Of a DNA stretch of 64,000 nucleotides, positions 1-64,000 are shown one piece after another (positions within the stretch are counted from its first letter, which is position 1; the number at the start of each line of letters is the position of its first letter). Origin of the DNA: Candidatus Latescibacterota bacterium (GTDB taxonomy: Bacteria > Latescibacterota > UBA2968). The notes under the pieces were generated by a model that had not been told where the DNA came from, made no database searches, and worked only from the letters and a program-made list of their open reading frames with translations. The position numbers and the translations under genes are program-made. The stretch is from assembly GCA_965204745.1 (NCBI GenBank), contig OZ242010.1, positions 3,773,389 through 3,837,388 of the forward strand. Reading direction: 5' to 3'.

Positions 1-69
1 CCCACGCACACAAAGCTGTTGTTGCGCTGCACTGCGTTCTCGTATTTTGTCAAAAAGGACATGTACCTC

Positions 70-112
70 TCCACTGATAAAATGGCGGATCCCCCATGGG
101 AATCCGCCATAC
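70..112 (-). terminator. Rho-independent terminator downstream of rnpB
   Basis: Perfect hairpin ATGGCGGATCCCCCATGGGAATCCGCCAT at 82-110, followed on the minus strand by TTTAT. Confidence 0.6.
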
Positions 113-115
113 TGA

Positions 116-490
116 AACAAGCGGGCCTATAAGCCGAGTTCTGTCGTTTGGCGGTTGCCAAACGGATGGTCATTTATCTGGGACGCCTGTTGCCAGACGC
201 CTCGTGCAGCCTACCCGAGCGTGATAGCGAGACGGGCCGCCTCTCCGCTCCTATTCGGCCTTGCTCCAAATGGGGTTTACCGTGCCGCGCTCGTCGCCGA
301 GTCGCGCGGTGGGCTCTTACCCCACCGTTTCACCCTTGCCCGCTGCGCGAATCACCGCGCCCGCTGGCGGTCTGTTCTCTGTGGCACTTTCCATCGGGTC
401 GCCCCGCCTGGGCATTACCCAGCATTTTGCCCTGTGGAGCTCGGACTTTCCTCATCCCAAAAAGGACGCGACCATCCGGCCCGCTTGTGC
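116..490 (-). ncRNA. rnpB: RNase P RNA, bacterial type A (rnpB)
   Basis: Reverse complement of 436-453 reads GAGGAAAGTCCGAGCTCC, followed by CACAGGGCA (P4 5' strand). Reverse complement of 130-144 reads ACAGAACTCGGCTTA (P4 3' strand). The terminal helix pairs CAAGCGGGCC (5') with GGCCCGCTTG (3'). The region carries no credible CDS, and its length of about 375 nt is typical of rnpB. Confidence 0.85.
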
Positions 491-492
491 AT

Positions 493-963
493 CTATTCGT
501 CTCGTTGCCCCGTGGTTGCTTTTTGCCTTCCGTCTATGCCTCGATTTGCCAACTGATCGGCTTTGTCGTTTTGGTCTCGGCGCACGTGTCTGATTTGGAA
601 CAGGTCAAAGGGTTTGCTCTGCATTTGCGCGGTTTGATACAGGGGCAACAGCGCGTTGCTTTTGACCTTGTAGTGCCCGTTCATCTGGCGCACCACGAGT
701 TCGCTGTCCGAAAAAACGGTCACGCGATTGGCGCGCAACTGCGCGGCGAGTTCGAGGCCCTTGATCAAGGCGCGATATTCTGCCGCGTTGTTGGTGGCCT
801 GCCCGATGTACTCGCAGTGCTCGGTCACGAGTTCGCCATCTCGTTCAATGCGAATCCCAATGCCCGCGTGCCCGGGATTGCCCTTGGATGCCCCGTCGAT
901 GAATAGGATGAGATCGTTCAACCCGCGCCCTCGCCTTCTCGCCACGCCAAGATGCGCGCACAA
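493..963 (-). CDS. rnhA: ribonuclease HI
   Basis: Motifs FIDGASKGNPG, TNNAAEYRAL, FSDSELVV and DKADQLA match RNase H type 1. The start may be an internal alternative codon, since the ORF overlaps the upstream gene by 46 nt. Confidence 0.8.
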   Translation of the reverse strand: MCAHLGVARRRGRGLNDLILFIDGASKGNPGHAGIGIRIERDGELVTEHCEYIGQATNNAAEYRALIKGLELAAQLRANRVTVFSDSELVVRQMNGHYKVKSNALLPLYQTAQMQSKPFDLFQIRHVRRDQNDKADQLANRGIDGRQKATTGQRDE

Positions 964-1640
964 TTGTCGCAGCGCAAGATGCTGTTAGCCCGCTTGACTT
1001 CGACCAACCGCTGCGGCGACAACTGCCGGTAACAACCGCCGCAGGCCCCCTTGTGAACTGGCACCACTGCGATCCCGCCCCTGACGACCGTGCGGATGCG
1101 ATTGTACAGGCCCAAGAGTCGGGAATCCACATGGGGTTCGAGGGCGGCGCGCTTCTTTTCCCACCCGCTCACGTTTTTCTCTGTGGAATTGAGGCTAGCC
1201 GTCAACTCGTCAATGCGTTGTTGGCGGTCCTGTTTGATTTCCCGATAGTACTTCTCGTCTTCGCCGAGGTGGGCCGCGATCTCCTCGAGCTGTTCAATGC
1301 TGTCCAAAATCGCGGTTTCGCAGTCGTCCTTGCGATCTTGCAGGGTCGCGATTTCGATTTGCAACGCGTCGTATTCCTTGTTCGTTTTGACCTCGTAGAG
1401 CCGGTCTTGGTGTTTTTTCAGATCGGCTTCAATCGCGCCGAGGTCCAATTCGAGGGCGCGCCGATTTTTTTCGAGTTCTTCGCGGTTTTGCTGTTGCGCG
1501 TCGAGTTGATCGCGTGCGGTTTCCAGTTCGGTTTTCAAGGTGGTGATTTCGTGGGGATAATCGACTTGCGCTTGGTGTAGCGCGTTGATCTCTTTGTCGA
1601 TTTCCTGAATTTTCAGCAAATGGTGCAAACTCTCTCGCAT
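918..1640 (-). CDS. zinc-ribbon domain protein (COG1579/DUF164 family), coiled-coil plus C4 zinc ribbon
   Basis: Long coiled-coil N-terminus and a C-terminal CGGCYRQL...CDNCARIL zinc ribbon. Start chosen at MRESLHHLLKIQ. Confidence 0.75.
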   Translation of the reverse strand: MRESLHHLLKIQEIDKEINALHQAQVDYPHEITTLKTELETARDQLDAQQQNREELEKNRRALELDLGAIEADLKKHQDRLYEVKTNKEYDALQIEIATLQDRKDDCETAILDSIEQLEEIAAHLGEDEKYYREIKQDRQQRIDELTASLNSTEKNVSGWEKKRAALEPHVDSRLLGLYNRIRTVVRGGIAVVPVHKGACGGCYRQLSPQRLVEVKRANSILRCDNCARILAWREGEGAG

Positions 1641-1750
1641 GCGCGTCTCCTTGTAAAAAAAGAAAAGGTGCGACCCTGAACAGGTGCACCTTTCTATGGC
1701 TGTTTTACTGCGCGTCAAACCTCTCGATCTGCTGAGAAGAGGAGGGTAAA

Positions 1751-1827
1751 TGGTGGGCGATACTGGATTTGAACCAGTGACCTCCGGTATGTGAAACCGG
1801 CACTCTAACCAACTGAGCTAATCGCCC
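1751..1827 (-). tRNA. tRNA-Val (anticodon CAC), CCA encoded
   Basis: The reverse complement folds as a cloverleaf: acceptor GGGCGAT/ATCGCCC, anticodon stem CCGGT/ACCGG with loop TTCACAT, T-loop GGTTCAAAT, and a 3' CCA. Confidence 0.9.
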
Positions 1828-2159
1828 AATTTTGCGATGATACCGCCCGAGGCAGTCGCTATTTTTTTTCATGATCAAAAGGGGGACTTGGGGTTTTGCA
1901 AGGAGTTGTAATTAACAAAAGATGCGCGGATATGTCAAGCCCGATGTGCAAAGGCGAAAAGCAACCATCGGCTTTTCGCTCGAAAGAAAGCGCGAGGAGT
2001 TGTGCGATTTGTTCCTTGCACATAGCGACAAACCAAAGTATTTTTCGCGCATCCTGTGAATTGTCTAATTGTTGCATTTGGTGAAACCGCAGGTTAAACT
2101 CAGGCGTCACTACGTCTCGATTGGGCAACGCATCTCAAACTTGGATGAGGGGACACACT

Positions 2160-2978
2160 ATGGAAATCCGGCCCCAGAAACTCAATTTCGCACGCCCTCC
2201 CATAGAGGAGATCGTATTGAGTGTTCTCTTTCAGCCTCTCGAAGGATTCCTCGCGCCACATCTTGGCGAAATATGGCGGGAACTCAAAAAGGAGGGGTTT
2301 GTGAACATCGCCGAACAGCCACCGGTTATTTCCACGATGGAGCATTTTTCGAAGATAGGCGGAGAACCCGAGTTGCATATTGGCAATGTCCCAAATCTCG
2401 CACGAATTTGGTTCATCCACAAAGATGACAACCAAATCATACAAGTGCAACGCGACCGATTTACTTTTAACTGGCGTAAAACCGAGGCAGAGCCGAACTA
2501 TCCTGGATTCTCCGCTATTCTTGAAAAATTTGTGGGGTTCTATAACCGCTTTGGCGAAACCATCCAAAACATGGAAGTCGGCGCACTAACGCCGTTGCAA
2601 TACGAGTTGACCTATATCGATCAACTCATGCGGGGAGAAGGCTGGGATAACTTCGAGGACCTGGGGAAGATTTACAACCTGTTTATGGATACTCAACCAT
2701 CGGATTCATTTTGGTCTGGCGCCGAATCGATGGTGTTGCAGGCATCATTTCCCATCGAGGATTTACACAGCCGATTGTACCTGACCATAGACAATAGGGT
2801 TAGGGTATCTGACCAAAGGCAAACGTTGCAAACCGATTTCACCATGCGCGGTTTTCCACTGAACGCGGAACAGGCAATGCGTGCGTGGTTTAAGTGGGCG
2901 CATGATCGGATCTGTGAAAAATTCGTCCGTATGTTCACGGAAGGCATCCAGACACAAATATGGGAGCGAAAAACATGA
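2160..2978 (+). CDS. hypothetical protein; resembles the TIGR04255-type conserved hypothetical family (from memory, unverified); first gene of a low-GC island
   Basis: ORF preceded by a GAGGGGA RBS. Local GC is about 45-50% against about 60% in the flanks. The stop overlaps the next start (ATGA). Confidence 0.7.
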   Translation: MEIRPQKLNFARPPIEEIVLSVLFQPLEGFLAPHLGEIWRELKKEGFVNIAEQPPVISTMEHFSKIGGEPELHIGNVPNLARIWFIHKDDNQIIQVQRDRFTFNWRKTEAEPNYPGFSAILEKFVGFYNRFGETIQNMEVGALTPLQYELTYIDQLMRGEGWDNFEDLGKIYNLFMDTQPSDSFWSGAESMVLQASFPIEDLHSRLYLTIDNRVRVSDQRQTLQTDFTMRGFPLNAEQAMRAWFKWAHDRICEKFVRMFTEGIQTQIWERKT

Positions 2979-3517
2979 ACGCGCTTAGTCCGTGGCTTCA
3001 AACCCAAGTGGGGAGGAACACCGCGATCAGTCCCTCCGCGCCTCCAAAAATGCCTCACAATGGGTTGCAAACTCAGGAGTACAGGCTTTTCGAGATGGGT
3101 GAGGGGGTTATAGTCGTTGATCGGCATTTCTTTTTTGTCGATGCACAACGGCAAATGGAGGAGATTCGCCAAGAGGCTATGGAAGCCTATCGGGCGAATA
3201 ACGAAATTGATCCTATCCCCGATTCGGCATACGAAGAGACGCTTTCTTTGTTGAAACAAATGCCTCGCAATGTTCCGATGCCCGACATCATGTGGTCTGA
3301 AGACGGAGGGATTGGGTTGGAATGGCGACCAGAGAACGGCATCGTTACGATGAGTTTATACGGGGACAATCATGTCATTTATGGCGCTTTTTTTGGCGAC
3401 AAGCGTGAAGTTGAAGGAATTTGCACATTATCAGACACCGCATTGTTGCAAGGTTTTTTGACAACATTGAGAAATTTTTATGAAAAAAAGGCTCGATATG
3501 AATGTTCCGCCCGATGA
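2975..3517 (+). CDS. hypothetical protein (island gene 2)
   Basis: ATGA start/stop overlap with the upstream gene; low GC; no recognisable domain. Confidence 0.6.
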   Translation: MNALSPWLQTQVGRNTAISPSAPPKMPHNGLQTQEYRLFEMGEGVIVVDRHFFFVDAQRQMEEIRQEAMEAYRANNEIDPIPDSAYEETLSLLKQMPRNVPMPDIMWSEDGGIGLEWRPENGIVTMSLYGDNHVIYGAFFGDKREVEGICTLSDTALLQGFLTTLRNFYEKKARYECSAR

Positions 3518-3884
3518 GAAACTCGCTCGTTTTATTTTTTCCAAAAGCCATTTCTCCATTGTGAACAAGACAGTCAAATTTAAGGCATTCATTCCTCCTT
3601 CAAATAGTGTAGAACTGTCTGTGTATCGCATCTCAACGCTCTCTGACAGCGAGGTGTGGGCAATTGGGCGAAAATACGTCGAAACAGGGGACAGAAGCCT
3701 AAAAGCAAGGGCGGATTTCTCGGCAGATCGAGTTTATGAAAACAATCTCGAAGTCATTCCAGCCACGCAACCCCACGAGCGACATGCCAACATCACGCCG
3801 TTTCCAGCCGATAGGAGAACGCGGGATCGCATCGCGAGAAAACTCGCTCTTTCCAGTAAATTGGTAATCATGCCGACAACGTAA
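3480..3884 (+). CDS. hypothetical protein (island gene 3); alternative start at 3498
   Basis: ORF in very AT-rich DNA (about 40% GC) that overlaps the end of gene 2; no recognisable domain. Confidence 0.55.
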   Translation: MKKRLDMNVPPDEKLARFIFSKSHFSIVNKTVKFKAFIPPSNSVELSVYRISTLSDSEVWAIGRKYVETGDRSLKARADFSADRVYENNLEVIPATQPHERHANITPFPADRRTRDRIARKLALSSKLVIMPTT

Positions 3885-3893
3885 GGAGCATCC

Positions 3894-4274
3894 ATGCAGA
3901 GGGAGACCGAAATGATGGAGCACGCGACCCGACAGGGCAGATTAGACGCGCTGTGCATCCGCGCGGACGAGGGCACGCTGACAAAACAAGAGCGAACCGA
4001 ATTAGACGCCCTCTTTGCGGAACGCGAGGCCGAGGAAGCGGCGGTCTTAAAACCCACGCGAGAAAAGGCGAAAGTGGCATGCGTGCTCGAACTTCTCCGG
4101 CGAGGGGACATCAGTGCTGGCAGAGCCGCAAAACGCCTTCACATTTCCCGTTGGGAACTCACGAGATTGATGGCCGAAGCAGGCATCTCCCCCTTTGACG
4201 ACAGCCTCACCACAACAACCCTCGCGGCTGAAGTCAATCGCGCGTTGCGGGCTTTCGATGAACCCACATCATGA
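3894..4274 (+). CDS. small HTH protein, UPF0175/antitoxin-like C-terminus (copy A1); the ribosomal start may be 3912
   Basis: C-terminal GDISAGRAAKRLHISRWELTRLMAEAGI resembles the UPF0175 helix-turn-helix. The N-terminal 47 aa are nearly identical at nucleotide level to copy A2. Confidence 0.6.
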   Translation: MQRETEMMEHATRQGRLDALCIRADEGTLTKQERTELDALFAEREAEEAAVLKPTREKAKVACVLELLRRGDISAGRAAKRLHISRWELTRLMAEAGISPFDDSLTTTTLAAEVNRALRAFDEPTS

Positions 4275-4401
4275 AAATTGTCGCAAACAGCACGCCGCCA
4301 AAATTTTGTCGCATCTCGAGCATCTGAACAGCGCGGATGGGACAAACCAAAGGAGCATCCATGCAGAGGGATTATTCCGAAGTCAAAGGGCACTTGCGGA
4401 G
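4269..4401 (+). repeat. direct repeat copy 1 (dehydratase leader plus first about 17 codons)
   Basis: About 95% identical to 5236-5390. It contains the RBS AAAGGAGCATCC and ATGCAGAGGGATTATTCCGAAGTCAAAGG. Confidence 0.85.
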
Positions 4402-4419
4402 CCAAGAAAGGAGAACGAA

Positions 4420-4815
4420 ATGATGGAGCACGCGACCCGACAGGGCAGATTAGACGCGCTGTGCATCCGTGCGGCCGAGGGCACGCTGACAAAACAAGAG
4501 CGAACCGAATTAGACGCCCTCTTTGCGGAACGCGATGTAGCTACCCATGAGGAGCACCTGTTATTGGCGGAGATCGAGGCGAACTCGCGCTTGCCCGATC
4601 AAAAACAACATCGCTATTGGTTGTTGCGGCGCAAGTGTGAGGATGAGACGCTGACCGATGCGGAATTGCAAGAGTTGCAATCGTTGAACCATGAGTGGGA
4701 AGCGCGAAATGTAAAGCGCGTCGAAGCCCTCTGCGCCTTAGCCGAACATCGCGGAACGACCCTGCGCGGCGTGATGGCAGAACTCGGCCTCAAAGGATCG
4801 CACCGTGACTTCTGA
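4420..4815 (+). CDS. small HTH protein (copy A2), paralog of A1 with a divergent C-terminus
   Basis: MMEHATRQGRLDALCIRA...; the C-terminal LRGVMAELGL is helix-turn-helix-like. It is preceded by a truncated 20-codon remnant of the dehydratase start (MQRDYSEVKGHLRSQERRTK*). Confidence 0.6.
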   Translation: MMEHATRQGRLDALCIRAAEGTLTKQERTELDALFAERDVATHEEHLLLAEIEANSRLPDQKQHRYWLLRRKCEDETLTDAELQELQSLNHEWEARNVKRVEALCALAEHRGTTLRGVMAELGLKGSHRDF

Positions 4816-5227
4816 CCGCTTGCGGCGTCAGGTGCGCGAGCGTGCAAATGGACTTTGTGAATACTGCCTTTGCCCCGATCATTTGACAAGTGCCCCTTTC
4901 CACTGCGAACATATTCAACCTCGCAACGCTGGCGGTGAAACGGCATTGGATAATCTGGCGTGGTCGTGTCCATCTTGCAATGGCAATAAATACACACAAA
5001 CCCACGCAATCGATCCGAAAACCGGACGCCGCGTGCCACTGTTTCACCCGCGCCGCCAACAGTGGAAACGGCATTTCCAATGGCGTGCGGATTTTATGTA
5101 CATCGTCGGACGAACGCAAACCGGACGTGCCACAGTCAGAGCCTTAAAAATGAATCGCACGACCTTGATAAATTTGAGGCGGATTCTCCACAGGGTAGGA
5201 GCGCATCCGCCAAAAATAACGAGGTGA
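4805..5227 (+). CDS. HNH endonuclease
   Basis: CEYC...HCEHIQPRNAGGETALDNLAWSCPSCNGNK HNH/zinc-finger motif; overlaps the end of A2 by 11 nt. Confidence 0.8.
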   Translation: MTSDRLRRQVRERANGLCEYCLCPDHLTSAPFHCEHIQPRNAGGETALDNLAWSCPSCNGNKYTQTHAIDPKTGRRVPLFHPRRQQWKRHFQWRADFMYIVGRTQTGRATVRALKMNRTTLINLRRILHRVGAHPPKITR

Positions 5228-5235
5228 CCTCGCAC

Positions 5236-5390
5236 CATGAAAATTGTCGCAAACAGCACGCCGCCAAAATTTTTGGGATTGAGTATTTGATCGGAGATCG
5301 CATCTCGAACATCTGAACAGCGCGAATGGGACAAATCAAAGGAGCATCCATGCAGAGGGATTATTCCGAAGTCAAAGGACACTTGCGGAG
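5236..5390 (+). repeat. direct repeat copy 2 (native leader and start of the dehydratase gene)
   Basis: Shares CATGAAAATTGTCGCAAACAGCACGCCGCCAAAATTTT and ...GAACAGCGCG(A/G)ATGGGACAAA(T/C)CAAAGGAGCATCCATGCAGAGGGATTATTCCGAAGTCAAAGG with 4269-4401. Confidence 0.85.
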
Positions 5391-7137
5391 TCAGGAGTGG
5401 TTCGACAACCCGCACAACATGGGCATGACCGCGGTGTATGTGGAACGCTACATGAACTACGGCTGGACGCGCGAAGAGCTCCAATCGGGCAAACCCGTCA
5501 TCGGCATCGCGCAAACAGGCGGGGACCTCACGCCTTGTAATCGCATCCACGTCGAATTGGCGGACCGGGTCAAAGCCGGGATTCGGGACAACGGGGGCAT
5601 CCCCTTTGAATTTCCGGTTCATCCCATTGCCGAGCAGGGCAAACGGCCCACGGCCGCGCTCGACCGCAACCTCGCGTACTTGGGCTTGGTCGAAATCCTA
5701 CACGGCTATCCCATTGACGGCGTGGTGCTCACCACCGGGTGCGATAAAACCACGCCTGCGTGCATCATGGCCGCCTGCACCCTCAACCTGCCCGCAATCG
5801 TGCTTTCGGGCGGCCCCATGCTCGATGGGCACTTTCAAGGGCGTCTGGCCGGATCGGGCACGGTCGTGTGGGAGGCGCGCGAACGCTATGCGGCCGGTGA
5901 AATTGACTACGACGGGTTTATGGACCTCGTCACGTCCTCCTCGCCCAGCTTGGGCCATTGCAACACGATGGGCACGGCCCTGTCCATGAACGCCTTGGCC
6001 GAAGCACTCGGCTTGTCCCTGACGGGTTGTGCGGCCATTCCCGCGCCCTATCGCGCCCGCAAGCAGATGGCGTATCGCACGGGCCTCCGCATCGTGGACA
6101 TGGTCAAAGAAGACCTCACCCCGGCCAAAATTTTGACGCCCAACGCCTTTCAAAACGCCATTGTGGTCAACTCTGCACTCGGGGGATCGACCAATGCGCC
6201 GGTTCACATCACCGCGATTGCGCGGCACATCGGGCACGCGCTTCCGGCAAAAGACTGGCAAATCCATGGTCACCACATCCCTTTGCTCGTCAACTGCCAA
6301 CCCGCGGGCGCCTACTTGGGCGAGGCGTTTTACCGCGCAGGCGGCGTGCCCGCGGTCATGGCCGAACTCGTCAAGGCAGACAAACTCCACACAAACTGCA
6401 TGAGCGTCACGGGCAAAACCATGGGCGAAAACCTCAAAGGCATCGCCATTGAAGACGACCGCGTCATCAAGCCCTACGACCGGCCCCTCAAAGAAAACGC
6501 GGGCTTTATCGTACTCGGCGGCAACCTCTTTGACGCGGGCTTGCTCAAAACCTCGGTGATCGGCGACGACTTTCGCAAAAGGTACCTCCAGCACGAAGGC
6601 GATGAAAACGCCTGGGAGGGCACGGCCGTGGTCTTTGACGGCCCGGAGGATTATCACCACCGCATCAATGACCCCGCGTTGCCCATTGACGAAAATGCCA
6701 TGTTGTTCGTGCGCTATTGCGGGCCTGTGGGCTATCCCGGCTCTGCCGAAGTCGTCAACATGCTCCCGCCTGACCGGCTCGTGCAGGCCGGCATTTCCGA
6801 ATTGCCCTGCATTGGCGACGGGCGTCAAAGCGGCACGTCTGCCAGCCCGTCCATCCTCAATGCGTCGCCCGAAGCCACTGTCGGCGGGGGCCTCGCGTTT
6901 CTCAAAACCGGCGACCGCGTGCGGATCGACCTCAACACCTGCACGGCCGACGTGCTCATCGGCGACGGAGAACTCGCCCGCCGCAAACGAGATTGGAAAC
7001 GACCCGCCCTGACCCACCAAACGCCCTGGCAGGAACTCTACCGCCAAACCGCGGGTCAACTCGCGGACGGCGCGTGCCTTGAGCTGGCCGTCAAATACCA
7101 AAACGTCCGCGACAACACCCCCCGGCACTCGCACTAA
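5350..7137 (+). CDS. IlvD/EDD-family dehydratase (dihydroxy-acid or sugar-acid dehydratase)
   Basis: Conserved TGCDKTTPA, LSGGPM, SPSLGHCNTMGTA and a C-terminal ...GDGRQSGTS; about 595 aa. Confidence 0.9.
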   Translation: MQRDYSEVKGHLRSQEWFDNPHNMGMTAVYVERYMNYGWTREELQSGKPVIGIAQTGGDLTPCNRIHVELADRVKAGIRDNGGIPFEFPVHPIAEQGKRPTAALDRNLAYLGLVEILHGYPIDGVVLTTGCDKTTPACIMAACTLNLPAIVLSGGPMLDGHFQGRLAGSGTVVWEARERYAAGEIDYDGFMDLVTSSSPSLGHCNTMGTALSMNALAEALGLSLTGCAAIPAPYRARKQMAYRTGLRIVDMVKEDLTPAKILTPNAFQNAIVVNSALGGSTNAPVHITAIARHIGHALPAKDWQIHGHHIPLLVNCQPAGAYLGEAFYRAGGVPAVMAELVKADKLHTNCMSVTGKTMGENLKGIAIEDDRVIKPYDRPLKENAGFIVLGGNLFDAGLLKTSVIGDDFRKRYLQHEGDENAWEGTAVVFDGPEDYHHRINDPALPIDENAMLFVRYCGPVGYPGSAEVVNMLPPDRLVQAGISELPCIGDGRQSGTSASPSILNASPEATVGGGLAFLKTGDRVRIDLNTCTADVLIGDGELARRKRDWKRPALTHQTPWQELYRQTAGQLADGACLELAVKYQNVRDNTPRHSH

Positions 7138-8644
7138 AAAAGCGCGAATTGACCAACGCGCTAATTTCAGCATCTGCCCGCGATCCAGACAGGGTTTTGT
7201 GCTGCATCTTTGCGAGTGCCAGCAAATCCAGCCGCTTGAGGATCTGCGCGGTGATCGGGCGTTTGGCATCCCAAAAAATGAACGCCCGCAAAAACTCGCG
7301 CGCGGCTTTTGAATTGAGCAGATCGGCACACAAAACCGCCTCATCCTGGTTTTTGCAGGGCAAAAAATAACACGTATCGTCAACCATTGCGGGTTTGCCA
7401 TCCAAAGGCGGGACGATTGAAAACTGGATCCGCTTGTACAATCCGGAAATCGCCACCTTCCACGCGGCAAAGGAATAATCCCCGACGCCAAAAATGGAAA
7501 ACCGCGGTTTCTTTTTGTACACAGAGCTTTTTCTTTGGTCTAACCTGTCCGCGTGTTTGGTCAAATACGACCACGTCTTGGGCGCGCGCTCCCGAATAAT
7601 GCGGGTGTCATCGCCGACGCCTTTTTGCGTGATCAGGACCCAACGCTCGGGCCTGTTCGTCAACCCCTTTGCCACAGCCGAACTCTTGTACAGCGGGAAC
7701 ACAAACTCGTCCTCGATATCGACCATCTCGCCCAAGCCATTGACCAACGCGCCATCTCTGCGGATAAATTCCATGATTTTCACGCAATCGTGTTTGACGC
7801 CCGACCGCCATGCAACGGGCACCTGCCCATCGAGTTGCGACCACTTTTCGTACTTTTTGAGATCGGCCAAAATTTCCGCATTTTGCATCCCAATCGCAGA
7901 GAGTTTGCGCGCAGTCGAAACGCCGCTGAAAACATCGCACGCCTTGGCCCTAGCGGGCAGGCCCGTCTGACACACCAGCAAGCACGCGGGTGCAGAAACA
8001 TCGAAATGCGCCTTGGCATCCACGGCGTATAACCGGGTATCCGAGATGCAAAAATCCCGCGTCCAAATATGTTTCAACACTTTTCTCGCAACCGTCGTCT
8101 TGCACAGCATCGCCAAGACAGCGCGCCTGTGTTGCAGTTTGTCCAGCAGGTGAATGAGCATCCATTCCGATATGTCGAAGTTGGATTTTCCGGTGATGGC
8201 GTCAAATCCCCTGTGGCCTTGAAAATTATTTTTGCTGGGCAAATTCGATCCCCGAATGCGCCCCAAACCCGAATTGGTCACCCACGGCGGATTGCCGAGC
8301 ACGAGAATGGGTTCGGGCAGATGGGTCAAAATAGTCTCCCAGTCGAGTTGAAAAAAATCCGCATGCCTCAGTTCCACCCGCTCGCGTTCCGCCTGTCCCA
8401 ACTTTTGTTCGAGAACCCGCAGATATGCCCGATTGATCTCGATGCCCAAAAATTTTCGCGCATGCTCAAAAGCGGTCATCGCACGCAAGAGAAACCCCCC
8501 TGTCCCACACGTCGGTTCAACGACACTCTCGGGACGCACGCCCTCGGCAACCAGAAAATGGCATATCTCGTCCGCAAGTTCACTCGGCGTCTGAAAATCG
8601 CCAAACTCCACGACCCGTCTATTTTTTCGATTCTTTGCAGTCAT
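7091..8644 (-). CDS. gamma-class N6-adenine DNA methyltransferase (TaqI/Eco57I-like), apparently solitary
   Basis: N-terminal FGDFQTPSELA (motif X), EPTCGTGGFLL (motif I) and GNPPW (motif IV), plus a roughly 300-aa C-terminal target-recognition region. It converges with and overlaps the dehydratase 3' end by 47 nt. Confidence 0.8.
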   Translation of the reverse strand: MTAKNRKNRRVVEFGDFQTPSELADEICHFLVAEGVRPESVVEPTCGTGGFLLRAMTAFEHARKFLGIEINRAYLRVLEQKLGQAERERVELRHADFFQLDWETILTHLPEPILVLGNPPWVTNSGLGRIRGSNLPSKNNFQGHRGFDAITGKSNFDISEWMLIHLLDKLQHRRAVLAMLCKTTVARKVLKHIWTRDFCISDTRLYAVDAKAHFDVSAPACLLVCQTGLPARAKACDVFSGVSTARKLSAIGMQNAEILADLKKYEKWSQLDGQVPVAWRSGVKHDCVKIMEFIRRDGALVNGLGEMVDIEDEFVFPLYKSSAVAKGLTNRPERWVLITQKGVGDDTRIIRERAPKTWSYLTKHADRLDQRKSSVYKKKPRFSIFGVGDYSFAAWKVAISGLYKRIQFSIVPPLDGKPAMVDDTCYFLPCKNQDEAVLCADLLNSKAAREFLRAFIFWDAKRPITAQILKRLDLLALAKMQHKTLSGSRADAEISALVNSRFFSASAGGCCRGRFGI

Positions 8645-8760
8645 AAAATCTCCAATATCCCCGTAGAGTGTGAACTAGAGGGTCGCAATCCAGTGCTGAG
8701 CCTGTGCCGCTTTCTTTTGTGTCTTCTGTGTTTTTTGTGGCAATTTCATTTTTTTACTCC

Positions 8761-9441
8761 ATGATACTCCCGACTTCCGAAGAATATACCGTCCTCATCC
8801 TCTCGCTCGAGGTGGGCGTGTTGTGCGTGGTGATCAGCTTGCCGTTTGCGGTCTTGTTGGGGTGGGTGTTGGCGCGCAAGAATTTTCGCGGCAAGCTCCT
8901 CCTCGACGGCTTGTGTCATCTGCCGCTCGTGTTGCCGCCCGTCGTGGTGGGCTATTTGCTCCTCTTGGTATTGGGGCGGCGCGGGTTTTTGGGCCAACTA
9001 TTGAACGACTGGTTTGGCGTGCAAATCGCCTTTACGTGGCGCGGCGCGGTCCTCGCGGCGGCCGTGGTGGGGTTTCCGCTCATGTTGCGGGCCGTGCGCT
9101 TGGCGATTGAAAGCGTCGATCCCCGGCTTGAACGCGCAGCGCGCACCCTCGGCGCCAATCCGTTTCGCGCCTTTGTGTCCATCACCCTGCGCTTGGCCGC
9201 GCCGGGCGTGCTCGTGGGATGCCTCTTGGCATTTGCCCGCAGCTTGGGCGAATTTGGCGCCACCATCACCTTTGTCTCCAACATCGCCGGCGAAACCCGC
9301 ACCCTCCCGCTCGCCATTTTCACGTACATCAACCAGCCCGATGGCGAAGCCGCAGCGACGCGCTTGGTCGTCCTCTCCATCATCCTCTCCCTAGGCGCGC
9401 TCATCGGTAGCGAGGCCATCGCAAAAAAAATGAAACCGTAA
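8761..9441 (+). CDS. modB: molybdate ABC transporter permease
   Basis: ABC permease EAA-like region and ModB-like sequence; about 226 aa; start chosen at MILPTSEE. Confidence 0.8.
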   Translation: MILPTSEEYTVLILSLEVGVLCVVISLPFAVLLGWVLARKNFRGKLLLDGLCHLPLVLPPVVVGYLLLLVLGRRGFLGQLLNDWFGVQIAFTWRGAVLAAAVVGFPLMLRAVRLAIESVDPRLERAARTLGANPFRAFVSITLRLAAPGVLVGCLLAFARSLGEFGATITFVSNIAGETRTLPLAIFTYINQPDGEAAATRLVVLSIILSLGALIGSEAIAKKMKP

Positions 9442-9444
9442 GCC

Positions 9445-10197
9445 ATGCTCACCTTGCGCGTACACAAACAACTCGCTGAATTTGTCCTCGAAGTCGATGT
9501 GACGTGCGCTTGTCCGGTCACGGCGATATTCGGGCCATCGGGCGCGGGCAAGACCGCGATCCTCAATCTCGTCAGCGGCTTGATGCGCCCAGACAGCGGC
9601 GAAATCGCCTTGGATGGCGTCCCCATCTTCCACGCGGAAAAGGGTGTTGACCTGCCCCCGGAACAGCGGCGAATCGGCCATGTGTTTCAAGACGACCTGC
9701 TCTTTCCCCACTTGAGCGCGCGCCAAAACCTCGCGTATGGCTACCAATTTCTCGCCCCATCAGAACGCAAATTTCACCCCGATGCCATCGCGGACCTGCT
9801 CGAATTAACCGCCTTGCTCGACCGGAAGCCCGCGAGCCTTTCGGGCGGTGAACGCCAGCGAGTCGCGCTCGGGCGCGCCATCCTGACCTCGCCCAAGTTG
9901 CTCCTTTTGGACGAACCCTTGGCCGCGCTCGACCGGGAACTCAAAGATCGCATCATGCCCTATTTGCGCCACATTCGCACGGACTTGGGCATCCCCATGC
10001 TCTACGTGAGCCACGCGGTCGGGGAAATCCTGCAACTCACCGAGCGAGTCATCGTACTCAACCGCGGGCGAGTGCTCGCGCACGGCGCCTTCTCTTCTGT
10101 CGCGCACCAACCCCAAATCCTCCCCTTGCTCAAAGCACACGGGTTTGAGGGGAATGGCCGAAAAAATTTCCCTCAAAGTGCATCCAAAGACGGGTAA
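9445..10197 (+). CDS. modC: ABC transporter ATP-binding protein (ModC-like, lacks a TOBE domain)
   Basis: Walker A GPSGAGKT, signature LSGGERQRVALGRA, Walker B LLLLDEP. Confidence 0.8.
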   Translation: MLTLRVHKQLAEFVLEVDVTCACPVTAIFGPSGAGKTAILNLVSGLMRPDSGEIALDGVPIFHAEKGVDLPPEQRRIGHVFQDDLLFPHLSARQNLAYGYQFLAPSERKFHPDAIADLLELTALLDRKPASLSGGERQRVALGRAILTSPKLLLLDEPLAALDRELKDRIMPYLRHIRTDLGIPMLYVSHAVGEILQLTERVIVLNRGRVLAHGAFSSVAHQPQILPLLKAHGFEGNGRKNFPQSASKDG

Positions 10198-10481
10198 CAA
10201 TGAAAGGAAAAAAATCCCAAATTCTCCCTTGACGAATTGGGCTTCTCTGGGTATCTTTTCGCGGTCACAACCCATCACCCTCAAACAGGGAATCCATCGT
10301 GTATATTTTCAATCCCACACCATTGGGCTGAGTGTCCTGGTACGACATTCGCGGTAACACGAGAACTTTGCTTTCAATCTCGCCATCGTTGCTCTCCCTC
10401 ACGTCCCCCCAGGATCGCTCACAACGCACGCGCTTTGTCGCGCTTGGGGAGGATGTATGGCTTGTTGAACGCATCAAAGAA

Positions 10482-10550
10482 CAGGGCCATCCCTCGCCGG
10501 ATGGCCTTTTTTGAGGCCACAGCGCGACCAAAACGCGGTGGCCCTTTTTT
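10482..10550 (+). terminator. two tandem Rho-independent terminators
   Basis: GGCCATCCCTCGCCGGATGGCCTTTTTT, then GGCCACAGCGCGACCAAAACGCGGTGGCCCTTTTTTTTT. Confidence 0.65.
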
Positions 10551-10782
10551 TTTGAGGCGCGATGATGATTTGACGAACGAGTTGCACCCTCGAACTGGTA
10601 TCACGCCAACCAGAAAGGAGGTTCGACATGACGCCAGTGAAAACAAAAAGGCCCTCGCGCGAGTCTTTGGCCGGACGTCGCGAGGACCTCTGAGCACACC
10701 GATCAGTTAAGTGCGGTGTTCGCACAATTTAGGACAAATTTTCCATAACTGCAAATGGAATATAAACTTGTGGAGACAGCCC

Positions 10783-10974
10783 ATGCAAACGTGGAAGGAT
10801 GTGTTCCGCAGAAAAGAGGAATGGCAAAATCTGAAAAACATCGGATTTTGCATCTCGATCATCGTCGCGCTCGTCACGGGTTCGTACGCCCTGTCGTCGC
10901 TGCGCGACATCTTTCAAGTCTCGCGCGAGGCGCCCGCAGAGTGGGAAGTGACGCTCGACCTCGTCGAAGACTGA
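10783..10974 (+). CDS. small single-TM protein upstream of the ECF sigma factor (speculative)
   Basis: MQTWKDVFRRKEEWQNLKNIGFCISIIVALVTGSYAL..., one hydrophobic helix. Confidence 0.3.
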   Translation: MQTWKDVFRRKEEWQNLKNIGFCISIIVALVTGSYALSSLRDIFQVSREAPAEWEVTLDLVED

Positions 10975-11007
10975 ATCGACAACCATTTACCAAAAGGGTA
11001 CAAATCA

Positions 11008-11630
11008 TGCAGTATGCAGAAGAGAGGGACTTGGTGCGCCGCACCTTGAACGGCGATGCCCGCGCTTTCAACAGGCTCTACAAACGCCATCACCCCCGGA
11101 TTTTGGCAACCCTGATCGGGCGAACCCAAAACCGACACGATGCCGAAGACCTGATGCAAGTGACCTTCTTGCGCGCCTATCGCGGTTTGGCCGGGTTTCG
11201 CGGGGACGCCGCATTTTCGACTTGGCTGATGCAAATTGCCCTGAATGTGTGTACCACGCACCTGCGCGCCAAACAAGCCCGCAGGTCATGGCAAAAGACC
11301 ATCGAAGACCCGTTGCTGGGGTATCGAGACACATGGGAGCCTGCTGACGCAGAGCGGCCCGACGACGCGCTGTCTCGAAAGGAATGCCGCGAGATGCTCG
11401 AAGAACGCATCGCAGAATTGCCACAGCAATACCGCCACGCCGTGCGGTTGCACTATGTGCAAGATCGATCTTACGCAGAAATCGCCCGAGAGCTCGGCGT
11501 GCCCATGGGCACATTGAAAACCTGGTTGCACCGGGCGCGCCACCAGTTGCAAGCCTCGCTCAACGAGACCGAACTCGCTACGATTTGTTTCGCGCCTGTG
11601 GGACGGTCGGGCCTGACCCCTGACCACTAA
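11008..11630 (+). CDS. ECF (sigma-70 family) RNA polymerase sigma factor
   Basis: Region 2 LMQVTFLRAYRGLAGFRGDAAFSTWL and region 4 YAEIARELGVPMGTLKTWLHRAR. Confidence 0.85.
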
Positions 11631-11636
11631 CCCAGA

Positions 11637-11672
11637 GCCGCCGGTACTTAGCTATCGGCGGCTTTTTGTGTT
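11637..11672 (+). terminator. Rho-independent terminator
   Basis: GCCGCCGGTACTTAGCTATCGGCGGC followed by TTTTTG. Confidence 0.6.
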
Positions 11673-12007
11673 CATTAGATTGAGAGGCGATATGTTTTTC
11701 GCGTTCAAACCCGCAGCCGCCCGCCGCGATCCGGTCAACGCATTGCGTTGCGAATGAGCACGAGAATTTTCCCTGTTGACAGAACCGGGGAAACCGCGAT
11801 ATTAGCGGCCCGCAATCAACCCCATCGCCCCACCACTCGGGGCCGGGTGGCGGGGCGGACTGACAACTGACAACCGACAACTGACAACGGCGTTGTTGCA
11901 TAAATAGCAATTTCCTGCAAGTTGGGATAGCAAAAAGACAGGCTCCTTCGTAGATTGGGCATATAGATCACCAAACACCACTCACCCTTTCTCACCAGGA
12001 ACCTGTC

Positions 12008-12631
12008 ATGCCCAAGATAACCGCTTCCCTGACCGCTGTCAAGTCCCCGCGTCGCCCGCGTCGCCCGCGCTGTGCGCCTGTCTATCGGGTCCGGAACTGG
12101 GCGGCCTACGAGGCCGGTCTCAAGCAGCGGGGCAGTCTGACGTTTTGGATTACGCCGCAAGCCCTTCGGGGGTGGTACCATCAAGGGCCAACGCAACGGG
12201 GGAGGCAAAACACCTTTTCAGATTTGGCTATTCAAACGGCGTTGATGGTGCGCTTGGTCTCTGCCTTGCCCCTGCGTCAAACCGAGGGGTTTCTCACATC
12301 CATCCTGGCGTTGATGGGGGTGGCTTTGCGCGTGCCCGATCATACGACTCTCTGCCGGCGACAGGGCGATTTGAATGTGGATTTACCTGTCCAATCCCAT
12401 CATGCGCCGATCCACTTAGTGGTGGATTCTACCGGCCTGAAAGTGTATGGCGAAGGCGAATGGAAGGTGCGTCAACACGGCTTTTGCAAACGCCGGACTT
12501 GGCGCAAATTGCACATCGGCGTCGATGAGGCCACCGGGGAGCTTGTCGCACAGACCCTGACTTCGGCAAGCGTTGATGACGCTTCGCAGGTCAAACCCTT
12601 GCTCGATCAAGTCCTGGCCCCTGTGATATGA
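12008..12631 (+). CDS. IS5-family transposase orfA (N-terminal part)
   Basis: YRVRNWAAYEAGLKQRGSLTFWI motif typical of IS5/DDE_Tnp_1. Confidence 0.8.
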   Translation: MPKITASLTAVKSPRRPRRPRCAPVYRVRNWAAYEAGLKQRGSLTFWITPQALRGWYHQGPTQRGRQNTFSDLAIQTALMVRLVSALPLRQTEGFLTSILALMGVALRVPDHTTLCRRQGDLNVDLPVQSHHAPIHLVVDSTGLKVYGEGEWKVRQHGFCKRRTWRKLHIGVDEATGELVAQTLTSASVDDASQVKPLLDQVLAPVI

Positions 12632-13020
12632 TGGGCGCAGATGGCGGCTATGACAAACGCAAGGTCTTCAACCTCTTGGCTTCCCCCAAACAAGGAGCCC
12701 CCATCCGACCCCTGATTCCCCCGCGCCATGACGCGAAAATTGAACAACACGGAAACAGGAAGGCGCCCCGCCTCGCTCGCGATGAAATCATCCGAGCCAT
12801 CCGGCGTCAAGGCCGCCGACAGTGGAAACGCACCCGTGGCTATCATCGTCGCTCGGTCGTTGAAACCCAACTATGCCGCTACAAACAACGCATTGGGCGG
12901 CAGTTGCGCGCACGAAGTCAGGAGAACCAAGAAACGGAAGCGCGGTTGGGATGTGCGGTGCTCAATCGCATGATGAGGATCGCGAAACCCGTGTCCTATC
13001 CCAGAGAAAGAGGGGCTTAA
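12628..13020 (+). CDS. IS5-family transposase orfB (C-terminal part, -1 frame; either a programmed frameshift or a pseudogene)
   Basis: ETQLCRYKQRIGRQLRARS...LNRMMRI C-terminal motif of IS5-family transposases; overlaps orfA by 4 nt in the -1 frame. Confidence 0.75.
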   Translation: MMGADGGYDKRKVFNLLASPKQGAPIRPLIPPRHDAKIEQHGNRKAPRLARDEIIRAIRRQGRRQWKRTRGYHRRSVVETQLCRYKQRIGRQLRARSQENQETEARLGCAVLNRMMRIAKPVSYPRERGA

Positions 13021-13121
13021 ATCTCGCGGGAAAGGGACGAACTTTGCCACGACAACATTTATGCAACAACGCCACTGACTACTGACTACTGACTACTGAC
13101 TACTGACTACTGTCGTTACCC

Positions 13122-14897
13122 TCAAACCCGATCCGCAATCGCCCCCCGCGGTTTTGGGCGGTGGAGCGGGCACTCGGCGGGGCATGATCGCTTGCAGGGG
13201 TATTGGTCATCCAATGATGCCCAAGCGCACGCCAAGGCCCGATCCAAGGTGATGTGAAAGCGATCCCTGCCAATGGCGTGGAGCATGCCCGCACGGTCGA
13301 GCGCGTCTGCGATCTGCTTTTTGGTCCGCGCAAATAGCACTTCCACGCCGGCCTCGTGTAGCCGTTGCACCACGCGAATGAGCATGTCCTCGCCCGTGGC
13401 GTCGATCTCGTTCATCCCCTCGGCATCCACAATTACATAGCGCAATTTGGGGTCGCCGATCCGATCTAAAATGGCGTCTTCAAACGCGCCTGCACTGCCG
13501 AAGTACAAAGAGCCGTCAAATCGCATGGTGGCGATGGCATCGCACAATTCCAAGTCGTGTTCTATCGCGTCTCGAAACGCGCCGTCCGGATGCCGGGCTA
13601 GAAAGGCCACGCGCGGTTTCATGGTGCGGTAGAGGTACAGGACGAGGGACAGGGTCGCGCCGATCAAAATGCCCTTGTCGAGGTGGGGCGCGAAAATGAG
13701 GGTCAGCGCGAAGGACGAGAGGGCCACGATGCCATCGTGCTTGTGAACCCGCCACGCGCGCACGATGGGTTTGACGTGTAGCAACCCGGCCACAGACACC
13801 ATGACGATTGCCGCCAAGGTGGCCAAGGGCATGTGGTACAAGAGTTGCGTGAAGAACAGCAGTAGCAAGATGACCACCAGCCCGGCGATGACAGACGCAA
13901 ATCCGGTTTGACCGCCTGCGCGCAAGGTGACTGTGGATCGCACAAACGAGCCGGAAACCGGAAAGCTCTGAAAAAAGCTGCCCGCGATGTTGCTCAAGCC
14001 CTGCGCGAGCAATTCCCGATTGGCGTCGATGCGCTGGCGCGTCTGTGCGGCGATGGCCTTGGCGATAGAGATGGTCTCCAAATAGCCGATGAGCGCGATG
14101 GTGATGGCCGCGCCAAACAGGGTCGGCACGATGCCCCAGTCCATGCTCGGCACGGCAAAAGTGGGCATGCCTTGGGGGATGTTGCCCACGACCTGGCCGC
14201 CGTAATTGCGTTCAAACCCGATGAGCCACGACACCCCGGTGGTGAGCAGGGCGACGATCAGCACATTGGGGATTTGCGGGTTGACGCGCCGCAGTGCGAA
14301 TAACAACGCAATCGCGGACGCGCCCATGATCAAAGTGGGCGTGTGAAAGCCCGCTGAAATCACGTCCCACATGCGGAGTACGCGCTCGTAATGCGCCCCC
14401 CCGCGTTCTGCGCTGACGCCGAATAATTTGTCGATTTGAGACGTGCCGATGATGATGGCCGCGGCATTGGTGAACCCGAGCACGACCGGATGCGCGAGAA
14501 AGTTCACCATCGCGCCCAAGCGCAACGCGCCCAGCCCAAATTGCAACACCCCGACCATCAGGGCCAACAAAATAGCGTAGGCGATATACGCTTCTTCGCC
14601 CACGGATAATTGCCCTAATTCAGAGGCGACCATCAAGGCGACGAGCGCGACCGGGCCCGTGGAGAGTTGGCGAGACGACCCGAACAGCGCGCTGACCATA
14701 ATGGGCACAAACGAGGCGTAAAAGCCGTAATAAGGCGGCATCTCGGCCAGTTGTGCATTGGCCATGGCCTGCGGGATCAACACCAGCGACAAGGTGATCC
14801 CCGCCATGATATCCGCACGCAAAACGCGCCCATCTTTGAGTTCGCCAATCCAACCGAGAAATGGCAAATACCGCCCAAGTCCATGCTGTCGCACCAT
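13122..14897 (-). CDS. SulP-family anion permease with C-terminal STAS domain
   Basis: Multiple TM helices, the SulP signature region, and a C-terminal STAS-like segment. Confidence 0.85.
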   Translation of the reverse strand: MVRQHGLGRYLPFLGWIGELKDGRVLRADIMAGITLSLVLIPQAMANAQLAEMPPYYGFYASFVPIMVSALFGSSRQLSTGPVALVALMVASELGQLSVGEEAYIAYAILLALMVGVLQFGLGALRLGAMVNFLAHPVVLGFTNAAAIIIGTSQIDKLFGVSAERGGAHYERVLRMWDVISAGFHTPTLIMGASAIALLFALRRVNPQIPNVLIVALLTTGVSWLIGFERNYGGQVVGNIPQGMPTFAVPSMDWGIVPTLFGAAITIALIGYLETISIAKAIAAQTRQRIDANRELLAQGLSNIAGSFFQSFPVSGSFVRSTVTLRAGGQTGFASVIAGLVVILLLLFFTQLLYHMPLATLAAIVMVSVAGLLHVKPIVRAWRVHKHDGIVALSSFALTLIFAPHLDKGILIGATLSLVLYLYRTMKPRVAFLARHPDGAFRDAIEHDLELCDAIATMRFDGSLYFGSAGAFEDAILDRIGDPKLRYVIVDAEGMNEIDATGEDMLIRVVQRLHEAGVEVLFARTKKQIADALDRAGMLHAIGRDRFHITLDRALACAWASLDDQYPCKRSCPAECPLHRPKPRGAIADRV

Positions 14898-14999
14898 CGC
14901 ATTTCCCCATCCGTGATTGAGATGAGCCACCTTTTGTGCCTTTTGTGCCTTTTGTGGCTAAACTTCCCTCTTGCGTCTCCCCTCTTGTATCTTGGAAGT

Positions 15000-16270
15000 A
15001 AGGGTTAATTAGGAGTTGCGCCCTCGTATCGAGATAAGCCATCTTGATGCCCGGCTCGGGGAAGGCCGGCCCCTCTTGAAGGCGATGACCTTGTAGGTAA
15101 GATAGGCCCCCCGACCGCCGGGTCTATGCCGAAGAGTATCTAAGCCCCTTGAGGCTGCATATACAAGACCGGTAGACTTGGCGTCAATGGTCGGGACGCG
15201 ACCCCGAGCGCGCACCAGATCCCTTACAACCCCCTCATCACAGGAGGCCCCCATGTCGAAATCTCACCCCGCTTTTGCCGGCATTGATGTCAGTGCCCGC
15301 ACGTTGTCCGTTGCCCTGTCCAGACCCGGACAAGCTGTCATGCAAGCGACCTTTGCCAATGATCCCCAAGCGCATAAGCGGTTGCTGAAGTGGCTCACGA
15401 AGGGCGGGCACATGGTCTCTGTGTGCCTCGAAGCGACCGGGCTTTACAGTTTGGGGGTGGCCTTGGCCTTGCATCGGCATCGCCACACAAAGGTCATGGT
15501 CGTCAATCCCAAAGCGATGAGCAAGTACGCCCAAGCCTGCATGCAACGGGCGAAGACGGATGCGAAGGATGCGTTGTTGATCCTCGACTATGCCGAGCGC
15601 ATGCCTTTTGTGCCTTGGCAAGCGCCGAGCGAGCAACGGCTTCAACTGCAAGCCCTCACCAGACGCATTGACCAACTCAAGCAGGAGATCATCCGCGAAC
15701 AGAGCCGCAACCACGCGCAGAGCTACCACATCCGCAGCACACGTCTCATCGCACGCGATATTCAGGTGAATATTCGACACTTCAAACGCCGGATTGCATA
15801 CTTGGAAAGCCAAGCCCTCGATCTCGTTTTGCACGATGAGCCCCTCAAGCGTGCCTACCAACGCCTCTGCTCGACGCCTGGCATCGCGCAAACGAGTGCC
15901 TTGCGGCTCTTGGCCGAGTTGACCCTTTTGCCAGAGGAGATGCAACCGCCCCAGTGGGTCGCACATGCAGGCCTGGATCCCAAACCCAAACAATCCGGAA
16001 CCGCCAATCCACAAAGACGCATCTCGAAAACCGGGAATAAGTACCTCCGCCATGCCCTCTATATGCCTGCCTGGGTGGCCATCAGACACGAAGGCCATGT
16101 CAAAGCCTTCTATGACCAACTCATCGCCCGCGGCAAGAAACCTTTGCAGGCTATCGTTGCGGTGATGCGAAAGTTGCTCCATTCGATCTGGGGCATGTTG
16201 CGCCATGACCAAGATTTTGAGGGCGAAAAATTCTATCGAATCACCCCGAAAACCCCTTGACCTTTTAAGA
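15000..16270 (+). mobile_element. IS110-family insertion sequence (boundaries approximate)
   Basis: Single DEDD transposase gene flanked by microsatellites: (CCTTTTGTG)3 upstream and (GCCTCTT)5 downstream. Confidence 0.5.
15253..16260 (+). CDS. IS110-family transposase
   Basis: N-terminal FAGIDVS...CLEATG DEDD domain and a C-terminal YLRHALYMPAWVAI region; RBS CAGGAGG. Confidence 0.9.
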   Translation: MSKSHPAFAGIDVSARTLSVALSRPGQAVMQATFANDPQAHKRLLKWLTKGGHMVSVCLEATGLYSLGVALALHRHRHTKVMVVNPKAMSKYAQACMQRAKTDAKDALLILDYAERMPFVPWQAPSEQRLQLQALTRRIDQLKQEIIREQSRNHAQSYHIRSTRLIARDIQVNIRHFKRRIAYLESQALDLVLHDEPLKRAYQRLCSTPGIAQTSALRLLAELTLLPEEMQPPQWVAHAGLDPKPKQSGTANPQRRISKTGNKYLRHALYMPAWVAIRHEGHVKAFYDQLIARGKKPLQAIVAVMRKLLHSIWGMLRHDQDFEGEKFYRITPKTP

Positions 16271-16445
16271 GAGTATCTTGCCTCTTGCCTCTTGCCTCTT
16301 GCCTCTTGCCTCGTTAATCTGCTCAACGCAACCAGAAAGTGCAAGGAGAAATCCGCCTCCCTTAAAAACGCTACACGGAACCTCAATTTGTGTTATATTG
16401 TAAGCGCGTTCGCATTTTGTAAAACCATTAAAATGGGAGGATTGT

Positions 16446-17984
16446 ATGTATGGTAGGTTTTTGCTGTTGGCCTTGCTGATAGGGTCGTTTTTGTTCGGTT
16501 CTGTGTTCACGCAGGAAGCGTCGGCAGGCGAGTCGCCAGAAGGAATTGAAGCACTTACAACGGCTTTGAATGAATATCTGGGCACTGTTGTCGGGTTTCT
16601 GGCAAATATTTTGTTTCAAGATTTTGGCACCAGTATTCCGCTCATTGTCGTTATCCTGTTTGGCGGCGGAGTCTATTACTCTTTTTATTTTCGCTGGATT
16701 TCCCTGCGCGGGTTCAAGCATTCGCTCGATGTGATTCGCGGACGGTATGATCACCCCGATCATCCCGGCGAAATTTCACACTTTAAGGCACTGACTAGCG
16801 CGTTGTCAGCAACTGTGGGATTGGGAAATATCGCCGGAGTTGCAATCGCAATCAGTCTGGGTGGGCCTGGTGCTGTTTTTTGGATGATTATCACTGCATT
16901 TTTTGGCATGGCATCAAAGCTGGCATCTTGCACGCTGGCCGTTATGCACAGGAAAATTCATCCAGATGGTCGGGTGTCAGGTGGGCCGATGTATTACTTA
17001 GAGCACGGTCTTTCAGAAAAAGGACTCAGGCCATTGGGTCGCACGCTGGCCGTGATTTTTGCCCTATTGACAATTGGCGGTTCTTTGGGTGGCGGCAATA
17101 TGTTTCAGGCCAACCAAACCCTTGAAATTCTCGGCACAGTGTCTGAAAGTTTTGTAACATATAATTGGGTGATGGGTATTATTATGGCGGTATTTGTAGC
17201 CATTGTCATCATCGGCGGGATCAAGCGCATTGGCAATGTCACGTCGCGCATCGTGCCCGTTATGTGTGGCCTGTATGTTCTGACCTCAATCCTGATTATT
17301 TTTTGGCATATTACAGAAGTTCCTGCTCTTATTGCTGGCATTATCATACAGGCATTCACGCCTGAAGCGATGTATGGCGGGTTTATTGGGGTGCTCGTAA
17401 ATGGGGTTAAACGGGCTGCATTTTCCAATGAAGCAGGGCTGGGGTCCGCGGCCTTTGCCCACGCGGCGGCCAAAACAGATGAACCCGCGCGCGAGGGGAT
17501 GGTCGCCATGATCGGGCCTTTTATCGACACCATTGTGATATGTTCGATGACCGCGCTGGTCTGCATGATCACAGGCGCGTATCAGCTTCCGGAGTTTCAA
17601 GGTCAATCAGACTGGATTGTCGGGGCTAAAATGACGGCCGTTGCATTCGATTCCTTCATCCCAGGGGCGCGGTACGTGCTCGCAATTGCCGTGATGCTTT
17701 TTGCGTATTCCACGATGATTTCTTGGTCCTATTACGGCGAGCGCGCATGGGAGTATTTGTTTGGGACGAATGCGACGCTCATCTATCGGATCATTTTTGT
17801 GTGCTTTGTATTTATCGGATCGGTCACTACGCTCAAAAATGTGCTTGATTTTTCTGACATGATGATCCTGGGCATGGCTTTCCCCAACATCATCGGCGGC
17901 ATCATCCTAAGCCCGCAGATCAAAGCCACGCTCCAAGAATACTGGGCGCGGCTAAAATCCGGCGAGATGAAGACGTACAGATAA
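16446..17984 (+). CDS. alanine/glycine:cation symporter (AGCS family)
   Basis: Typical AGCS sequence (ALTSALSATVGLGNIAGVA...), about 11 TM helices. Confidence 0.85.
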   Translation: MYGRFLLLALLIGSFLFGSVFTQEASAGESPEGIEALTTALNEYLGTVVGFLANILFQDFGTSIPLIVVILFGGGVYYSFYFRWISLRGFKHSLDVIRGRYDHPDHPGEISHFKALTSALSATVGLGNIAGVAIAISLGGPGAVFWMIITAFFGMASKLASCTLAVMHRKIHPDGRVSGGPMYYLEHGLSEKGLRPLGRTLAVIFALLTIGGSLGGGNMFQANQTLEILGTVSESFVTYNWVMGIIMAVFVAIVIIGGIKRIGNVTSRIVPVMCGLYVLTSILIIFWHITEVPALIAGIIIQAFTPEAMYGGFIGVLVNGVKRAAFSNEAGLGSAAFAHAAAKTDEPAREGMVAMIGPFIDTIVICSMTALVCMITGAYQLPEFQGQSDWIVGAKMTAVAFDSFIPGARYVLAIAVMLFAYSTMISWSYYGERAWEYLFGTNATLIYRIIFVCFVFIGSVTTLKNVLDFSDMMILGMAFPNIIGGIILSPQIKATLQEYWARLKSGEMKTYR

Positions 17985-18002
17985 TTCGCGTTGTTCGGCG
18001 AG

Positions 18003-18040
18003 ACAAAACGGGTTCCCCCTCAAAGGTGAACCCGTTTTTT
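18003..18040 (+). terminator. Rho-independent terminator after the symporter
   Basis: AACGGGTTCcccctcaaaggtGAACCCGTT followed by TTTT. Confidence 0.6.
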
Positions 18041-18070
18041 ATGAAACAGCGATCAGCTGTGGTTTCTCTC

Positions 18071-19216
18071 ATGAATAATCCCACCCAAAACATCGCCATC
18101 ATCGGCACGGGGATTGTCGGGGCGTCTATCGCAGTTCACCTCGCACGGCGCGGCGCGAGCGTGCATGTGATCGATGCGGGGACGCCCGGCAAGCAACGGG
18201 CAATGGCGAGTCAACCGGCCACGTATGTCTCCTTTGCGTGGATGAATGCGCGAGACAAAGACCCGAGGCACTACCACCTGTTCAACCGACGGTCCCTCGA
18301 CATGTGGCCGCGATTTGTGCAACGGTTGGGCATCTCCCAAAGCGCGACCTGGGGCGGGGAATTGCGGTGGGCTTCTACAGAGGATGGGGCGCGAGAATTG
18401 GTCGCGCGCGTGGGCGTTTTGCAGTCGTGGGGCTATCCCATCCGCCTGTTGGACGCCGAGAAGATGAAAGCGCTGGCGCCAGGGTTGACCCCCGGCGTGG
18501 TCACAGCGGCCTCTTATACGGATGTGGATGGACACGCAGATACGGGCGCGGTGGTGGGCGCGTGTGTGAAACACTTGCAGGAATGGGGCGCGGACCTGTG
18601 GTTTGACACGCGCGTTGTGGGGCTGGCGCGCTCCGGGTCACGGATCGCGGCGGTTGTGACGGACAAAGGCGAGGTGCCCTGCGATGTGGTGGTGCTCGCA
18701 GGCGGCGCAGATACCGCGCATCTCGCGGCAATGGCCGGTTTGGATGTGCCCATGGATCACACGTATGGATGTACGATTTTGACCGATCCCGTGCCCCCGG
18801 TGTTCGAGACCGCGGCGGTGGTGCATTCCCCACGCGATTGCCCGCCGCAGACCAATATCCGGCAGTTGCCCAATGGCTCTGTGATGTTGCACGGCAGCGC
18901 GCACGGGCGCGTGTATGACGGCGGTTCACTGGGGCGGACGGATGGCGAAGTGCAGCGCGTTGTGGATGCGGTCACGCGATTTTTACCAGCCATTGCGGGC
19001 GTGCCTATAAGCGAGGTTCGGCGCGGGCGTCGCCCCATTCCAAAAGATGGCCTTCCCATTCTCGGCTTTTCCGAACGGGTGCCCAATTTGTACCTGTCCG
19101 TCACCCACAGCGGCGTGACCCTCGCGCCCATCATCGGCGAATGCGCGGTCATTGAAATTTTGGATGACGCTCGAATAGATTTCCTAACGCCCTATCGCCT
19201 CGCACGATTTGGATGA
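18071..19216 (+). CDS. FAD-dependent oxidoreductase (D-amino-acid oxidase/ThiO/DadA family)
   Basis: IAIIGTGIVGASIAVHLARRG dinucleotide-binding motif; DAO-family length. Confidence 0.8.
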   Translation: MNNPTQNIAIIGTGIVGASIAVHLARRGASVHVIDAGTPGKQRAMASQPATYVSFAWMNARDKDPRHYHLFNRRSLDMWPRFVQRLGISQSATWGGELRWASTEDGARELVARVGVLQSWGYPIRLLDAEKMKALAPGLTPGVVTAASYTDVDGHADTGAVVGACVKHLQEWGADLWFDTRVVGLARSGSRIAAVVTDKGEVPCDVVVLAGGADTAHLAAMAGLDVPMDHTYGCTILTDPVPPVFETAAVVHSPRDCPPQTNIRQLPNGSVMLHGSAHGRVYDGGSLGRTDGEVQRVVDAVTRFLPAIAGVPISEVRRGRRPIPKDGLPILGFSERVPNLYLSVTHSGVTLAPIIGECAVIEILDDARIDFLTPYRLARFG

Positions 19217-19275
19217 AAGGCGTCTTGTCTTCGGATTTTGTGGCCGCTCACGCTTCAAAAGGAAAGATGGGATTT

Positions 19276-19620
19276 TAGGTTGTGTTGACATTTTATTATT
19301 TTCTGACGTTCCACACAGATTAGCAAATGTGTTGCTTGCTCATTTAAGGCGTTTCCTTTGATGGCTTCTCGCTCTGGTTGCTCTGATGGCGTTGCGCGAG
19401 GGGACCTATCCCCCGGCCCCTTTCCTACGAGGAAAGGGGAGTAAAGCTCCTTTGATGGCTTATCTCAAGGGTTGCTCTGATGGCGTGGCGCGAGGGCATA
19501 AAGCGATTAAATATCCCTCATCAATACCCTCGCAAAACCTCTCGCCATTTCCCCTTCCTCGCAGGCACAGGCGTAGCCTACAACGAAGCGTAGCGAGTAA
19601 CGGGGCTAGGGGGTAGGTCC
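19276..19620 (+). repeat. composite repeat: IS-end-like sequence plus a MITE with GGACCTA(T/C)CCCC terminal inverted repeats
   Basis: TAGGTTGTGTTGACATTTTATT...TGTGTTGCTTGCTCATTTAAGGCGTTT recurs at 27781, 33720 (rc) and 55210 (rc). The internal hairpin CCCCTTTCCTACGAGGAAAGGGG recurs at more than 10 sites. Confidence 0.8.
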
Positions 19621-19735
19621 AAAATTTTCTTGACAAGAAACGGCGTGGTACTTTAATTTTTTTCCACCATCGTTATTTGGCGCCCGCAGGCAAAAGCCAT
19701 GCCTGTGCAACTCATTATATTTTCGGAGGTTTCAG

Positions 19736-22700
19736 ATGATTACCACCCTTTTCAGATCGCGCTTGTTGGCCCTGTTCATGCTGGTCGGACTGGTGGCATC
19801 GGGGCCGGCTTTTGCCCAAACCATCATCGACTACGACACCGACGACGACGGCTACATTGAGGTGTCCGGCCACGCCCAACTCAACGCCATTCGCAACGAC
19901 CTCGACGGCGACGGCAATCCCACAGTCGGCGGCTCCAGTGCCTACAACAACGTATTCCCCAACCGCGACGGCAACGCCGCCACGCGCATGGGCTACCCCT
20001 CAGGAAACTGCGTCGGCTACGAACTCACCGCCAACATCAACCTAACCACCTACACCAACTGGGATCCCATCGGCGACAACACCAACAACTACACAGGCGA
20101 CTTCAAGGGCAACGGCTACACTATCGACAACCTGACCATCAGCCGTTCCACCGAATCTTATGTGGGACTATTCGGCGCCTTCAGCTCCACCGCTCGCATC
20201 GAGTCCGTCGGCATAACCAACGCCAACGTTACGGGAAGCGAATTCGCCGGCGCTCTGGTCGGCGGCTCTAACGGAGAAATCATCGCCTGCTGGTCCACCG
20301 GCAGCGTTACGGCAAGAAGGGTCGTTGGCGGACTGGTCGGATAGACTGGCAGCACTATCACCTCAAGCTACTCCCACGCATCCGCCACCGGAACCCAAGC
20401 ATCAACGTCTGATCACGTCGGCGGACTGCTGGGACAAGCCAAGGTGCCAACGTAAGGAACTCCTACTCCACCGGCAGGGTTACCCGCGCCACCGGTGCCA
20501 CTACTACAAACGTCGGCGGGTTGATAGGAAGCGGCAGCTCGACCGACGCTCCCGGTAGTTACTGGGACACCCAAACCAGCGGGCAGGCAACAAGCGCCGG
20601 CAGTGCCACCGCGGTGGGACAAATGACCACCGCGCTCCAAAATCCCACCGGCTACACCGGCATCTACGCCAACTGGAACATCGACCTAGACAACGCCGAC
20701 GGCGACAACAACAGGACAACCGGCGTGGACGACCCCTGGGACTTCGGCGCCACAAACGCATATCCCACGCTGACATACGGACTCACCGACTACGATCTGG
20801 ACAACGACGGCTACATCGAGGTGTCCGGCCACGCCCAACTCAACGCCGTCCGCTACGACCTCAACGGCACTGGGGTCGTAGCCGCTACTGATACCGCGAA
20901 CTACAACGCCGCCTTCCCCCTACGCATGACATCCGCCACAAAGCGCATGGGCTGCCCCAGAAGCGGTTGCACGGGCTATGAACTCACCGCCGATATAGAC
21001 CTCGACACCAACGGCGACGGCAACCACACCGCCGCCGACGCATACTACAACAGCGGCAACGGCTGGGATCCTTTAGGCGGCGACTCCGGCAACCGCAACC
21101 AGTACTCAGGCAATTTCAAAGGCAACGGCTTCACCATAGACAACCTGGTCATCAATAGAACCGGCACCGACGACGTCGGTCTGTTCGGCGCAAATTCCAG
21201 TACATCCACCATCGAGACATTGGGCGTAACCAACGCCAACGTCTCGGCGCGGGAATATGTCGGCATTCTGGTAGGCACCAGTTACGGAGCAATCATCGCC
21301 TGTTACACCACCGGCGCGGTGAGCGCCTCCGTAGCGGATGTCGGCGGGCTGATAGGCTTAATGAACAGATCCGCTACGTCCGTCACCTCTAGCTACTCCA
21401 CCGCGTCCGTCAGCGGAGGCGCCAGTAATGGCGGCGGCCTAGTAGGGCGGGTCGTAAGCGGTAGCGTAACAAACTCATATTCCACCGGCAGCGTCACCAC
21501 CACCGACACCCCAAGGGGCGGGTTAATTGGGCTGAGCAGCAGCGGCATCGTAACCGCAAGCTACTGGGACACCACAACTAGCGGCCGCTCCAACAGCGCA
21601 GCCGGAACGGGCTACGCCACCGCAGACCTCAAGGGCCCCACCGACTACACCGGCATCTACTCCACATGGAACGCCAACATCGACGGACAGCCGGGCAACG
21701 ACGACCCGTGGTACTTCGGTAGCCCCGGATGGTACCCGCTACTGAAGTACGGCGGGCATGACCTCGGAAAGCAGGACTCCGGCGAATACGACTACGATGA
21801 CGACGGCTACATCAACGTCTTCACCCTCGCTCAGCTCAACGCCATCCGCTACGACCTAGATGGCAACGGCGATCCCGCAAGCGGCGCTACCGCCTACAAC
21901 GCCGCCTTCCCCTACCGCGACACCGCCGCCGGTAGCCGAATGGGTTGCCCGTCCGGCACCTGCACGGGCTACGAACTGCTCGCAAGCCTCGACTTCGACG
22001 AAAACGGCGATGGCGACATTACCCAAACCGGCGACCCCACATATTGGAACAGCGGCATGGGCTGGAATCCCATCGGAACTTTCTCCACCCCATACCAAGG
22101 CGATTTCAAGGGCAGCGGCCACACCATCAACAACCTGTTCATCAGCCGTGGCAACGTGAATACCATGCCTGCTACACCACGGGATCGGTCACCGGCACAG
22201 ACCGCGTCGGCGGCATAGTTGGCTATCAAGGCCGAAACGCGGCGGTTATCAATTCCAGCTACTCCACCGCCGCCGTCAGCGGCAACAACTATGTCGGCGG
22301 GGTGTTGGGGCAAAAGTTCGGCAGTGTAACGAACTCATACTCCACCGGCCGAGTCAGCGGGTCCTCAAACGTCGGCGGGCTAATAGGATCCTCTAGTCAA
22401 GGCAGCACGACCAATAGCTACTGGGACACCTCCACCAGCCGCACAACCAGTAGCAGCGGTGGCGGCACGGGTAAGACGACCAGCGAGCTCCAAAGCCCCA
22501 CCACCTACGGTGCCACCGCCAACGACACCTACTACGGCTGGGACGCCGACCTCGACGGACAATCCGGCAACGATGATCCGTGGACCTTTGGCGCGATGAA
22601 TCAGTATCCGGTCTTGAAGTATGCTGGCATGGACACCACCGTGCAATTTCAGATCCAACCCGTGGTCGTGACGTTGGCACTGACGCCCTCGACGATCTCG

Positions 22701-24230
22701 GAAAGCGGCGGGATGAGTACCGTGACCGCGACGCTGGCACACCCGTTGAGCACGGCGACGACGATCACTGTGCGCCCTGTGGCGGGTGCTTACACGGTGG
22801 GGACGGATTCGACGATCACCATCGCGGCCGGGCAAACCGCGAACGCGTCGGACACGGTGGTCATCACAGCGGTGGACAACACCCAAGACGCGCCTAATCG
22901 CGACGTGGACATGTCCGTTGTGGCGGGCAACGCCCAGGCAGTGTTCCTCTCGACTGTGATAACGATCACCGATGATGACGCGCCGCCGATGCTCTTGATC
23001 GATTCGCCGAGTGCGGTTGAGGGCACTGCCTTGACGTTCACCGTTAGATTGAATGCGGTGAGTGGCAAGGAGGTGACGGTGGCGTATGCAGACGCTGGCA
23101 CGGGTAGCGCGACTTCGGGGACGGATTACACCGCGCTTACCGCAGGAACCCTGACCTTCGCGGCGGGCACGACCATGACCAGCCAGACCTTCGCTATTTC
23201 TGTGACCGGCGACACGGATGATGAGCCGAACGAGACCGTGATGGTGACTTTGAGCAACGCGGTCAATGCCACCTTTGATGGCGGGGCTACGAGCCTCACC
23301 GGCACCGGTACGATTATCGACAACGATGGCATGCCTGCGCTGAGTATCGGTTCGCCAAGCGTGATTGAAGGCGCGACCGGCGCGACCCTGACCTTTCGGG
23401 TGTACCTACGCCCAGCGCACACGGCACAAGTGACGGTGGCGTATGCAGACGCTGGCACGGGCACCGCGACTTCGGGGACCGATTACACCGCGCTTACCGC
23501 AGGGACCCTGACCTTCGCGGTAGGCGATACCATCCAGACCATCCCTGTTTCTGTGACCGACGACTCGGATGATGAGCCGAACGAGACCGTGATCGTGACG
23601 CTGAGCAGTGCGACCAATGCGACCATAAGCACAGCGTAAGGCACCGGGACGATTATCGATGACGAAACCCCGAGTGCCAACTTGGATGTGGATGGCGATG
23701 GCCGGGTGAGATTGTTCTCGGATATAATCCTGGTCATTCGATATGTCCTCTTCTTCCGGAACGAGGCCCTCCTCAGAGGGAACGTCATCGAGCCAACTGC
23801 CACGCGCACGACCGCTCAAGAAATTGAACCCTACCTCGACACGTTGGTCAATCAGAACATTCTCGATGTGGATGGCGATGGCGATGTGAGGCTGTTCTCG
23901 GATATAATCCTGGTCATTCGATACGTCCTCTTCTTCCGGAACGAGGCCCTCCTCAGAGGGAACGTCATCGAGCGAAATGCTACGCGCAAGACCGCTCAAG
24001 AAATTGAACCCTACCTCGACACGTTGGTCAATCAGAACATTCTCGATGTGGATGGCGATGGCGATGTGAGGCTGTTCTCGGATATAATCCTGATCATTCG
24101 ATACGTCCTCTTTTTCCGGAACGAGGCCCTCGTCAGAGGGAACGTCATCGAGCAAAATGCTACGCGCACGACCGCTCAAGCCATTGAACCCTACATTCGA
24201 AACCTCTATCCCGACTCCCACTTCCAATGA
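19736..24230 (+). pseudogene. pseudogenised paralog of the giant GLUG/Calx-beta/dockerin-repeat surface protein (signal peptide, 3 GLUG units, 3 Calx-beta, 3 dockerin-like repeats)
   Basis: In-frame TAG at 20342-20344, frameshift near 20445, a deletion/frameshift of about 135 bp near 22150-22200, and in-frame TAA at 23637-23639. The last about 2.1 kb is roughly 95% identical to the reverse complement of 43998-46070. Confidence 0.7.
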
Positions 24231-24421
24231 AAGCCTGTTCCCTGACCGCCACAGATGAAGATGGCGATGGCAATGTGAATTTCGCCGACTTCTTGACCTT
24301 TGCGGATAAGTTCGGCTCGCGGCTCGGACAGGAGCGATATGACGCCCGGTGCGATGGCGATGGTCAAATTGACTCTGCCGATTTCTTCATCTTCGCCGAT
24401 AACTTTGGTTCGACAGGCTGA
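24227..24421 (+). CDS. stand-alone dockerin-like minigene (two Ca-binding repeats), start overlapping the stop of the upstream gene
   Basis: DEDGDGNVNFADFLTFADKFG and DGDGQIDSADFFIFADNFG dockerin type-I-like repeats; ATGA start/stop overlap; paralog at 43801-44001. Confidence 0.6.
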   Translation: MKACSLTATDEDGDGNVNFADFLTFADKFGSRLGQERYDARCDGDGQIDSADFFIFADNFGSTG

Positions 24422-24450
24422 CAAATGCGAAAGACGTGAAAGGGAAAAGT

Positions 24451-24490
24451 AAAGCCCGGGTTCCCAGTGAACTCGGGCTTTACTTTTTGG
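24451..24490 (+). terminator. Rho-independent terminator
   Basis: AAAGCCCGGGTTCCCAGTGAACTCGGGCTTT followed by ACTTTTT. Confidence 0.7.
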
Positions 24491-24499
24491 GAATTGGGT

Positions 24500-24950
24500 A
24501 CCTACCCCCTGGCCCCGTTACTCGCTACGCTTCGTTGTAGGCTACGCCTGTGCCTACGAGGAAGGGGGAATGGCGAGAGGGATTGCGAGGGATTGCGCGA
24601 GCGGTTTTTGGATTTCATGGCGTGATCCATTCGCCCAAAGCCATCAGAATAGCCCTGGATGCAAACCTTTAAGAAAGCCATGCGCTCCCCCTTTCCTGCG
24701 AGGAAGGGGGAATGGCGAGCGGTTTTGCGAGGGGAATGGCGAGCGGTTTTTGGGGTTCATGGCGTGATCCATTCGCCCAAAGCCATCAGAATAGCCCTGG
24801 ATGTAAACCTTTAAGAAAGCCATGCGCTCCCCCTTTCCTCGCAGGAAAGGGGGCCGGGAGGATAGGTCTATGGCGGTGGGGATGTGTGGGGTAATCCGCG
24901 TAATCCGCGTAATCCGCGTAATCCGTTTAATCCGCGATTCAGACACGGCC
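24500..24950 (+). repeat. cluster of MITE-like elements plus a (GTAATCCGC)4 microsatellite
   Basis: Same TIR family and CCCCTTTCCT hairpins; two near-identical approximately 130-bp subrepeats. Confidence 0.75.
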
Positions 24951-24963
24951 GGGAGGTGAGGCA

Positions 24964-26130
24964 TCACAATTTGAATGGTTCGCGCTCGGTTTGGGCGAGG
25001 GTTTGCGCGATGAGGGGGGCGAGGTCGAGGGAGGATTCAATGGCGTGGACTTTTTGTAAATCCGCGTGCGTTTCCGGGTGTTTGGGCACGAAGACCGAGC
25101 AACAATCCTCGTAGGGTTCGATAGAGATATCATAGGTGCCGATGCGCCGAGCAAGCGCGATGATCTCTTCCTTGTTGTCGCCGGCCAATGGGCGCAGGAT
25201 GGGTAGCGCGGTCACTTCTTCGATGGCGCGCAGGTTCGACAGGGTTTGCGATGCGACTTGACCGACGTTTTCGCCGGTGACGAGTGCTTGGGCATCCACC
25301 TTTTTGGCGATGGCTTCTGCGATCCGCAACATCGCGCGGCGGTAGAGAATGACGCGATAACTCGCGGGCGCGCGCATCATAATTTGGCGTTGAATTTCCA
25401 CGAAGGGGACGAGGTACAAGTCCGACGCGAATTGATGCCGGTTGAGGAGGCGCACGATGTCTTCGGTATTGCGCTGGGAATTGCGATTGGTGTAGGGCTG
25501 GCTGTGGAAATGCACGTACGTCAGGGTGACGCCGCGCTTCATCAATTTGTAAGACGCCACGGGCGAGTCGATCCCGGACGAGATGAGGCTGACAGCGCGT
25601 TCCCCCGTACCCACGGGCAACCCCCCGGGTGCGGGGATTTTTTTTGCATAGACAAAGATGCGTTGCGGGGCGATTTCAATAAAACAAGTGAGATCCGGCG
25701 CGTCCATCTGCACGCGCGCGCCGGAAAGGGTTTGGATGTGATGGCCCACGTCTCGATTGATTTGCTCGGAATTGAGCGGAAAGGTTTTGTCCCCGCGCTT
25801 GGTCACAATTTTGAAGGATGCGAACTCGGCTTTTTGTGCCAGTGCCCAAGCGGTTTCCCGGATGGCTTCCATCTCGCGTTCTACGACCACAGCCTCGGAA
25901 AAATTGGCGATGCCAAAGACCGTTGCGAGCCGCTCGCAGATCACCTCGGTCGGCGATTCCGGGGTGAGCGCGAGCATCATCCGGCCCGACAGGCGTTGCA
26001 CATTCCCGCGCGGCAACCCTTTGAGCGCGCGGTCGATGTTGGTCATCAGGCGCCGTTCAAATCTGCCCCGATTTTTGCCCTTGAGGCCGATTTCGTGATA
26101 GTGGATGAGCATGAAGCGGTCGTTGTTCAT
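24964..26130 (-). CDS. thiI: tRNA 4-thiouridine(8) synthase
   Basis: THUMP-like N-terminus and PP-loop SGGIDSPVA. Confidence 0.85.
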   Translation of the reverse strand: MNNDRFMLIHYHEIGLKGKNRGRFERRLMTNIDRALKGLPRGNVQRLSGRMMLALTPESPTEVICERLATVFGIANFSEAVVVEREMEAIRETAWALAQKAEFASFKIVTKRGDKTFPLNSEQINRDVGHHIQTLSGARVQMDAPDLTCFIEIAPQRIFVYAKKIPAPGGLPVGTGERAVSLISSGIDSPVASYKLMKRGVTLTYVHFHSQPYTNRNSQRNTEDIVRLLNRHQFASDLYLVPFVEIQRQIMMRAPASYRVILYRRAMLRIAEAIAKKVDAQALVTGENVGQVASQTLSNLRAIEEVTALPILRPLAGDNKEEIIALARRIGTYDISIEPYEDCCSVFVPKHPETHADLQKVHAIESSLDLAPLIAQTLAQTEREPFKL

Positions 26131-27701
26131 AGTCGAGTCGTCGAGAATGGATCGCGCTGGAGAACGACGAGGGTGATATCGTCTGTGCGCCGCGCATCGC
26201 CGATAAAAGAGGTGACCTCTGCGACCAAGTCGTCGATCAAATCCGCGGGCTGTCGGGAGGGGAGGGCGCGCTCGAGGCGGCGAACAAATCGGTCGTCGTC
26301 AAAAAAGTCGCGCTGGGCATTTTGCGCTTCCACGACGCCATCGGAATAGAGCACCAAGCGATCCCCCGGGTTCAGGGTGAGATGGATTGTGCGATAAGGC
26401 GTTTCTGGCCGCACGACTGCGGGAATGCCCAAGGGATAGCCCGTGAGATCGAGAAATTGAGAGTGCTTGGAAAGATGAATCGGCGGGCAGTGCCCCGCGC
26501 TTGCGATAGTGACCTCGGCGGTGGTTGTGTCGAGCACGGCGATGCAACAAGTGATAAACGTGGCGGCTTCAATCTGACCTTCGAGCGACGCGTTTAGCCC
26601 ATCGAGAATATCCCCCGGCGCGGTGCGATTTTGGCATTCGTAGCGCAGCATCTCATTAAAACGCACGGCTGTCACCGCCGCTTCCATCGCTTTGCCAGAG
26701 ACGTCGGCAACCACGATGCCGAGTTTTGTCTGCTCGTCGTCCAAATAGCGGTACGCATAGTAGTCCCCACCCACGCTGTTGGCCGGGATGCACGTCCCTG
26801 CAAGTTCAAACCCGGGCAGTTCTGGACTCGATTGCGGCAACAGGCTCATTTGCATGTCGTGCGCGGTTTGCAACTCGTCTCGCATTTCTGAAAATTGTTG
26901 TTTGTAGTCCTCCCACTGCCGGCCTTCTTCGCACAGGGTTTGGTTGTACGCGGATGCCACGATGCCGAGGGACAGGGGTTGAAACAGGAGGAAAATGCAG
27001 ACTTGAACGAGGGTATTGGCGGCGACCTGCCCGATGAGCACAACAGCACCCCCGAGAATCCCAAGCGAGGCGAGGATGAGGGCGAAGTGCCGGAAAAAGC
27101 CATAGCGTTCAACGGCCTTGCGGCTTTCCACATGGGCTTCGTCGACGTGCATGCCGCGGTCCGCGGCCAGCAGGTAGATGTAGAAACACTTGACGACAAA
27201 AATGAGGCCGGGCAAAAATAACAGGCATGACGCCAACACAGATGCGTAAAACAGGATGTTCCGCTCCGCCAAAAATCGTTCGATATGCTCTGGCCCAATG
27301 GCGATGACCCAAGGCGTTTCTCGGGCGATATCTTGCTTGAACGCATTGAACAGGAGCGCAAACGCATCGCTATTCAAAAACACCGGCACTGCGATAATGA
27401 GCACGCCGAGAATGAAAAACAGCAGCACAAAAATGTTCATCGAAAAAAAGCGGGCGAACCGGATGAGTTGCCCAAACAGATCGCGCAAGTGGGGTTTCTC
27501 GCCTTGGTGGGCGCGCAAAATCATCATGGCAAACCCCGCGTACAGGCTGCCCAAAAGCAGGGTGCCGGACAGCACACTCAGGAGCGTCGCCAAAAATGAC
27601 GCCAAAAACAAGATGGGCAGATGGCTCGCCCAAGTGGAGAGGCTGTCGCTGAGACAGCGAAAGAATCGGAGGTTTGCCCGAACGGGAATGTCGAAAGCCA
27701 T
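26127..27701 (-). CDS. PP2C-family serine/threonine phosphatase (SpoIIE/RsbU-like) with an N-terminal multi-TM domain
   Basis: C-terminal GDYYAY...VADVSGKAMEAA...LYSDGVVE PP2C/SpoIIE motifs. Confidence 0.8.
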   Translation of the reverse strand: MAFDIPVRANLRFFRCLSDSLSTWASHLPILFLASFLATLLSVLSGTLLLGSLYAGFAMMILRAHQGEKPHLRDLFGQLIRFARFFSMNIFVLLFFILGVLIIAVPVFLNSDAFALLFNAFKQDIARETPWVIAIGPEHIERFLAERNILFYASVLASCLLFLPGLIFVVKCFYIYLLAADRGMHVDEAHVESRKAVERYGFFRHFALILASLGILGGAVVLIGQVAANTLVQVCIFLLFQPLSLGIVASAYNQTLCEEGRQWEDYKQQFSEMRDELQTAHDMQMSLLPQSSPELPGFELAGTCIPANSVGGDYYAYRYLDDEQTKLGIVVADVSGKAMEAAVTAVRFNEMLRYECQNRTAPGDILDGLNASLEGQIEAATFITCCIAVLDTTTAEVTIASAGHCPPIHLSKHSQFLDLTGYPLGIPAVVRPETPYRTIHLTLNPGDRLVLYSDGVVEAQNAQRDFFDDDRFVRRLERALPSRQPADLIDDLVAEVTSFIGDARRTDDITLVVLQRDPFSTTRL

Positions 27702-27780
27702 GGGAGTTGTCAGTTGTCAGTTGTCAGGCCGCCCCGCCCTGCGAACCCGCAAGCGAGACGTGAGACGTGAGATGGAAGTT

Positions 27781-28200
27781 TATTAGGTTGTGTTGACATT
27801 TCATTTTTTGACGTTACGCACAGAGTAGCAACTGTGTTGCTTGCTCATTTAAGGCGTTTGGTCCTTTGATGGCTTATATCTCTAGTTGCTCTGATGGCGT
27901 GGCGCGAGGGGACCTATCCCCCGGCCCCTTTCCTACGAGGAAAGGGGAGTAAAGCTCCTTTGATGGCTTCTCGCTCTGGGTTGCTCTGATGGCGTGGCGC
28001 GAGGGCATAAAGCGATTAAATATCCCTCATCAATCCCCTCGCAAAACCGCTCACAGTTCCCCCCTTCCTCGCAGGAAGGGGGGTTAGGGGGGTAGGTCCC
28101 GATAAGGAGCGACTGTTCCAGTTTCTCAAATCGAGAGCATATCCTGCGATAGGGCTTGATCTTCTCGATAAATCGCTCAAGCCAGTTGCTTTGCTCGTAA
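27781..28200 (+). repeat. IS-end-like repeat, MITEs, and a relic of the IS5-family transposase C-terminus (minus strand)
   Basis: The minus strand encodes NWLERFIEKIKPYRRICSRFEKLEQSLL, the conserved C-terminal motif of IS5/ISL2-type transposases. The same relic is at 54810-54900. Confidence 0.7.
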
Positions 28201-28371
28201 ATGTCAACAGAACCTAGCCACAAAAGGCACGAGCGGGGTACAATGGCGATAGCCAGTTCAAAGGCGAGCAGTGAGGGTGGGGCTTCTCCCGTCTTGCCTC
28301 TCACCTCTCACCTTTTTAGATGCCCCCGTGCTCGCCCGAAGATACAAGATGTAGGAAAGCCGCACAGCAGT

Positions 28372-29784
28372 CTAAGGTTTTTCTTTGTTCAACTTGTACT
28401 TGCGGTACAAGTGGCGGAATTGGTCGTAGCTGAGTTTGAGTTGGTCGGCGGCTTTGCGTTGGCTCCAGGAGACGTCGTGGAGAACGCGGCGCAACAGGCC
28501 GAGTTCAAAGGATCGCACCTGTGCTTCAAATCCACTGTCCATGCCGACGGATGCGGGCGCGTGTTGGGCCACTTCGGGCGGCAGGTCGCCGGGTTCTATC
28601 GCAGTGCCACGCGCCACACACGCGGCGCGTTCAACTGCAAATTTGAGTTCGCGCACATTGCCCGGCCAGCGATACGCCATCAGGTGTTCCATTGCCGAAT
28701 CGGAAAATTCGCGCTGTTGAAGGCCGGGGACTTCCCCGACGATTTGCGCGACGAAATAATGGGCCAATGGGGGAATGTCTTCGCGGCGTTCGCGCAACGG
28801 GGGGATCCGCAACACCTCAAAGCGCAAGCGGTCGTAGAGGTCTTGGCGGAATCGGCCCTCGGCAATCTCGGTTTCGAGATCGGCATTGGTCGCGGTAATC
28901 ACGCGCACGTCGGGCAAAGCAATGGGCACCGCGCTGCCCACGCGCTGAATTTCGCCGTATTCGATGGCGCGCAGTATGTTTTGCTGAAACTCGGGCGTGG
29001 TATTGCCAATTTCGTCGAGGAATATCGTGCCCCCGCGCGCGGCTTCAAATTTGCCCGGGCGGGCTTCTGTGGCGCCGGTATAAGCCCCTTTCTCGTGCCC
29101 GAAGAGTTCGCTTTGCAACAACTGATCCGCAAGGGCCGCGCAGTTGACTTTGACAAAGGGCCGATCCTTGCGCGCACCGCCGTAGTGGATGGCAGCGGCG
29201 ACGAGTTCCTTGCCAGTGCCGGGTTCGCCCACGATGAGCGCGGGCCGAGGGATGGGCGCGACGGTTTGGGCTTGTTGGAGAATGTGTCGAAATTTCGCGC
29301 TGTTGCCGATGATCCGATACCGCTTGCCAAATTCGTCTCGGTAAAATTGGTTTTCCCGGCCCAAGTCCTGAACTTCGGCGCGCAGTTGGGCGTTTTCCCG
29401 GAGTGCGCGATACACGCGGTCGAGTTTTTTGACGCTGAGTTCAATTTTGTCTTCCAAGTAAAAATCTTTTTCAATAAAGTCCGTCGCCCCCAGGCGCAAC
29501 GCGGCCACGGCCGTATCTATGGTGCCTTGCCCAGTCAGCATGATGATGGGCAAATCCGGCACGGCGTCGAGCATCTGCGGCAAAATCTCGAGGCCATCGG
29601 GTTGGTCAGGCCCGAAGTCGAGGTCGAGAATCACGAGGCCGATGCGGTCCGGATGCTGCTCGAGATAGGCCAACGCCTCGCAGGCAGTTGAAAATGCCTG
29701 TACCCTGCGCGTGTCGCTTTGCAGGGTTTCGATCAGCATGTCGAGGACTTCGATTTGGTCGTCTGCAACGATAATTTCGGTCAT
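28372..29784 (-). CDS. sigma-54-dependent response regulator (NtrC family: receiver, AAA+, Fis HTH)
   Basis: Receiver domain D54 region, GEPGTGKE Walker A, GAFTGA-like ESELFGHEKGAYTGA, and a C-terminal HTH. Confidence 0.9.
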   Translation of the reverse strand: MTEIIVADDQIEVLDMLIETLQSDTRRVQAFSTACEALAYLEQHPDRIGLVILDLDFGPDQPDGLEILPQMLDAVPDLPIIMLTGQGTIDTAVAALRLGATDFIEKDFYLEDKIELSVKKLDRVYRALRENAQLRAEVQDLGRENQFYRDEFGKRYRIIGNSAKFRHILQQAQTVAPIPRPALIVGEPGTGKELVAAAIHYGGARKDRPFVKVNCAALADQLLQSELFGHEKGAYTGATEARPGKFEAARGGTIFLDEIGNTTPEFQQNILRAIEYGEIQRVGSAVPIALPDVRVITATNADLETEIAEGRFRQDLYDRLRFEVLRIPPLRERREDIPPLAHYFVAQIVGEVPGLQQREFSDSAMEHLMAYRWPGNVRELKFAVERAACVARGTAIEPGDLPPEVAQHAPASVGMDSGFEAQVRSFELGLLRRVLHDVSWSQRKAADQLKLSYDQFRHLYRKYKLNKEKP

Positions 29785-29816
29785 GGGAGTTTCGCCACAA
29801 CAGGTGAAGGCGTGAA

Positions 29817-31070
29817 CTATGGAATAAACTCTTCGGCGATGGGATCGCGGGAGATGTCGGTGACGCTGTGTTGGAGGCCAATGCTGTCTTTGCGGGCAGA
29901 GACCTCGAAATCCACGGGCAGATCGATGCGAAAAACCGCCCCCGCGCCCGGGCGGCTGATCACGCGCAACGTGCCCCGATGCGCTGCGGCAATGCGCGCA
30001 CAGATGCTCAAGCCATAGCCATTGCCGCGTTTTCGCGTTGAAAACCCAGGGTCAAAAATGCGCGTTTGCAAATGTTCGGGAATGCCGGGGCCATTGTCTT
30101 CCACCTCGACATAGACCGACCCGCGTTCTGTATCTGCGCCGACTTGGACCGTTACCCGGCCGCCGGTTTCAATGGCTTCGAGGGCGTTGAGGGTGAGATT
30201 GGTCACGGCTTCGGACAGCATGCCTGCATCCGCTTTGACCTGCGGCACTTGCGGTTCGGCGGCAAAGGCGATTTCCCCGTGGCCTGCGCGGGTTGCGAGT
30301 TTGTCGGTCGTTTGCGCCGCGAGTTGCACCACATCGACCAACGAGGGGTTCAGCGCGTCTTGCTTCATCGACCGCAAGTACGCCACCCATTGGTTGTAGA
30401 TGTGTTCTTGCTCGCGCGCGATGTCTTTCAAATCGTCGAGGCCACAGGTGTGCAATGGCAACTTGCGGATCGTGCGGCGCATGCGGCTACCGGAAAGCCC
30501 CATCAGGTTCTTGATGCGGTGCCCGTGCGTGTACAGGCTTTCGTACACCTGGGCGCGGCCCAAGTCGATGAGCTCGAGAGACAAGCGGGCGAGGATGCTC
30601 GGCGCGCGGACGCCAAATTCCTCGGTGATGCTCGCGTATTCGCTTTCCATTTGCGTGGGGGTCATGGATTGAAAGAGCAACCGCGCGAGGTTGCGATAGG
30701 GCAACATGTAATCGGGTTCGAGGTGGATGGCGATTTTGAGTTCGCCCAAGGCCGACAGAATTTGCCCATTTTGCATGAGCAAAACCCCGAGGTTGTTGTG
30801 CCCGGGCGCGAAGAGAGGGTCGGCCTCCAACCCCCTGCGATAAACCGCAATGGCACGCGCGGTGTTTTCCGGCAAGTCGTCGAGCAGGCTACCCAACAAA
30901 AAACACGCACGGTCGAGAAAGGCACACGCGCCGCCCTGCTCGCTGTGGTCGAGAATGGCTTCGAGGTGTTCAACGGCTTTTTTGAAGTCATCCGACCCCG
31001 GCGTCGCGCCGCGTGCATGTTGCAAAGCCCGTTGGAAACGGGCTTCGATAGTGTGTTGGTCGTTGGACAT
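29817..31070 (-). CDS. sensor histidine kinase (cytoplasmic, TPR-like N-terminus)
   Basis: HATPase_c G-boxes DNGPGIPE and GNGYGLSI. Start chosen after the microsatellite-encoded MCLLCLLCLL. Confidence 0.8.
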   Translation of the reverse strand: MSNDQHTIEARFQRALQHARGATPGSDDFKKAVEHLEAILDHSEQGGACAFLDRACFLLGSLLDDLPENTARAIAVYRRGLEADPLFAPGHNNLGVLLMQNGQILSALGELKIAIHLEPDYMLPYRNLARLLFQSMTPTQMESEYASITEEFGVRAPSILARLSLELIDLGRAQVYESLYTHGHRIKNLMGLSGSRMRRTIRKLPLHTCGLDDLKDIAREQEHIYNQWVAYLRSMKQDALNPSLVDVVQLAAQTTDKLATRAGHGEIAFAAEPQVPQVKADAGMLSEAVTNLTLNALEAIETGGRVTVQVGADTERGSVYVEVEDNGPGIPEHLQTRIFDPGFSTRKRGNGYGLSICARIAAAHRGTLRVISRPGAGAVFRIDLPVDFEVSARKDSIGLQHSVTDISRDPIAEEFIP

Positions 31071-31210
31071 TTTTTGATGATTTGCCACAAAAGGCACAAA
31101 AGGCACAATGCTTTGCCACAAAAGGCACAAAAGGCACAGAAGGCACAAAAGATGAATCGGCTTTTTGTGCTCTTGTGCTTTTTGTGGCTATCGGTTTTAT
31201 GTGGCGACAC

Positions 31211-32791
31211 CTAGTTGTCTTTTGAAGCATCGGACTTGCCATTTTCCCCAGCCGCTTGGTCGGCGTTCATTTTGCCCAAGAACTCGGGCAGTTCAAGGCC
31301 GGCCAAGCGCGCGAGGTCGTGCATGGGGGGCAATGCGCCCATCAGGCGTTGCCCGAGGTTGGACATGCCGCTGTCGCCATTGCCACCGTCCCACACCATC
31401 ACTTTGTCGATGGGCAGGTTGCGAATGGCTTCGGCTTGGATGGTGGCGACTTCGGTGAGGCGTTCGATGATCAGGAAGGCGGCGGCGGCTTGATCGTTGT
31501 CGCCACACGCGGCGACGAGTTGTTTGTACCCCTCGGCCTTGGCGTTGAGAATGGCCTGCGTGCCTTGGGCCTCGGCCTGTTTTTGCGCGAGAATGGCCGC
31601 GGCTTCGCCTTCGGCAATCAGTTGTCGCTGCGCTTTTTCCGCTTCGGCGTCCACGACTTGGCGTTGTTTTTCCGCCTCGGCCTGCACTACGATTTCCGCG
31701 CGCAACCGCGCTTCTTCGCGCAATGCGCGGGCGTCTTCAGCGTCTTTTTCCGCGGTCTCTTGGGCCACGCGAACCGCGCCATCTGTGGCTTTGGTGGCTT
31801 CTTCGGATTTTCGGCGCGCGCCTTCTTCTGCGACGCGCTGTTCTGCGCGATACCCGGCTTTTTTCGCCTCGGCCTCGGTTTCCGATTGCACGGCTTCGGC
31901 TTCGAGAGACGCGACGTTTTGACGCTTGTCGCGCCCGGCCTCGGCTTCGCCAATTTCGGCTTGGGATTCGAGCGTGGCAACTTGTCGGCGTCTGTCGCGC
32001 GCGGCTTCGGCTTCGCCCACTTCGGCCTCTGATTCGAGTGCGGCAACCTGTCGGCGTCTGTCGCGCGCGGCTTCGGCTTCGCCCACTTCGGCCTCTGATT
32101 CGGCTGCTGCGACATCTCGCCGCCTGTCGCGGGCGCGTTCTGCCACGCCGACTTGCCCGTGCCGCTCTTGTTCTGCCACGTCAATGGCCGCCTGATTCAC
32201 GGCTTCGGCAGCGGCTTTTTGACCGATGGCTTTGATGTACCCGCTTTCGTCGTCGATGTCCTTGATGTTGACGTTGATCACGGACAAGCCGATTTTTTCC
32301 ATCTCCGTGGAAACGGCTTCATTGACTTTTGCCATAAATGCCTGACGGTCGCGGTTGATTTCCTCGATCTGCATGGTGGCAATCACCGCGCGCATCTGCC
32401 CGAGGATGATGTCTTGCGATTGGCTTTGGATCTTTTCTCGGGACAGGCCCAAGAGGCGAATGGCCGCGTTTTGCATGATCCCGGACTGGTTGGAAATGGC
32501 CGCCGTGACTGTGGTGGGCACGGATATGCGGATGTTTTCCTGCGAAAGCGCGTTGTCCAAATTGATGGGCACGACAAAGGGTTCGAGGTCGAGGTATTCG
32601 TAATCCTGCAACAGGGGCAGGACGAACGCCGCGCCGCCGTGAACGCATTTCGAGGCTGACTCGCCACCTGTTTTGCCGTAGATGACGAGAATTTTGTTCG
32701 ACGGACAACGCTTGTACCGCGAGATAAAGGTGAGGAACAGCAGAAAGACAACGGTTCCCAAAATGAGGGTGAGAATGAGTTCGGTAGGCAT
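31211..32791 (-). CDS. flotillin-family protein (SPFH/band 7)
   Basis: N-terminal TM helix, SPFH domain, and a long EA-rich coiled coil with 60-bp tandem repeats. Confidence 0.85.
   Translation of the reverse strand: MPTELILTLILGTVVFLLFLTFISRYKRCPSNKILVIYGKTGGESASKCVHGGAAFVLPLLQDYEYLDLEPFVVPINLDNALSQENIRISVPTTVTAAISNQSGIMQNAAIRLLGLSREKIQSQSQDIILGQMRAVIATMQIEEINRDRQAFMAKVNEAVSTEMEKIGLSVINVNIKDIDDESGYIKAIGQKAAAEAVNQAAIDVAEQERHGQVGVAERARDRRRDVAAAESEAEVGEAEAARDRRRQVAALESEAEVGEAEAARDRRRQVATLESQAEIGEAEAGRDKRQNVASLEAEAVQSETEAEAKKAGYRAEQRVAEEGARRKSEEATKATDGAVRVAQETAEKDAEDARALREEARLRAEIVVQAEAEKQRQVVDAEAEKAQRQLIAEGEAAAILAQKQAEAQGTQAILNAKAEGYKQLVAACGDNDQAAAAFLIIERLTEVATIQAEAIRNLPIDKVMVWDGGNGDSGMSNLGQRLMGALPPMHDLARLAGLELPEFLGKMNADQAAGENGKSDASKDN
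31915..32155 (-). repeat. approximately 60-bp tandem repeats inside the flotillin coiled coil
   Basis: ESEAEVGEAEAARDRRRQVA repeated 3-4 times at nucleotide level. Confidence 0.7.
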
Positions 32792-32811
32792 AGCCCCTCC
32801 CGTGGTGAGAA

Positions 32812-33399
32812 TTAAATGGGTTCGACTTCGACGGTGGTGGTGTCGAGTGTACGCAGCACGCGCACCTGCGTCTTGTGCTGGATGGAGTATCCGCCCTTGC
32901 TGCGCGCAGAGACGTAGTTGACGGCGCCGCTTTCCATCACGCGAATTTGGCCGGTGCCGTTTTCGGGAATGTCGATATAGACTTCGCCCTCATTGCCGAT
33001 GCAGGACGACAGGTTTCGGGTATGGGATTCGGAGAGTTGTTGCACTTTGTAAAAAAAGTAGGCCACGATGACCATGCCCGCGGCCCCCCAGACAAAGCCG
33101 CGAATAACGGCTTGTTCGACGGAATGGCCCGAATCGAGATAGAGCGCGCCCGCCCAGCCAAAGAGCATCCCAAAGGCGATCACGGATCGGATCGAGAGCA
33201 GTTGAAAGGTGGCGACGCCGGCGTCGAAACCATCGACATCTGGCCCCGCATCAGTCGCGCCCAAGCCATCGACCGAATCGCCCAAGCCGGTGAGCGTGGT
33301 GATGAGTTGCCACAAAAACAAGAAACTGAAGAACACGGCAATGCCGTAGAACACTTGGTTGAGCAAGGTGAGCTCGATCCACCAGATTTGCATAATCAC
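32812..33399 (-). CDS. NfeD-family membrane protein (flotillin partner)
   Basis: Two TM hairpins and a C-terminal OB-fold-like segment; 20 nt upstream of the flotillin gene. Confidence 0.75.
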   Translation of the reverse strand: MIMQIWWIELTLLNQVFYGIAVFFSFLFLWQLITTLTGLGDSVDGLGATDAGPDVDGFDAGVATFQLLSIRSVIAFGMLFGWAGALYLDSGHSVEQAVIRGFVWGAAGMVIVAYFFYKVQQLSESHTRNLSSCIGNEGEVYIDIPENGTGQIRVMESGAVNYVSARSKGGYSIQHKTQVRVLRTLDTTTVEVEPI

Positions 33400-33439
33400 C
33401 TCCTTATACTAAATTGATTTCCTGTTGACCTAATGTGTT

Positions 33440-33813
33440 GCGATATGCAGACAGGAAGCGATCTCCTTGACGTTCCACAATCATTCAGAGAAGCCATGGC
33501 AACTATGCCATCGCAAAGGACCATCCAATTAAAGCCATCACGCACAGCGCGCAAGGCCATCTCGCAACCAATGTCCATCTTGCAACCCACTTTACAGGCT
33601 GACGCATATCGTTCTGTTACAAAAGCGATTTGCGCTGTGCAAGCCCCTCGGCGTTTGAGAGCGGCATTTTTGAACTGCTGGGGCAGTTGTACCCCGCTCG
33701 CTTACTTTTTTTGCTGTTGAAAAAAAGTAGGTCGCCGAAGGCATCGGAGGCAACCAACGAGGCTTTAGGACCAAACGCATTAAACGTCAAAAAATAAAAT
33801 GTCACCACGACCT
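33440..33813 (+). repeat. approximately 330-bp repeat element (second copy at 54940-55297), ending in the IS-end-like sequence
   Basis: Near-identical long segment ATCACGCACAGCGCGCAAGGCC...TTTGCTGTTGAAAAAAAGTAGGTCGCCGAAGGCATCGGAGGCAACCAACGAGGC. Confidence 0.8.
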
Positions 33814-33911
33814 AAATATGTATGACCAAACGCTGAAAAGCAATGGGTATTTATTTTATACCTATCCCCCGTTATTCGCTCCCCTCCTCGTCTCGGAGGA
33901 GGGGGCTTGTT

Positions 33912-34490
33912 TTACCCAGGCTGCAAGTCGAGTTTGAGAAACTCGGCTTTGAGTTGCTGTCGCGCGCGGAACATCCAAGTCTTCAGGGTGCCGATCGGGA
34001 CTTGAAGCACCTGCGTGATTTCCTCGTAAGACCAGTCCATCACATAGCGCAACCACATGGCTTTGCGATAGCGTTCGGGCAGTTTTTGAATGCTCTTTTG
34101 GACCAGCGCAATGCGTTCCCGATGCTCCACGATTTGGTCTGGGCGATTGTCGGGCGCGAGGTCGCGGAGGACATTGTGAACGGCTTCCGGGTCTTCGGTT
34201 TGGCGGATCCAGTTTTGTCGGACGTGTTGCGAGCGCAGGTGCGAACGATAGGCGTTGAGGGCAATTTGCGTGAGCCAAGTCGAAAAGGCCGCGCGGCCTT
34301 TGAAGGTGTGGAGCGAGCGATAGGCGCGATAAAAGGTGTTTTGCATCAGGTCGTCAACCGTGTCGCGGTCCGAAACGCGCTGTGCCAGAGTGCTGTAAAT
34401 CTGGCTGTGGTACTTGTGGTAGAGTTGTTCAAACGCGCTACGGTCGCCCGCAATGGCTGCGCGAATCAAGATATGGTCGGACGTTTTCAT
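33912..34490 (-). CDS. ECF sigma factor (paralog of 11008-11630)
   Basis: AAFSTWLTQIALNAY and the region 4 HTH. Confidence 0.85.
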   Translation of the reverse strand: MKTSDHILIRAAIAGDRSAFEQLYHKYHSQIYSTLAQRVSDRDTVDDLMQNTFYRAYRSLHTFKGRAAFSTWLTQIALNAYRSHLRSQHVRQNWIRQTEDPEAVHNVLRDLAPDNRPDQIVEHRERIALVQKSIQKLPERYRKAMWLRYVMDWSYEEITQVLQVPIGTLKTWMFRARQQLKAEFLKLDLQPG

Positions 34491-34729
34491 TGGGTCTCCA
34501 CTGGTTAAGACAATGAACCAAAAAAAGAACAAAAGTCACTGGAACTCCGACGTTGGCTACGCCTGAGCCTGCGCCGGAGCGACGAAATATGGATGGGTGG
34601 TTGGGGGGAACTGACAACCGACAACTGACAACTGACAACTCGGACGGTGGCGGGGTTGCCTCACCTCTCCCGTCTCCCGTCTTACGTCTCACCGAAGGGG
34701 GTTGGGCGATGCGGACTAACAACTGACCG

Positions 34730-35755
34730 TCAATCCCGAATCGAAACCTCGCCGCCGCTCAACTCTTTCACCTTAACGGGCGTCGCGCCGCCGCGGACCA
34801 CGATAGCACCGCCGGAACTGGCATAGGCTGTGACGGTCTCCGTCAACCGCACGACGACATCGGCACCACTGGTCGCTCGCAAGTCGCCGCGCTGACACGT
34901 CAGACCGTTCGCATCCACGTCCCCACTGCTACTCGCCTCAACGTCCAACTCGCCGCACGTTCCAGACACAGTCACATCCCCACTGCTGGTCGCTTTCACA
35001 GACACATCGCCGCCGGAAACTTTGGCTTCGATATCCCCAGAGGACGACGCACGCAAATTGCTGTGCTGACACGTCAGGCCATCGGCCTTTACATCCCCAC
35101 TGCTACTCGCCTTAACATCCAACTTGTCGCACGTTCCAGACGCGGTCACATCCCCACTGCTGGTCGCCTCGACATCCAATTTGCCATAAGTCCCGGATAC
35201 GGTCACATCCCCACTGCTGTCCGCATCCACGGACACATCGCCGCCGGTGACTTCGGCGTTGACATTCGCAGAGGACGACGCACGGATGGCGAGTTTTTCG
35301 GTTTCAATCCCCTTTGCCGTGACCCTGCTGTTGACAGACGCGCCGAGATGCTCAATGCGGGGCATTGTGACGCGCACCGTGTACGTGGGCACGCGCTCGC
35401 CATCTATCAAAACAACGCGCTGACCATCTTTGCGCTGGACCCGAATAGTTTTGTGCTTCCACACCTCTTCGGGCCGCGTCGCAATGAGCACACCATCTGC
35501 CACCTCGATCTCCAAACCGCTGAAATCCCCAGCCTCGGTATGGGCCACCACGCTGAACGCATCGCCCTGCGCGAGTTCGACATCAACCGCAACACTGGCG
35601 CGCACCTTGGTAAAACCGCTCAAATCGTACACCTTGGACTCGGCATGCCCATCGACCGTCGGGCCGCCCACGAGTGTTGCCATCATCAAAACGCCAAGGC
35701 CCCATCGCGGAAATCGCGCGAGCCTGCGAACGGGTTTGCTATCTCGATTTTTCAT
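34730..35755 (-). CDS. DUF2807/head-GIN-like putative adhesin (beta-helical repeats)
   Basis: Signal/TM N-terminus and repeated SSGDV(T/K)(V/A)SG units. Confidence 0.7.
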   Translation of the reverse strand: MKNRDSKPVRRLARFPRWGLGVLMMATLVGGPTVDGHAESKVYDLSGFTKVRASVAVDVELAQGDAFSVVAHTEAGDFSGLEIEVADGVLIATRPEEVWKHKTIRVQRKDGQRVVLIDGERVPTYTVRVTMPRIEHLGASVNSRVTAKGIETEKLAIRASSSANVNAEVTGGDVSVDADSSGDVTVSGTYGKLDVEATSSGDVTASGTCDKLDVKASSSGDVKADGLTCQHSNLRASSSGDIEAKVSGGDVSVKATSSGDVTVSGTCGELDVEASSSGDVDANGLTCQRGDLRATSGADVVVRLTETVTAYASSGGAIVVRGGATPVKVKELSGGEVSIRD

Positions 35756-35973
35756 GTTGAACCTCCTCCTAATTTTTGGACGGGCATGCTTTAATTCATT
35801 GGGCCTGTCCCTACGATTGATTGCTGACCGCTAACCGCTGACCGCTTGGGGGCTGAAGGGCGGTGCGGACTGACAACTGACAACTGACTACTGACAACTC
35901 GGGCGGTGGCGGGGTCGCCTCACCTCTCACCTCTCACCTCTTACGTCTCACCGAAGGGGTTGGGCGGTGCGGA

Positions 35974-36062
35974 CTGACAACTGACAACTGACAACTGACA
36001 ACTGACAACTGACAACTGACAACTGACAACTGACAACTGACAACTGACAACTGACAACTGAC
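35974..36062 (+). repeat. (CTGACAA)12 heptanucleotide microsatellite
   Basis: Perfect tandem heptamers. Shorter arrays are at 11861, 27706, 34601, 35873, 42189, 61663, and a variant at 38432. Confidence 0.95.
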
Positions 36063-36064
36063 CC

Positions 36065-36235
36065 TCAATCCCTCCTGATCAACCGATAGCCCACCGCGAT
36101 GACGCCGATGAAAATGGCGAGTGTGAGCAGGAGAAAGATCATCTTAAACATAGAGCCGATAAGCGGGAGGAGAAGATAGAGGGCGATAACGCCGCCGATG
36201 ACGATGAGCAAGAGACCGATGAGTTTTGCAAACAT
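36065..36235 (-). CDS. 56-aa two-TM membrane protein (below the ORF-track cutoff)
   Basis: MFAKLIGLLLIVIGGVIALYLLLPLIGSMFKMIFLLLTLAIFIGVIAVGYRLIRRD. Confidence 0.45.
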   Translation of the reverse strand: MFAKLIGLLLIVIGGVIALYLLLPLIGSMFKMIFLLLTLAIFIGVIAVGYRLIRRD

Positions 36236-36250
36236 GGGGTGTCCTTTCTG

Positions 36251-36589
36251 CTAATCCCGAATGATCTTCGGGTCTATTGGCGTGACGAGGGTTTCCCGTT
36301 CGAGACGCTTGATTTTTTCATCGTTGGCAAGCACGATGTCTTGAAGGTCTCTAAGGCGTGTCTCGCATTCTGACAGGCGTTTGGATTGTTTTGCCGAATC
36401 TGCATTTTTTTTCCCCTTGGACACGGGCGGTTCGCCTTGTTGGACAATGGCGAGAACCGTGATTGTGACCCAAGCAGCCACCAAGATGCAACCGCCGCCA
36501 AATGTCGGCCCGTCGAGAACATAAGCAATCGTGCCGCTTGCGAGAATAATCAAACTGATGCCAGTGATGATCCCAAAAAAGATACGCAT
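36251..36589 (-). CDS. PspB-like membrane protein
   Basis: TM helices plus a RLRDLQDIVLANDEKIKRLE motif resembling PspB. Confidence 0.55.
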   Translation of the reverse strand: MRIFFGIITGISLIILASGTIAYVLDGPTFGGGCILVAAWVTITVLAIVQQGEPPVSKGKKNADSAKQSKRLSECETRLRDLQDIVLANDEKIKRLERETLVTPIDPKIIRD

Positions 36590-36600
36590 GGTGTCCTCCC

Positions 36601-36798
36601 TTATTTTTTGCTGAGTTTTTCGTCGATGGCGATCATGACATCTTGAATGTCCGTCAGCCTGCGTTCGAGTTCGTCCATTCTTGCGGACAGCCGCGCTTCC
36701 GCGTCGCTGGGGATGGTGCCCTTGCCGCGCCTGTCGACGTATTTGTGGACCGCAGATGCGAGAATGATGATCGCAACCATGATGCCAATTTCAAACAT
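36601..36798 (-). CDS. PspB-like small membrane protein
   Basis: One TM helix and MDELERRLTDIQDVMIAIDEKL; shares this motif with 36251-36589. Confidence 0.6.
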   Translation of the reverse strand: MFEIGIMVAIIILASAVHKYVDRRGKGTIPSDAEARLSARMDELERRLTDIQDVMIAIDEKLSKK

Positions 36799-36824
36799 GA
36801 TTTTGCCCTCCCTCCTGTTGCCGA

Positions 36825-37475
36825 TTAAAGTTCATCCACGGGCCTTGCCCAGTGTTTTTCATCCCAGCGTTCGATTTCCAAGAAGTGGTACACGACCAGC
36901 CCTGACTCGGAGATTCGCATTTCCGCGTGACCGCTCAAGACCAATTCGCGCAGAAGTTCCTCGGTTTTTTCAACCGTGATTTTGCTCTCTGTCGCCGCTT
37001 CTATCACCGTGAGACTGCCCCCTTTTTCCCTGGCCAGACGCAGGATGCGAAGTTGGTTTTTGGCGCGTGCTTTCTCGTCTGCGGATCGCTTGATGCGGCG
37101 ACCTGCCCAATAGGTGAACTGCGCCATGACCATCAGCACGAGGCCGATGCTGACGGGTTCGAGCATTGCGGAAGTTGTGCCATTTGCCCAAGGCCGGTGT
37201 TCGGTCAATGAATACAGCACGAGCATGAGGCCGCTAAACCCTTGCAGCGCGGCCATTCCGATAAAACCATAAGCAAAGAGATAACGCATGACACAACTCC
37301 CATCCGTGGCGAGATCAGAGAGGCGGTCGGGCACGCGCTTGAACGGATGGGTCGCGCTGTGAACGAGCACCTCCCATTGCCCGTTCCACCTGTTTTTCAC
37401 TTTTTGCTCGACCCCGTTGACCGCGCGGTCAATTTTGCGGGCGATTTCGTCGGCGAGTTTTTCCAGATCACGCAT
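36825..37475 (-). CDS. hypothetical membrane protein in the psp operon (C-terminal winged-helix-like region)
   Basis: Overlaps the pspA stop by 8 nt; 2-3 TM helices. Confidence 0.6.
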   Translation of the reverse strand: MRDLEKLADEIARKIDRAVNGVEQKVKNRWNGQWEVLVHSATHPFKRVPDRLSDLATDGSCVMRYLFAYGFIGMAALQGFSGLMLVLYSLTEHRPWANGTTSAMLEPVSIGLVLMVMAQFTYWAGRRIKRSADEKARAKNQLRILRLAREKGGSLTVIEAATESKITVEKTEELLRELVLSGHAEMRISESGLVVYHFLEIERWDEKHWARPVDEL

Positions 37476-38145
37476 CTTTTTGTCCCAATTTCTGTTTCAG
37501 CGCGTCGAGTTCGTCTTCAACCGCGTTTTTGCGCTCGAGTCGGGAAAATTCTTCTTCCAGCGAGGGATCGGAATCGGCCATGGCCTGATGCGCTTCGGCC
37601 TCGGCTTCTTCGGTTTCGATGCGCTGGCGGAACCGGTCAAAGCTCGAAAACGCGTCGTCGCCCACGCCCGAGAGGCCCTTGGCGATTTGCTTGCGCGCTT
37701 CGGCTGCGCGGCGGCGGGCAATCAGCGCGCCTTGGCGGGTGCGCGCTTCGTCGAGTTTGGCTTTGAGTTGGGTGAGTTGTTGCTTGAGTTGGGCAGAGGT
37801 TTTTTGGCTTTCTTCCAAAGCCGCTTCGAGGTCGCGGGCCGCTTCTTGCGTTGCGGCTTTGCGCTCGAGGGCGCGACGGGCCAGGTCGTCTGCGCCGGCT
37901 TCAACGGCCAATTCGGCCTTTTTTTGCCACGCTTCGATCTGATCTTGCTTTTCGATGTGCTGTCTCTCCAAGCGTTTTTCATTGGCAACCGCCGTGCCGA
38001 CCGAGGCCGTGGCTTTGTTGACGGCTTCTTCCATTTCCAAGATCATCTGCCGGATCATCTTCTCCGGGTCTTCTGCCCGGGTGATGAGGTCGTTGACATT
38101 GGCCTTGACGATGTCGGCCATTCTCGAAAAAATTCCGCGTGCCAT
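37468..38145 (-). CDS. pspA: PspA/IM30-family protein
   Basis: MARGIFSRMADIVKANVNDLITRAEDPEKMIRQMILEMEEA is the canonical PspA N-terminus; 225 aa coiled coil. Confidence 0.9.
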   Translation of the reverse strand: MARGIFSRMADIVKANVNDLITRAEDPEKMIRQMILEMEEAVNKATASVGTAVANEKRLERQHIEKQDQIEAWQKKAELAVEAGADDLARRALERKAATQEAARDLEAALEESQKTSAQLKQQLTQLKAKLDEARTRQGALIARRRAAEARKQIAKGLSGVGDDAFSSFDRFRQRIETEEAEAEAHQAMADSDPSLEEEFSRLERKNAVEDELDALKQKLGQKDA

Positions 38146-38202
38146 GTTCTGCTCCTTTCGTTGGGACTTGGGGAATGTGGGTTTAATCTGACGCCCTTTT
38201 AA

Positions 38203-38218
38203 CGCAAGGCGCGTGCCA
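38203..38218 (-). promoter_or_regulatory. sigma-54 (-24/-12) promoter of the psp operon
   Basis: The minus strand reads TGGCACGCGCCTTGCG, matching the TGGCAC-N5-TTGC consensus, about 60 nt upstream of the pspA ATG. Confidence 0.75.
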
Positions 38219-38265
38219 AAGTTGCGCGTTCTGCATTACGCCCTGTTTTTCAACCAGATAGATAT

Positions 38266-38284
38266 TTTGTGCCCATGAGACGGG
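38266..38284 (-). promoter_or_regulatory. palindromic putative enhancer-binding-protein site
   Basis: TTGGCAAATATTGCCA is a perfect palindrome roughly 60-80 bp upstream of the sigma-54 promoter. Confidence 0.4.
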
Positions 38285-38701
38285 CAAAGCCATTTGGCAA
38301 ATATTGCCATGCGCGCTGGCGGGATTGACCAAAAATCAGTGGTCAGTTTCCACCCCGCACAACCCCCTTCGGTGAGAGGTAAGACAGGAGAGGTAAGAGG
38401 GTTGGTCAGTCCCAGTTTATCCTCAAGTGGTCAGTGGTCAGTGGTCAGTCCTCCGTTGCTCCAAATCAGTACAAACTCAGCGGTATCCCCCCGTTTCGCA
38501 GATGAACTGCTATGCAGTTGTACCCCGATTCATGATGAGCGGTATTCTCGCAAGTCATTCCTTGTCTTTTTTACGCAAAAGGTCTATTATCTGCGCTACC
38601 TTGTTGATCGGACAATCGCCGCTGAAAGATGGCTTCTCGAGAGCCACCCTCTGCTTCAGCAAGGGGAGTACGTCACCCAACACCACACACTGGAGGTCGA
38701 T

Positions 38702-39739
38702 ATGTACATCGGAACACAGACCAGTTGTCGGAACGAAACGGACATTGAGGTTCTCGCGCAACTCGGGGTGTTTAACGTGGATCAAACGCCGAGCGGGCCG
38801 TGGGCGGACTGGACGACCGATACGATCAAATCCCTGCGCGACCAGTTCGACAAGTACGGCATCAATGTCGAAATGATGCAGTTGAGCCGTTGCTCGCTCG
38901 GCGCTTGCCAAGGCACAAAAGGCATGCGCGGCATAGTTCCCTTGGGCTCGCAAAGCGCGTTCAAAAATGAGGCCGGCGCGATTTTCCTGGGGCCCAGCGA
39001 CGCACGCGACCGCGCATTGGATCGCATGTGCGAGACAATCAGAATGGCCGCAGAAGCGGGCCTGCGCGGGCTGAATTACAACATCACCATCTTGGGACAC
39101 CTCCGCACAGAAGCGCGATACGGCCGCGGACACGCACGGCTGTCGTCGTTTGAATACGACAAATTGGACCAATCCCTAGGCATGTTTGAGGGCGGGCCGG
39201 CAGACGAGGACGAGATGTGGGAACGCATTGACCACTGGCTGCAGTGCATCATCCCAGTGGCCGAGGAGTACAAAATTCAGATGGCCTGTCACCCCTCTGA
39301 CCCGGGCATCGGATACGGCACGACGTATCGGGGAGTCGCGCGCGTGCTCGGCATGGTGGATGGCTTCAAGAAGCTCGTCGACCTGTACGACAGCCCGTAC
39401 AACGGCCTGAACTTCTGCTTGGGTTGCATGGCCGAGAGCCTCGAAAATCCCGCGGAAGAGATCTATGACGTGATCCGGTATTTTGGATCGCGCAAGAAAA
39501 TTTTCAATGTCCACTTCCGCAACATCAAGGGCGGGCTCCGCAATTTCGTCGAAGTGTTCCCAGACGAGGGCGACGTGAACATGCTCAAAGCCCTGCGGAC
39601 ATTTAAAGAAGTCGGGTACGAATACATGATCATGCCCGACCATGTCCCGGGCATCTCCGGCCCCGAAGCCAGACAGGTCGGCTTTGCCTATACGTACGGG
39701 TACATCCACGCGCTGTTGCAGGCGGTTCATGAGCGTTAG
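38702..39739 (+). CDS. uxuA: mannonate dehydratase
   Basis: IIPVAEEYKIQMACHPSDPG and IMPDHVPG align with E. coli UxuA; RBS GGAGGT. Confidence 0.8.
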   Translation: MYIGTQTSCRNETDIEVLAQLGVFNVDQTPSGPWADWTTDTIKSLRDQFDKYGINVEMMQLSRCSLGACQGTKGMRGIVPLGSQSAFKNEAGAIFLGPSDARDRALDRMCETIRMAAEAGLRGLNYNITILGHLRTEARYGRGHARLSSFEYDKLDQSLGMFEGGPADEDEMWERIDHWLQCIIPVAEEYKIQMACHPSDPGIGYGTTYRGVARVLGMVDGFKKLVDLYDSPYNGLNFCLGCMAESLENPAEEIYDVIRYFGSRKKIFNVHFRNIKGGLRNFVEVFPDEGDVNMLKALRTFKEVGYEYMIMPDHVPGISGPEARQVGFAYTYGYIHALLQAVHER

Positions 39740-39740
39740 A

Positions 39741-39826
39741 GACCTACCCCCCTTCCTTCCCTCACAGGCACAGGCGTAGCCTACAACGAAGCGTAGCGAG
39801 TAACGGGAGCCAGGGGGGTAGGTCCC
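39741..39826 (+). repeat. minimal 86-bp MITE with perfect TIRs GACCTACCCCCC / GGGGGGTAGGTC
   Basis: Terminal inverted repeats flank the core CAGGCACAGGCGTAGCCTACAACGAAGCGTAGCGAGTAACGG, which is shared with all other copies. Confidence 0.85.
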
Positions 39827-39850
39827 TCAGCTTCTTAATTTTTCTTGGTA

Positions 39851-41029
39851 TCAAGCGGTTTTTTGAAGAGCGAGTTCGCGGGCGAGCAAACGCTCGAGGG
39901 TGGGGTTGATGTGATAGAAGTCGCGTAGGGCGCGATACGCTTGAACAGCGGTTTGATCGCCTGTTCGGGAGGTTTTTGTTGCGCGGATGAGGAGGTTCTT
40001 GGGCGTGTGTTTGGAGTCGATAAATTCCATGACTTCGGCGCGATAGCCCACGATGCGGAGGAGTTGTGCGCGGCAGGCGTCTGTGAGGATGTCCGCGGTG
40101 CGGTTCTTGAGAATGCCGTGTGCCATCACTGGCGCGAAAACAGACGCGCTGAGTTGTTCGCGCAGTTCGCGTTGGCAACAAGGCGCGGCGAGGATGACCG
40201 CACTGCGCCACTGCACGGCGCGGGCGATGGCGTCGTCGGTTGCGGTGTCGCAGGCGTGCAAGCTAAACACAATGTCGGGCCGCGCTCGCGGTGTGAAGGC
40301 GGCGATGCTGGCTTTGCAAAACGCGATGTCTGTCCAGCCGAGGGTGTGGGCTAAGGCGCGGCATTTGGCGATGAGGGAGGGGTTGTGGTCGATGCCGATG
40401 AGGCGTGCGGGGATGTGCTGGATGTGGTTCAAGTAGTGATACGCCGCAAACGTGAGATACGCACTGCCGCAACCGCAGTCGATGAGCGTAAGCGGGCGGT
40501 TCGATTTTGGAATGACGGGATGTAAGTGGTCGAGAAACGCATTGATCTGCTTGAACTTGTCGCGCCTGGATGTGCGGACGCGGCCCTCGGCATCCATAAT
40601 CCCGAGGCCCTGCAAAAAGGCGTCTGGCCGATTGTCCGGCAAGGGGTGGTGCTTGACGCGATTGTGCGACAGCGCGGGTTGGACATTGGGCCGCGAGGGG
40701 TTTGCGCGTTTGAACAATGCCCTGCCTTTTTTGGTGATGCGAATGTGGAGGTCTTCGCGCCTGGTTTGCACATGGATTTGCGCGAAGGGCAAGGCCAAGA
40801 CCTCGTTGAGCGCGGCAGGTGCCGCTACCATCGGGACGTTTTCCGCGAGGGCTTGCACTTGGCTAAACCGCGCGATCTGGAGGTGGGGCATGCCTTTGAT
40901 CGCGACAGGGCGAACCGCGATTTTGCGCCAAGCCGTGCCCGCACGCGGCTGGCTGAGGGTCAGCTTGAGAAAGGTCTTCGCGCTTGAGACCGCGTTGAGG
41001 ACGGCGGTTTTGTAATCTGTGGTGGACAT
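39851..41029 (-). CDS. class I SAM-dependent methyltransferase
   Basis: LIDCGCGSAYLTFAAYHYL SAM-binding motif. Confidence 0.7.
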   Translation of the reverse strand: MSTTDYKTAVLNAVSSAKTFLKLTLSQPRAGTAWRKIAVRPVAIKGMPHLQIARFSQVQALAENVPMVAAPAALNEVLALPFAQIHVQTRREDLHIRITKKGRALFKRANPSRPNVQPALSHNRVKHHPLPDNRPDAFLQGLGIMDAEGRVRTSRRDKFKQINAFLDHLHPVIPKSNRPLTLIDCGCGSAYLTFAAYHYLNHIQHIPARLIGIDHNPSLIAKCRALAHTLGWTDIAFCKASIAAFTPRARPDIVFSLHACDTATDDAIARAVQWRSAVILAAPCCQRELREQLSASVFAPVMAHGILKNRTADILTDACRAQLLRIVGYRAEVMEFIDSKHTPKNLLIRATKTSRTGDQTAVQAYRALRDFYHINPTLERLLARELALQKTA

Positions 41030-41034
41030 AATTG

Positions 41035-42162
41035 CTACACCGCATACGCGATGGATCCATCCGCACGCAGAGGGGTTTGGACCTTGGTCAAGGGCGCGAA
41101 GGGCGCGTCCGGGATTTTGGCGTCGTGGAGTTCAACGCCAATGCCGGGGGCTTCGGGAAGGGGAATATATCCGCCTTCGCGTTTGTGCGCGCATTTGTAA
41201 ATCGCGTTGTGCTCGCGTTCGTCGTTTTTGGAATATTCCTGCGTGATGAAGTTGGGAATGCTGGCGTCGAGGTGAACCGATGCGGCGGTGCCCAAGGGGC
41301 TGAGAAAATTGTGCGTGACCACCGCGCAGTGATGGGATTCGGCGATGGCAGCGATTTTTTTGCAGTGGGTCAGGCCGCCTGCCAACGCCACGTCCGGGCG
41401 CACGTATTGCGGGCCGCCGCGCTCTAGGAGTTCCCGAAATTCCCAGATGGTGGTGAACCGCTCGCCATTGCCCAAGGGAACGGGCATGCGTTTGGCAATG
41501 TCCGCCTGCGTGGTGATGGTGTCGATCTGAATGGGGTCTTCCATAAAGTAGAGGTGATAGGGCGTCAAAGCATTGCCCAACGCGACGGCGACCATTGGGG
41601 TGAGTTTGCGGTGGACTTCCACGATGAGATCCACATCGGGGCCGGCGCCCTCGCGGGCAGCAGCGACAATGTCGACGGCGTTCTGGATGAGGCGCGCTTG
41701 CGCTTGGTTCTGATAGCCACCCGTGAGCGGATCGAATTTGATCGCGGTAAAACCCTCGGCAACCGCGGCTTTGGCGTTTTCGTACATCGCTTCCGGCGTG
41801 GGGCCGCCAGCGAGCAAGTGCAGGCGGATTTTGTCCCGGCAGTTGCCGCCGAGCAATTCCCAAACGGGCACCTGAAAGTGCTTGCCTTTGATGTCGTAGA
41901 GGGCGATGTCGATGGCACTGACCGCGCCGCAAAGCATTGTGCCGCGAAACGGGGCCATGCGGTAGAGGTGTTGCCAATGGTGTTCGATACGCAGTGGATT
42001 TTGTCCGATGAGGTATTCTCTAAAAACGGCAACCACGCGCTCGACCGCTTCGGGATAGCCCCAACAGGCCGAGGTGCCGATGCCGGAAATGCCGCTGTCG
42101 GTGGTGAGACGCACGACGTAGCTGTTGCCGAGGAGGAAGTGTTCGAGTTGGTCAATTTTCAT
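41035..42162 (-). CDS. enolase-superfamily (mandelate racemase/muconate-lactonising enzyme family) acid-sugar dehydratase, ManD-like
   Basis: MR/MLE N- and C-terminal domains with KxK...D...E...D metal ligands. Confidence 0.8.
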   Translation of the reverse strand: MKIDQLEHFLLGNSYVVRLTTDSGISGIGTSACWGYPEAVERVVAVFREYLIGQNPLRIEHHWQHLYRMAPFRGTMLCGAVSAIDIALYDIKGKHFQVPVWELLGGNCRDKIRLHLLAGGPTPEAMYENAKAAVAEGFTAIKFDPLTGGYQNQAQARLIQNAVDIVAAAREGAGPDVDLIVEVHRKLTPMVAVALGNALTPYHLYFMEDPIQIDTITTQADIAKRMPVPLGNGERFTTIWEFRELLERGGPQYVRPDVALAGGLTHCKKIAAIAESHHCAVVTHNFLSPLGTAASVHLDASIPNFITQEYSKNDEREHNAIYKCAHKREGGYIPLPEAPGIGVELHDAKIPDAPFAPLTKVQTPLRADGSIAYAV

Positions 42163-42486
42163 GATCGGTCTCCAAAGGTGAGATGGAAGTTGTCAGTTGT
42201 CAGTTGTCAGTTGTCAGTTGTCAGTCCCCACCCGACCACCCAACCTGAAGTGAGACACGAGCGGGGTACAACTGGCGACAGACCGTTCAAAGGCGATTAG
42301 CCACAAAAGGCACAAAAGGCACGAGCGGGGTACAACTGGCGATAGCCCGTTCAAAAGCGATCAGTGAGTGTAGGTCTTCTCCCGTCTTGCCTCTCTCCTC
42401 TCACCTTTTTGGGCGATGCCCGTGCGTTGGAATGCGTATATTACGCGATGAAATTGCAATAAGCAACCAAATACGAGGAGGGCGAG

Positions 42487-43245
42487 ATGCCGAATTTGCG
42501 GTTTGCAAAAAAAAAGGAGCGGCGGGTGGCACTGATTACCGGCGGTGCGCGGGGCATTGGCGGGGCAACGGCCCTGCGAATTGCAGCGGAAGGACGCGAT
42601 GTAGTCATCGCCGATGTGTTGGCAGATGAGGGCGCAGAGACGGTTGCAAAAATTGAAGCGGTGGGCCAGCGCACCCTGTTCGTCAAGACCGATGTGACAG
42701 ACGAGACTGCGGTTCAGGCGTGCGTGGCGCGAACAGTGGAGGCGTTTGGGCGGTTGGATATTTTGGTGTGTTGCGCCGGCATTTTGGGATGGGAGAAGCC
42801 ATTTTCTGAGCAACCCGTGGCGCAGTTTGATCGGGTGATGCGGATCAATGTGTACGGGGTGTATCACTTTCATCAGGCCGCGATTCCCCACATGCTCAAC
42901 CGGGGATGGGGACGCTGCGTGACCATCACATCGGGGGCGCGCAATGGCAGTCCGAATCAGGTGCCGTATTCCGTGTCCAAAGGCGCGGTGTATTCCTTCA
43001 TCGGCGCGTTGGGCAACGCCTATTGCAAGGACGGGGTGTTCGTCAATGGCGTGGAACCCGGGCGTGCGTTGACGGAGATGGTCATACCGAGGTTTTCGCC
43101 CGAGTATATCGCCAATCCCCCCGGTCAGGCGATGGGGCGATACTCGGACCCGGAGGAGGTCGCCGAGGTGATCGAGTTTTTGTGTTCCGAGCGCAATACC
43201 TATACGTCGGGATCCGTGTGGAGTGTGAAGGGCGGGAGGGGGTAG
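42487..43245 (+). CDS. SDR-family oxidoreductase
   Basis: TGGARGIG cofactor motif and catalytic YxxxK (YSVSK). Confidence 0.85.
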   Translation: MPNLRFAKKKERRVALITGGARGIGGATALRIAAEGRDVVIADVLADEGAETVAKIEAVGQRTLFVKTDVTDETAVQACVARTVEAFGRLDILVCCAGILGWEKPFSEQPVAQFDRVMRINVYGVYHFHQAAIPHMLNRGWGRCVTITSGARNGSPNQVPYSVSKGAVYSFIGALGNAYCKDGVFVNGVEPGRALTEMVIPRFSPEYIANPPGQAMGRYSDPEEVAEVIEFLCSERNTYTSGSVWSVKGGRG

Positions 43246-43287
43246 GGAAAACCAAAGCGGATTACCCCACACATCCCTACCGCCATA

Positions 43288-43720
43288 GACCTATCCCCCG
43301 GCCCCTTTCCTACGAGGAAAGGGGAGTAGAGTTCCTTTGATGGCTTATATCTATGCTTGTTCTGATGGCTTTACACGAATGGATCGCGCCATAGAAACCC
43401 AATCTCGCACAAATCCCTCGCAAGACCCATCGCCATTCCCCCTTCCTTCCTCGTAGGAAGGGGGCTAGGGGGTAGGTCCCACCTCGCAAAACCTATCCCC
43501 CCGGCCCCCGTTATTCGCTTCGCTCATTGTAGGCTACGCCTGTGCCTACAAGGAAAGGGGGAGCGCATGGCTTTCTGAAAGGTTTATATCCCCTGGCTGT
43601 TTTGATGGCTTTGAGCGAATGGATCAATGAACCCCAAAAAACCTCTCGCCATTCCCTCGGAAAACCTCTCGCCATTCCCCCCTTCCTCGCAGGAAGGGGG
43701 GTTAGGGGGGTAGGTCCCAA
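43288..43720 (+). repeat. two tandem MITE copies
   Basis: GACCTATCCCCCGGCCCC...GGGGGCTAGGGGGTAGGTCC, then a second copy ending GGGGGGTAGGTCCC. Confidence 0.8.
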
Positions 43721-43766
43721 AAAGTAACGCCCGAGTTCACTGTGAACCCGGGCGTTACTTTTTTTC
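43718..43766 (-). terminator. bidirectional Rho-independent terminator (paralog of 24451-24490)
   Basis: AAAAAGTAACGCCCGAGTTCACTGTGAACCCGGGCGTTACTTTTTTT. Confidence 0.7.
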
Positions 43767-43800
43767 CATCGTATGCGTGCCCTTTCGCGTCTTTCGTCGT

Positions 43801-44001
43801 TCAACCTGATGAGCCAAAGTCGGCGGTGAAGATGAGGAAATCGTCGAATCCAATTTGACCATCGCCATTGAGATCGCACCGGGGGTCATATCGCTCCTGA
43901 CCGAGGCGCGAGCCGAACTTGCTGGCAAAGGTCAAGAAGTCGGCGAAATTCACATCGCCATCGCCATCGCTGTCTGTGGCGGTCAGAGAACAGGCTTTCA
44001 T
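43801..44001 (-). CDS. stand-alone dockerin-like minigene, start overlapping the stop of the giant gene
   Basis: DSDGDGDVNFADFLTFASKFG and DLNGDGQIGFDDFLIFTADFG; ATGA overlap with the upstream stop. Confidence 0.6.
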   Translation of the reverse strand: MKACSLTATDSDGDGDVNFADFLTFASKFGSRLGQERYDPRCDLNGDGQIGFDDFLIFTADFGSSG

Positions 44002-47000
44002 TGGAAGTGGGAGGCGGGATAGAGGCTTCGGATGTAGGGTTCAATGGCTTGAGCGGTCGTGCGCGTAGCATTTTGCTCGATGACGTTCCCTCTGAGGAGG
44101 GCCTCGTTCCGGAAGAAGAGGACGTATCGAATGATCAGGATTATATCCGAGAACAGCCTCACATCGCCATCGCCATCCACATCGAGAATGTTCTGATTGA
44201 CCAACGTGTCGAGGTAGGGTTCAATTTCTTGAGCGGTCGTGCGCGTAGCAGTTGGCTCGATGACGTTCCCTCTGAGGAGGGCCTCGTTCCGGAAGAAGAG
44301 GACATATCGAATGACCAGGATTATATCCGAGAACAATCTCACCCGGCCATCGCCATCCACATCCAAGTTGGCACTCGATGTTTCGTCATCGATAATCGTC
44401 CCGGTGCCTTGCGCCGTGCTTATGGTCGCATTGGTCGCACTGCTCAACTCGACGATCACGGTCTCGTTCTGCTCATCATCCGAGTCGTCGGTCACAGAAA
44501 CAGGGATGGTCTGGATGGTATCGCCCATCGCGAAGGTCAGGGTCCCTGCGGTGAGCGCGGTATAATCCGTCCCCGAAGTCGCGGTGCCCGTGCCCGCGTC
44601 TGCATACCCCACCGTCACCTGTGCCGTGTGCGCCGGGCGTAGGTACACCTGAAAGGTCAGGGTCGCGCCGGTCGCGCCTTCAATCACGCTTGGCGAACCG
44701 ATACTCAGCGCAGGCATGCCATCGTCATCGATAATCGTACCGGTGCCGGTGAGGCTCGTAGCCCCGCCATCAAAGGTGGCATTGACCGCGTTGCTCAAAG
44801 TCACCTCCACGGTCTCGTTCTGCTCATCATCCCCGTCGTCGCTCACAGAAACAGCGAAGGTCTGGCTGGTCGTGCCCGCCGCAAAGGTCAGGGTTCCTGC
44901 GGTGAGCGCGGTGTAATCGGTCCCCGAAGTCGCGCTGCCCGTGCCCGCGTCTGCATACGCCACCGTCACCTCCTTGCCGCTCGCCGCATGCAATCTAACG
45001 GTGAACGTCAGGGCAGTGCCCTCAACCGCACTCGGCGAACTGATCGAGAGCCTCGGCGGCGCGTCATCATCTGTGATCGTTATCACAGTCGAGAGGAACA
45101 CTGCCTGGGCGTTGTCTGCCACAACGGTCACGGTCACGTCGCGATTAGGCGCGTCTTGGGTATTGTCCACCGCTGTAATGACCACCGTATCCGACGCGTT
45201 CGCCGTACTCCCTGCCGCGATGGTGATCGTCGAATCCATCCCCACCGTGTAAGCATCCGCCACCGGGCGCACCTTGATCGTTGTCGCCGCACTCAACGGG
45301 TGTGCCAGCGTCGCGGTCACGGTGCTCATCCCCCCGCTTTCCGAGATCGTCGAGGGCGTCAGTGCCAACGTCACTATCGCGGGTTGGAGCTGAAATTGCA
45401 CGGTGGTGTCCATGCCGGCATACTTCAAGACCGGATACTGATTCATCGCGCCAAAGGTCCACGGATCATCGTTGCCCGCCTGTCCGTCGAGGTTGGCGTC
45501 CCAGCCGTAGTAGGTGTCGCTGGGGGTGGCACCGTAGGTGGTGGGGCTCTGGAGCTCACTGGTGGTCTTGCCCGTGCCGCCGCCCCCGCTGGTGGCACGG
45601 TCGCTGGTGGAGGTGTCCCAGTAGCTATTGGTCGTGCTGCCTTGACTAGAGGATCCTATTAGCCCGCCGACGTTTGAGGACCCGCTGACTCGGCCGATGG
45701 AGTATGAGTTCGTTACACTGCCGAACTTTTGCCCCAACACCCCGCCGACATGGTTGCTACCGCTGACGTCGGCGGTGGAGTAGCTGGAATTGATAACCGC
45801 CGCGTTTCGGCCTTGATAGCCAACTATGCCGCCGACGCGGTCTGTGCCGGTGACCGATCCCGTGGTGTAGCAGGCGACGATTGTGCCGTTATTGCTGCCG
45901 ACCAGAATGCCTGTGTAGAGGGCTCCGGTGACATCGGCGTTGGTTACGCCCACGGTTTCTATTTGAACTCCGGTGTCAACATCGCCGAACAGCCCGATGC
46001 TATTCACGTTGCCACGGTTGATGAACAGGTTGTTGATGGTGTGGCCGTTGCCCTTGAAATCGCCTTGGTATTGGGTGGAGAAAGTTCCGATGGGATTCCA
46101 GCCCATGCCGCTGTTCCAATATGTGGGGTCGCCGGTTTGGGTAATGTCGCCATCGCCGTTTTCGTCGAAGTCAAGGCTTGCGAAAAGTTCGTAGCCGGTG
46201 CATGTCCCGGAAGGACAACCCATACGGACGTTGCTGGTGGTGTCTCGGTTGGGAAAGGCGGCGTTGTAGGTCATGGTATCACTAGCGGCGACGACCCCAT
46301 CGCCGTTGAGATCCCAGCGAATGGCATTGAGTTGCGCCAGCGTCGTAATGTCGATGAGGCCATCGCCATCGCTGTCGTAATCGATCCTTTGGGGCGTGCC
46401 CATGACCTCGTCCGAGGGATCGCTATCCATCCCACCTGCCAAGGTGGCAATGACGCGCACGGTGTAGATCGTGCCAATCGTCAGGTTCTCTATCGTGTAG
46501 GTCGTGGTGTTTCCTCCAGAGACCGTCGCCTGGCGATCAGAGGTGTTGTAGCTTTGTCCGCCGGACTTCCACTGCACCTTGTACCCCCTCGCGCCGGTTG
46601 CCTCGGTCCAACGCACGATGAGTTGAAGCGGCCCCGGCGTCACGCGCACATTGGTGGGCTTGGCTGGCGCCGTGGTCACCATGACTGCGTCCGAAGGGGT
46701 GCTGTTGGCGGCCGTTGTGGTGTGCGTGGCGATCACTCGAATCGTGTAGGTCGTCTCTGCGGTCAGCCCAGAAATATCGTAGGTCGTGGTGCTCCCGTCA
46801 GCGATTGTGGCTTGCCCGCGCAAGGCGGACACCAGATCGGAGGTGGGATAAGTCTCTGACCCGGATTTCCACTGCACCTTATACCCGATGGCATCGTCCA
46901 CCGCATTCCAAGTCACGGTCAGCGTGTCCGCCGTCGCACTCACCTCCACACCCGTCGGGCTACCCAGCAGGGGAACGTCGGTCACTTCATCCGAGGGGTC

Positions 47001-49574
47001 ACTGTCGGCTACATTGGCACGCGTGGCGATCACTCGAATCGCGTAGGTCGTCCCTGCGGTCAGCCCAGAAATATCGTAGGTCGTGGTGCTCCCGTTAGCG
47101 ATTGTGGCTTGCCCGCGCGTGGCGGACGCCAGATCGGAGGTGGGATAAGTCTCTGACCCGGATTTCCACTGCACCTTATACCCGGTTGCATCGTCCACTG
47201 CGTTCCAAGTCACGGTCAGCGTGTCCGCCGTCGCACTCACCTCCACACCCGTCGGGCTACCCAGCAGGGGAACGCCGGTCTGCTCTGCCGAGGGGTCACT
47301 GTCGGCTACATTGGCACGCGTGGCGATCACTCGAATCGCGTAGGTCGTCCCTGCGGTCAGCCCAGAAATATCGTAGGTCGTGGTGCTCCCGCCTGCGATT
47401 GTGGCTTGCCCGTGCGTGGTGGACTGCTCATCAGAGGTGGGATAAGTCTCTGACCCGGATTTCCACTGCACCTTATAGCCATCCGCGTCATCCACCGCGT
47501 CCCATGACACGCGCAACGTGTCCACCTGCGCGAGCACGCTAACGTTTTTAGGCGGCAACAGCCTTAGCGCGCCAGTCGCCTCGTTGGAGGCTTCACTGTC
47601 ATCGTAATTCGCACGGGTGGCGATCACCCGAACCGCGTAGGTCGTTCTGGCAGTCAGATCGGGAATCTTGTAATTCGTCGTACTGCCCACTGTGGCCTGT
47701 CCATGCGTCGCGGCATGCCCATCAGCAGTGGGGTAATTTTCTTCGCCAGACTTCCACTGCACCTTGTAACCCGTCGCACCGGTCACAGCGTCCCAATTCA
47801 CCGATAGGGTATCCATCAAGGCCATCACACGCACATTCATCGGCATGCCTAGCGTCTCGTCGTCGTCCACCGTCACCGTCACGCTGGCGATAGACAGACC
47901 AGTCGTATAGACCCCTGAATCGGTGGTAACGCGGTGACTCACAAGCGCGGTGTCGTCCAGGCCATCGGCATCATGCCCTGCGGTTACGGTCACCGTCTGC
48001 GCCGTGTTCCAATTCGAATTTGTGAAGGTCAGCGTCGAAGAGGACACGGTGACATCGGTGTTATTGCTCATGACGCCAATCACGACGTCGTTAGCGGGTT
48101 GGGCATCCAATACGACCGTATAGGTGCCTCTGTTGGCGTTGGTGGTGCTGGGATCCTCCTTTAATGCCAGATTGCTTTCGCTGACGGTCACGCCCAGAGT
48201 CGGCGTCAGCGTTATTGTGCCCGTGGTCAGATCGCCACTTTTATCATGAGCCGATGCCCACACCTTCACTGCCAAGGTCTGGTCAGTGTCGAAGTCGCCG
48301 GTGAAGGCCAGACGCAGAAACACCGCATCGGAATTGCCCCCAGATACAAAGGAGATGGACAAATTCGGGATGGTCGTCACCAATCCGAAGTGAGAAGCAT
48401 TCAAATAAGAACCATGGCCGAAGCGGGTGTGGTGCAGCTGCAGATCGATCCTCGCACCGTTCAGATTGGCTTCGGTTAACTGGGTGGGGGTAGTTGAACG
48501 GATCGTGACCCCTATCACGTTGATGTTGAATAACAGACTGGCGCGATCGCTATTGGCCATGTTGGCGTCCGAGTCCGTCGCATAGAGGGTGACGGAGAAG
48601 GTGCCCCCCACCCCATTGTCAGGCGTGCCGCAGATGGTACGCGCCGCCGTGCCGGGACAAGTCCCACTGCCATCGGCATCAAAGGTCAAACCCGCAGGCA
48701 AGCCGATGGCTTCATAGGTTAAGGCACCATCGCCGCCAGTCGCCGCAGGCATTTGCCACGCCAAAGTGTCCACGCCCGCAGTAATGGTCGTATCAGGCAC
48801 TGAGTTATTACCGAAAGACGGAACCTCATCGCTCGACAATGTCGCCGTGTAGGTCGTGTTAAGGCTATTGTCCGTGACGATGACCGAAACGGTTATGGCT
48901 CCGCTACTCAGGGAACTGATGGTGTGTGAGCTACCACTGGCGACCGTGGTCGTGTCTCCACTATTGACGCTGACGCCGATGGTGCCCGAACTGGCCGTGG
49001 GTGTAACCTTCAGGCCGTTGGCGGTGGAGGGGATACTCCCGGTGTAAGTGAGCGTGGACGAGGCGAAGGTCGGCATCAACGTGACCGACGAGGAAGTGGG
49101 AATGGGTATCCAGTCTGCAAAGGCGGTAATTTCAACCTCCCCCTCCCAAACGTGCCACATGACCCCGCCATGGTCGATCTCGGTTTGTTCAAGCGTGATC
49201 GATGTGGGATGAGTGAGGAAACCGACTTGACGACATCCCGCCCTCCCGCCAGGGCTAACATCTCGTCGAGTATCCTTATCGGCACAAACATAGTGATAAA
49301 AATTCTGAGTCGAACCATCAGAAGCGGGGCCAGTAATCCTTATCGTTTGCGAAGTCGTTTGCGGCAAGAGGGTAGTGAAGCCAAACGAGAACGAGTAGGA
49401 GCTACTGCTATATCTGGGTGAAGCCGGCGGATCAACTGAAATGGTAGCAACCAGTGCCAGGCCGGACAGAGTCGGTGCAGATTGCGCCTTAGCGGACGGA
49501 ACAAAGCCGATCATTGTAACCAGCCAACCGAAAAGCACGATAAAAACTGGATAGATTCGGGAGAACATCGTCAT
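43998..49574 (-). CDS. giant secreted surface protein/adhesin: signal peptide, 6 FN3 domains, GLUG-repeat domain, 3 Calx-beta domains, 2 dockerin-like repeats (1858 aa)
   Basis: FN3-like units (GYKVQWKSG...YAIRVIATRAN), VGG(L/I)(V/I)G GLUG repeats, and Calx-beta ...TVAYADAGTGSATSGTDYTA...DDE.NET units. Confidence 0.85.
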   Translation of the reverse strand: MTMFSRIYPVFIVLFGWLVTMIGFVPSAKAQSAPTLSGLALVATISVDPPASPRYSSSSYSFSFGFTTLLPQTTSQTIRITGPASDGSTQNFYHYVCADKDTRRDVSPGGRAGCRQVGFLTHPTSITLEQTEIDHGGVMWHVWEGEVEITAFADWIPIPTSSSVTLMPTFASSTLTYTGSIPSTANGLKVTPTASSGTIGVSVNSGDTTTVASGSSHTISSLSSGAITVSVIVTDNSLNTTYTATLSSDEVPSFGNNSVPDTTITAGVDTLAWQMPAATGGDGALTYEAIGLPAGLTFDADGSGTCPGTAARTICGTPDNGVGGTFSVTLYATDSDANMANSDRASLLFNINVIGVTIRSTTPTQLTEANLNGARIDLQLHHTRFGHGSYLNASHFGLVTTIPNLSISFVSGGNSDAVFLRLAFTGDFDTDQTLAVKVWASAHDKSGDLTTGTITLTPTLGVTVSESNLALKEDPSTTNANRGTYTVVLDAQPANDVVIGVMSNNTDVTVSSSTLTFTNSNWNTAQTVTVTAGHDADGLDDTALVSHRVTTDSGVYTTGLSIASVTVTVDDDETLGMPMNVRVMALMDTLSVNWDAVTGATGYKVQWKSGEENYPTADGHAATHGQATVGSTTNYKIPDLTARTTYAVRVIATRANYDDSEASNEATGALRLLPPKNVSVLAQVDTLRVSWDAVDDADGYKVQWKSGSETYPTSDEQSTTHGQATIAGGSTTTYDISGLTAGTTYAIRVIATRANVADSDPSAEQTGVPLLGSPTGVEVSATADTLTVTWNAVDDATGYKVQWKSGSETYPTSDLASATRGQATIANGSTTTYDISGLTAGTTYAIRVIATRANVADSDPSDEVTDVPLLGSPTGVEVSATADTLTVTWNAVDDAIGYKVQWKSGSETYPTSDLVSALRGQATIADGSTTTYDISGLTAETTYTIRVIATHTTTAANSTPSDAVMVTTAPAKPTNVRVTPGPLQLIVRWTEATGARGYKVQWKSGGQSYNTSDRQATVSGGNTTTYTIENLTIGTIYTVRVIATLAGGMDSDPSDEVMGTPQRIDYDSDGDGLIDITTLAQLNAIRWDLNGDGVVAASDTMTYNAAFPNRDTTSNVRMGCPSGTCTGYELFASLDFDENGDGDITQTGDPTYWNSGMGWNPIGTFSTQYQGDFKGNGHTINNLFINRGNVNSIGLFGDVDTGVQIETVGVTNADVTGALYTGILVGSNNGTIVACYTTGSVTGTDRVGGIVGYQGRNAAVINSSYSTADVSGSNHVGGVLGQKFGSVTNSYSIGRVSGSSNVGGLIGSSSQGSTTNSYWDTSTSDRATSGGGGTGKTTSELQSPTTYGATPSDTYYGWDANLDGQAGNDDPWTFGAMNQYPVLKYAGMDTTVQFQLQPAIVTLALTPSTISESGGMSTVTATLAHPLSAATTIKVRPVADAYTVGMDSTITIAAGSTANASDTVVITAVDNTQDAPNRDVTVTVVADNAQAVFLSTVITITDDDAPPRLSISSPSAVEGTALTFTVRLHAASGKEVTVAYADAGTGSATSGTDYTALTAGTLTFAAGTTSQTFAVSVSDDGDDEQNETVEVTLSNAVNATFDGGATSLTGTGTIIDDDGMPALSIGSPSVIEGATGATLTFQVYLRPAHTAQVTVGYADAGTGTATSGTDYTALTAGTLTFAMGDTIQTIPVSVTDDSDDEQNETVIVELSSATNATISTAQGTGTIIDDETSSANLDVDGDGRVRLFSDIILVIRYVLFFRNEALLRGNVIEPTATRTTAQEIEPYLDTLVNQNILDVDGDGDVRLFSDIILIIRYVLFFRNEALLRGNVIEQNATRTTAQAIEPYIRSLYPASHFQ
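46430..47900 (-). repeat. approximately 300-bp tandem FN3-encoding repeats, three copies more than 95% identical
   Basis: GCGTGGCGATCACTCGAATCGCGTAGGTCGTCCCTGCGGTCAGCCCAGAAATATCGTAGGTCGTGGTGCTCCCG recurs at about 46728, 47025 and 47325. Confidence 0.85.
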
Positions 49575-49929
49575 TTTGACTCTCCTCTCGAGGGGGACAC
49601 TGTACTGATTATCCTAACAAACTGTTTTGCAATGAAATAGAACCGCACTCCAAGACGGGAATGGGCACCATGAACGCCTCTTTTCGCGGAGGGAACATAG
49701 GGTAAAATGAGGTTCAAACAGCGTTTGAAAATGGTGGGAATCATCTGGAGCCTCCTTTGCAAAAACTGTCGCACAAATTAGGCGCGGCTTTTCCTCCGCG
49801 CTCAAAATCGAAATCGTGAACGGGAAAAAAATACAACATCACGCTATTGTTTGTCAAGTGGTAAAGTGACGATGGGATCGGTACCGCCGGATATGAGGAC
49901 AGGCACGGGGGCCTGTCCCTACGACGGAT

Positions 49930-50440
49930 GGCGGCGGGGGATGCGAGGGGGACCTACCCCCTGGCCCCCTTCCTAAGAGGAAGGGGGAATGGCGGTGGGT
50001 TTTGCGAGGGATTGTGTGTAAGGGTTTTTGGATTTTCATGGCGTGCTCCATTCGCTCAAAGCCATCAAAACAGCCCTGGATGCAAACCTTTAAGAAAGCC
50101 ATGCGCTCCCCCTTTCCTCGTAGGAAAGGGGGCCGGGGGGATAGGTCCTGCGAGGAAGGGGGAATGGCGATGGGTCTTCCGAGGGGAATGGCGAGAGGTT
50201 TTTTGGGGTTCATGGCATTATCCATTCGCGCAAAGCCATCAGAATAGCCAGGGATACAAATCTTCAAGAAAACCATGCGCTCCCCCTTTCCTCGCAGGAA
50301 AGGGGGCCGGGGGGATAGGGCTATGGCGGTGGGGCGTGCGAAGGACATAGCAGAGGGGAAGGACGGAGCGGCGGTAGGGATGTGTGGGGTAATCCGCGCA
50401 ATCCCCTAATCCGTTTAATCCGCGATTCAGACACGGCGGG
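49930..50440 (+). repeat. two tandem MITE copies plus a GTAATCCGC-like microsatellite
   Basis: Same TIR and hairpin family as 24500-24950. Confidence 0.8.
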
Positions 50441-50469
50441 GCGGTTGGGCGGGGACTGACCACTGCCCC

Positions 50470-52680
50470 TCATTCCCCGATGCAATCCACAAAAATGGGA
50501 CTGCTCCAAGCCATTTCCATATCGGTTTGCACCACGCGGACATAGTATGGATTGATGCCCGGCTCGGCGTCTTTGTCGATAAAATCGAATGACACCTCGC
50601 CCGCGGCTCGGGGTTCGGGCGCGAAATCCACGGTGATGCGGCGGTTCAATGCGCCGAGTTCTACGCTTATCGGGCCGCGTTCCAAGTCGCGCGGGCCAAT
50701 GTGAAAGCCCACCTTTTCCGCCGGCGCGTAGGACATGCGCCGCGGCGGCTCGATGCCTTGATCTCCGAACAGGGGGCCGGTGATTACGGACGTGTTGACC
50801 GCCAATTCGATATCCATATCCCCGTCCCCCGGCAGGTCCAAAATGATGCCGCTGCGATACCCGCACGTCACCGAATACCAGCGCAGGCCGCGATCCGCAA
50901 CATCAAAAACGCGCGAGCGCGGGCTGTCAAACCGAATCCGCTCAACCCCTTTGATGGCGCGGCCCGACACCTGTAATTTTCCCTCCCAGACCACGCCGGA
51001 ATAACTGCTCTTGCGACTCGCGCCCTCCCACATCACGCGCACGCGATGGCGGTCTTTTTTTTCGCGAATCGGATGCCTGTAAATGCGGGCCAACCCGCGG
51101 TACAGATCGACCGATTCAAACGGCGCCGTGCCGGCCACAAAAGCCGAGATGCGCGGCGCGTTTCGCGTGGTGAACTCCTCGCCCATGCCGTGGCCCTCGC
51201 AAGCGGTACGCAACAAAATCCGCGCGCCCGTCGTCGCGTAAATCCGCCGCGCCTTGTACGCGGCAAGGATGCTTTCGATGGTCAATTCCGGCGCGTACAC
51301 CGCGGCCAACCCGGCCTTGGCATATCGCCTGTGCTGAAACCCGGGCGTGTCGCTGCCCGGCCGCCCATTGTGGCTGTCGCTCCCACCGAAAAATCCCATG
51401 CGATAATCGCGCTCAAACGTCTCTTGCAAAATCCACTCAAACGTGCCGTGATCCGAGGTGACTTCCACTGCGGGCTCGAGGTGGGGATCGTGGTATTGCA
51501 AATCCGAATGCTCCCCGCCCACATGCGCGGTGATCAGGGTGTCCGTGCCGCGATACGCTTCGTACACCGCTGTGATGTGCGTCAAATCCGTATCCGCATC
51601 CGATTTGTCGGCTAGGCCCTCGTGCCCGGACCGGCGGATGGGTTGGTCGTGTCTGCGAAAATACACGTTGTGATGCCCGCCGCGCGTGGTTTGTGCGGAC
51701 CACTCAAAGCCCGGCAGGGCCACAAACCGGCCGGGCTGGTGATAGGCGCGCTCGGCTTCTCGTTGCAACGCCCAATCCCGCGTGCTCAAGACGTGGTCAT
51801 TGCGCTGGTACCCCGCAAAGTGGATGCCCGCCACATCGCGTGCGTACTCAAAAAAATCGGGGATTTTCTCTGCCATCGCCACCTGCCCGCCGTGCGAATC
51901 CCCCCAGTAGAGCATCATGGCTGGCGCGGTCTGGCGGCAATCTATCGGGTTGCTCTGCGCGGTCAACGCGCCATCCGTAGCTCGGAGGCGACAAATCCCC
52001 TCGGCCTGCGCGATGCACCCCTCGACCCAGCAGATCCCCCCAGTTGCGCGGTCAAAGGTCACGCTTGCCGGCACGCGCACCTCACCGCCAGTGACCGCGA
52101 CCTCCCCGCGATACGCGATAGCGGGATTGCCCCAGGCGTCTTCCGCCTTGACCTGAATGCGAAACGGCTCGCCCACTGCCGCGAGAGATGGCGCGTTGAC
52201 CGTCAGCGATGCGGCCTCGCCGCCGATGATTCGCAACGCAGGCGGATCCGGCAGGGTTATGACCTCGCCATCGCCCGCATCCACGCCCACCCAAAAGTAG
52301 TGCCGCGCTTCGGCAAAGGTCTGCGCCCGAAATCCCGGGCCGCCCGCACTCGTATCGCCATACACCACAGAGACCCGCTCGCCTGGGGCCAAGGCGCGTC
52401 CGTTCACGGTCAGCAAAAGCGACATCATGCTCTGCACCAAAACCCCGACTCGCGCCTCTTTGGGCGCGTCCACCGTCAGATAATCCGCGCCTGCGGGGTC
52501 ATCCACCTGCGGGGTTGCGCGGTCTGAATCCGCATCCGTATAAATCCGGATCGTCCCGCCCGGGGCAACGCCTTTTTCGCCTGCGGTGTACGTCACTGTC
52601 CATGTGCCATAAGACCCGGCCACCACGTCTGTCGTGGGATGCAGGGTCGCACGGCCGTACAATTTCGTTCTGTCTGACAT
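50470..52680 (-). CDS. DUF3604 domain protein
   Basis: MLYWGDSHGGQ and PGFEWS signature segments; RBS GGAGGA 5 nt upstream of the chosen ATG. Confidence 0.75.
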   Translation of the reverse strand: MSDRTKLYGRATLHPTTDVVAGSYGTWTVTYTAGEKGVAPGGTIRIYTDADSDRATPQVDDPAGADYLTVDAPKEARVGVLVQSMMSLLLTVNGRALAPGERVSVVYGDTSAGGPGFRAQTFAEARHYFWVGVDAGDGEVITLPDPPALRIIGGEAASLTVNAPSLAAVGEPFRIQVKAEDAWGNPAIAYRGEVAVTGGEVRVPASVTFDRATGGICWVEGCIAQAEGICRLRATDGALTAQSNPIDCRQTAPAMMLYWGDSHGGQVAMAEKIPDFFEYARDVAGIHFAGYQRNDHVLSTRDWALQREAERAYHQPGRFVALPGFEWSAQTTRGGHHNVYFRRHDQPIRRSGHEGLADKSDADTDLTHITAVYEAYRGTDTLITAHVGGEHSDLQYHDPHLEPAVEVTSDHGTFEWILQETFERDYRMGFFGGSDSHNGRPGSDTPGFQHRRYAKAGLAAVYAPELTIESILAAYKARRIYATTGARILLRTACEGHGMGEEFTTRNAPRISAFVAGTAPFESVDLYRGLARIYRHPIREKKDRHRVRVMWEGASRKSSYSGVVWEGKLQVSGRAIKGVERIRFDSPRSRVFDVADRGLRWYSVTCGYRSGIILDLPGDGDMDIELAVNTSVITGPLFGDQGIEPPRRMSYAPAEKVGFHIGPRDLERGPISVELGALNRRITVDFAPEPRAAGEVSFDFIDKDAEPGINPYYVRVVQTDMEMAWSSPIFVDCIGE

Positions 52681-52693
52681 CTCATCCTCCGGA

Positions 52694-54667
52694 TTACCAA
52701 CCATGCACAAAATGCCCGGCATCTGGAAACCAGATCGCGTCGATGACGCTCGACAGGGAAATGCCGAACAAATACCCGACTATCGCGCCGTACCAAAACG
52801 GCAGGGATCGCCTGTACAGATGCACCCCGCCGAATCGCAGCACCGCGACCTTGACCAGCCACACGATCAACAGGCAAAACGCATATCGCCCGGGCGGGAA
52901 CGCAATGGCGACCGGGTGAAAGGGCCACCACGAGAATTGCGAGCGCAAATAGGTCAAGACCCCGGCTTCGGCAAACCCGAACAACCACACGCCGAGTTTT
53001 TGCGTGTCGAACACCGACAACTTGCTACCCTCGATATAGGCCACTCGGGAAACCAGCGCGTCCATGGGCCATGACACCAACAGGCCATTCAGCCCGCCCT
53101 CGTCATAGCAGCGAAACAAATAAAACCCGCCCCCACTCGCAAACCCGATCAAATAGGCCAGCGGCACCATCCCCCAGAGCCATGGATGCCGGCGCAGCGA
53201 ACGCCCGAACATGCGAAAAATATGCGGCACCGCGGCCAAACAAGTCGTGCGGCTCGAATCGCCCAAGAACACATTGCGGTTGAACAAGATCAGCATCGAC
53301 TGCGACCCCGGCGAGAGTTTGGACGTGCCGACGAGCGAGTGGATGAGGGACCCGCCTTTGCCCCCTGCCGGATTGAGAAAGGTAAAGCCGGTCGTTGCCG
53401 CGTACTTTGCAATCCCGAAATAGCACATGAACATCAGGCCGAGTTGCGCGACCACGGCCCAAAATGCCACGCCTGCGGACGACATCCATCCCCCGATGCC
53501 CACGGTTGCCATGCCCAGGCCCACCCAAGCCGTGCGGTACGTCACGGGCGCGCCATCGTCCAGGGCGCGGGTTCGGCTCAATGCTTTTTGCACGGTCTCT
53601 TTGAGGTGGTGGCGCGCGACCCACACGGACCAGATCACCAGACAGGCCAGCGCGCCGTGCATCTCGAGCATGGCGATTTCGCCGGCCTTGGCCGGTTGGT
53701 CCGGCAGGCCCACGCTGAAGCCCGTGCGGTTGAGCAGGCCCACTTTGAAGATGTTGACCACGTTGTAAAACCAAACGCTGAACAAAATATCGACCGGGCA
53801 CAAATAGGCCAAGCCCATGATCAGGGGTTGCACGCGCAAATAATACGCCGGGAAGTACCGGCCCAAATCCACGGCTTTGGTGCGATATTGGTCGAAAACC
53901 GTGATGCGCGGCAAATTCAGTTGAAAATACCCGATGATGTTCCAGCATATTATGCCGGCCACGCACCAGAACCCGATCCAGAAAATTTTGTCCCGAAACA
54001 CCGCGGGCACGCGGCCTTCATCCGCGCCTTCGAGCAGGGCCACCGGGAACTCGGACATGGGAAAGACCAACCGCTCTTTTTCCTGCCATTGCTTGAAGAA
54101 GAGCACGCTGCCAAAAAAGCCGGCCATCACCGCGCTGATACAACCGACAAACCACCCAAAAAAGGGCCGCACCCACAGCAACCACGGCACCGGTTCGCCG
54201 CGATGCCGCCCGGTGTACACTTGCCGCACATCCGCGCGGTTCGCATCCAAAAAGAGCCAGTCCGGCAAAAAGGGAATGACCACGTCTCGCAAGCGGTTTT
54301 CCGGGGAGGCGTAAAACTCGGGCGCGGGAATCAGGCTGACCGCGTAAAACCCCCATCCCACTGCGGGCAAGTTGCCCACGATCCACATCATCGAGAAAAT
54401 GGTGAGCAATTCCATGCGGGACAGGGCAAACCGGGGCGCGAAGTGGTTCAGCCCAATGTTGATGCCCACCCACATCACAAAGGGAATCAGCGCGGCCACG
54501 GGCAAATAACTCTTGACCAAGTTCCCGGCAAAATAGGTCATATACCACGTGGCGATGACAATGGTCGCCAACCCCAATAAGATGGATCGCAACGTGATGG
54601 CATCCGCCGCGGGTTCGGGTTGTATGTCGGATGATAGAGCCATGAAAATGATAGCCGAAAAGGGCAC
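52694..54667 (-). CDS. large polytopic membrane protein of unknown function (about 14 TM helices), translationally adjacent to the DUF3604 gene
   Basis: Highly hydrophobic 657-aa ORF; 14-nt gap to the DUF3604 start. Confidence 0.7.
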   Translation of the reverse strand: MPFSAIIFMALSSDIQPEPAADAITLRSILLGLATIVIATWYMTYFAGNLVKSYLPVAALIPFVMWVGINIGLNHFAPRFALSRMELLTIFSMMWIVGNLPAVGWGFYAVSLIPAPEFYASPENRLRDVVIPFLPDWLFLDANRADVRQVYTGRHRGEPVPWLLWVRPFFGWFVGCISAVMAGFFGSVLFFKQWQEKERLVFPMSEFPVALLEGADEGRVPAVFRDKIFWIGFWCVAGIICWNIIGYFQLNLPRITVFDQYRTKAVDLGRYFPAYYLRVQPLIMGLAYLCPVDILFSVWFYNVVNIFKVGLLNRTGFSVGLPDQPAKAGEIAMLEMHGALACLVIWSVWVARHHLKETVQKALSRTRALDDGAPVTYRTAWVGLGMATVGIGGWMSSAGVAFWAVVAQLGLMFMCYFGIAKYAATTGFTFLNPAGGKGGSLIHSLVGTSKLSPGSQSMLILFNRNVFLGDSSRTTCLAAVPHIFRMFGRSLRRHPWLWGMVPLAYLIGFASGGGFYLFRCYDEGGLNGLLVSWPMDALVSRVAYIEGSKLSVFDTQKLGVWLFGFAEAGVLTYLRSQFSWWPFHPVAIAFPPGRYAFCLLIVWLVKVAVLRFGGVHLYRRSLPFWYGAIVGYLFGISLSSVIDAIWFPDAGHFVHGW

Positions 54668-54789
54668 GGGGTTTGACGATTGCTTTTCTCCAATTGACAG
54701 CGCGTGAGAATAGCGGTATAAATTTACCAGACAGCACTACATTATTCCAAAAATACAGGGAGAAAGCTATGCCTGTCATCACTAGATTG

Positions 54790-55297
54790 CGTTGACATTT
54801 ACGAGCCTGCAACTGGCTTGAGCGGTTTCTAAAAAAAACCAAGCCCTATCGCAGGATATGCTCTCGGCTTGAGAAACTGAAACAGTCGCTACTTCAGCAT
54901 TCTCGTTTTTGCTACCACGCTCATTGTATTCACGGATGTTCCGCAGTTCAAAGAAGGCATCCCAACAAGTGCCATCGCAAAACCCCCTCCGATCAAGCTA
55001 TCACGCACAGCGCGCAAGGCCGTCTCGCAACCAACGTCCATTATGCAACCCACTTTGCAGGCCAACGCATGTCGTCCTGCTACAAAAGCGTTTTGCGCTG
55101 TGCAAGCCTCTCGGCGTTTGAGAGCGGCATTTTTTGCCTACTTTTTTTTGCTGTTGAAAAAAAGTAGGTCGCCGAAGGCATCGGAGGCAACCAACGAGGC
55201 TGTAGGACCAAACGCATTAAATGAGTAAGCAACACATTTGCTACTCTTGCTAATCTGTGCGTAATGTCAAAAAAAATAAAATGTCAACACGACCTAG
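54790..55297 (+). repeat. IS5-like transposase C-terminal relic, the approximately 330-bp repeat, and the IS-end-like sequence
   Basis: The plus strand encodes NWLERFLKKTKPYRRICSRLEKLKQSLL; 54940-55225 duplicates 33450-33790. Confidence 0.8.
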
Positions 55298-55324
55298 GCA
55301 TCTACCTAGCTTGGAGTAATTCAA

Positions 55325-55585
55325 ATGCCGACCTATCCAAAAGTCAGATCCGTCGTTGCCCTTCCAAACAGGAAGCTCAAAGTGGCCTTTGTTTCTGGCG
55401 AGGTGAAAATCTATAACTGCACGCCCCTGATCGCAGAAGACGCATTTCGTCCATTGAAGGACGAGGCATTTTTCAAAAATGTGCGCGTGGATTCAACGGG
55501 TTATGGCATCTCTTGGAATGACGATATCGATCTCAGTGAATCAGAACTTTGGATTCGCGGGGTAACGGTCAGCGGCGGGAGTTGA
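55325..55585 (+). CDS. DUF2442 domain protein
   Basis: 86-aa protein with the typical DUF2442 size and beta-rich sequence. Confidence 0.6.
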   Translation: MPTYPKVRSVVALPNRKLKVAFVSGEVKIYNCTPLIAEDAFRPLKDEAFFKNVRVDSTGYGISWNDDIDLSESELWIRGVTVSGGS

Positions 55586-55760
55586 TGATGGGCGTTCGTC
55601 CCGCATCTAGGGCCTCGATATCCCAACCGAGTGTGCGCAGCAGCAAGGGGTCGATCAGCGCGTAGCGGGTCAGCATTTCGTTTTTTTTTAGCGCATCGCC
55701 GTAATCGTCCACGCGGTCGCGGAGCGTTTCGACCAGTGTCAGCAGATTTTCCAGCGGCAT
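55569..55760 (-). pseudogene. truncated HsdR_N-like (type I restriction enzyme N-terminal domain) fragment
   Basis: EMLTRYALIDPLLLRTLGWD matches the HsdR_N motif; only 63 codons. Confidence 0.4.
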
Positions 55761-55772
55761 ATCTCCCCTCTC

Positions 55773-56597
55773 CTATCTCTTCCGCTTCTTCTTTTTTTTG
55801 CGATTTTGCTTGCGGGACTTTCGCGCCATCTTGCGTTTTGATTTTGCTTTTTCGCGTTTTGCGGAACTCTGCGGCGTAACACTGAAAATGAGATCGTCTT
55901 CAGTGAGAAAGTCATCATCCAAAGCGGCCTCTTCTGTTTCAACCCAGTCTTTCAATCCCAACTCGATCTGCACCTCTTCCCAGTCGCCGCAAATCCACTC
56001 ATCGACGCACTTGGCCGCGTACGCCCTTTGGATGAGCGGCGCGGTTTCCGTTGCGTTTAGATCGATCAAATAAGAGACCAGAAAGCCATTCAACTCGGGG
56101 TGATTTTTCCGAAACCTCTCCAATTGCCGTGCGATAGCCGCGATACTTGCATCCCGCGCTTCGGGGTGCCTCTCGCCGATTTGAACCAGCCCATGCGCCA
56201 CGCAAAGCTGAGATGCCAAACCGTGCGCAGAATCCGCGAGATAGGCCGCCAGCGCGGGAATGGCAACCGCGCCGATCATGCCATACACTTTGGGCAATTC
56301 TTCGCCGATCCAGTCGTCCCACCCATCTTCATCCAGCCTGTGAAACACAGTGAGAAGCGGCTCGATAGCCTCCTCTGATCGCAACTGCCCCAAGGCCCAC
56401 CGAGCATGGATCGGCGCCCAAATTTTTAGACTGTCTGGAGCTGCGCTTTGCAATTCTGAATCGGTCGCCATCGCGATCAATTCGGAACTGTGTTCCGCGC
56501 CAATCCCCAGGGCTGTGTAATCGGGCCACTCCCGGAAAAATTCTCGCGCATCGCCAAATGTGAGCAATCTCGCAACGGGTTCTGTATAGTCGGCCAT
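55773..56597 (-). CDS. hypothetical alpha-helical protein (DUF1186-like) with a lysine/arginine-rich C-terminal tail
   Basis: ORF with good coding statistics; the tail is KREKAKSKRKMARKSRKQNRKKKKKRKR. Confidence 0.55.
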   Translation of the reverse strand: MADYTEPVARLLTFGDAREFFREWPDYTALGIGAEHSSELIAMATDSELQSAAPDSLKIWAPIHARWALGQLRSEEAIEPLLTVFHRLDEDGWDDWIGEELPKVYGMIGAVAIPALAAYLADSAHGLASQLCVAHGLVQIGERHPEARDASIAAIARQLERFRKNHPELNGFLVSYLIDLNATETAPLIQRAYAAKCVDEWICGDWEEVQIELGLKDWVETEEAALDDDFLTEDDLIFSVTPQSSAKREKAKSKRKMARKSRKQNRKKKKKRKR

Positions 56598-56629
56598 AGT
56601 CTCTCCTCTCTGGCGGGCAAGGGCCTGCG

Positions 56630-58756
56630 CTAGGGGTTGTTTTTTGCCTGCTGGATCGCCTCGCGGTTGGCCCGTGCGTCTTCGAGCGTGGGGTCGAGGG
56701 ACAGCGCACGGTTGAGGTTGGTCAGGGCCTCGTCAGCGCGGCCCAAGTAGTAAAGTGCGATGCCCATATCCGCGTAGGCCCGCGCATTGTCGGGCATGAG
56801 TTTGACGACGCGCTGGTAGAGCGCGAGGGCTTTGGCGTAGTGTTGTTGCCGCAGGTGTGCCAAAGCCAAGTTGTGAAGGGCTTTTGAATCGCGCGGGTTG
56901 ATGCCCAAGGCGCGGTGCAAGTGGGAGGCCGCGTCCTCGAACCTGCCCGCGCCGATGAGCATGGCACCGAGGTTGGTCAGGGCTTCAAAGTGGGACGGGT
57001 CGATTTCCACAGCGCGGAGGTAGTGGTGTTCCGCGTCGTCTATCCGCCCCAAGTTGGCGAGCACCATGCCCGCGCTGTAGTGTGCGTCTCGAGAGTGGGG
57101 ATTGAGTTCTATGGCCCGGCGCAGGTGGTCTGCGGACGCGTCGAACCGCGACAAGTGCATGAGCATCAGCCCCGCGCTGAGCCGTGCTTTGAAGGAGGTG
57201 GGTCGTTGTGCCACTGCGATTTGGATGGCGGCGAGACCGTCTTCCCGTCGCCCGGCCTCGAACAGGGCTTTGCCCAGATTGAGGTGTGCGTTTCGCGCTG
57301 TGGGGTTGTGCGCGATGACGTGGTTGAAGAACGTCAACTCATCCCGATAAATGCTTGCGTGACGCCAAGTTAGCACCCCCATCGTCGCCAATGCGATGAG
57401 GAGAACAACCCGTTGCCACGCGCCCGGCAGCCTGCCCGCATAATGCACCGCCGCGCTGACGATGACCGCCAAGACCCCGATGCCGGCCAAATACTGATAC
57501 CGATCCGCGACAAAGGAGAACTGCATATAGCCAAAGTCGATAAACCCGAGCACGGGCGACAGGGTCACCGCAAAGAACAACGCGCCAGATAGTGGCCCAC
57601 GGCCGATGCGATGCCGATAGCGATAGAGCACCGCGAGCACCGCGACACCGGCTGCGACGTAGCCCCACGCGAACGGGTCCGCAACCTCAACCGCCCAATG
57701 CGGATAGATGACCGCCAGCCTGACCGGGCACAGCAATTTCCCGACGTAAAACCACAGGACACGCGCCGCGATGATCACCCGCTCGAGCAGAGCATAATCC
57801 ATCGCGATGGCCTCTTTGTAGTAGGACAGATCCGCGATGACCATGCCCAATCCCACGGCAAAGAACGGCGTTAGCCCGAGCACCTCCGCGCCGGTCACGC
57901 GGCCCTGTTGCCACCAGTGACAGATCAACAACGCCACCGGCAGGGTAACGACAATGGACTTGCACAACATCCCGAGCACAAACAGCGCGAGTGCGAGGAA
58001 GTAGGGACGCCATCTCGTCTCGCACGCGCCTTTAAGCGAATTCACCCGCGCCGTTGCAAAACGCAGATAGGCCCAAAACGCTGTGAGATAGAACGCCCCC
58101 GAGAGCACGTCCTTGCGCTCGATTACCCACGCCACGGACTCCACATGCAAGGGATGTACCGCGAACACCGCGGCGACAACCCACGCGCCGGGCACGGTCA
58201 ACCGCGCCAGCAAGCCCCACAACAGCAGCGTATTGGCGAGATGCAACACCACATTGACGATGTGATACCCGGTCGGATCGAACCCCCACAACTCGTGTTC
58301 TAGCCAAAAGGTCGTATAAGTCAACGGCCAATAGTGCCCCTCGCTCGTGATGTCGCTCGGCGAGAACCAGATCCGCCACAGGCCGCCAATTCCGTCTCGT
58401 ACAGGCTCGGCCTCGGTGAATACCCGATCATCCCACACAAACCCGCCCCACAACATGGCCGGCAAATAACAAACGCCCACCGCCAAACCGAGCGCGAGGA
58501 CGCCCCAAACATCCCGCCGAGTCAGTTCGCGCCCTGACGCTCGCTCCTGCGAGGACGGAGACTGCGCGAGGCGACGTTTGTCGCGCAATTCGTCGCGCCC
58601 TGACGCTCGCGTAGCCGAGGACACTGACCGCCGCGCCCTCGCATCCTCCCTCGCCACCCGCCGCGCCCTCGCAGTTGACCTACTCCTGCGCGGATTGTTT
58701 GTCTTTCTCTTTTTCGCCATTGTTGTACTCTGGATCACGCCATTGCGCGTTTGCAA
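56630..58756 (-). CDS. TPR-repeat membrane protein (PMT/GT39-like N-terminal transmembrane domain plus C-terminal TPRs)
   Basis: N-terminal about 380-aa polytopic domain and at least 7 C-terminal TPR motifs (AHYSAGMVLANLGRIDDAEHHYLRAVEIDP ...). Confidence 0.75.
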   Translation of the reverse strand: MQTRNGVIQSTTMAKKRKTNNPRRSRSTARARRVAREDARARRSVSSATRASGRDELRDKRRLAQSPSSQERASGRELTRRDVWGVLALGLAVGVCYLPAMLWGGFVWDDRVFTEAEPVRDGIGGLWRIWFSPSDITSEGHYWPLTYTTFWLEHELWGFDPTGYHIVNVVLHLANTLLLWGLLARLTVPGAWVVAAVFAVHPLHVESVAWVIERKDVLSGAFYLTAFWAYLRFATARVNSLKGACETRWRPYFLALALFVLGMLCKSIVVTLPVALLICHWWQQGRVTGAEVLGLTPFFAVGLGMVIADLSYYKEAIAMDYALLERVIIAARVLWFYVGKLLCPVRLAVIYPHWAVEVADPFAWGYVAAGVAVLAVLYRYRHRIGRGPLSGALFFAVTLSPVLGFIDFGYMQFSFVADRYQYLAGIGVLAVIVSAAVHYAGRLPGAWQRVVLLIALATMGVLTWRHASIYRDELTFFNHVIAHNPTARNAHLNLGKALFEAGRREDGLAAIQIAVAQRPTSFKARLSAGLMLMHLSRFDASADHLRRAIELNPHSRDAHYSAGMVLANLGRIDDAEHHYLRAVEIDPSHFEALTNLGAMLIGAGRFEDAASHLHRALGINPRDSKALHNLALAHLRQQHYAKALALYQRVVKLMPDNARAYADMGIALYYLGRADEALTNLNRALSLDPTLEDARANREAIQQAKNNP

Positions 58757-58874
58757 ACAATATCGCCATTGCTATGTTACTATATCGCGTCTGGTCTGAC
58801 AAGGAGTAAGTCAGGGGTCAGCACATACGCGACAGAAAACCCCCTCGCGATTTATCCTCTCAGCGCAACGCCTC

Positions 58875-58903
58875 CTTGACGATTCACCATTGACTGAGTA
58901 TAA
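58875..58903 (+). promoter_or_regulatory. consensus sigma-70 promoter TTGACG-17-TATAAT
   Basis: cTTGACGattcaccattgactgagTATAATgc. Confidence 0.55.
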
Positions 58904-59189
58904 TGCTGGGGCAAAGGAAACGCCATGCAACCCGGTTCGCCCCGGTCCTTTCGCTTCAGCCAGCGCATGATGGACAACTGGCAGACCGCTTATCGCCAAC
59001 TTCAGGCCATTGGGATGATGGCGACCCCACTTTGGGCTTCTATCGTTTTGACGTGACAGACGCTGGCATAACCGATACATTTATCCCGTGCGCCCGCGAA
59101 TCGCAATCCACCGCAGGCTATGGCCCGGGCGCGCATCCCAAACCCGGGGAACGCGATTATTCGTTGGCGTGGGAAAAGGAGAGAATAAG

Positions 59190-59360
59190 ATGGATCATTC
59201 TCGCGGACTCGATCCCGTCATCGAGGCGTACAAAAAGGATGTTGACAGAACACTCATCCGCAAAAATCTCAAACTCTCTTATGAAGAACGCTTGCAAAAT
59301 TTGATGCAACTCCAAAAATTTGCCGATGAGTTGCAAAAAGCCGGAGGTCGCAAACAGTGA
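59190..59360 (+). CDS. small protein, putative antitoxin-like partner of the downstream nucleotidyltransferase
   Basis: 56 aa; its stop overlaps the next start. Confidence 0.45.
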   Translation: MDHSRGLDPVIEAYKKDVDRTLIRKNLKLSYEERLQNLMQLQKFADELQKAGGRKQ

Positions 59361-59842
59361 CGGATTTTGCCAAGATGCTGCAATTATTGTCAGATCGCGG
59401 TGTTGAATTTATCATCATCGGGGGGGCGGCAGCTATCGTTCATGGCAGCAGTCGTTTGACACAAGACCTCGACGTGGTATATCGCAGGTCGCAGGAGAAT
59501 ATCGCACGCCTTTCCAACGCATTGCAGGCACAAAATCCCTATCTGCGTGGCGCACCCCCGGGGTTGCCTTTTCAATGGTCGGAAGCTACCATTCGCATGG
59601 GTCTGAATTTTACTTTACAAACGAATCTCGGAGATCTCGATTTACTCGGCGAGGTGACAGGGGGCGGGAATTATGAGAACCTCGTGGATCGCGCATTTGA
59701 GATTGAGGTGTTCGGAGTTCGCTGTTTATGTCTCGATTTGGAAACCCTCATCCACGTCAAGCGCGCGGCGGGCAGACCCAAGGATCTCGAAACGATTTCA
59801 GAACTCGAAGCGATTCGTGAAACGCAACGCGATCAGGAGTAA
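59357..59842 (+). CDS. minimal nucleotidyltransferase-fold protein (MNT-like)
   Basis: IIIGGAAAIVHGSSRLTQDLDVV matches the G[GS]...D.D nucleotidyltransferase motif; C-terminal KRAAGRPKDLETI. Confidence 0.6.
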   Translation: MTDFAKMLQLLSDRGVEFIIIGGAAAIVHGSSRLTQDLDVVYRRSQENIARLSNALQAQNPYLRGAPPGLPFQWSEATIRMGLNFTLQTNLGDLDLLGEVTGGGNYENLVDRAFEIEVFGVRCLCLDLETLIHVKRAAGRPKDLETISELEAIRETQRDQE

Positions 59843-59847
59843 TTTCC

Positions 59848-61590
59848 ATGTCCATTTTTCACATAACCTCACCTGCTGCGCCGCCCGAGTGGGCATTGTT
59901 GCAGCGCGAACTGATGCGCGCACAAGTTACGGCGTGCCGCGTTTTTTATCACCGGTATTTCGACGGGCGCGGGTATCTCAAGTGCGTGCCGCGCTGGGGC
60001 GGGAATGATGGGCCCGATGACGCCATTGAAAATTTGACCGGGTATTCGATGGTGCATACCTTGGGCGGGCCGGCGCATCTTCTCGACCTGTACAAGCAGG
60101 CGTGGGAAGGGCATCTCGAACAATACTCCGAAGCGAGGACGCAGGTCGTTCCCATCGGGCGTAGCGGCATGTACTACAAGGAATTTCCCGCGTGCTTCGA
60201 CTGGTTTCACCACGGCGAGTCGCTCACGGTGTTCAACCTTCAGGGGTTGTCCGACCCGCACGAAGTCGAATTTGGGCACCGCGTGCGCCGGTACGCGGGG
60301 TTTTACATGGACGAAGACCCGCAAGCGAAAAACTACGATCCAGAGCACAAGATCATCCGCAGCCTTTTTAACGGTAGCCGAGGGCCATTGTTGCGGAAGG
60401 CCACGGCTTTGGACTGGGCCGGAGATCCCTTTGAAGTGGAAGGCCGGTTTCCCGCGCCGCGGCACGGGGAACGCAATTTTGAGGAAATGCTCATGCATTT
60501 TCAAGATTACACGGACGTGATCGGCGACCATCCGCTCAACCTCGCGGCAACCACGCTCGGGCTGAATGCGTTCGCGCTGACAGGCGAGGAGAAATACCGC
60601 GCCTGGGTGTGCGAATACGCGGATGCGTGGGCAGAACGCGCAGCCAAAAACAGCGGTGTTCTGCCATCCAACATCGGGCTTGATGGCGCGATTGGGGGCG
60701 CGTGCAATGGCAAGTGGTACGGCGGTTGTTACGGCTGGGGATTTACAGTGGTCGTGCCGCAAACCGGCGCGCTCGCCGACCGCAATGCCCTGTACCGCGG
60801 CGTCGCCGGGTTTGGCAATGCCCTGCTCCTGACGGGCGACTTCAAATATCCCGCAGTCTGGCGCGACATGCTCAACGCGGTCAACAGCCACAGCAAAACC
60901 ATTGACGGGCAGCCCCACTACCCGCACATGCACGGCGACGACGGATGGTATGGTTACGCCCCGCAACCCTACAGCCAAGGCGCGCTCGACGTGTACTATT
61001 GGACGATAGACGACTCGGATTTGCAGTGCGTTCCCGCGGACCCGTGGCTGGCCTATTTGCGGGGCGAGAATCCCGGGCATCCCACGCGCACGTTGCGAAA
61101 TGCCATCGGCACAATTCGCACAAAAATGGAGCATGTGCGGCATGACACGTCCTCCGCAGACACCCGTTTGTCAGACGATCCCTTGCCCTATAACCCCGCA
61201 ACGACGGTCAACGCGCTGATCCAACTCCAACTCGGAGGGCTTGCGCCGCGCCACGGCGAGCCCCTGCATTGCCGCGTGCGCTATTTCGATCCCGAAGCCC
61301 GTCGCCCCGGATTGCCGCCCGACGTGGCGGCCCTGGTCGAAACCCTGACCGCAGAGGAAGTCACACTGTCGCTCGTGAACATCGACCAGACCGAACACCG
61401 GGATCTCATCGTCCAAAGCGGCGCGTATGCCGAACACCAAATCACTGCGGTCAAAACCGATGGCACTGCGGCTGATTTGGACACTTCGTGGATTCCCATT
61501 CGCCTAGGGCCTGGCTGCGGCGCGCAACTCACCCTCAAAACCGAACGCTATGTCAACCCGCCCACGTTTGCGTTTCCGTGGGAGAGATGA
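59848..61590 (+). CDS. hypothetical 580-aa protein of unknown function
   Basis: Long ORF 5 nt after the nucleotidyltransferase gene; no recognised domain; the stop codon runs into a (GAGGCAA)7 microsatellite. Confidence 0.65.
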   Translation: MSIFHITSPAAPPEWALLQRELMRAQVTACRVFYHRYFDGRGYLKCVPRWGGNDGPDDAIENLTGYSMVHTLGGPAHLLDLYKQAWEGHLEQYSEARTQVVPIGRSGMYYKEFPACFDWFHHGESLTVFNLQGLSDPHEVEFGHRVRRYAGFYMDEDPQAKNYDPEHKIIRSLFNGSRGPLLRKATALDWAGDPFEVEGRFPAPRHGERNFEEMLMHFQDYTDVIGDHPLNLAATTLGLNAFALTGEEKYRAWVCEYADAWAERAAKNSGVLPSNIGLDGAIGGACNGKWYGGCYGWGFTVVVPQTGALADRNALYRGVAGFGNALLLTGDFKYPAVWRDMLNAVNSHSKTIDGQPHYPHMHGDDGWYGYAPQPYSQGALDVYYWTIDDSDLQCVPADPWLAYLRGENPGHPTRTLRNAIGTIRTKMEHVRHDTSSADTRLSDDPLPYNPATTVNALIQLQLGGLAPRHGEPLHCRVRYFDPEARRPGLPPDVAALVETLTAEEVTLSLVNIDQTEHRDLIVQSGAYAEHQITAVKTDGTAADLDTSWIPIRLGPGCGAQLTLKTERYVNPPTFAFPWER

Positions 61591-61700
61591 GAGGCAAGAG
61601 GCAAGAGGCAAGAGGCAAGAGGTAAGAGGCAAGAGGCAAGAAGGCCGACCCGCCCAAAGGCAGTTGTCAGTTGTCAGTTGTCAGTTGTCAGTTGTCAGTC
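61590..61700 (+). repeat. (GAGGCAA)7 followed by (GTTGTCA)5 microsatellites
   Basis: Perfect tandem heptamers. Confidence 0.95.
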
Positions 61701-61844
61701 CCCACACATCCACCCCAGGGCAATGTATGTGTTGACCGCTCTTTCGGATTGGGGGGATTATTCGCTACGCTCCGTTGATTCGTTTAGCCTCTCGTCCGTT
61801 GTTCTTATGTGGTTGTTTTTGCCTTTCATCCAAAGGAGTTTTTC

Positions 61845-62795
61845 ATGTCCAAAGTTAATGTCGGTCTCGCCCGGCGCGAGAATCGCCGCCAGAATGTGTT
61901 TGGCGCGCTCAACCTCATCCGCGATGACGCGATTCCCAAACTCGCCGAGCAAGTCATGCTCAAACCCAATTTCCTCTCGTCCCAAAATCAGTTGGCCTCG
62001 TCCCATGCCGATGCCATGCGCGGGGCGATTGATTTTTTGCTCAGCGTGCCCAATCCGCCCGAAGAAATCCTCATCGCCGAAGGGGGCAATGAGGAGTATT
62101 CGGGACAGGCGTTTGAAAATTTTGGGTATCACGCCCTCAAACGAGAATACGACATTCCCATTCGGCTGGTCGATCTCAACCGCGAAACTCGGTGGGAGAC
62201 CGTGCCCATTTTGCTCGACGACCGCACCGAGTACGCAGTCCACATGCCCAAAACCGTGCTCGACTGTCCCTGTACCATTTCAATGGCCGTTGCTAAAACC
62301 CACGACGTCACGGTGGTCACTCTGGCTCTAAAAAACATGATCATGGGCACGATTCGCAAAGAGGACCGCGTCAAGATGCACGGCTTTCCCACGCATGGAG
62401 AACGCCTGCGTCCCAACGAGTCCAAACGGCTCAACATCAATCTCATTCGGCTCGCCAAATACATGGCACCCGACATCGGCGTCATCGACGGCACGGTGGG
62501 CTTGCAGGGCAATGGCCCGGGCGGCACAGATGCGGTCGATCTCGGCGTCGCCGCTGCCAGTGTCGATGTATTCGCGGTCGACGCGGTTATGACCAAGGTG
62601 ATGGGATTCGACCCAGCAGAACAAGGACTGCTACACTACGCAGGACAACTCGGCATGGGCGTCACCGGTCTCCGCGACATCAATATCCTCGAAAACGCCA
62701 TCGAAACCATCGCCACCTCCTTCAAACCCCACAAATGGATCGAACAACAACGCCAATGGCACGAACCCAATGCCATGGCGGAAATTCATGCGTGA
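61845..62795 (+). CDS. DUF362 domain protein
   Basis: KPNFL...GNGPGG...D signature; RBS AAAGGAG. Confidence 0.7.
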   Translation: MSKVNVGLARRENRRQNVFGALNLIRDDAIPKLAEQVMLKPNFLSSQNQLASSHADAMRGAIDFLLSVPNPPEEILIAEGGNEEYSGQAFENFGYHALKREYDIPIRLVDLNRETRWETVPILLDDRTEYAVHMPKTVLDCPCTISMAVAKTHDVTVVTLALKNMIMGTIRKEDRVKMHGFPTHGERLRPNESKRLNINLIRLAKYMAPDIGVIDGTVGLQGNGPGGTDAVDLGVAAASVDVFAVDAVMTKVMGFDPAEQGLLHYAGQLGMGVTGLRDINILENAIETIATSFKPHKWIEQQRQWHEPNAMAEIHA

Positions 62796-63147
62796 TTCAG
62801 AAGCGGTAAAAGGTGAGACGCAAGAGGGGAGAAGGCCGCACAAAAGCGGTAAGAGGTGAGACGTGAGACGCAAGAGGGAAGAAGGCCGCACAGCCGCACA
62901 AAAGGCGATCCGCTGTACACCTTCCGTTGATTCGCCGATATGACGATAAATGCAAAACGCCCGAAGCCATACGGAGATGACTTCGGGCGTCTCTATCCGC
63001 CACTGGGCGTAGTGACTGCTATCGGCATTCCTCTTTGCTAACGCTGTACTCAGAGGGCGACGCCTGCTCATCCCCTCTTGAAAGCGACTTGGTTTGCCGA
63101 CCGCGACCTTGGACGTAAAGCCCCTCACCGTTGCCAGCACCGTTTTG

Positions 63148-63855
63148 TCAAATTTTGCTATAGTCGGGTTCTTCGGGTTCGATGACCTCAATGCCCTTAT
63201 CGCGCAGGACTTGCGCCCGGTGGCTGTGGATATCCGCCGTGGCCAGAATGATCCGCGTGGGTTCGATTCCAGTGGACTTGGTGTACAGAAGACGCTTGCG
63301 TTCCAGACGCTCTCCAATGGTGCGTCCCACGCTCGCGGCGATTTCGATAAGGATATGCTGATGGTCGTAAATGACGACGTCGAATTGTTCGCCTTCGATG
63401 ACGCGCTGCTCGACCTCAACCCCAAAGGATTCTTCAAGCAATGTGGCAATGGTCTTGCGAAACACGATTTCATTGCGGATTCCCCAGCGCGATCCCAGCC
63501 GATCAATGGCCTGATGGAGTCCGAACTCGAGGTCAACCATACGCTGATTCATCTCGTTGCGAAATGCCTCTATCTTTTGATCGACTTGCTCAAAGCGTTG
63601 GTTCATCTCTGCGCGCAAGGCAATTATCGCTCCCTCTGCTTTCTCAAGGCGTTGATCAACTTGCTCGAAACGTTGATCGACCTCAGCGCGCAACTCGCGC
63701 AATTCATCCAAGATCACGGCCAGCTCTTCGCGGCGCCCGAACGCTTTCAAGAACCCCTGGAAAATCACCGGCTCGAGTTCTGGGCGGCGTTCTAACAGAT
63801 CGGGTAATTGCCGGTTGAACACGTCAATCAATTCTTCATCGCTGAATGTCACCAT
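63148..63855 (-). CDS. PD-(D/E)XK nuclease-like protein with an N-terminal coiled coil (DUF3782-like)
   Basis: Coiled-coil repeats EVDQRFEQVDQR and a C-terminal FDVVIYDHQHILIEIAAS (D...E.K-like) region; RBS AAAGGAG. Confidence 0.6.
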   Translation of the reverse strand: MVTFSDEELIDVFNRQLPDLLERRPELEPVIFQGFLKAFGRREELAVILDELRELRAEVDQRFEQVDQRLEKAEGAIIALRAEMNQRFEQVDQKIEAFRNEMNQRMVDLEFGLHQAIDRLGSRWGIRNEIVFRKTIATLLEESFGVEVEQRVIEGEQFDVVIYDHQHILIEIAASVGRTIGERLERKRLLYTKSTGIEPTRIILATADIHSHRAQVLRDKGIEVIEPEEPDYSKI

Positions 63856-64000
63856 AGATCGCTCCTTTCTCATAAAATAGCGATGGGTTCACATGGGATT
63901 GCGTTTTCAAACAAAGATAGCGTATAATCGAATTTTTTGCAATATCGTCGTGGAACATTTTTCGCATCCTCGCTATATTTTTTTGTCATTTTCAAATCGC

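What the first reader, a model, noticed from the sequence alone, without database searches (positions are those of the whole stretch)
3886..5390. Dehydratase 5' end duplicated three times: direct repeats bracket a paralogous HTH gene and an HNH endonuclease
The string AAGGAGCATCCATGCAGAGGGA (RBS plus the first codons of the IlvD/EDD gene) occurs at 3886, 4359 and 5338. A longer ~150-bp repeat (4269-4401 vs 5236-5390, about 95% identical) flanks a 965-bp segment holding small gene A2 and an HNH endonuclease. Upstream of A2 lies a 20-codon decapitated copy of the dehydratase start (MQRDYSEVKGHLRSQERRTK*). A1 and A2 share a nucleotide-identical first 47 codons but have unrelated C-terminal HTH halves. 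Together this points to recent recombination or cassette insertion at the dehydratase start, possibly mobilised by the HNH nuclease (homing-like), generating chimeric antitoxin-like genes.
Basis: seen in the sequence. Interest (0 to 1): 0.65.

Follow-up and report, generated by a model that had tools for sequence, protein, structure and literature searches.

The report
Recombination scars beside a dehydratase gene
Three copies of a sugar-acid dehydratase gene's start signal are leftovers of local duplication and deletion in a fast-changing patch of toxin-antitoxin-like genes in an uncultured Latescibacterota bacterium; the pattern is real and instructive, but it is an ordinary kind of rearrangement, not a nuclease-driven mobile element.

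Summary
The 22-mer (ribosome-binding site plus first codons of the dehydratase) occurs at 3883, 4350 and 5339. A 149/172-nt repeat (4259-4407 vs 5225-5396, 94%) brackets A2 and the HNH gene. A1 and A2 share 126 nt at 98%.

It is not an assembly artefact. Five other assemblies span all three copies, including a 5.28-Mb chromosome and two long-read contigs.

Nineteen relatives outside this clade have one copy. Two of them, about 91% identical, show the unduplicated order: A2-HNH-UPF0175-(DUF3368 remnant)-spacer-dehydratase.

A1 is a chimera of the A2 N-terminus and a UPF0175 antitoxin, whose DUF3368 PIN-like toxin is intact in one sister strain. A2-HNH is a conserved two-gene module. A2 has at least 2,200 50%-identity clusters and no Pfam or NCBIfam model. 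Elsewhere the module has no flanking repeats.

Best reading: unequal or illegitimate recombination joined dehydratase codon 16 to the A2 ribosome-binding site. That made tandem units, each ending in a healing copy of the dehydratase start. Deletions and gene conversion then trimmed them. The exact order of events is unresolved, and import of an allele from a co-resident strain remains possible. HNH homing is not supported. Interest is modest.

The parts
1751..1827 (-). tRNA-Val(CAC). It is the conserved left anchor of the variable islet, which spans about 1950-5338.
   Evidence: ARAGORN and Rfam. Homology to relatives stops at about 1947-2208 and resumes at about 5338. GC drops to 0.43-0.57 inside the islet versus 0.59-0.64 in the flanks.
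3480..3884 (+). ORF X (134 aa, or 128 aa from the ATG at 3498). Unknown function. It is the last islet gene before the repeats, and its TAA abuts copy 1.
   Evidence: no family hit. Present in L001, L081, L083, L085 and L092-L095.
3883..3904 (+). Copy 1 of the dehydratase ribosome-binding site plus ATGCAGAGGGA (segment 'a'). Here it is fused in frame to A1. The 49-nt spacer 'i' upstream and the 41 nt downstream ('b' plus junction) are deleted.
   Evidence: Sister haplotypes L083, L085, L092, L094 and L095 keep the spacer. Junction: ATGCAGAGGGA|GA(A/C)CGAAATG, with GGA microhomology relative to copy 2.
3894..4274 (+). A1, a chimeric gene. It has 6 codons from the dehydratase start, then the A2 N-terminal module, then a UPF0175 antitoxin domain (residues about 46-126). 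An alternative start lies at 3912.
   Evidence: Pfam UPF0175 at residues 56-102. PADLOC PDC-S70. UPF0175 genes in relatives match only residues 57-125. The N-part matches A2 family members.
3902..4027 (+). N1, copy 1 of the A2 5' module (A2 ribosome-binding-site remnant plus 39 codons).
   Evidence: 98% identical to 4410-4535. 87% identical to the single A2 5' end of L081.
4259..4407 (+). Repeat R. It comprises the last 12 nt of UPF0175, a 37-nt remnant of the DUF3368 toxin gene (4271-4307), spacer 'i', and copy 2 of the dehydratase ribosome-binding site with its first 16 codons (4350-4407).
   Evidence: In L083 the intact 167-aa DUF3368 gene sits at this place.
4361..4423 (+). A 20-codon leader ORF: the decapitated dehydratase start reading into the A2 ribosome-binding site. 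Its TGA overlaps the A2 ATG.
   Evidence: Read from the sequence. Conserved in L083, L092-L096.
4420..4815 (+). A2 (131 aa), first gene of the conserved A2-HNH module. All-alpha protein from a family with no curated model.
   Evidence: dN/dS is 0.28 versus L081.
4805..5227 (+). Small HNH (His-Me finger) nuclease, 140 aa, GTG start, overlapping A2 by 11 nt. Its stop codon lies in the leftover 3' end of a deleted UPF0175 gene.
   Evidence: PF01844 at 3.5e-12. Homologues. dN/dS is 0.24. Comparison with L081.
5225..5396 (+). Repeat R'. It comprises a UPF0175 3' remnant, the DUF3368 5' remnant (5237-5273), 23 extra nt 'x' (5274-5297), spacer 'i', and copy 3 of the ribosome-binding site with 16 codons (5339-5396), which is the working start of the dehydratase.
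   Evidence: It is orthologous to the single copy in L081, L084 and L001, with the same toxin-deletion junction.
5350..7137 (+). IlvD/EDD-family dehydratase (595 aa, NF009560 type). It is intact and forms the conserved right anchor of the islet.
   Evidence: 91-94% aa identity to 17 Latescibacterota MAGs.

Best explanation
The three copies are scars of non-allelic (unequal, partly illegitimate) recombination. They lie at the right edge of a hypervariable toxin-antitoxin/defence islet between tRNA-Val and a dehydratase gene in a Latescibacterota lineage.

**Shown**
- The ancestral single-copy order, still seen in relatives, was A2 - HNH - UPF0175 - (DUF3368 toxin or its remnant) - spacer - dehydratase.
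- In the window clade a novel junction joins dehydratase codon 16 to the ribosome-binding site of A2 (AAGGAGAACG).

**Inferred**
1. This junction arose by unequal exchange between sister or homologous copies. That produced head-to-tail units of the form [A2 5' end ... spacer - dehydratase RBS - 16 codons].
2. Each unit ends with a copy of the dehydratase start, so the real gene stays intact and every unit is headed by that start signal.
3. Once direct repeats existed, ordinary homologous unequal crossover changed the unit number. This explains the third copy with the identical A2-side breakpoint.
4. Microhomology deletions and gene conversion then trimmed the units:
   - The upstream unit lost the A2 C-terminal part, HNH and the first codons of UPF0175. 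That produced the in-frame chimera A1.
   - A 41-nt deletion between GGA repeats put the dehydratase ATG in frame with A1.
   - The downstream unit lost UPF0175.
   - The DUF3368 toxin was lost in most strains.

**Functional consequences (inferred)**
- A1 is translated from a borrowed dehydratase start.
- A2-HNH is preceded by a 20-codon leader whose stop overlaps the A2 start.
- The dehydratase is unaffected.
- The HNH protein is the putative effector or toxin of a conserved A2-HNH pair, not the agent of the rearrangement.
For: **The repeats are real and beyond chance:**

**Not an artefact.** The same tandem order is colinear with the window in:
- L093, a 5.28-Mb chromosome: 98.9% over 6.4 kb with 1 gap.
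- L094 and L085, long-read contigs.
- L092 and L083, short-read scaffolds from other samples.
- L095 and L096, partially.

**Polarity of the change**
- The dehydratase start is single-copy in all 19 relatives outside the clade.
- The A2 5' module is single-copy and native to A2 in L081 and L084, and in full-length family members.
- UPF0175 genes in relatives lack that module.
- L081 and L084 give the unduplicated order A2-HNH-UPF0175-remnant-spacer-dehydratase.

**Junctions**
- Both junctions upstream of the A2 module have the same right breakpoint, at the A2 ribosome-binding site as seen in L084.
- Copy 1 equals copy 2 minus 41 nt between GGA repeats.
- R' shares its toxin-deletion junction with L081 and L001, so it is the orthologous copy.

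**Copies are close to one another.** In most haplotypes all three copies share bases that differ from L081/L001, for example AATGGGAC versus TTGGAC. They differ from each other at only 1-3 positions. This fits origin within the lineage, or homogenisation.

**The array still varies**
- The spacer in copy 1 is present or absent between strains.
- The toxin is intact in one strain and deleted in the others.
- A 580-bp contig (L097) shows an extra c2-type unit with HNH deleted.

**Precedent for mechanism**
- Tandem duplication by unequal crossover between repeats (PMC3784515).
- Evolutionary units spanning one gene's 3' end, the spacer and the next gene's 5' end (PMC2568036).
Against: - The exact path is not resolved.
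- The leftmost copy needs either a third unit followed by deletion of almost all of it, or a starting allele that already had X directly next to the spacer.
- L083 has an intact DUF3368 gene in unit 1, yet the toxin deletion in R' is shared with L081 and L001 and so looks older than the duplication.
- The UPF0175 part of A1 has higher synonymous divergence from L081 (dS 0.42) than the dehydratase does (0.23). This rests on only 70 codons.
- In L083, copy 1 carries two L081/L001-type bases.
- The last 25 nt of gene X are mosaic between L001 and L081. This shows that alleles of this islet are exchanged between strains.
- No strong microhomology is visible at the codon-16/RBS junction.
- Expression consequences are untested. 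No sigma-70-like promoter was predicted in 3400-5500.
Confidence: 0.55

Rival explanations
1. Allele capture from a co-resident strain. An 'empty' allele (X - spacer - dehydratase, as in L001) took up DNA from a strain carrying the full module. The right end recombined homologously in the dehydratase. The left end joined illegitimately after codon 16, either by homology-facilitated illegitimate recombination or by Campbell-type integration of a looped-out circle. The incoming block therefore brought its own spacer and dehydratase start. Unequal crossover between the resulting repeats then doubled the block, and deletions followed. This differs from the best explanation only in the first step (import versus intrachromosomal exchange).
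For: - Copy 1 abuts the TAA of X at exactly the nucleotide where the empty allele of L001 does.
- In L083, copy 1 keeps L001/L081-type bases, while copies 2 and 3 share other bases.
- The intact DUF3368 in L083, and the raised dS of the UPF0175 part, suggest that unit 1 holds an allele of different ancestry.
- The mosaic 3' end of X shows inter-strain allelic exchange at this locus.
- L097 has terminal overlap compatible with a circle or an extra unit.
- The same model was proposed for orphan immunity-gene arrays (PMC5361080).
Against: - In most haplotypes copy 1 is as similar to copies 2 and 3 as they are to each other.
- The UPF0175 divergence follows the species pattern within error.
- No intermediate haplotype (two copies of the start, one A2 module) was found.
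- No integrase or transposase lies in the islet.
- According to the authors of PMC5361080, illegitimate joins of this type are orders of magnitude rarer than homologous exchange.
Confidence: 0.3
2. HNH homing. The HNH nuclease cuts the dehydratase start in genomes that lack the cassette. Repair then copies the A2-HNH cassette, with its flanking repeat, into the break.
For: - The HNH catalytic motif and zinc knuckles are intact.
- The gene is bracketed by direct repeats.
- Presence/absence polymorphism of A2-HNH exists among relatives.
Against: - A2-HNH occupies the same islet in L081 and L084 with a single dehydratase start and no bracketing repeats.
- A2-HNH modules in other taxa sit tightly between unrelated housekeeping genes without flanking repeats.
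- In 25 of 31 metagenome loci the HNH gene follows A2 directly. In four of the other six the contig ends within 200 nt of A2. Both genes are under purifying selection, as expected for a cellular two-gene module.
- The repeat also heads A1, which has no nuclease.
- Homing by break repair does not create duplications of the target.
Confidence: 0.03
3. Assembly artefact: two strain variants of the islet were chained through shared sequence.
For: - The L083 scaffold has a 100-N gap inside the second A2 5' module, so short reads do struggle here.
- Many strain variants co-exist.
Against: - The order is reproduced in a 5.28-Mb chromosome contig, in two long-read contigs, and in scaffolds from other samples. 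It carries copy-specific fixed differences, for example AAACC in copy 2 versus AAATC in copy 3.
- The codon-16/RBS junction is a sequence that exists in neither parental context.
Confidence: 0.01

Closest known systems
UPF0175 (PF03683, COG2886) / DUF3368 (PF11848, COG2405) PIN-like toxin-antitoxin pair; PADLOC candidate PDC-S70
   Same: - The C-terminal two thirds of A1 are UPF0175.
- In sister strain L083 an intact DUF3368 gene follows it with an ATGA overlap.
- Relatives L004, L007 and L012 carry the pair directly upstream of the dehydratase.
(the pairing is described in PMC5499597)
   Different: - In the window the toxin is reduced to a 37-nt remnant, present twice.
- The antitoxin carries a foreign 39-codon N-terminal module and a start codon borrowed from the dehydratase.
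Tandem segmental duplication by unequal crossover, followed by differential loss (merodiploid formation; Johnston et al. 2013, PMC3784515)
   Same: - Head-to-tail units.
- One novel junction, repeated.
- Single copy in outgroups.
- Unit number and content still vary between strains.
   Different: - The scale is about 0.5-1 kb rather than 100-900 kb.
- The founding junction is illegitimate rather than between pre-existing repeats.
- The units have been trimmed into complementary halves.
Arrays of orphan immunity or toxin-tip modules at T6SS, Rhs and CDI loci, built by displacement via homology-facilitated illegitimate recombination (Kirchberger et al. 2017, PMC5361080)
   Same: - Accretion of conflict-system modules next to a conserved anchor.
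- Repeated fragments of the anchor mark successive events.
   Different: - The repeated anchor here is the 5' end of an unrelated metabolic gene, not part of the toxin gene.
- There is no secretion system.
- Only two units are present.
S. aureus lpl cluster: an evolutionary unit spanning one ORF's 3' part, the spacer and the next ORF's 5' part (Tsuru and Kobayashi 2008, PMC2568036)
   Same: The repeated unit crosses gene boundaries: it holds the end of one gene, the spacer and the start of the next. Recombination within it shuffles gene halves.
   Different: The genes joined here are unrelated to each other, not paralogues.
Free-standing HNH homing endonucleases of phages (T4 Mob proteins, I-HmuI)
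   Same: A small HNH protein encoded in a variable insert.
   Different: - No phage, intron or intein context.
- It has an obligate upstream partner gene.
- No evidence of target-site specificity.
- Its occurrence is independent of the repeats.
Integrative elements whose attachment site restores the end of the target gene
   Same: Direct repeats contain a gene end, so the interrupted gene stays functional.
   Different: - No integrase.
- The insert is only 1-1.5 kb.
- The repeats are 94% identical over about 150 nt rather than having a short identical core.
- The insertion points differ (after codon 3 in copy 1, after codon 16 in copy 2).
Septu PtuB-type HNH effectors
   Same: Weak profile similarity of the HNH protein to PtuB models.
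   Different: - No PtuA ATPase gene is adjacent.
- Scores are far below NCBIfam cut-offs.
- The protein is shorter (140 aa versus about 215 aa).

Membership tests
Tandem segmental duplication | Head-to-tail units that share one novel junction | tested here: met
   The junctions a|N (3904/3905) and b|N (4407/4408) share the same right breakpoint, at the A2 ribosome-binding site AAGGAGAACG seen in L084. Copy 1 equals copy 2 minus 41 nt.
Tandem segmental duplication | Single copy of the repeated segments in outgroups | tested here: met
   All 19 relatives outside the clade have one dehydratase start within +/-7 kb. L081 and L084 have one A2 5' module.
Tandem segmental duplication | Repeated segments coalesce within the lineage rather than being imported | tested here: inconclusive
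   Most copies share clade-specific bases. Three results point the other way: copy 1 of L083, the intact toxin of L083, and the dS of the UPF0175 part.
UPF0175/DUF3368 type II toxin-antitoxin pair | UPF0175 domain protein | tested here: met
   A1 residues 56-102 match PF03683 at 28.8 bits (cut-off 27.9). PDC-S70 at 1.8e-15.
UPF0175/DUF3368 type II toxin-antitoxin pair | Adjacent downstream DUF3368 (COG2405) PIN-like gene | tested here: not met
   In the window only a 37-nt remnant remains (4271-4307, with a second copy at 5237-5273). The gene is intact (167 aa, PDC-S70 at 8e-49) in sister strain L083.
UPF0175/DUF3368 type II toxin-antitoxin pair | Toxin is toxic and is neutralised by the antitoxin | not testable with these tools
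   Needs expression assays.
HNH homing endonuclease cassette | HNH (His-Me finger) catalytic domain | tested here: met
   PF01844 at 3.5e-12; CxxC...H...N...CxxC motif present.
HNH homing endonuclease cassette | Cassette present or absent at one precise site, with otherwise collinear flanks, as a unit defined by the nuclease | tested here: not met
   A2-HNH is present in L081 and L084 without the repeats. The empty allele L001 also lacks UPF0175. Other A2-HNH loci have no flanking repeats.
HNH homing endonuclease cassette | Nuclease cleaves the unoccupied target | not testable with these tools
   Needs biochemistry.
Site-specific integrative element | Integrase or recombinase gene in or next to the insert | tested here: not met
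   Pfam and NCBIfam scans of the islet's main ORFs found no recombinase; the rest of the 1-9500 ORF list was only read by eye.
Site-specific integrative element | Direct repeats at both ends that contain the target gene end | tested here: met
   R and R'. However, the insertion points differ between copy 1 and copy 2, and identity is 94% over about 150 nt.
Two-gene toxin-antitoxin-like module (A2-HNH) | Conserved adjacency and same-strand order, usually with overlapping or closely spaced genes | tested here: met
   Overlap of 11 nt in the window. HNH lies directly downstream in 25 of 31 metagenome loci. In four of the other six the contig ends within 200 nt of A2. HNH also follows A2 directly in L086-L091.
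Two-gene toxin-antitoxin-like module (A2-HNH) | Scattered, context-independent distribution | tested here: met
   Found between GlnRS and GluRS genes in one lineage, next to DUF5069 and protease genes in another, and in the tRNA-Val islet here.
Two-gene toxin-antitoxin-like module (A2-HNH) | Nuclease toxicity, and neutralisation by the partner | not testable with these tools
   Needs expression assays. A2 has no model in Pfam or NCBIfam, no PDB sequence match and no fold match.
Septu (PtuA/PtuB) | PtuA ATPase gene adjacent to the PtuB HNH gene | tested here: not met
   No ATPase in the islet. The PtuB equivalog scores 20.6 bits against a cut-off of 150.

The most novel reading that the evidence does not exclude
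The spacer plus dehydratase-start repeat might work as a landing pad for integrase-less gene cassettes. Under this reading, blocks that end in a healing copy of the host gene's 5' end loop out by recombination between the repeats. They pass between co-resident symbiont strains and re-insert by homologous (Campbell-type) recombination, perhaps stimulated by breaks made by the HNH nuclease. Conflict-system genes would then accrete in arrays that all borrow the host gene's translation start. The circular-looking 580-bp contig L097 and the strain-to-strain variation in unit content are compatible with this reading but do not demonstrate it.
Probability: 0.08. Interest if true: 0.6.

Novelty: new member of a known kind. 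Interest (0 to 1): 0.3.

Why it matters
1. It is a clean, multi-haplotype snapshot of how antitoxin genes are rebuilt. One deletion inside a tandem duplicate fused the N-terminal module of one small regulator-like protein (A2) to a UPF0175 antitoxin. The chimera's protein cluster has 26 member sequences, on contigs from many assemblies, with or without its PIN-like toxin.
2. It shows how a rearrangement can overrun the start of a housekeeping-type gene and still be tolerated, because the duplicated unit carries a spare copy of that start. The spare starts are then co-opted to translate the new genes.
3. It draws attention to the A2-HNH pair. This is a widespread two-gene module whose first protein belongs to a family of at least 2,200 50%-identity clusters, with no curated model and no structural relative. 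It is a reasonable candidate for a nuclease toxin/antitoxin or defence pair.

None of this requires a new mechanism.

Tried and rejected
**Searches that found nothing**
- Exact-protein look-ups for the window's HNH, dehydratase and A1.
- Exact DNA scan of JGI metagenomes with the 29-nt dehydratase start.
- Rfam at E<=1 on 1500-5800: only the tRNA. No riboswitch or leader RNA explains the repeat.
- Sigma-70 promoter scan of 3400-5500: none. The idea that the spacer is a duplicated promoter has no support.
- For A2: Pfam, NCBIfam, PADLOC, a PDB profile search and Foldseek gave no meaningful hit.

**Ideas considered and dropped**
- *Integron-like or integrase-driven cassette:* dropped because there is no recombinase and the insertion points are inconsistent.
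- *Copy 1 is foreign:* I first read two bases in L083 this way. More haplotypes showed that copy 1 is usually like copies 2 and 3.
- *The UPF0175 part of A1 is not orthologous to that of L081* (81.6% overall identity): its core is 85% identical and its divergence tracks the species pattern within error.
- *AACGC microhomology at the A2/UPF0175 fusion point* (about 4020-4028): this remains tentative, because the next roughly 30 nt are too diverged to align.
Full report
**1. Observation**

- The 22-mer AAGGAGCATCCATGCAGAGGGA occurs three times, at 3883, 4350 and 5339. It occurred in none of 100 shuffles.
- Copies 2 and 3 lie inside a longer direct repeat, 4259-4407 vs 5225-5396. It is 94% identical, and the second copy carries 23 extra nt.
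- A separate 126-nt repeat (3902-4027 vs 4410-4535, 98%) forms the 5' ends of two small genes: A1 (3894-4274) and A2 (4420-4815).
- A 37-nt string, ATGAAAATTGTCGCAAACAGCACGCCGCCAAAATTTT, is also present twice, at 4271 and 5237.
The shared part is 39 A2 codons at 98%, not 47 identical codons. Otherwise the description holds.

I name the segments as follows:

| Name | Segment |
|---|---|
| a | dehydratase ribosome-binding site plus ATGCAGAGGGA |
| b | the next 36 nt (dehydratase codons 4-16) |
| i | about 50 nt of spacer upstream of a |
| N | the shared A1/A2 5' module |
| U | the UPF0175 part |
| t | the 37-nt string |
| x | 23 nt present only in the second long repeat |

The window reads: X - a - N - U - t - i - a - b - N - A2C - HNH - t - x - i - a - b - dehydratase.

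**2. The genes**

- The dehydratase (5350-7137) is a full-length IlvD/EDD enzyme of the NF009560 type.
- The C-terminal part of A1 is UPF0175 (PF03683; PADLOC candidate system PDC-S70).
- The 140-aa protein at 4805-5227 is an HNH nuclease with a GTG start. It overlaps A2 by 11 nt.
- A2 matches no Pfam, NCBIfam or PADLOC model.
  - Its AlphaFold model is confident (pLDDT 89.5) and consists of five helices.
  - It has no meaningful match in the PDB by sequence or by fold.
  - So 'HTH half' is not supported for A2.
- String t is the first 12 codons of a DUF3368 PIN-like toxin gene (see section 4).
- UPF0175 is reported to occur exclusively next to COG2405/DUF3368 as a predicted toxin-antitoxin pair (PMC5499597).

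**3. Where it sits**

- A dehydratase-based scan of one genome per species returned 17 Latescibacterota MAGs with 91-94% identical protein.
- Homology to the window runs from RNase H, the Zn-ribbon gene and tRNA-Val (1751-1827) to about 1950. It resumes exactly at the dehydratase ribosome-binding site.
- Everything in between differs from genome to genome:
  - an almost empty site of about 170 nt in L015;
  - UPF0175-DUF3368 pairs abutting the ribosome-binding site in L004, L007 and L012;
  - a UPF0175 gene alone in L003;
  - other genes elsewhere.
- G+C is lower in this stretch.
- The region is therefore a hypervariable islet of toxin-antitoxin and defence-type genes. Its right border lies immediately upstream of the dehydratase ribosome-binding site.
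- All 19 relatives outside the window's own clade carry a single copy of the dehydratase start.

**4. Close haplotypes**

Protein look-ups led to strain-level relatives.

*(a) Same tandem order as the window (97-99% nt identity)*

| Locus | Type | Note |
|---|---|---|
| L093 | 5.28-Mb chromosome contig | collinear over 6.4 kb with one gap |
| L094 | long-read contig | |
| L085 | noisy long-read contig | |
| L092 | short-read scaffold, other sample | |
| L083 | short-read scaffold, other sample | |
| L095, L096 | partial | |

This excludes an assembly artefact. These haplotypes differ in informative ways:
- L083 carries an intact 167-aa DUF3368 gene where the window has t.
- L083, L085, L092, L094 and L095 keep spacer i in front of copy 1. 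The window and L093 have lost 49 nt there.

*(b) Relatives at about 91% nt identity*
- L081 and L084 show the unduplicated order A2 - HNH - UPF0175 (96 aa, with its own N-terminus) - t - x - i - a - b - dehydratase. They have one a/b and one N.
- L001 lacks A2, HNH and UPF0175 altogether: X - x - i - a - b.

**5. What is derived**

- *a/b is native to the dehydratase.* It is conserved at the gene's start in all relatives.
- *N is native to A2.* Full-length members of the A2 family align from residue 2, and L081/L084 have it only on A2.
- *Normal UPF0175 genes lack N.* Those of relatives match only A1 residues 57-125.
- *A1 is therefore a chimera.* It consists of:
  - six codons from the dehydratase start;
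  - 39 codons of A2;
  - UPF0175.

  N and U stand in the same order and orientation as in L081 (A2 ... UPF0175). An in-frame deletion of about 0.74 kb inside one unit would therefore produce it. A possible AACGC microhomology at the fusion point is tentative.
- *The junction in front of A2 (4407/4408) is new.* It joins dehydratase codon 16 to AAGGAGAACG, which is A2's own ribosome-binding site as seen in L084.
- *The junction in front of A1 has the identical right breakpoint.* It equals the A2 junction minus 41 nt lying between two GGA triplets. This deletion puts the dehydratase ATG in frame with A1.
- *Downstream of HNH only about 12-16 nt of UPF0175 remain.* They supply the HNH stop codon.
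- *The second long repeat is the orthologue of the single copy in relatives.* It shares its t-x junction with L081 and L001.

**6. Mechanism**

The simplest account is as follows.
1. An unequal exchange joined codon 16 of the dehydratase to the A2 ribosome-binding site. This made tandem units that each end in i-a-b.
2. The duplication therefore heals the dehydratase it overran.
3. Further homologous unequal crossover between the new repeats changed the unit number.
4. Small deletions and gene conversion then trimmed the units into complementary halves.

Supporting points:
- In most haplotypes all three copies share bases not found in L081/L001, and they differ from one another at only 1-3 positions. 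This is consistent with origin inside the lineage, or with homogenisation.
- Rearrangement may continue. The 580-bp contig L097 joins HNH position 4847 to spacer i and then runs into another copy-2-type junction. That implies an additional unit, or a circle, lacking HNH.
- Comparable processes are documented: tandem duplication by unequal crossover (PMC3784515), and repeat units that span gene boundaries (PMC2568036).

**7. What this account does not settle**

- The leftmost copy needs an extra step.
- The intact toxin in L083 is hard to derive from an ancestor that already had the t-x deletion.
- The UPF0175 part shows dS 0.42 against L081, versus 0.23 for the dehydratase, on 70 codons.
- Copy 1 of L083 keeps two L081/L001-type bases.
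- The last 25 nt of gene X are identical between L001 and the window clade but differ at 7 positions in L081, even though L001 and L081 are otherwise identical there. This shows allelic exchange between strains at this locus.

The main rival is therefore allele capture. An 'empty' allele took in a block from another strain, with homologous pairing in the dehydratase and an illegitimate join after codon 16. Unequal crossover followed. A similar model was proposed for orphan immunity arrays (PMC5361080). I rate intrachromosomal duplication at about 0.55 and capture at about 0.3. Together, 'local recombination scar' is close to 0.9.

**8. The HNH homing idea**

It is not supported.
- A2-HNH is in the same islet in L081 and L084 without any repeat.
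- In other organisms the pair is wedged between unrelated genes, for example the GlnRS and GluRS genes, with no flanking repeats.
- Of 31 metagenome loci with an A2 homologue, 25 have the HNH gene directly downstream on the same strand. Four of the other six end within 200 nt of A2.
- Both genes evolve under purifying selection: dN/dS is 0.28 for A2 and 0.24 for HNH.
- The A2 family is large: 2,205 clusters at 50% identity with E<=1e-3. It has no curated model.
- The pair therefore looks like a stable two-gene module, most plausibly a nuclease kept in check by its partner. That function is an inference and is untested.

**9. Likely consequences (inferred)**

- A1 can be translated from the borrowed dehydratase start (3894) or from A2's own start (3912).
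- A2 keeps its own ribosome-binding site. It is also preceded by a 20-codon leader whose TGA overlaps its ATG, an arrangement compatible with translational coupling.
- The dehydratase is intact.
- No promoter-like or RNA element was detected in the repeat.
- The A1 protein cluster has 26 member sequences, several on the same contigs as A2. The few differences among haplotypes give no clear selection signal.

**10. Verdict**

- The feature is real and recent, and it is well explained by known recombination processes in a toxin-antitoxin hot spot.
- It is a new example of a known kind.
- Its value lies in the unusually complete series of intermediate and sister haplotypes, in the natural chimeric antitoxin, and in the uncharacterised A2-HNH module.

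Noticed in passing
window 4420-5227; loci L086-L091, L098-L126: A2-HNH is a conserved two-gene module. A2 is about 130 aa and all-alpha; the HNH protein is about 140 aa; the genes overlap or are closely spaced. It occurs in many unrelated contexts and habitats. The A2 family has 2,205 50%-identity clusters at E<=1e-3, no Pfam or NCBIfam model, and no PDB fold match.
   Followed up: partly
L097 (580-bp contig, ERZ23495693), equivalent to window 4354-4847 joined to about 4322-4408: This contig has a 55-nt terminal overlap. HNH is deleted after 43 nt (junction GAGCGTGCA|ATCTGAAC), and both ends are copy-2-type junctions. It may be an extra tandem unit, a small circle, or a de Bruijn graph artefact.
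   Followed up: partly
window 7091-8644 (-): A type II DNA methyltransferase (PADLOC MTase_II, 5e-177) lies immediately downstream of the dehydratase, overlapping its 3' end. It is itself a variable insert: present in the window clade, L001, L002, L015 and L081, but absent in L003-L014, where window 7138 joins 8751. No cognate restriction gene was looked for.
   Followed up: no
L001 6890-6916 vs L081 5475-5501 vs window 3860-3884: The last 25 nt or so of gene X are mosaic. L001 matches the window clade there, but it is otherwise identical to L081, which differs at 7 positions. This marks an allelic recombination breakpoint at the left edge of the A2-HNH block.
   Followed up: partly
L015 6881-6920: The nearly empty site of L015 holds a 37-nt stretch that is 78% identical to the last 37 nt of the HNH gene, directly followed by a degenerate spacer. 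This may be a relic of an older A2-HNH occupancy. The similarity is weak and was not tested against chance.
   Followed up: partly
window 2121-3517: Other islet genes were not characterised further. They are a TIGR04255-family protein (2121-2978) and a 185-aa ORF with weak similarity to PADLOC candidate PDC-M32A (2960-3517). Both are variably present among relatives; a TIGR04255 3' remnant abuts the dehydratase ribosome-binding site in L002.
   Followed up: no
window 4805: In the window clade the HNH gene starts with GTG (ATG in L081). The gene calls stored for L083, L085 and L092-L094 omit it, although the frame is intact. Annotation pipelines probably miss this gene.
   Followed up: partly
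window 114-487 (-): Bacterial RNase P RNA class A (307 bits). It overlaps several spurious long ORFs in the mechanical ORF list.
   Followed up: no
window 11839-11888, 34590-34639, 35849-36063, 42171-42241, 61645-61715: Runs of the heptamer CTGACAA (or its complement TTGTCAG) lie next to a G-rich motif at five places in the window. This is a dispersed microsatellite-like element of unknown role.
   Followed up: no
window 21893-24363 vs 43865-46270; 23685-24224; 24553-24836; 46724-47614: A large inverted repeat of about 2.4 kb (91-96% identical) contains internal tandem repeats of 180, 142 and 297 nt. These probably represent two paralogous repeat-domain genes in opposite orientation.
   Followed up: no
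window 19353-19464, 27861-27972, 43239-43383; 28033-28111, 43651-43729, 50082-50160; 15597-15641 / 38885-38929: Several dispersed short repeats are present. One family is 50-110 nt long. Another is a 79-nt element with the hairpin CCCCCCTTCCTCGCAGGAAGGGGGG, which looks REP- or MITE-like. There is also one perfect 45-nt inverted repeat with arms 23 kb apart.
   Followed up: no

What the first reader, a model, noticed from the sequence alone, without database searches (positions are those of the whole stretch)
22150..46070. Inverted approximately 2.3-kb near-identical repeats (adhesin 3' end plus dockerin minigene plus terminator) flank a 19-kb segment: candidate invertible region or gene-conversion cassette
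22150-24490 (plus strand) and 43718-46070 (minus strand) are about 95-99% identical at nucleotide level in inverted orientation, and the homologous terminators and downstream MITEs are also duplicated. Homologous recombination between them would invert the 19.4-kb segment that carries thiI, the PP2C phosphatase, the sigma-54 two-component system, NfeD-flotillin, an ECF sigma factor and the psp locus. Alternatively, the silent plus-strand copy could act as a donor cassette for gene conversion of the expressed giant adhesin (antigenic or size variation).
Basis: seen in the sequence. Interest (0 to 1): 0.7.

Follow-up and report, generated by a model that had tools for sequence, protein, structure and literature searches.

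The report
Convergent adhesin paralogs sharing 3' module
The inverted repeat is real, but it is the shared tail of two convergent giant surface-protein genes from a multi-copy family, one freshly decayed; the DNA between them has the same orientation in all four available strains, so this is ordinary paralog recombination and not a programmed switch.

Summary
Window 21893-24492 (+) and 46270-43715 (-) are collinear inverted repeats, 93.5% identical over 2375 aligned bases. They differ by a 121-nt and a 180-nt indel and end at a hairpin terminator.

The plus copy is not a silent cassette. It is the 3' part of a complete second gene (19736-24230) with its own promoter-like site and signal peptide. 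Four lesions specific to this strain disable it.

Both genes belong to a modular GLUG / fn3 / Calx-beta / dockerin family in a Latescibacterota genome. At least four members of that genome share this C-terminal module.

The 19-kb segment has the same orientation in all four independent assemblies. One is a 99%-identical strain whose left gene is a different, intact allele with no long repeat. Pfam scans of about 50 ORFs across the window found no serine- or tyrosine-recombinase (invertase) domain.

The two copies diverged before the strains split (97 orthologous sites against 6 concerted and 1 crossed). Mismatches are clustered, dS is uneven, and short mosaic patches point to occasional gene conversion, partly from other paralogs.

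A local GC-skew reversal hints at an old, fixed inversion, which is unproven.

Verdict: an ordinary recombining paralog pair. Low-frequency inversion cannot be excluded from consensus assemblies.

The parts
21893..24492 (+). Left arm of the inverted repeat (IR-L). It is the 3' module of the decayed left gene, followed by the small dockerin ORF and the terminator.
   Evidence: 93.5% identical to 46270-43715 over 2375 aligned columns
43715..46270 (-). Right arm of the inverted repeat (IR-R). It is the 3' module of the intact adhesin gene, followed by the small dockerin ORF and the terminator.
19736..24230 (+). Left giant surface-protein gene, a pseudogene in this strain. It encodes a signal peptide, three GLUG-type modules, Calx-beta domains and three dockerin-like 60-aa repeats. 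It is split into ORFs 19736-20344, 20521-22218, 21945-23639 and 23682-24230.
   Evidence: P0138 from the 5.48-Mb source genome equals the 445-aa fragment.
20342..20344 (+). Lesion 1: TAG nonsense codon. Genome 3 and strain 4 have TGG here.
20434..20435 (+). Lesion 2: a 1-nt deletion (frameshift) found only in the window strain.
22166..22167 (+). Lesion 3: site of a 121-nt deletion (frameshift) relative to 45876-45996. The 121 nt are present in the left copies of genome 3 and strain 4.
23637..23639 (+). Lesion 4: TAA nonsense codon. Four of the other five copies compared have CAA; the left copy of genome 3 has GAT.
43998..49574 (-). Intact 1858-aa adhesin gene. It encodes a signal peptide, a cadherin-like domain, five fn3 domains, one GLUG module, Calx-beta domains and two dockerin-like repeats.
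24227..24421 (+). Left 64-aa dockerin/EF-hand ORF. Its ATG overlaps the upstream stop codon (ATGA).
43801..44001 (-). Right 66-aa dockerin/EF-hand ORF with the same ATGA overlap. It consists of a He_PIG-repeat fragment plus a dockerin that is 93.3% identical to the in-frame C-terminus of the strain-2 left adhesin.
24444..24488 (+). Hairpin terminator with an A-run before it and a T-run after it, so it could act in both directions. It marks the end of collinear homology.
   Evidence: dG -31.9 kcal/mol, z -4.7
43719..43763 (-). The homologous hairpin terminator, with one compensatory stem change.
   Evidence: dG -37.9 kcal/mol, z -6.2
23685..24194 (+). Tandem array of 180-nt dockerin-like units, 2.8 copies. 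The third unit occurs only in this copy among the six compared.
44034..44363 (-). Tandem array of 180-nt dockerin-like units, 1.8 copies.
46724..47477 (-). Tandem array of 297-nt fn3 units. Genome 3 has one unit fewer (1758-aa protein).
24493..43714 (.). Intervening 19.2-kb segment of housekeeping and stress genes. Its orientation is the same in all four assemblies. Its GC skew is opposite to that of both flanks.
19630..19657 (+). Promoter-like site TTGACA-16-TTTAAT upstream of the left gene, outside the segment.
   Evidence: sequence read
49828..49857 (-). Promoter-like site TTGACA-18-TATTTT upstream of the intact adhesin gene, outside the segment.
24500..24960 (.). Cluster of dispersed MITE-like repeats. 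It is not part of the duplication.
43290..43714 (.). Cluster of the same MITE-like family. It is not collinear with the left cluster.

Best explanation
The two arms are the common 3' module of two convergently transcribed members of a large, modular surface-protein ('giant adhesin') gene family in a Latescibacterota chromosome. The module comprises the second half of a GLUG module, the Calx-beta domains, 60-aa dockerin-like calcium-binding repeats, a small overlapping dockerin ORF and a hairpin terminator.

The right gene is intact. The left gene is a complete paralog with its own promoter and signal peptide, and it has recently decayed in this strain.

The shared block arose by duplication or segmental gene conversion before the sampled strains diverged. 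Since then the two copies have mostly diverged independently, to 93.5% identity. Ordinary homologous recombination acts on the family in three visible ways:
- short-patch gene conversion, partly from other paralogs;
- slippage in the 180-nt and 297-nt tandem units;
- replacement of the whole left allele between strains.

The housekeeping segment between the genes is not a programmed invertible element, and its orientation is fixed in the strains available.

Shown here: the anatomy, the lesions, family membership, the orientation in four assemblies, and the site patterns. Inferred: that the patches arose by gene conversion, and that the small dockerin ORF is a split-off former C-terminus.
For: - Anatomy, lesions and Pfam domains come.
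- The left gene has a start codon, a signal peptide and a promoter-like site.
- All lesions are strain-specific. The window has TAG, -1, -121 and TAA. Genome 3 has -5 and -1150. Strain 4 has +1.
- dN/dS is 0.38, so both copies were under purifying selection for most of their divergence.
- The 5.48-Mb source genome holds at least two more genes ending in the same module (P0123, P0125). P0123 is 90.3% identical over the last 430 aa, against 91.5% for the left copy.
- The orientation is the same in strain 2, genome 3 and strain 4.
- In strain 2 the left gene is an intact 1765-aa GLUG/fn3/He_PIG/dockerin protein with no Calx module, so that strain has no long repeat.
- Four-sequence site patterns give 97 orthologous, 6 concerted and 1 crossed site, and 26, 0 and 1 for window against genome 3.
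- Mismatches are clustered, with 0 of 5000 permutations reaching the observed value.
- dS is heterogeneous (p = 0.009 and 0.007).
- At 14 sites the strain-2 right copy equals the window left copy, against 0.8 expected (P = 2e-14).
- No invertase or integrase domain was found in the ORFs scanned.
Against: - Consensus assemblies show only the majority orientation, so a minority of flipped cells would be invisible.
- Identical runs of up to 130 nt exceed what RecA-dependent recombination needs (established knowledge), so inversion is physically possible.
- The strand-linked GC skew of the block from about 24 to 50 kb is opposite to both flanks. In related genomes the same gene cluster agrees in sign with the 10 kb of DNA downstream of it. 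At least one inversion or rearrangement may therefore have happened here in the past.
- Two comparison contigs have low coverage (5x and 2.2x by their names). Single-base differences in them, and paralog-like patches if they were polished, could be artefacts.
Confidence: 0.75

Rival explanations
1. A past inversion, now fixed, through recombination between the two adhesin paralogs. The segment was flipped once before the sampled strains diverged, and the repeats mark the breakpoints. This concerns history and is compatible with the best explanation.
For: - A two-breakpoint fit of GC skew places the switch points at about 22.7-24.3 kb and about 50.5 kb. The right one is poorly defined between 43 and 51 kb. 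Skew is +0.048 inside and -0.044 outside.
- Third-position plus-strand skew of minus-strand genes averages +0.24 inside (n=11) and -0.03 in the flanks (n=8), Mann-Whitney p = 0.0005.
- In 11 of 13 related Latescibacterota loci, the skew of the 10 kb that ends with ThiI agrees in sign with the skew of the 10 kb downstream. The sign differs between genomes (L014 is positive), so the skew is not intrinsic to the genes.
- In 8 relatives ThiI is followed by a conserved gene pair that is absent from the window, so the 3' end of ThiI is a lineage-specific breakpoint.
Against: - The former neighbours of ThiI are not at the other end of the segment, so a simple 19-kb flip does not restore the synteny seen in relatives.
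- Relatives are heavily rearranged. In OZ244028.1 the enolase/adh_short pair lies 3 Mb from the ThiI cluster.
- The inference rests on about 20 genes in 64 kb.
- A general excess of C over G on coding strands explains part of the pattern.
- Strain 2 lacks the left repeat but has the same orientation.
Confidence: 0.3
2. A RecA-dependent invertible switch in the style of the Campylobacter fetus sap locus. Rare crossovers between the arms would flip the 19 kb and exchange the 3' ends. That would import the left copy's lesions or its extra dockerin-like unit into the expressed adhesin, giving ON/OFF or size variation.
For: - The arms are inverted, 2.6 kb long, and contain identical runs of 100-130 nt.
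- A crossover upstream of 23637 would transfer the TAA codon, and one upstream of 22166 the 121-nt deletion, into the intact gene. A crossover downstream of 23637 would add one 180-nt unit (inference).
Against: - Four of four assemblies share one orientation.
- Only 1-4 crossed sites were found, and no long exchanged tract.
- There is no promoter inside the segment and no recombinase nearby.
- The lesions that would make the event a 'switch' are private to one strain and recent.
- A 99%-identical strain has no left arm.
Confidence: 0.07
3. A dedicated pseudogene donor system for antigenic variation, like Anaplasma msp2 or Neisseria pilS. The decayed left copy would be kept as a reservoir that feeds variant segments into the expressed adhesin.
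For: Mosaic patches and clustered divergence are present. The pseudogene lies next to an expressed paralog. The family is multi-copy.
Against: - The left copy is full-length with its own promoter-like site and signal peptide. Its lesions are independent in each strain. It may be intact in strain 4 and is replaced by an intact different allele in strain 2.
- Only 6 of 104 informative sites are concerted, and 0 of 27 in the window against genome 3 comparison.
- The patches private to the window's right copy (45134-45128, 44451-44447) do not match the window's left copy. They do match motifs in other family members such as P0121 and P0122.
Confidence: 0.08
4. An assembly artefact: a falsely duplicated or chimeric repeat in a metagenome-assembled chromosome.
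For: The source is a MAG, and repeats are classic places for misassembly.
Against: Both arms, each with its unique flanks, recur in independent assemblies. Genome 3 has both arms, strain 4 the left arm and strain 2 the right arm. The arms differ by 6.5% and by large indels, so they would not collapse or be confused in long reads.
Confidence: 0.02

Closest known systems
Co-evolving inverted paralogs such as tufA/tufB of Salmonella/E. coli, where gene conversion is linked to occasional chromosomal inversion (recalled from the literature, not retrieved here)
   Same: Two paralogous genes lie in inverted orientation. RecA-type ectopic recombination gives short conversion patches, and the arrangement has an inherent potential for inversion of the DNA between them.
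   Different: Here only the 3' 2.6 kb is shared. Identity is 93.5%, with the copies mostly diverging independently. One copy is a pseudogene. The genes encode variable surface proteins, not essential translation factors. At least two further family members can act as donors.
Campylobacter fetus sap locus, RecA-dependent inversion between sapA homologues (recalled; the search found no paper in the held library)
   Same: Oppositely oriented paralogous surface-protein genes with a conserved block flank a multi-kb segment that homologous recombination could invert.
   Different: In C. fetus the conserved blocks are at the 5' ends and the single promoter sits inside the invertible segment, so inversion changes which gene is expressed. 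Here the genes are convergent, the conserved blocks are at the 3' ends, each gene has its own outside promoter, and only one orientation is seen.
Cassette or pseudogene gene-conversion systems: Neisseria pilE/pilS, Borrelia vlsE, Anaplasma msp2 'functional pseudogenes' (recalled)
   Same: A non-functional paralog lies near an expressed surface-protein gene, and mosaic sequence patches are present.
   Different: There is no single expression site with promoterless partial cassettes. The 'donor' is a recently decayed full-length gene. Conversion is sparse and partly from other loci.
Giant modular GLUG / fn3 / Calx-beta / He_PIG / dockerin cell-surface proteins of uncultured bacteria
   Same: The domain set matches (Pfam hits). 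Tandem domain repeats vary in copy number. Many paralogs occur per genome.
   Different: Nothing that defines the family differs. Two local peculiarities stand out. The terminal dockerin is split off as a separate overlapping 64-66-aa ORF. Two members sit convergently around a housekeeping block.

Membership tests
Site-specific invertible DNA switch (Hin/Gin/Fim/Tsr-type) | A dedicated serine or tyrosine recombinase encoded in or beside the element | tested here: not met
   Pfam scans of about 50 ORFs across the window found no resolvase/invertase or phage-integrase domain. The only mobile-element enzymes are an IS5-like DDE transposase (12008-13020) and an IS110-family transposase (15178-16260). 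The IS110 element is absent from genome 3.
Site-specific invertible DNA switch (Hin/Gin/Fim/Tsr-type) | Short (tens of bp) inverted repeats as crossover sites, with a promoter or gene part inside the segment that changes expression when flipped | tested here: not met
   The arms are 2.6 kb of coding sequence. The promoter-like sites of both adhesin genes lie outside the segment.
Site-specific invertible DNA switch (Hin/Gin/Fim/Tsr-type) | Both orientations present in populations or strains | tested here: inconclusive
   Four of four consensus assemblies share one orientation. Minority orientations cannot be seen without reads.
RecA-dependent inversion variation (C. fetus sap type) | Oppositely oriented paralogous surface-protein genes with a conserved block bracket the segment | tested here: met
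RecA-dependent inversion variation (C. fetus sap type) | A single promoter inside the invertible segment and conserved 5' regions, so that inversion swaps the expressed gene | tested here: not met
   The genes are convergent, the conserved block is at the 3' ends, and each gene has its own upstream promoter-like site.
Cassette gene-conversion antigenic variation (pilE/pilS, vlsE, msp2) | One expression site plus promoterless, truncated donor copies | tested here: not met
   The left copy has a start codon, a signal peptide and a promoter-like site. Its lesions are private to each strain.
Cassette gene-conversion antigenic variation (pilE/pilS, vlsE, msp2) | Frequent mosaic tracts in the expressed gene that derive from the donors | tested here: inconclusive
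   Short patches exist. However, concerted sites are 6 of 104 and 0 of 27, and some patches match other paralogs. No within-population data are available.
Ordinary inverted paralog pair undergoing ectopic homologous recombination (tufA/tufB-like) | Paralogs with sharp homology boundaries, divergence that is patchy and not uniform, and no dedicated machinery | tested here: met
   Identity rises sharply near 21930/46233 and ends at the terminator. Mismatches are clustered. dS is 0.03, 0.13 and 0.34 in the sub-blocks.
GLUG / Calx-beta / fn3 / dockerin giant surface-protein family | Domain composition and an N-terminal signal peptide | tested here: met
   Pfam hits for the intact gene: fn3 9.7e-46 and Calx-beta 9.5e-22. 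For the left gene's fragments: Glug 7e-4, just below Pfam's cut-off, and Dockerin_1 5e-6. Homologues carry PF07581, PF03160, PF00404 and PF00041.

The most novel reading that the evidence does not exclude
The convergent adhesin pair could be a working variation module in an uncultured Latescibacterota lineage. Rare RecA-mediated crossovers between the 3' arms would flip the 19-kb block. They would also exchange gene tails, importing stop codons, a frameshifting deletion or an extra dockerin-like unit into the expressed adhesin. That would toggle the gene or resize its product. Decayed paralogs and other family members would serve as a standing sequence reservoir. The GC-skew reversal would then be the footprint of such flips.
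Probability: 0.08. Interest if true: 0.55.

Novelty: new member of a known kind. Interest (0 to 1): 0.27.

Why it matters
If the reading is right, the matter is mostly one of annotation and genome dynamics. It shows that a striking 2.6-kb inverted repeat around housekeeping genes can be simply two members of a recombining adhesin family. It also gives a worked example of how surface-protein genes of uncultured Latescibacterota diversify between strains of 96-99% identity. The mechanisms seen are whole-allele replacement, independent pseudogenisation, copy-number change in domain repeats, and short conversion patches. Such repeats are also likely substrates for the extensive rearrangement seen between related genomes. 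The finding does not reveal a new mechanism.

Tried and rejected
- **Synteny in species-level relatives (genome-contig scan with ThiI).** The PspA-to-ThiI cluster is conserved, but everything beyond ThiI differs. None of the window's flank genes or adhesins lie within 10 kb. These relatives are too rearranged to polarise a 19-kb flip.
- **Neighbours of the enolase-family gene in relatives.** They are equally scrambled. L089 has a different adhesin of at least 3534 aa next to adh_short in the opposite orientation, but at only about 70% nucleotide identity and with a different domain order, so it is not an ortholog.
- **Exact-protein look-ups.** Those for the 303-aa minus-strand ORF, the left small ORF, DAO and SpoIIE found nothing. 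The 303-aa ORF is on the wrong strand; the real gene is adh_short at 42487-43245 (+).
- **The consensus terminator scan** missed the long hairpins. Folding found them.
- **MITEs as part of the duplication.** Rejected, because the family is dispersed.
- **Programmed frameshift joining the adhesin to the small dockerin ORF.** Considered and dropped. The small ORF is in the +1 frame, and no slippery site is evident at TTC-CAA-TGA. This was not tested further.
- **Literature searches** for Latescibacteria dockerin proteins and for C. fetus sapA inversion found nothing usable in the held library.
- **Rfam** found only RNase P RNA and one tRNA, far from the feature.

Full report
**1. The observation**

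A repeat search and BLAST of the two regions confirm a long inverted repeat. A global alignment shows collinear homology from 21893-24492 on the plus strand to 46270-43715 on the minus strand.

Within the block there are 2375 aligned columns with 155 mismatches, or 93.5% identity. The core, 22167-24014 against 45875-44034, is 94.1% identical over 1850 nt.

Four structural differences interrupt the alignment:
- 121 nt present only in the minus copy (45876-45996);
- one extra 180-nt tandem unit in the plus copy;
- two 6-nt indels;
- 2-nt and 17-nt indels before the terminator.

Homology starts abruptly near 21930/46233, inside a GLUG module. It ends at a 20-21-bp hairpin flanked by an A-run and a T-run. 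This terminator folds far better than shuffled sequence in both copies and carries one compensatory A-U to C-G change.

Beyond the hairpin, both sites hold members of a dispersed 140-175-nt MITE-like family. That family also occurs at 19.4, 27.9, 39.8 and 50.0-50.4 kb, and the copies are not collinear between the two sites. The MITEs are therefore not part of the duplication.

**2. What the arms are**

The minus arm is the tail of an intact 1858-aa ORF (43998-49574). Pfam finds a cadherin-like domain, five fn3 domains and Calx-beta domains. Its sequence also shows a signal peptide, a GLUG-type module like those Pfam detects in the left gene, and two dockerin-like 60-aa repeats.

The plus arm is not a promoterless cassette. 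It is the tail of a second complete gene (19736-24230) that begins with an ATG and a typical signal peptide. A TTGACA-16-TTTAAT site lies upstream. The gene encodes three GLUG-type modules, Calx-beta domains and three dockerin-like repeats.

In this strain the left gene is broken four times:
- TAG at 20342;
- a 1-nt deletion at 20434;
- the 121-nt deletion at 22166/22167;
- TAA at 23637.

Each gene is followed by a 64-66-aa EF-hand/dockerin ORF whose ATG overlaps the stop codon (ATGA).

dN/dS between the arms is 0.38. Most of the divergence therefore accumulated while both copies were under purifying selection.

**3. Organism and family**

ThiI and its neighbours place the window in Latescibacterota. 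The closest species representative is OY282377.1, with ThiI 91% identical.

A homologue search with the shared module returned many GLUG/Calx-beta/dockerin proteins. One hit, P0138, is the window's own pseudogene fragment. This identifies the source as a 5,482,115-bp chromosome.

The same chromosome encodes at least two further proteins, P0123 and P0125, that end in the same module (...SLYP[A/D]SHFQ). Over the last 430 aa, P0123 is 90.3% identical to the intact adhesin. The neighbouring left copy is 91.5% identical over the same stretch.

So part of the inverted repeat is simply a family-wide conserved C-terminal module. The two window genes are the closest pair only when the GLUG and first Calx-beta parts are included.

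**4. Test of the invertible-segment idea**

Exact-protein look-ups retrieved three independent assemblies of close strains.
- **Strain 2** (ERZ25068400 ctg21289, about 99% identical; L087, L093, L106). One contig covers DUF3604, adhesin, right arm, adh_short and onward to ThiI and the left gene, in the window's order and orientation.
- **Genome 3** (ERZ25068394 contig_1, 5.28 Mb, 97-99% identical; L094, L103). Both junctions match the window.
- **Strain 4** (ERZ25070167, about 96% identical; L104). The left junction matches the window.

All four assemblies, counting the window, therefore agree.

Strain 2 has no long left arm. Its left gene is an intact 1765-aa protein with GLUG modules, one fn3, four He_PIG repeats and a C-terminal dockerin. 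It is only about 70% identical at the DNA level to the window's left gene and has no Calx module. The segment's orientation thus does not depend on the repeat.

Pfam scans of about 50 ORFs across the window found no invertase or integrase domain. They found only an IS5-like and an IS110-family transposase at 12-16 kb. Both adhesin promoter-like sites lie outside the segment.

A crossover would therefore move no promoter. It would only exchange the gene tails.

**5. Test of the gene-conversion idea**

*Within the window.* Mismatches are over-dispersed: the squared coefficient of variation of the gaps between them is 2.69 against 1.06, and 0 of 5000 permutations reach the observed value. The longest identical run is 130 nt, which is reached in 1.8% of permutations.

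Synonymous divergence differs between sub-blocks:

| Sub-block | dS |
|---|---|
| Dockerin-like repeats | 0.03 |
| GLUG and Calx parts | 0.13 |
| Small dockerin ORF | 0.34 |

Fisher tests against the GLUG and Calx parts give p = 0.009 for the dockerin-like repeats and p = 0.007 for the small ORF.

*Across strains.* A six-sequence alignment shows that the copies are mainly orthologous by position.
- For window-left, window-right, strain-4-left and strain-2-right, 97 sites group left with left and right with right. Six sites group the copies within a genome, and one is crossed.
- For window against genome 3 the counts are 26, 0 and 1.

The two arms therefore separated before the strains did and are not being homogenised.

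Short multi-nucleotide patches nevertheless break the tree.
- At 22908-22914, window-left, strain-4-left (with one difference) and strain-2-right share one version, while window-right and genome-3-right share another.
- At 23597-23601 only window-right differs (protein VIVELSS). That version occurs in other family members such as P0121 and P0122.
- Genome-3-right carries left-type bases inside the 121-nt stretch.

In total, 14 of the 37 differences between the right copies of the window and strain 2 make strain 2 equal to the window's left copy. The chance expectation is 0.8 (P = 2e-14).

The simplest reading is sparse short-patch gene conversion within a multi-copy family, combined with exchange between strains. 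A caveat is that two of the contigs have 5x and 2.2x coverage by their names.

**6. State of the left gene**

Every inactivating lesion is private to one strain.

| Strain | Lesions in the left gene |
|---|---|
| Window | TAG, -1, -121, TAA, plus the extra 180-nt unit |
| Genome 3 | -5 nt at 21395 and a 1150-nt deletion between Calx repeats |
| Strain 4 | a single +1 at 20667, which may be a read error at 2.2x coverage |

The allele was therefore functional until recently and is decaying independently in different strains. It is not a conserved silent store.

**7. The small dockerin ORF**

Its first part (CTGACCGCCACAGACAGCGATGGCGA) is 26/26 identical to a He_PIG repeat of the strain-2 left gene. 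The rest is 93.3% identical to that gene's in-frame C-terminal dockerin.

I infer that the family's older 3' end was He_PIG followed by dockerin and terminator. The Calx/dockerin-like module, with its own stop codon, was then recombined in upstream, leaving the dockerin as a separate overlapping ORF.

All indels inside this ORF among the six copies are multiples of three (12, 6 and 3 nt), whereas those just after it are not. This suggests the ORF is still constrained as coding sequence. Its expression is untested.

**8. A hint of an old inversion**

Cumulative GC skew falls to a minimum at 22.7 kb, rises to a maximum at 50.5 kb and then falls again. The best two-breakpoint fit is 24.25-50.5 kb, with skew +0.048 inside and -0.044 outside. 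The right boundary is nearly flat between 43 and 51 kb.

Third-position skew of minus-strand genes, measured on the plus strand, averages +0.24 inside the block and -0.03 in the flanks (p = 0.0005).

In 11 of 13 related loci, the skew of the 10 kb that ends with ThiI has the same sign as the skew of the 10 kb downstream. That sign differs between genomes, so the skew is linked to the region or to replication and not to the genes themselves.

The block may thus have been inverted, or its flanks rearranged, before the sampled strains diverged. This is not proof. The genes that follow ThiI in eight relatives are nowhere in the window, relatives are heavily rearranged, and the sample of genes is small.

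**9. Verdict**

The repeat is real. It represents two convergent members of a recombining giant-adhesin family, one of them a fresh pseudogene.

The idea of a programmed invertible region is not supported. The idea of a silent cassette is wrong in form. Occasional gene conversion within the family is supported.

The closest analogues are co-evolving inverted paralogs of the tufA/tufB kind. By layout only, the C. fetus sap locus is also close, but its defining features were tested here and not met. I rate the finding as a new member of a known kind and of modest interest.

Noticed in passing
window 35973-36056; 42191-42225; 61665-61699: There are perfect heptanucleotide tracts (ACTGACA)n of 12, 5 and 5 copies. 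The 42191 tract lies just upstream of the start of the enolase-family gene (42162, minus strand). Copy number differs between strains: 16 in genome 3 and 7 in three short contigs at the enolase site; 4+3 at the 35973 site in genome 3, and none in strain 2. These may be expression-variable simple repeats.
   Followed up: partly
window 19400-19620, 24500-24960, 27860-28100, 39755-39826, 43290-43720, 49940-50450: A dispersed 140-175-nt MITE-like repeat family fills intergenic regions, often in tandem pairs. It generates many spurious ORFs such as '...PPFLRGKGERMAFLK...'.
   Followed up: partly
window 24227-24421 and 43801-44001; L106 (reverse complement) 5006-5031 and 5638-5802: The 64-66-aa 'dockerin minigene' is a He_PIG-repeat fragment plus a dockerin. 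In strain 2 this dockerin is the in-frame C-terminus of a 1765-aa adhesin. Indels within the ORF across six copies are all multiples of three.
   Followed up: yes
L087 17288-18746 / L093 11630-12958, inserted at window 36596/36597: Strain 2 carries a 1.46-kb insertion encoding a 442-aa Cas12f1-like TnpB protein. The window lacks it.
   Followed up: partly
window 15178-16260 and 12008-13020: An IS110-family transposase gene lies in a stretch that genome 3 lacks, and an IS5-like DDE transposase is split into two ORFs. Both lie 4-8 kb left of the left adhesin gene.
   Followed up: partly
window 16281-19402: The sodium:alanine symporter and DAO oxidoreductase genes are only 85.8% identical to genome 3, whereas neighbouring DNA is 97-99% identical. 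This looks like a tract exchanged between lineages.
   Followed up: no
window 46724-47477: A tandem array of 297-nt fn3 units is 94% self-identical. The genome 3 adhesin has one unit fewer, 1758 aa against 1858 aa.
   Followed up: partly
window 38294-39739: The UxuA-like TIM-barrel gene has variable length or is split in other strains: 185 + 242 aa in strain 2, and 327-425 aa elsewhere. This suggests decay or uncertainty about the start codon.
   Followed up: no
window 42361-43272 (-) against 42487-43245 (+): The long minus-strand ORF here is spurious. The real gene is a 252-aa short-chain dehydrogenase on the plus strand, and it is conserved next to the enolase-family gene in relatives.
   Followed up: yes
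window 10755-11630 (+) and 33912-34532 (-): There are two ECF-type sigma-factor paralogs, one in the left flank and one inside the segment. They cross-matched in tblastn of related loci.
   Followed up: no
window 114-487 (-), 1754-1827 (-), 2000-4000: RNase P RNA and one tRNA lie at the left end. The adjacent 2-4 kb has low G+C (0.48) and small ORFs including a UPF0175 antitoxin-like protein, so it may be a small island.
   Followed up: no
L007-L013, L018: 11165-13500: In eight related Latescibacterota genomes ThiI is followed by a conserved pair of ORFs. One is a 361-aa protein 93-96% identical between the relatives. The pair is absent from the whole 64-kb window, which marks a lineage-specific breakpoint at the 3' end of ThiI.
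   Followed up: partly

What the first reader, a model, noticed from the sequence alone, without database searches (positions are those of the whole stretch)
43801..44001. Stand-alone 64-66-aa dockerin module, start overlapping the stop of each giant adhesin copy
Both copies are followed by an ATGA overlap and a tiny ORF that is essentially one complete two-repeat dockerin domain (D-x-D-G-D-G-x-V-N-x-x-D-F-L ... twice) with no catalytic or carrier moiety. Free dockerins are highly unusual. It is conserved in both paralogs, including the overlap, which argues it is real. It could be the product of translational coupling, a programmed recoding event that extends the adhesin, or a separate Ca-dependent anchoring or competition peptide.
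Basis: partly seen in the sequence, partly recalled or inferred. Interest (0 to 1): 0.6.

Follow-up and report, generated by a model that had tools for sequence, protein, structure and literature searches.

The report
Stranded dockerin tail behind giant adhesins
The tiny dockerin gene after each giant adhesin is real sequence. It is most likely the cut-off 3' end of an older adhesin tail, left behind when a different C-terminal module carrying its own stop codon was spliced in front of it, rather than a purpose-built free dockerin.

Summary
A 66-aa ORF (43801-44001, minus strand) and a 64-aa paralog (24227-24421, plus strand) each start with an ATGA overlap on the stop of a giant adhesin. Each encodes a two-loop dockerin and each is followed by a strong hairpin terminator.

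The unit adhesin C-terminus + minigene + terminator is a multicopy 3' module: I verified six loci by DNA on one 5.28 Mb chromosome. Conservation in two paralogs therefore says little.

In related Latescibacterota, homologous adhesins carry this same dockerin (71-77% identity) fused in frame behind He_PIG repeats. Here a Calx-beta plus C-terminal-repeat cassette ends at its family's natural C-terminus and sits in front of the tail, out of frame.

- He_PIG remnants survive at the minigene's 5' end.
- L023 shows a longer stranded tail with no overlap.
- Several copies are frameshifted, half-deleted or truncated.
- Only 5 of 40 sequence variants keep both canonical Ca loops.
- The product has no signal peptide and no Shine-Dalgarno sequence.
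- There is no slippery site or stimulatory RNA structure for recoding.

Against a pure relic: pN/pS is 0.43, no higher than in the fused copies (0.37). Low-level coupled translation cannot be excluded.

The parts
43801..44001 (-). Minigene copy 1: a 66-aa leaderless two-loop dockerin ORF. Its first residues (KACSLTATD) are a remnant of the last strand of a He_PIG repeat.
   Evidence: He_PIG remnant
43998..44001 (-). ATGA start/stop overlap. The minigene is in the -1 frame relative to the adhesin.
43998..49574 (-). Giant adhesin copy 1 (1858 aa). Domain order: Sec signal peptide, cadherin-like/He_PIG-like region, 5 FN3, GLUG region, Calx-beta repeats, and a C-terminal double 'LDVDGDG...ATRTT...YI' repeat module.
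44002..44363 (-). C-terminal repeat module (CTD) of the adhesin, with two roughly 60-aa dockerin-like repeats. Distant homologs of this module end at the same place.
43719..43763 (-). Intrinsic-terminator-like hairpin (21-bp stem flanked by A and U runs) that closes the adhesin + minigene transcript.
44159..44177 (-). 19-nt exact direct repeat GATGGCGATGGCGATGTGA in the last CTD repeat, read as D-G-D-G-D-V in the adhesin frame.
43950..43968 (-). Second copy of the 19-nt direct repeat, in loop 1 of the minigene and read in the minigene frame. Deleting the 209 nt from one copy to the other would fuse adhesin and dockerin in frame.
24227..24421 (+). Minigene copy 2 (64 aa). Its second Ca loop lacks positions 1-2. 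ATGA overlap at 24227-24230.
19736..24230 (+). Adhesin copy 2, a pseudogene. It has frameshifts near 20344-20521 and about 22167, and a CAA->TAA stop at 23637-23639.
   Evidence: the orthologous locus L016 is also broken
24444..24488 (+). Terminator-like hairpin after copy 2.
43337..43685 (.). Array of intergenic repeat elements downstream of unit 1, inverted relative to the array at 49949-50333.
49949..50333 (.). Array of the same intergenic repeat elements upstream of unit 1.
19527..19626 (.). Upstream arm of the 100-nt, 92% complementary inverted repeat that brackets unit 2.
24492..24591 (.). Downstream arm of the inverted repeat that brackets unit 2.

Best explanation
The minigene is the stranded 3' end of an older adhesin tail.

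The ancestral adhesins of this lineage (probably Latescibacterota) ended in He_PIG Ig-like repeats followed by a C-terminal dockerin. In the species of this window, a cassette of Calx-beta domains plus a double 'LDVDGDG...ATRTT...YI' C-terminal module was recombined into the He_PIG region. That cassette brings its own natural stop codon. The junction is out of frame, so the last few He_PIG codons (…SLTATD) and the whole dockerin now lie between the new stop and the old terminator.

The A before the cassette's TGA creates an ATG that happens to be in the dockerin frame, so an intact 64-66-codon ORF is called.

The unit (adhesin 3' end + tail + terminator, bracketed by inverted intergenic repeats) was then copied and homogenised among many adhesin loci. 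That is why both window copies look alike.

Shown: homology, fused relatives, the natural end of the cassette, decayed copies, and the absence of export and recoding signals.

Inferred: the product, if reinitiation makes any, is a leaderless cytoplasmic peptide with no dedicated function.
For: 1. Fused relatives. P0083 (1380 aa) and P0086 (1347 aa) have the same signal peptide-GLUG-FN3 front end as these adhesins, then He_PIG repeats, then this dockerin in one frame (71-75% identity to the minigene). L003-L007 in MAG OZ251458.1 show the same arrangement.

2. Intermediate form. In L023 the 1857-aa adhesin aligns with P0083 from its residue 1 (the two HSPs together reach its residue 1334) and then switches to Calx-beta + CTD + stop. 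A 201-aa ORF starts 37 nt downstream (no overlap) and matches the last 205 residues of P0083/P0086 at 74%.

3. He_PIG remnants. A 109-aa variant carries an extra repeat unit (L011-L013). P0038, P0040 and P0058 are chimeras.

4. Natural stop. Distant homologs of the CTD module (P0069, P0071, P0073, P0074, P0076) end 5-10 residues after the last 'YI', so the adhesin stop is the family's normal C-terminus.

5. Decay.
- L016 is frameshifted.
- L021 is deleted to 33 aa between the two loop-coding repeats.
- L022 is truncated.
- P0043, P0046, P0047 and P0048 are frameshifted.
- Only 5 of 40 MKAC-type sequences keep both canonical 12-residue loops, whereas all five fused copies, L003-L007, keep both.

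6. No signal peptide. No Shine-Dalgarno sequence (the upstream stretch is CCTCCCACTTCCA), although the adhesins themselves have GGAGG-type sites.

7. The same xxA-TGA stop in L023 gives only M-R-H-stop in the -1 frame. The ATG therefore belongs to the cassette end, and being in frame with the dockerin is roughly a 1-in-3 outcome.
Against: - Most copies are still intact ORFs.
- pN/pS among 8 paralogous minigenes is 0.43 in the minigene frame (bootstrap 95% CI 0.23-0.77), against 0.86 and 1.05 in the other two frames. That is no higher than the 0.37 seen among the fused copies.
- Changes private to the stranded set are 17 non-synonymous to 11 synonymous, against a neutral expectation of 77% non-synonymous (p = 0.036).
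- A bona fide gene in the same window (ThiI, 24964-26130) is also started by an ATGA overlap without a Shine-Dalgarno sequence. The signals present therefore do not exclude translation.
- Much of the variation is shared with the fused copies of another genome. The low pN/pS could be inherited or imported by gene conversion. This was not resolved.
Confidence: 0.55

Rival explanations
1. The minigene is a real, translationally coupled gene. Ribosomes terminating at the adhesin TGA reinitiate at the overlapping ATG and make a free 64-66-aa dockerin or EF-hand-pair peptide with a function of its own, for example Ca-dependent binding, competition, or a role in adhesin assembly.
For: - The ATGA overlap is present in every copy examined.
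- pN/pS is 0.43, below 1, and only in this frame.
- Most copies are intact.
- An undoubted gene pair in the window uses the same overlap without a Shine-Dalgarno sequence.
- The ORF lies inside the transcript, upstream of the terminator.
- Short dockerin-only proteins exist elsewhere.
Against: - There is no signal peptide, so the product would stay in the low-Ca cytoplasm while every related dockerin sits on a secreted protein.
- The junction is equally conserved where the ORF is destroyed (L021, L022, L016).
- 35 of 40 variants have a non-canonical Ca loop or are disrupted.
- The overlap is absent in the L023 arrangement.
- No cohesin was found among the window's neighbouring genes that I scanned.
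Confidence: 0.27
2. The tail is a silent cassette for recombinational tail switching. A deletion between the loop-coding direct repeats of the adhesin's CTD and of the minigene would replace the CTD with the dockerin in frame, changing how the adhesin is anchored.
For: - A 19-nt exact direct repeat occurs in the same codon register in both modules. The 209-nt deletion between them restores the frame.
- Recombination at these GATGGC repeats demonstrably happens: the L021 loop1-loop2 deletion, the chimeras P0040 and P0058, and 6-nt indels in many copies.
- The units are bracketed by inverted repeats.
Against: - No fused CTD-loop/dockerin product was found in 23 loci, the window and 259 proteins.
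- The repeat follows automatically from both modules encoding DGDGDV with the same codons.
- A deletion is irreversible, so this is not a switch in the usual sense.
Confidence: 0.08
3. Programmed -1 ribosomal frameshifting, or another recoding event, near the adhesin stop appends the dockerin to a fraction of adhesin molecules.
For: The dockerin is in the -1 frame, and a fusion would make functional sense for a secreted adhesin.
Against: - The -1 frame is open for only 13 codons before the ATG.
- There is no X XXY YYZ heptamer in the last 400 nt of any copy.
- There is no stable or unusual RNA structure at the junction (z = +0.4 and +1.3).
- No Rfam family matches.
Confidence: 0.04
4. The split is a sequencing or assembly artefact: a 1-nt error splits what is really one adhesin-dockerin ORF.
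For: Some related contigs are low-coverage long-read assemblies (names ending in 4x-6x).
Against: - The identical junction occurs in two places in the window, at six loci of a closed 5.28 Mb chromosome, and in independent samples.
- The adhesin's last residues are homologous to the natural C-terminus of the CTD family.
Confidence: 0.01

Closest known systems
Type I dockerin modules (Pfam PF00404), for example the Pseudobacteroides cellulosolvens Cel48 dockerin, PDB 2y3n chain B
   Same: Two tandem segments, each a 12-residue EF-hand-like Ca loop followed by a helix ending in 'FG'. The family profile matches 2y3n_B at E = 3.7e-10 across both segments. Pfam Dockerin_1 scores above cut-off for copy 1. 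All of the top, non-significant Foldseek hits of the low-confidence model are dockerins.
   Different: It is not attached to any carrier and has no signal peptide. Most paralogs have a shortened or altered second loop. No cohesin partner was identified.
C-terminal dockerins of He_PIG-repeat adhesins in related Latescibacterota (L003-L007 in OZ251458.1; P0083, P0086)
   Same: The same dockerin subfamily at 71-77% identity, including the linker GSRxGQERYDxRC. The adhesin front end is the same (signal peptide, GLUG, FN3).
   Different: There the dockerin is in frame at the end of a 1072-1688-aa protein. Here it is separated from the adhesin by a stop codon and a frame change.
ATGA-overlapped, translationally coupled bacterial gene pairs
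   Same: A 4-nt start/stop overlap inside one transcript. The same window has a genuine example, SpoIIE-type phosphatase followed by ThiI at 26127-26130.
   Different: The downstream 'gene' is a domain fragment with decayed paralogs. The overlap is retained even where the ORF is destroyed.
Small EF-hand-pair Ca-binding proteins (calbindin D9k / S100 type; calmodulin lobes)
   Same: About 65 aa with two Ca loops. Pfam EF-hand_1 scores 28 bits against a cut-off of 25.4. Calmodulins match at about E = 1e-6.
   Different: The match to dockerins is about four orders of magnitude better. The EF-hand pair models are below cut-off. There is no helix before loop 1, so these are F-hand rather than EF-hand motifs.

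Membership tests
Dockerin type I (PF00404) | Profile match at or above Pfam's gathering score | tested here: met
   Copy 1 scores 24.4 bits against a cut-off of 22.9. Copy 2 scores only 18.2 bits, below cut-off.
Dockerin type I (PF00404) | Two tandem Ca-binding loops (D-x-[DN]-x-[DN]-G-x-[VIL]-x-x-x-[DE]), each followed by a helix | tested here: met
   Copy 1 has both loops. Copy 2 lacks loop-2 positions 1-2. Only 5 of 40 family variants keep both. The predicted helices at 19-27 and 52-62 come from a low-confidence model.
Dockerin type I (PF00404) | Sequence relationship to a solved dockerin | tested here: met
   2y3n_B at E = 3.7e-10, covering both segments.
Dockerin type I (PF00404) | Borne on a secreted protein (signal peptide or carrier) so that it can meet a cohesin outside the cell | tested here: not met
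   The N-terminus MKACSLTATDSDGD has no hydrophobic segment. Relatives are C-terminal on secreted adhesins.
Dockerin type I (PF00404) | Binds a cohesin partner | not testable with these tools
   No cohesin was found among the 20 window proteins scanned. The whole genome could not be scanned.
Translationally coupled overlapping gene | Start codon overlapping the upstream stop within one transcript | tested here: met
   ATGA in all 15 copies with DNA. The terminator lies downstream.
Translationally coupled overlapping gene | Ribosome-binding site in the upstream gene's end | tested here: not met
   The upstream 25 nt are pyrimidine-rich with no GGAG/GAGG. The adhesin genes themselves have such sites. 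ThiI in the same window also lacks one.
Translationally coupled overlapping gene | Purifying selection on the downstream ORF | tested here: inconclusive
   pN/pS is 0.43 (CI 0.23-0.77). However, much of the variation is shared with the fused copies, and decayed copies exist.
Programmed -1 ribosomal frameshift | Slippery heptamer X XXY YYZ within the region where both frames are open | tested here: not met
   None in the last 400 nt of 7 copies. The -1 frame is open for only 13 codons.
Programmed -1 ribosomal frameshift | Stimulatory downstream RNA structure | tested here: not met
   Folding z-scores are +0.42 and +1.29. No Rfam family reaches threshold.
Gene remnant (stranded 3' tail after domain-cassette insertion) | Homologs in which the segment is part of a longer ORF | tested here: met
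   L003-L007, P0083, P0086.
Gene remnant (stranded 3' tail after domain-cassette insertion) | Leftover sequence of the former upstream domain at its 5' edge | tested here: met
   SLTATD corresponds to the end of a He_PIG repeat. The 109-aa and 201-aa variants carry 1 to 2.5 repeats, with Pfam He_PIG on P0059, P0060 and P0064.
Gene remnant (stranded 3' tail after domain-cassette insertion) | Disrupted copies among paralogs | tested here: met
   L016, L021, L022, P0043, P0046, P0047, P0048.
Gene remnant (stranded 3' tail after domain-cassette insertion) | Neutral substitution pattern | tested here: not met
   pN/pS is 0.43, similar to the fused copies at 0.37. This may reflect inherited or converted variation.

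The most novel reading that the evidence does not exclude
The stranded dockerins are kept as usable parts, in one of two ways. (a) Each adhesin mRNA also yields a leaderless mini-dockerin by termination-reinitiation, and that peptide acts on adhesin assembly or anchoring. (b) The tail serves as a silent cassette: a deletion between the 19-nt loop-coding direct repeats (44159-44177 and 43950-43968) swaps the adhesin's C-terminal anchor for a dockerin in frame. With a dozen or more such loci, the cell could then diversify its surface.
Probability: 0.15. Interest if true: 0.65.

Novelty: new member of a known kind. Interest (0 to 1): 0.3.

Why it matters
It shows how a call of 'novel free dockerin minigene' can arise from modular adhesin evolution. 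A C-terminal cassette swap leaves the old anchoring domain as an intact-looking ORF, and that ORF is then copied across many loci.

For annotation, these 62-68-aa ORFs should be flagged as probable domain remnants rather than new small proteins.

For biology, the loci document very active recombination at Ca-loop-coding GATGGC repeats in a large adhesin family of an uncultured lineage. They also document a change of surface anchoring, from a dockerin to a 'DVDGDG...ATRTT' repeat module.

If the peptide is translated after all, it would be an unusual leaderless dockerin made together with each adhesin.

Tried and rejected
- **JGI metagenome scan.** A DNA scan for the junction sequence found nothing. 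The family appears confined to a few ENA/NCBI assemblies.
- **Long proteins missed.** The search for homologous proteins never returned long proteins (all hits were 345 aa or shorter). It could not show whether the window's own species still has fused He_PIG-dockerin adhesins. The fused forms came from the genome-contig scan and the representative search instead.
- **Structure prediction.** AlphaFold2 on the 19-sequence alignment gave only pLDDT 58.7. The Foldseek hits were all dockerins but none was significant (best E = 0.12). They are used only as weak support.
- **Rfam and folding.** Rfam gave only sub-threshold noise on the terminator hairpin. Folding around the junction showed nothing unusual.
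- **'Ancestral in-frame fusion broken by a 1-nt indel.'** Rejected, because distant CTD homologs end at the same point.
- **Codon-position bias.** Variable sites by codon position (12/14/18) show no clear third-position excess. I therefore relied on NG86 (Nei-Gojobori) with frame controls and bootstrap, and I consider the result ambiguous.
- **Literature.** Searches for Latescibacteria + dockerin and for sponge symbiont + cohesin/dockerin gave nothing relevant. Peer et al. 2009 on non-cellulosomal dockerins is cited from my own knowledge only; I did not open or read any of the papers listed.
- **Source annotations.** The listing of cluster members returned no names or accessions.

Full report
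**Observation**

The flagged ORF lies on the minus strand at 43801..44001 and encodes 66 aa. Its ATG overlaps by 4 nt (ATGA) the TGA of a 1858-aa ORF at 43998..49574. That large ORF contains a Sec-type signal peptide, a cadherin-like region, five FN3 domains, a GLUG region, Calx-beta domains and a C-terminal pair of roughly 60-aa 'LDVDGDG...ATRTT...YI' repeats.

A second copy of the small ORF lies at 24227..24421 (+). It is 64 aa and 79% identical, and it overlaps in the same way the end of a second adhesin copy. That adhesin (19736..24230) is a pseudogene, with two frameshifts and a CAA->TAA stop at 23637-23639.

The small protein is a dockerin:
- Pfam Dockerin_1 scores 24.4 bits against a cut-off of 22.9 for copy 1, and 18.2 bits for copy 2.
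- The family profile hits the solved dockerin 2y3n_B at E = 3.7e-10, against about 1e-6 for calmodulins.

Both copies are followed by a long hairpin plus a U-run. The small ORF is therefore part of the adhesin transcript.

**A multicopy 3' module**

The big protein database holds 48 clusters of this sequence. Nearly all are 62-68 aa and start MKACSLTATD. At least 11 clusters occur on a 5.48 Mb record and several on a 5.28 Mb chromosome.

I retrieved DNA for six distinct loci on the 5.28 Mb chromosome and for several loci from other assemblies. In every case a giant protein is followed by the same 4-nt overlap, the minigene and the hairpin. Where the giant ORF is intact it is 1423-2432 aa.

The near-identical stretch begins about 390 nt before the ATG. 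It runs through the minigene and terminator into a downstream repeat element, and it is attached to adhesins with different front parts. Agreement between the two window copies is therefore expected from duplication or gene conversion. It is not independent evidence of function.

**Where the dockerin comes from**

The genome collection gave five loci in one Latescibacterota MAG (OZ251458.1). There the same dockerin (75-77% identical) is the in-frame C-terminus of 1072-1688-aa proteins, directly after He_PIG-type Ig repeats.

The exhaustive representative search gave 8457 hits. Two of its strongest hits are P0083 (1380 aa) and P0086 (1347 aa). Their domain order is signal peptide, GLUG modules, FN3, five He_PIG repeats and this dockerin. 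Their front parts are homologous to the window adhesin and to the L023 adhesin.

Locus L023 is an intermediate form. Its 1857-aa adhesin aligns with P0083 from its residue 1 (the two HSPs together reach its residue 1334) and then continues with Calx-beta + CTD + stop. A 201-aa ORF starts 37 nt downstream and matches the last 205 residues of P0083/P0086 at 74%.

The minigene's own first residues (…[CY]SLTATD) correspond to the end of a He_PIG repeat (…TYTLTATD). Variants with one extra repeat exist (109 aa, L011-L013), as do chimeras (P0038, P0040, P0058).

Distant homologs of the CTD repeat module end 5-10 residues after the last 'YI'. The adhesin's stop is therefore that module's natural end, not a mutation inside a former fusion.

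Together these results indicate that a Calx-beta/CTD cassette was recombined into the He_PIG region, out of frame, and stranded the dockerin-coding tail in front of the old terminator.

**Is the stranded tail still used?**

Evidence against use:
- The product has no signal peptide. It would stay in the cytoplasm, whereas all related dockerins are on secreted proteins.
- There is no Shine-Dalgarno sequence, although the adhesins have one.
- The junction, including ATGA, is just as conserved where the ORF is ruined. L021 is deleted to 33 aa between the two loop-coding repeats. L022 is truncated. L016 is frameshifted. P0043, P0046, P0047 and P0048 are frameshifted.
- Only 5 of 40 MKAC-type variants, copy 1 among them, retain both canonical 12-residue Ca loops. 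About half lack positions 1-2 of loop 2. Others have V->A at loop position 8, or F->C and F->S changes in the last helix. All five fused copies, L003-L007, are canonical.
- In L023 the same xxA-TGA end gives only M-R-H-stop in the -1 frame. The ATG therefore comes with the cassette, and its being in frame with the dockerin is about a 1-in-3 accident.

Evidence for use:
- Most copies are intact.
- pN/pS among eight paralogs is 0.43 (bootstrap 0.23-0.77) in this frame, against 0.86 and 1.05 in the other frames. That is no higher than the 0.37 among the fused copies.
- Changes private to the stranded set are 17 non-synonymous to 11 synonymous (p = 0.036 against neutrality).
- A genuine gene in the window, ThiI, starts with the same SD-less ATGA overlap.

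Many polymorphisms are shared with the fused copies of another genome, and the variation is mosaic. The low ratio may therefore be inherited or imported by gene conversion. I could not resolve this point.

**Recoding**

The dockerin is in the -1 frame. That frame is open for only 13 codons before the ATG. No X XXY YYZ heptamer occurs in the last 400 nt of any copy. The junction RNA is not structured (z = +0.4 and +1.3). No Rfam family matches. Recoding is very unlikely.

An assembly artefact is excluded, because the same junction recurs in independent assemblies and at many loci.

**A more speculative reading**

The last CTD repeat and loop 1 of the minigene share a 19-nt exact direct repeat in the same codon register. 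Deleting the 209 nt from one copy to the other would fuse adhesin and dockerin in frame. Recombination at these GATGGC repeats clearly occurs (L021, P0040, P0058, and many 6-nt indels). No such fusion was seen in the sequences at hand, and the repeat follows from both modules encoding DGDGDV with the same codons.

**Comparison with known families and verdict**

The sequence is a member of the dockerin family by profile and motif. It fails the contextual feature of that family, which is being carried on a secreted protein.

It resembles a translationally coupled gene in layout only.

The best-supported description is a stranded domain remnant in a recombining, multicopy adhesin family of a probable Latescibacterota bacterium. 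The taxon is inferred from the closest genome-collection matches.

- Relic: confidence about 0.55.
- Functional coupled mini-dockerin: about 0.27.
- Silent cassette: about 0.08.
- Recoding: about 0.04.
- Artefact: about 0.01.

Interest is modest (0.3). It is a clean example of how a cassette swap creates a 'new small gene' call, with a residual chance of something more unusual.

Noticed in passing
window 19527-19626 / 24492-24591 and 43337-43685 / 49949-50333; also L010, L011, L012, L016: Each adhesin + minigene unit is bracketed by inverted copies of an intergenic repeat family. The motif GGAAGGGGGAATGGCGAGAGG occurs 6 times in 64 kb, only in the four flanks. The 100-nt arms around unit 2 are 92% complementary. 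In other loci the element lies upstream in '-' and downstream in '+' orientation and nowhere else in 14-16 kb. It may drive duplication or recombination of the adhesin cassette.
   Followed up: partly
window 19736-24230 (+): The second adhesin copy is a pseudogene, with frameshifts near 20344-20521 and about 22167 and a CAA->TAA nonsense codon at 23637-23639. The orthologous locus in a 5.28 Mb genome (L016) is also fragmented, and its minigene is frameshifted.
   Followed up: yes
window 44002-44363 (-) and 23682-24230 (+): The adhesin C-terminal 'LDVDGDG...RY..F...ATRTT...YI' repeat of about 60 aa varies in copy number, with 2 copies in unit 1 and 3 in unit 2. It belongs to a widespread C-terminal double-repeat module seen in unrelated marine metagenome proteins (P0069-P0076). 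At least three diverged subtypes occur in this adhesin family (window type, the P0054 type at about 60% identity, and the L023 type).
   Followed up: partly
window 26127-26130 (-): ThiI (24964-26130) starts with an ATGA overlap on the stop of a SpoIIE-type phosphatase gene (26127-27701) and has no Shine-Dalgarno sequence. This is a genuine coupled pair and served as an internal comparison.
   Followed up: partly
window 15178-16260 (+): An IS110-family transposase (DEDD_Tnp_IS110 + Transposase_20) lies about 3.5 kb upstream of the broken adhesin copy. Several other adhesin loci (L010, L018, L020) also have IS elements next to them.
   Followed up: no
L019 11866-14195 (+): About 4.7 kb downstream of the adhesin unit at this locus lies a 915-aa gene (cut by the locus end). 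It has faint EF-hand/Dockerin_1 hits and HYDIN/ASH-type Ig domains. Other dockerin-like proteins therefore exist in the same 5.28 Mb genome.
   Followed up: no
window 50470-54667 (-): Immediately upstream of adhesin unit 1 lie a DUF3604 protein (750 aa) and a DUF6785/DUF6784 membrane protein (657 aa) whose ORFs overlap by 29 nt. A DUF6785 gene also follows the adhesin unit in L021.
   Followed up: no
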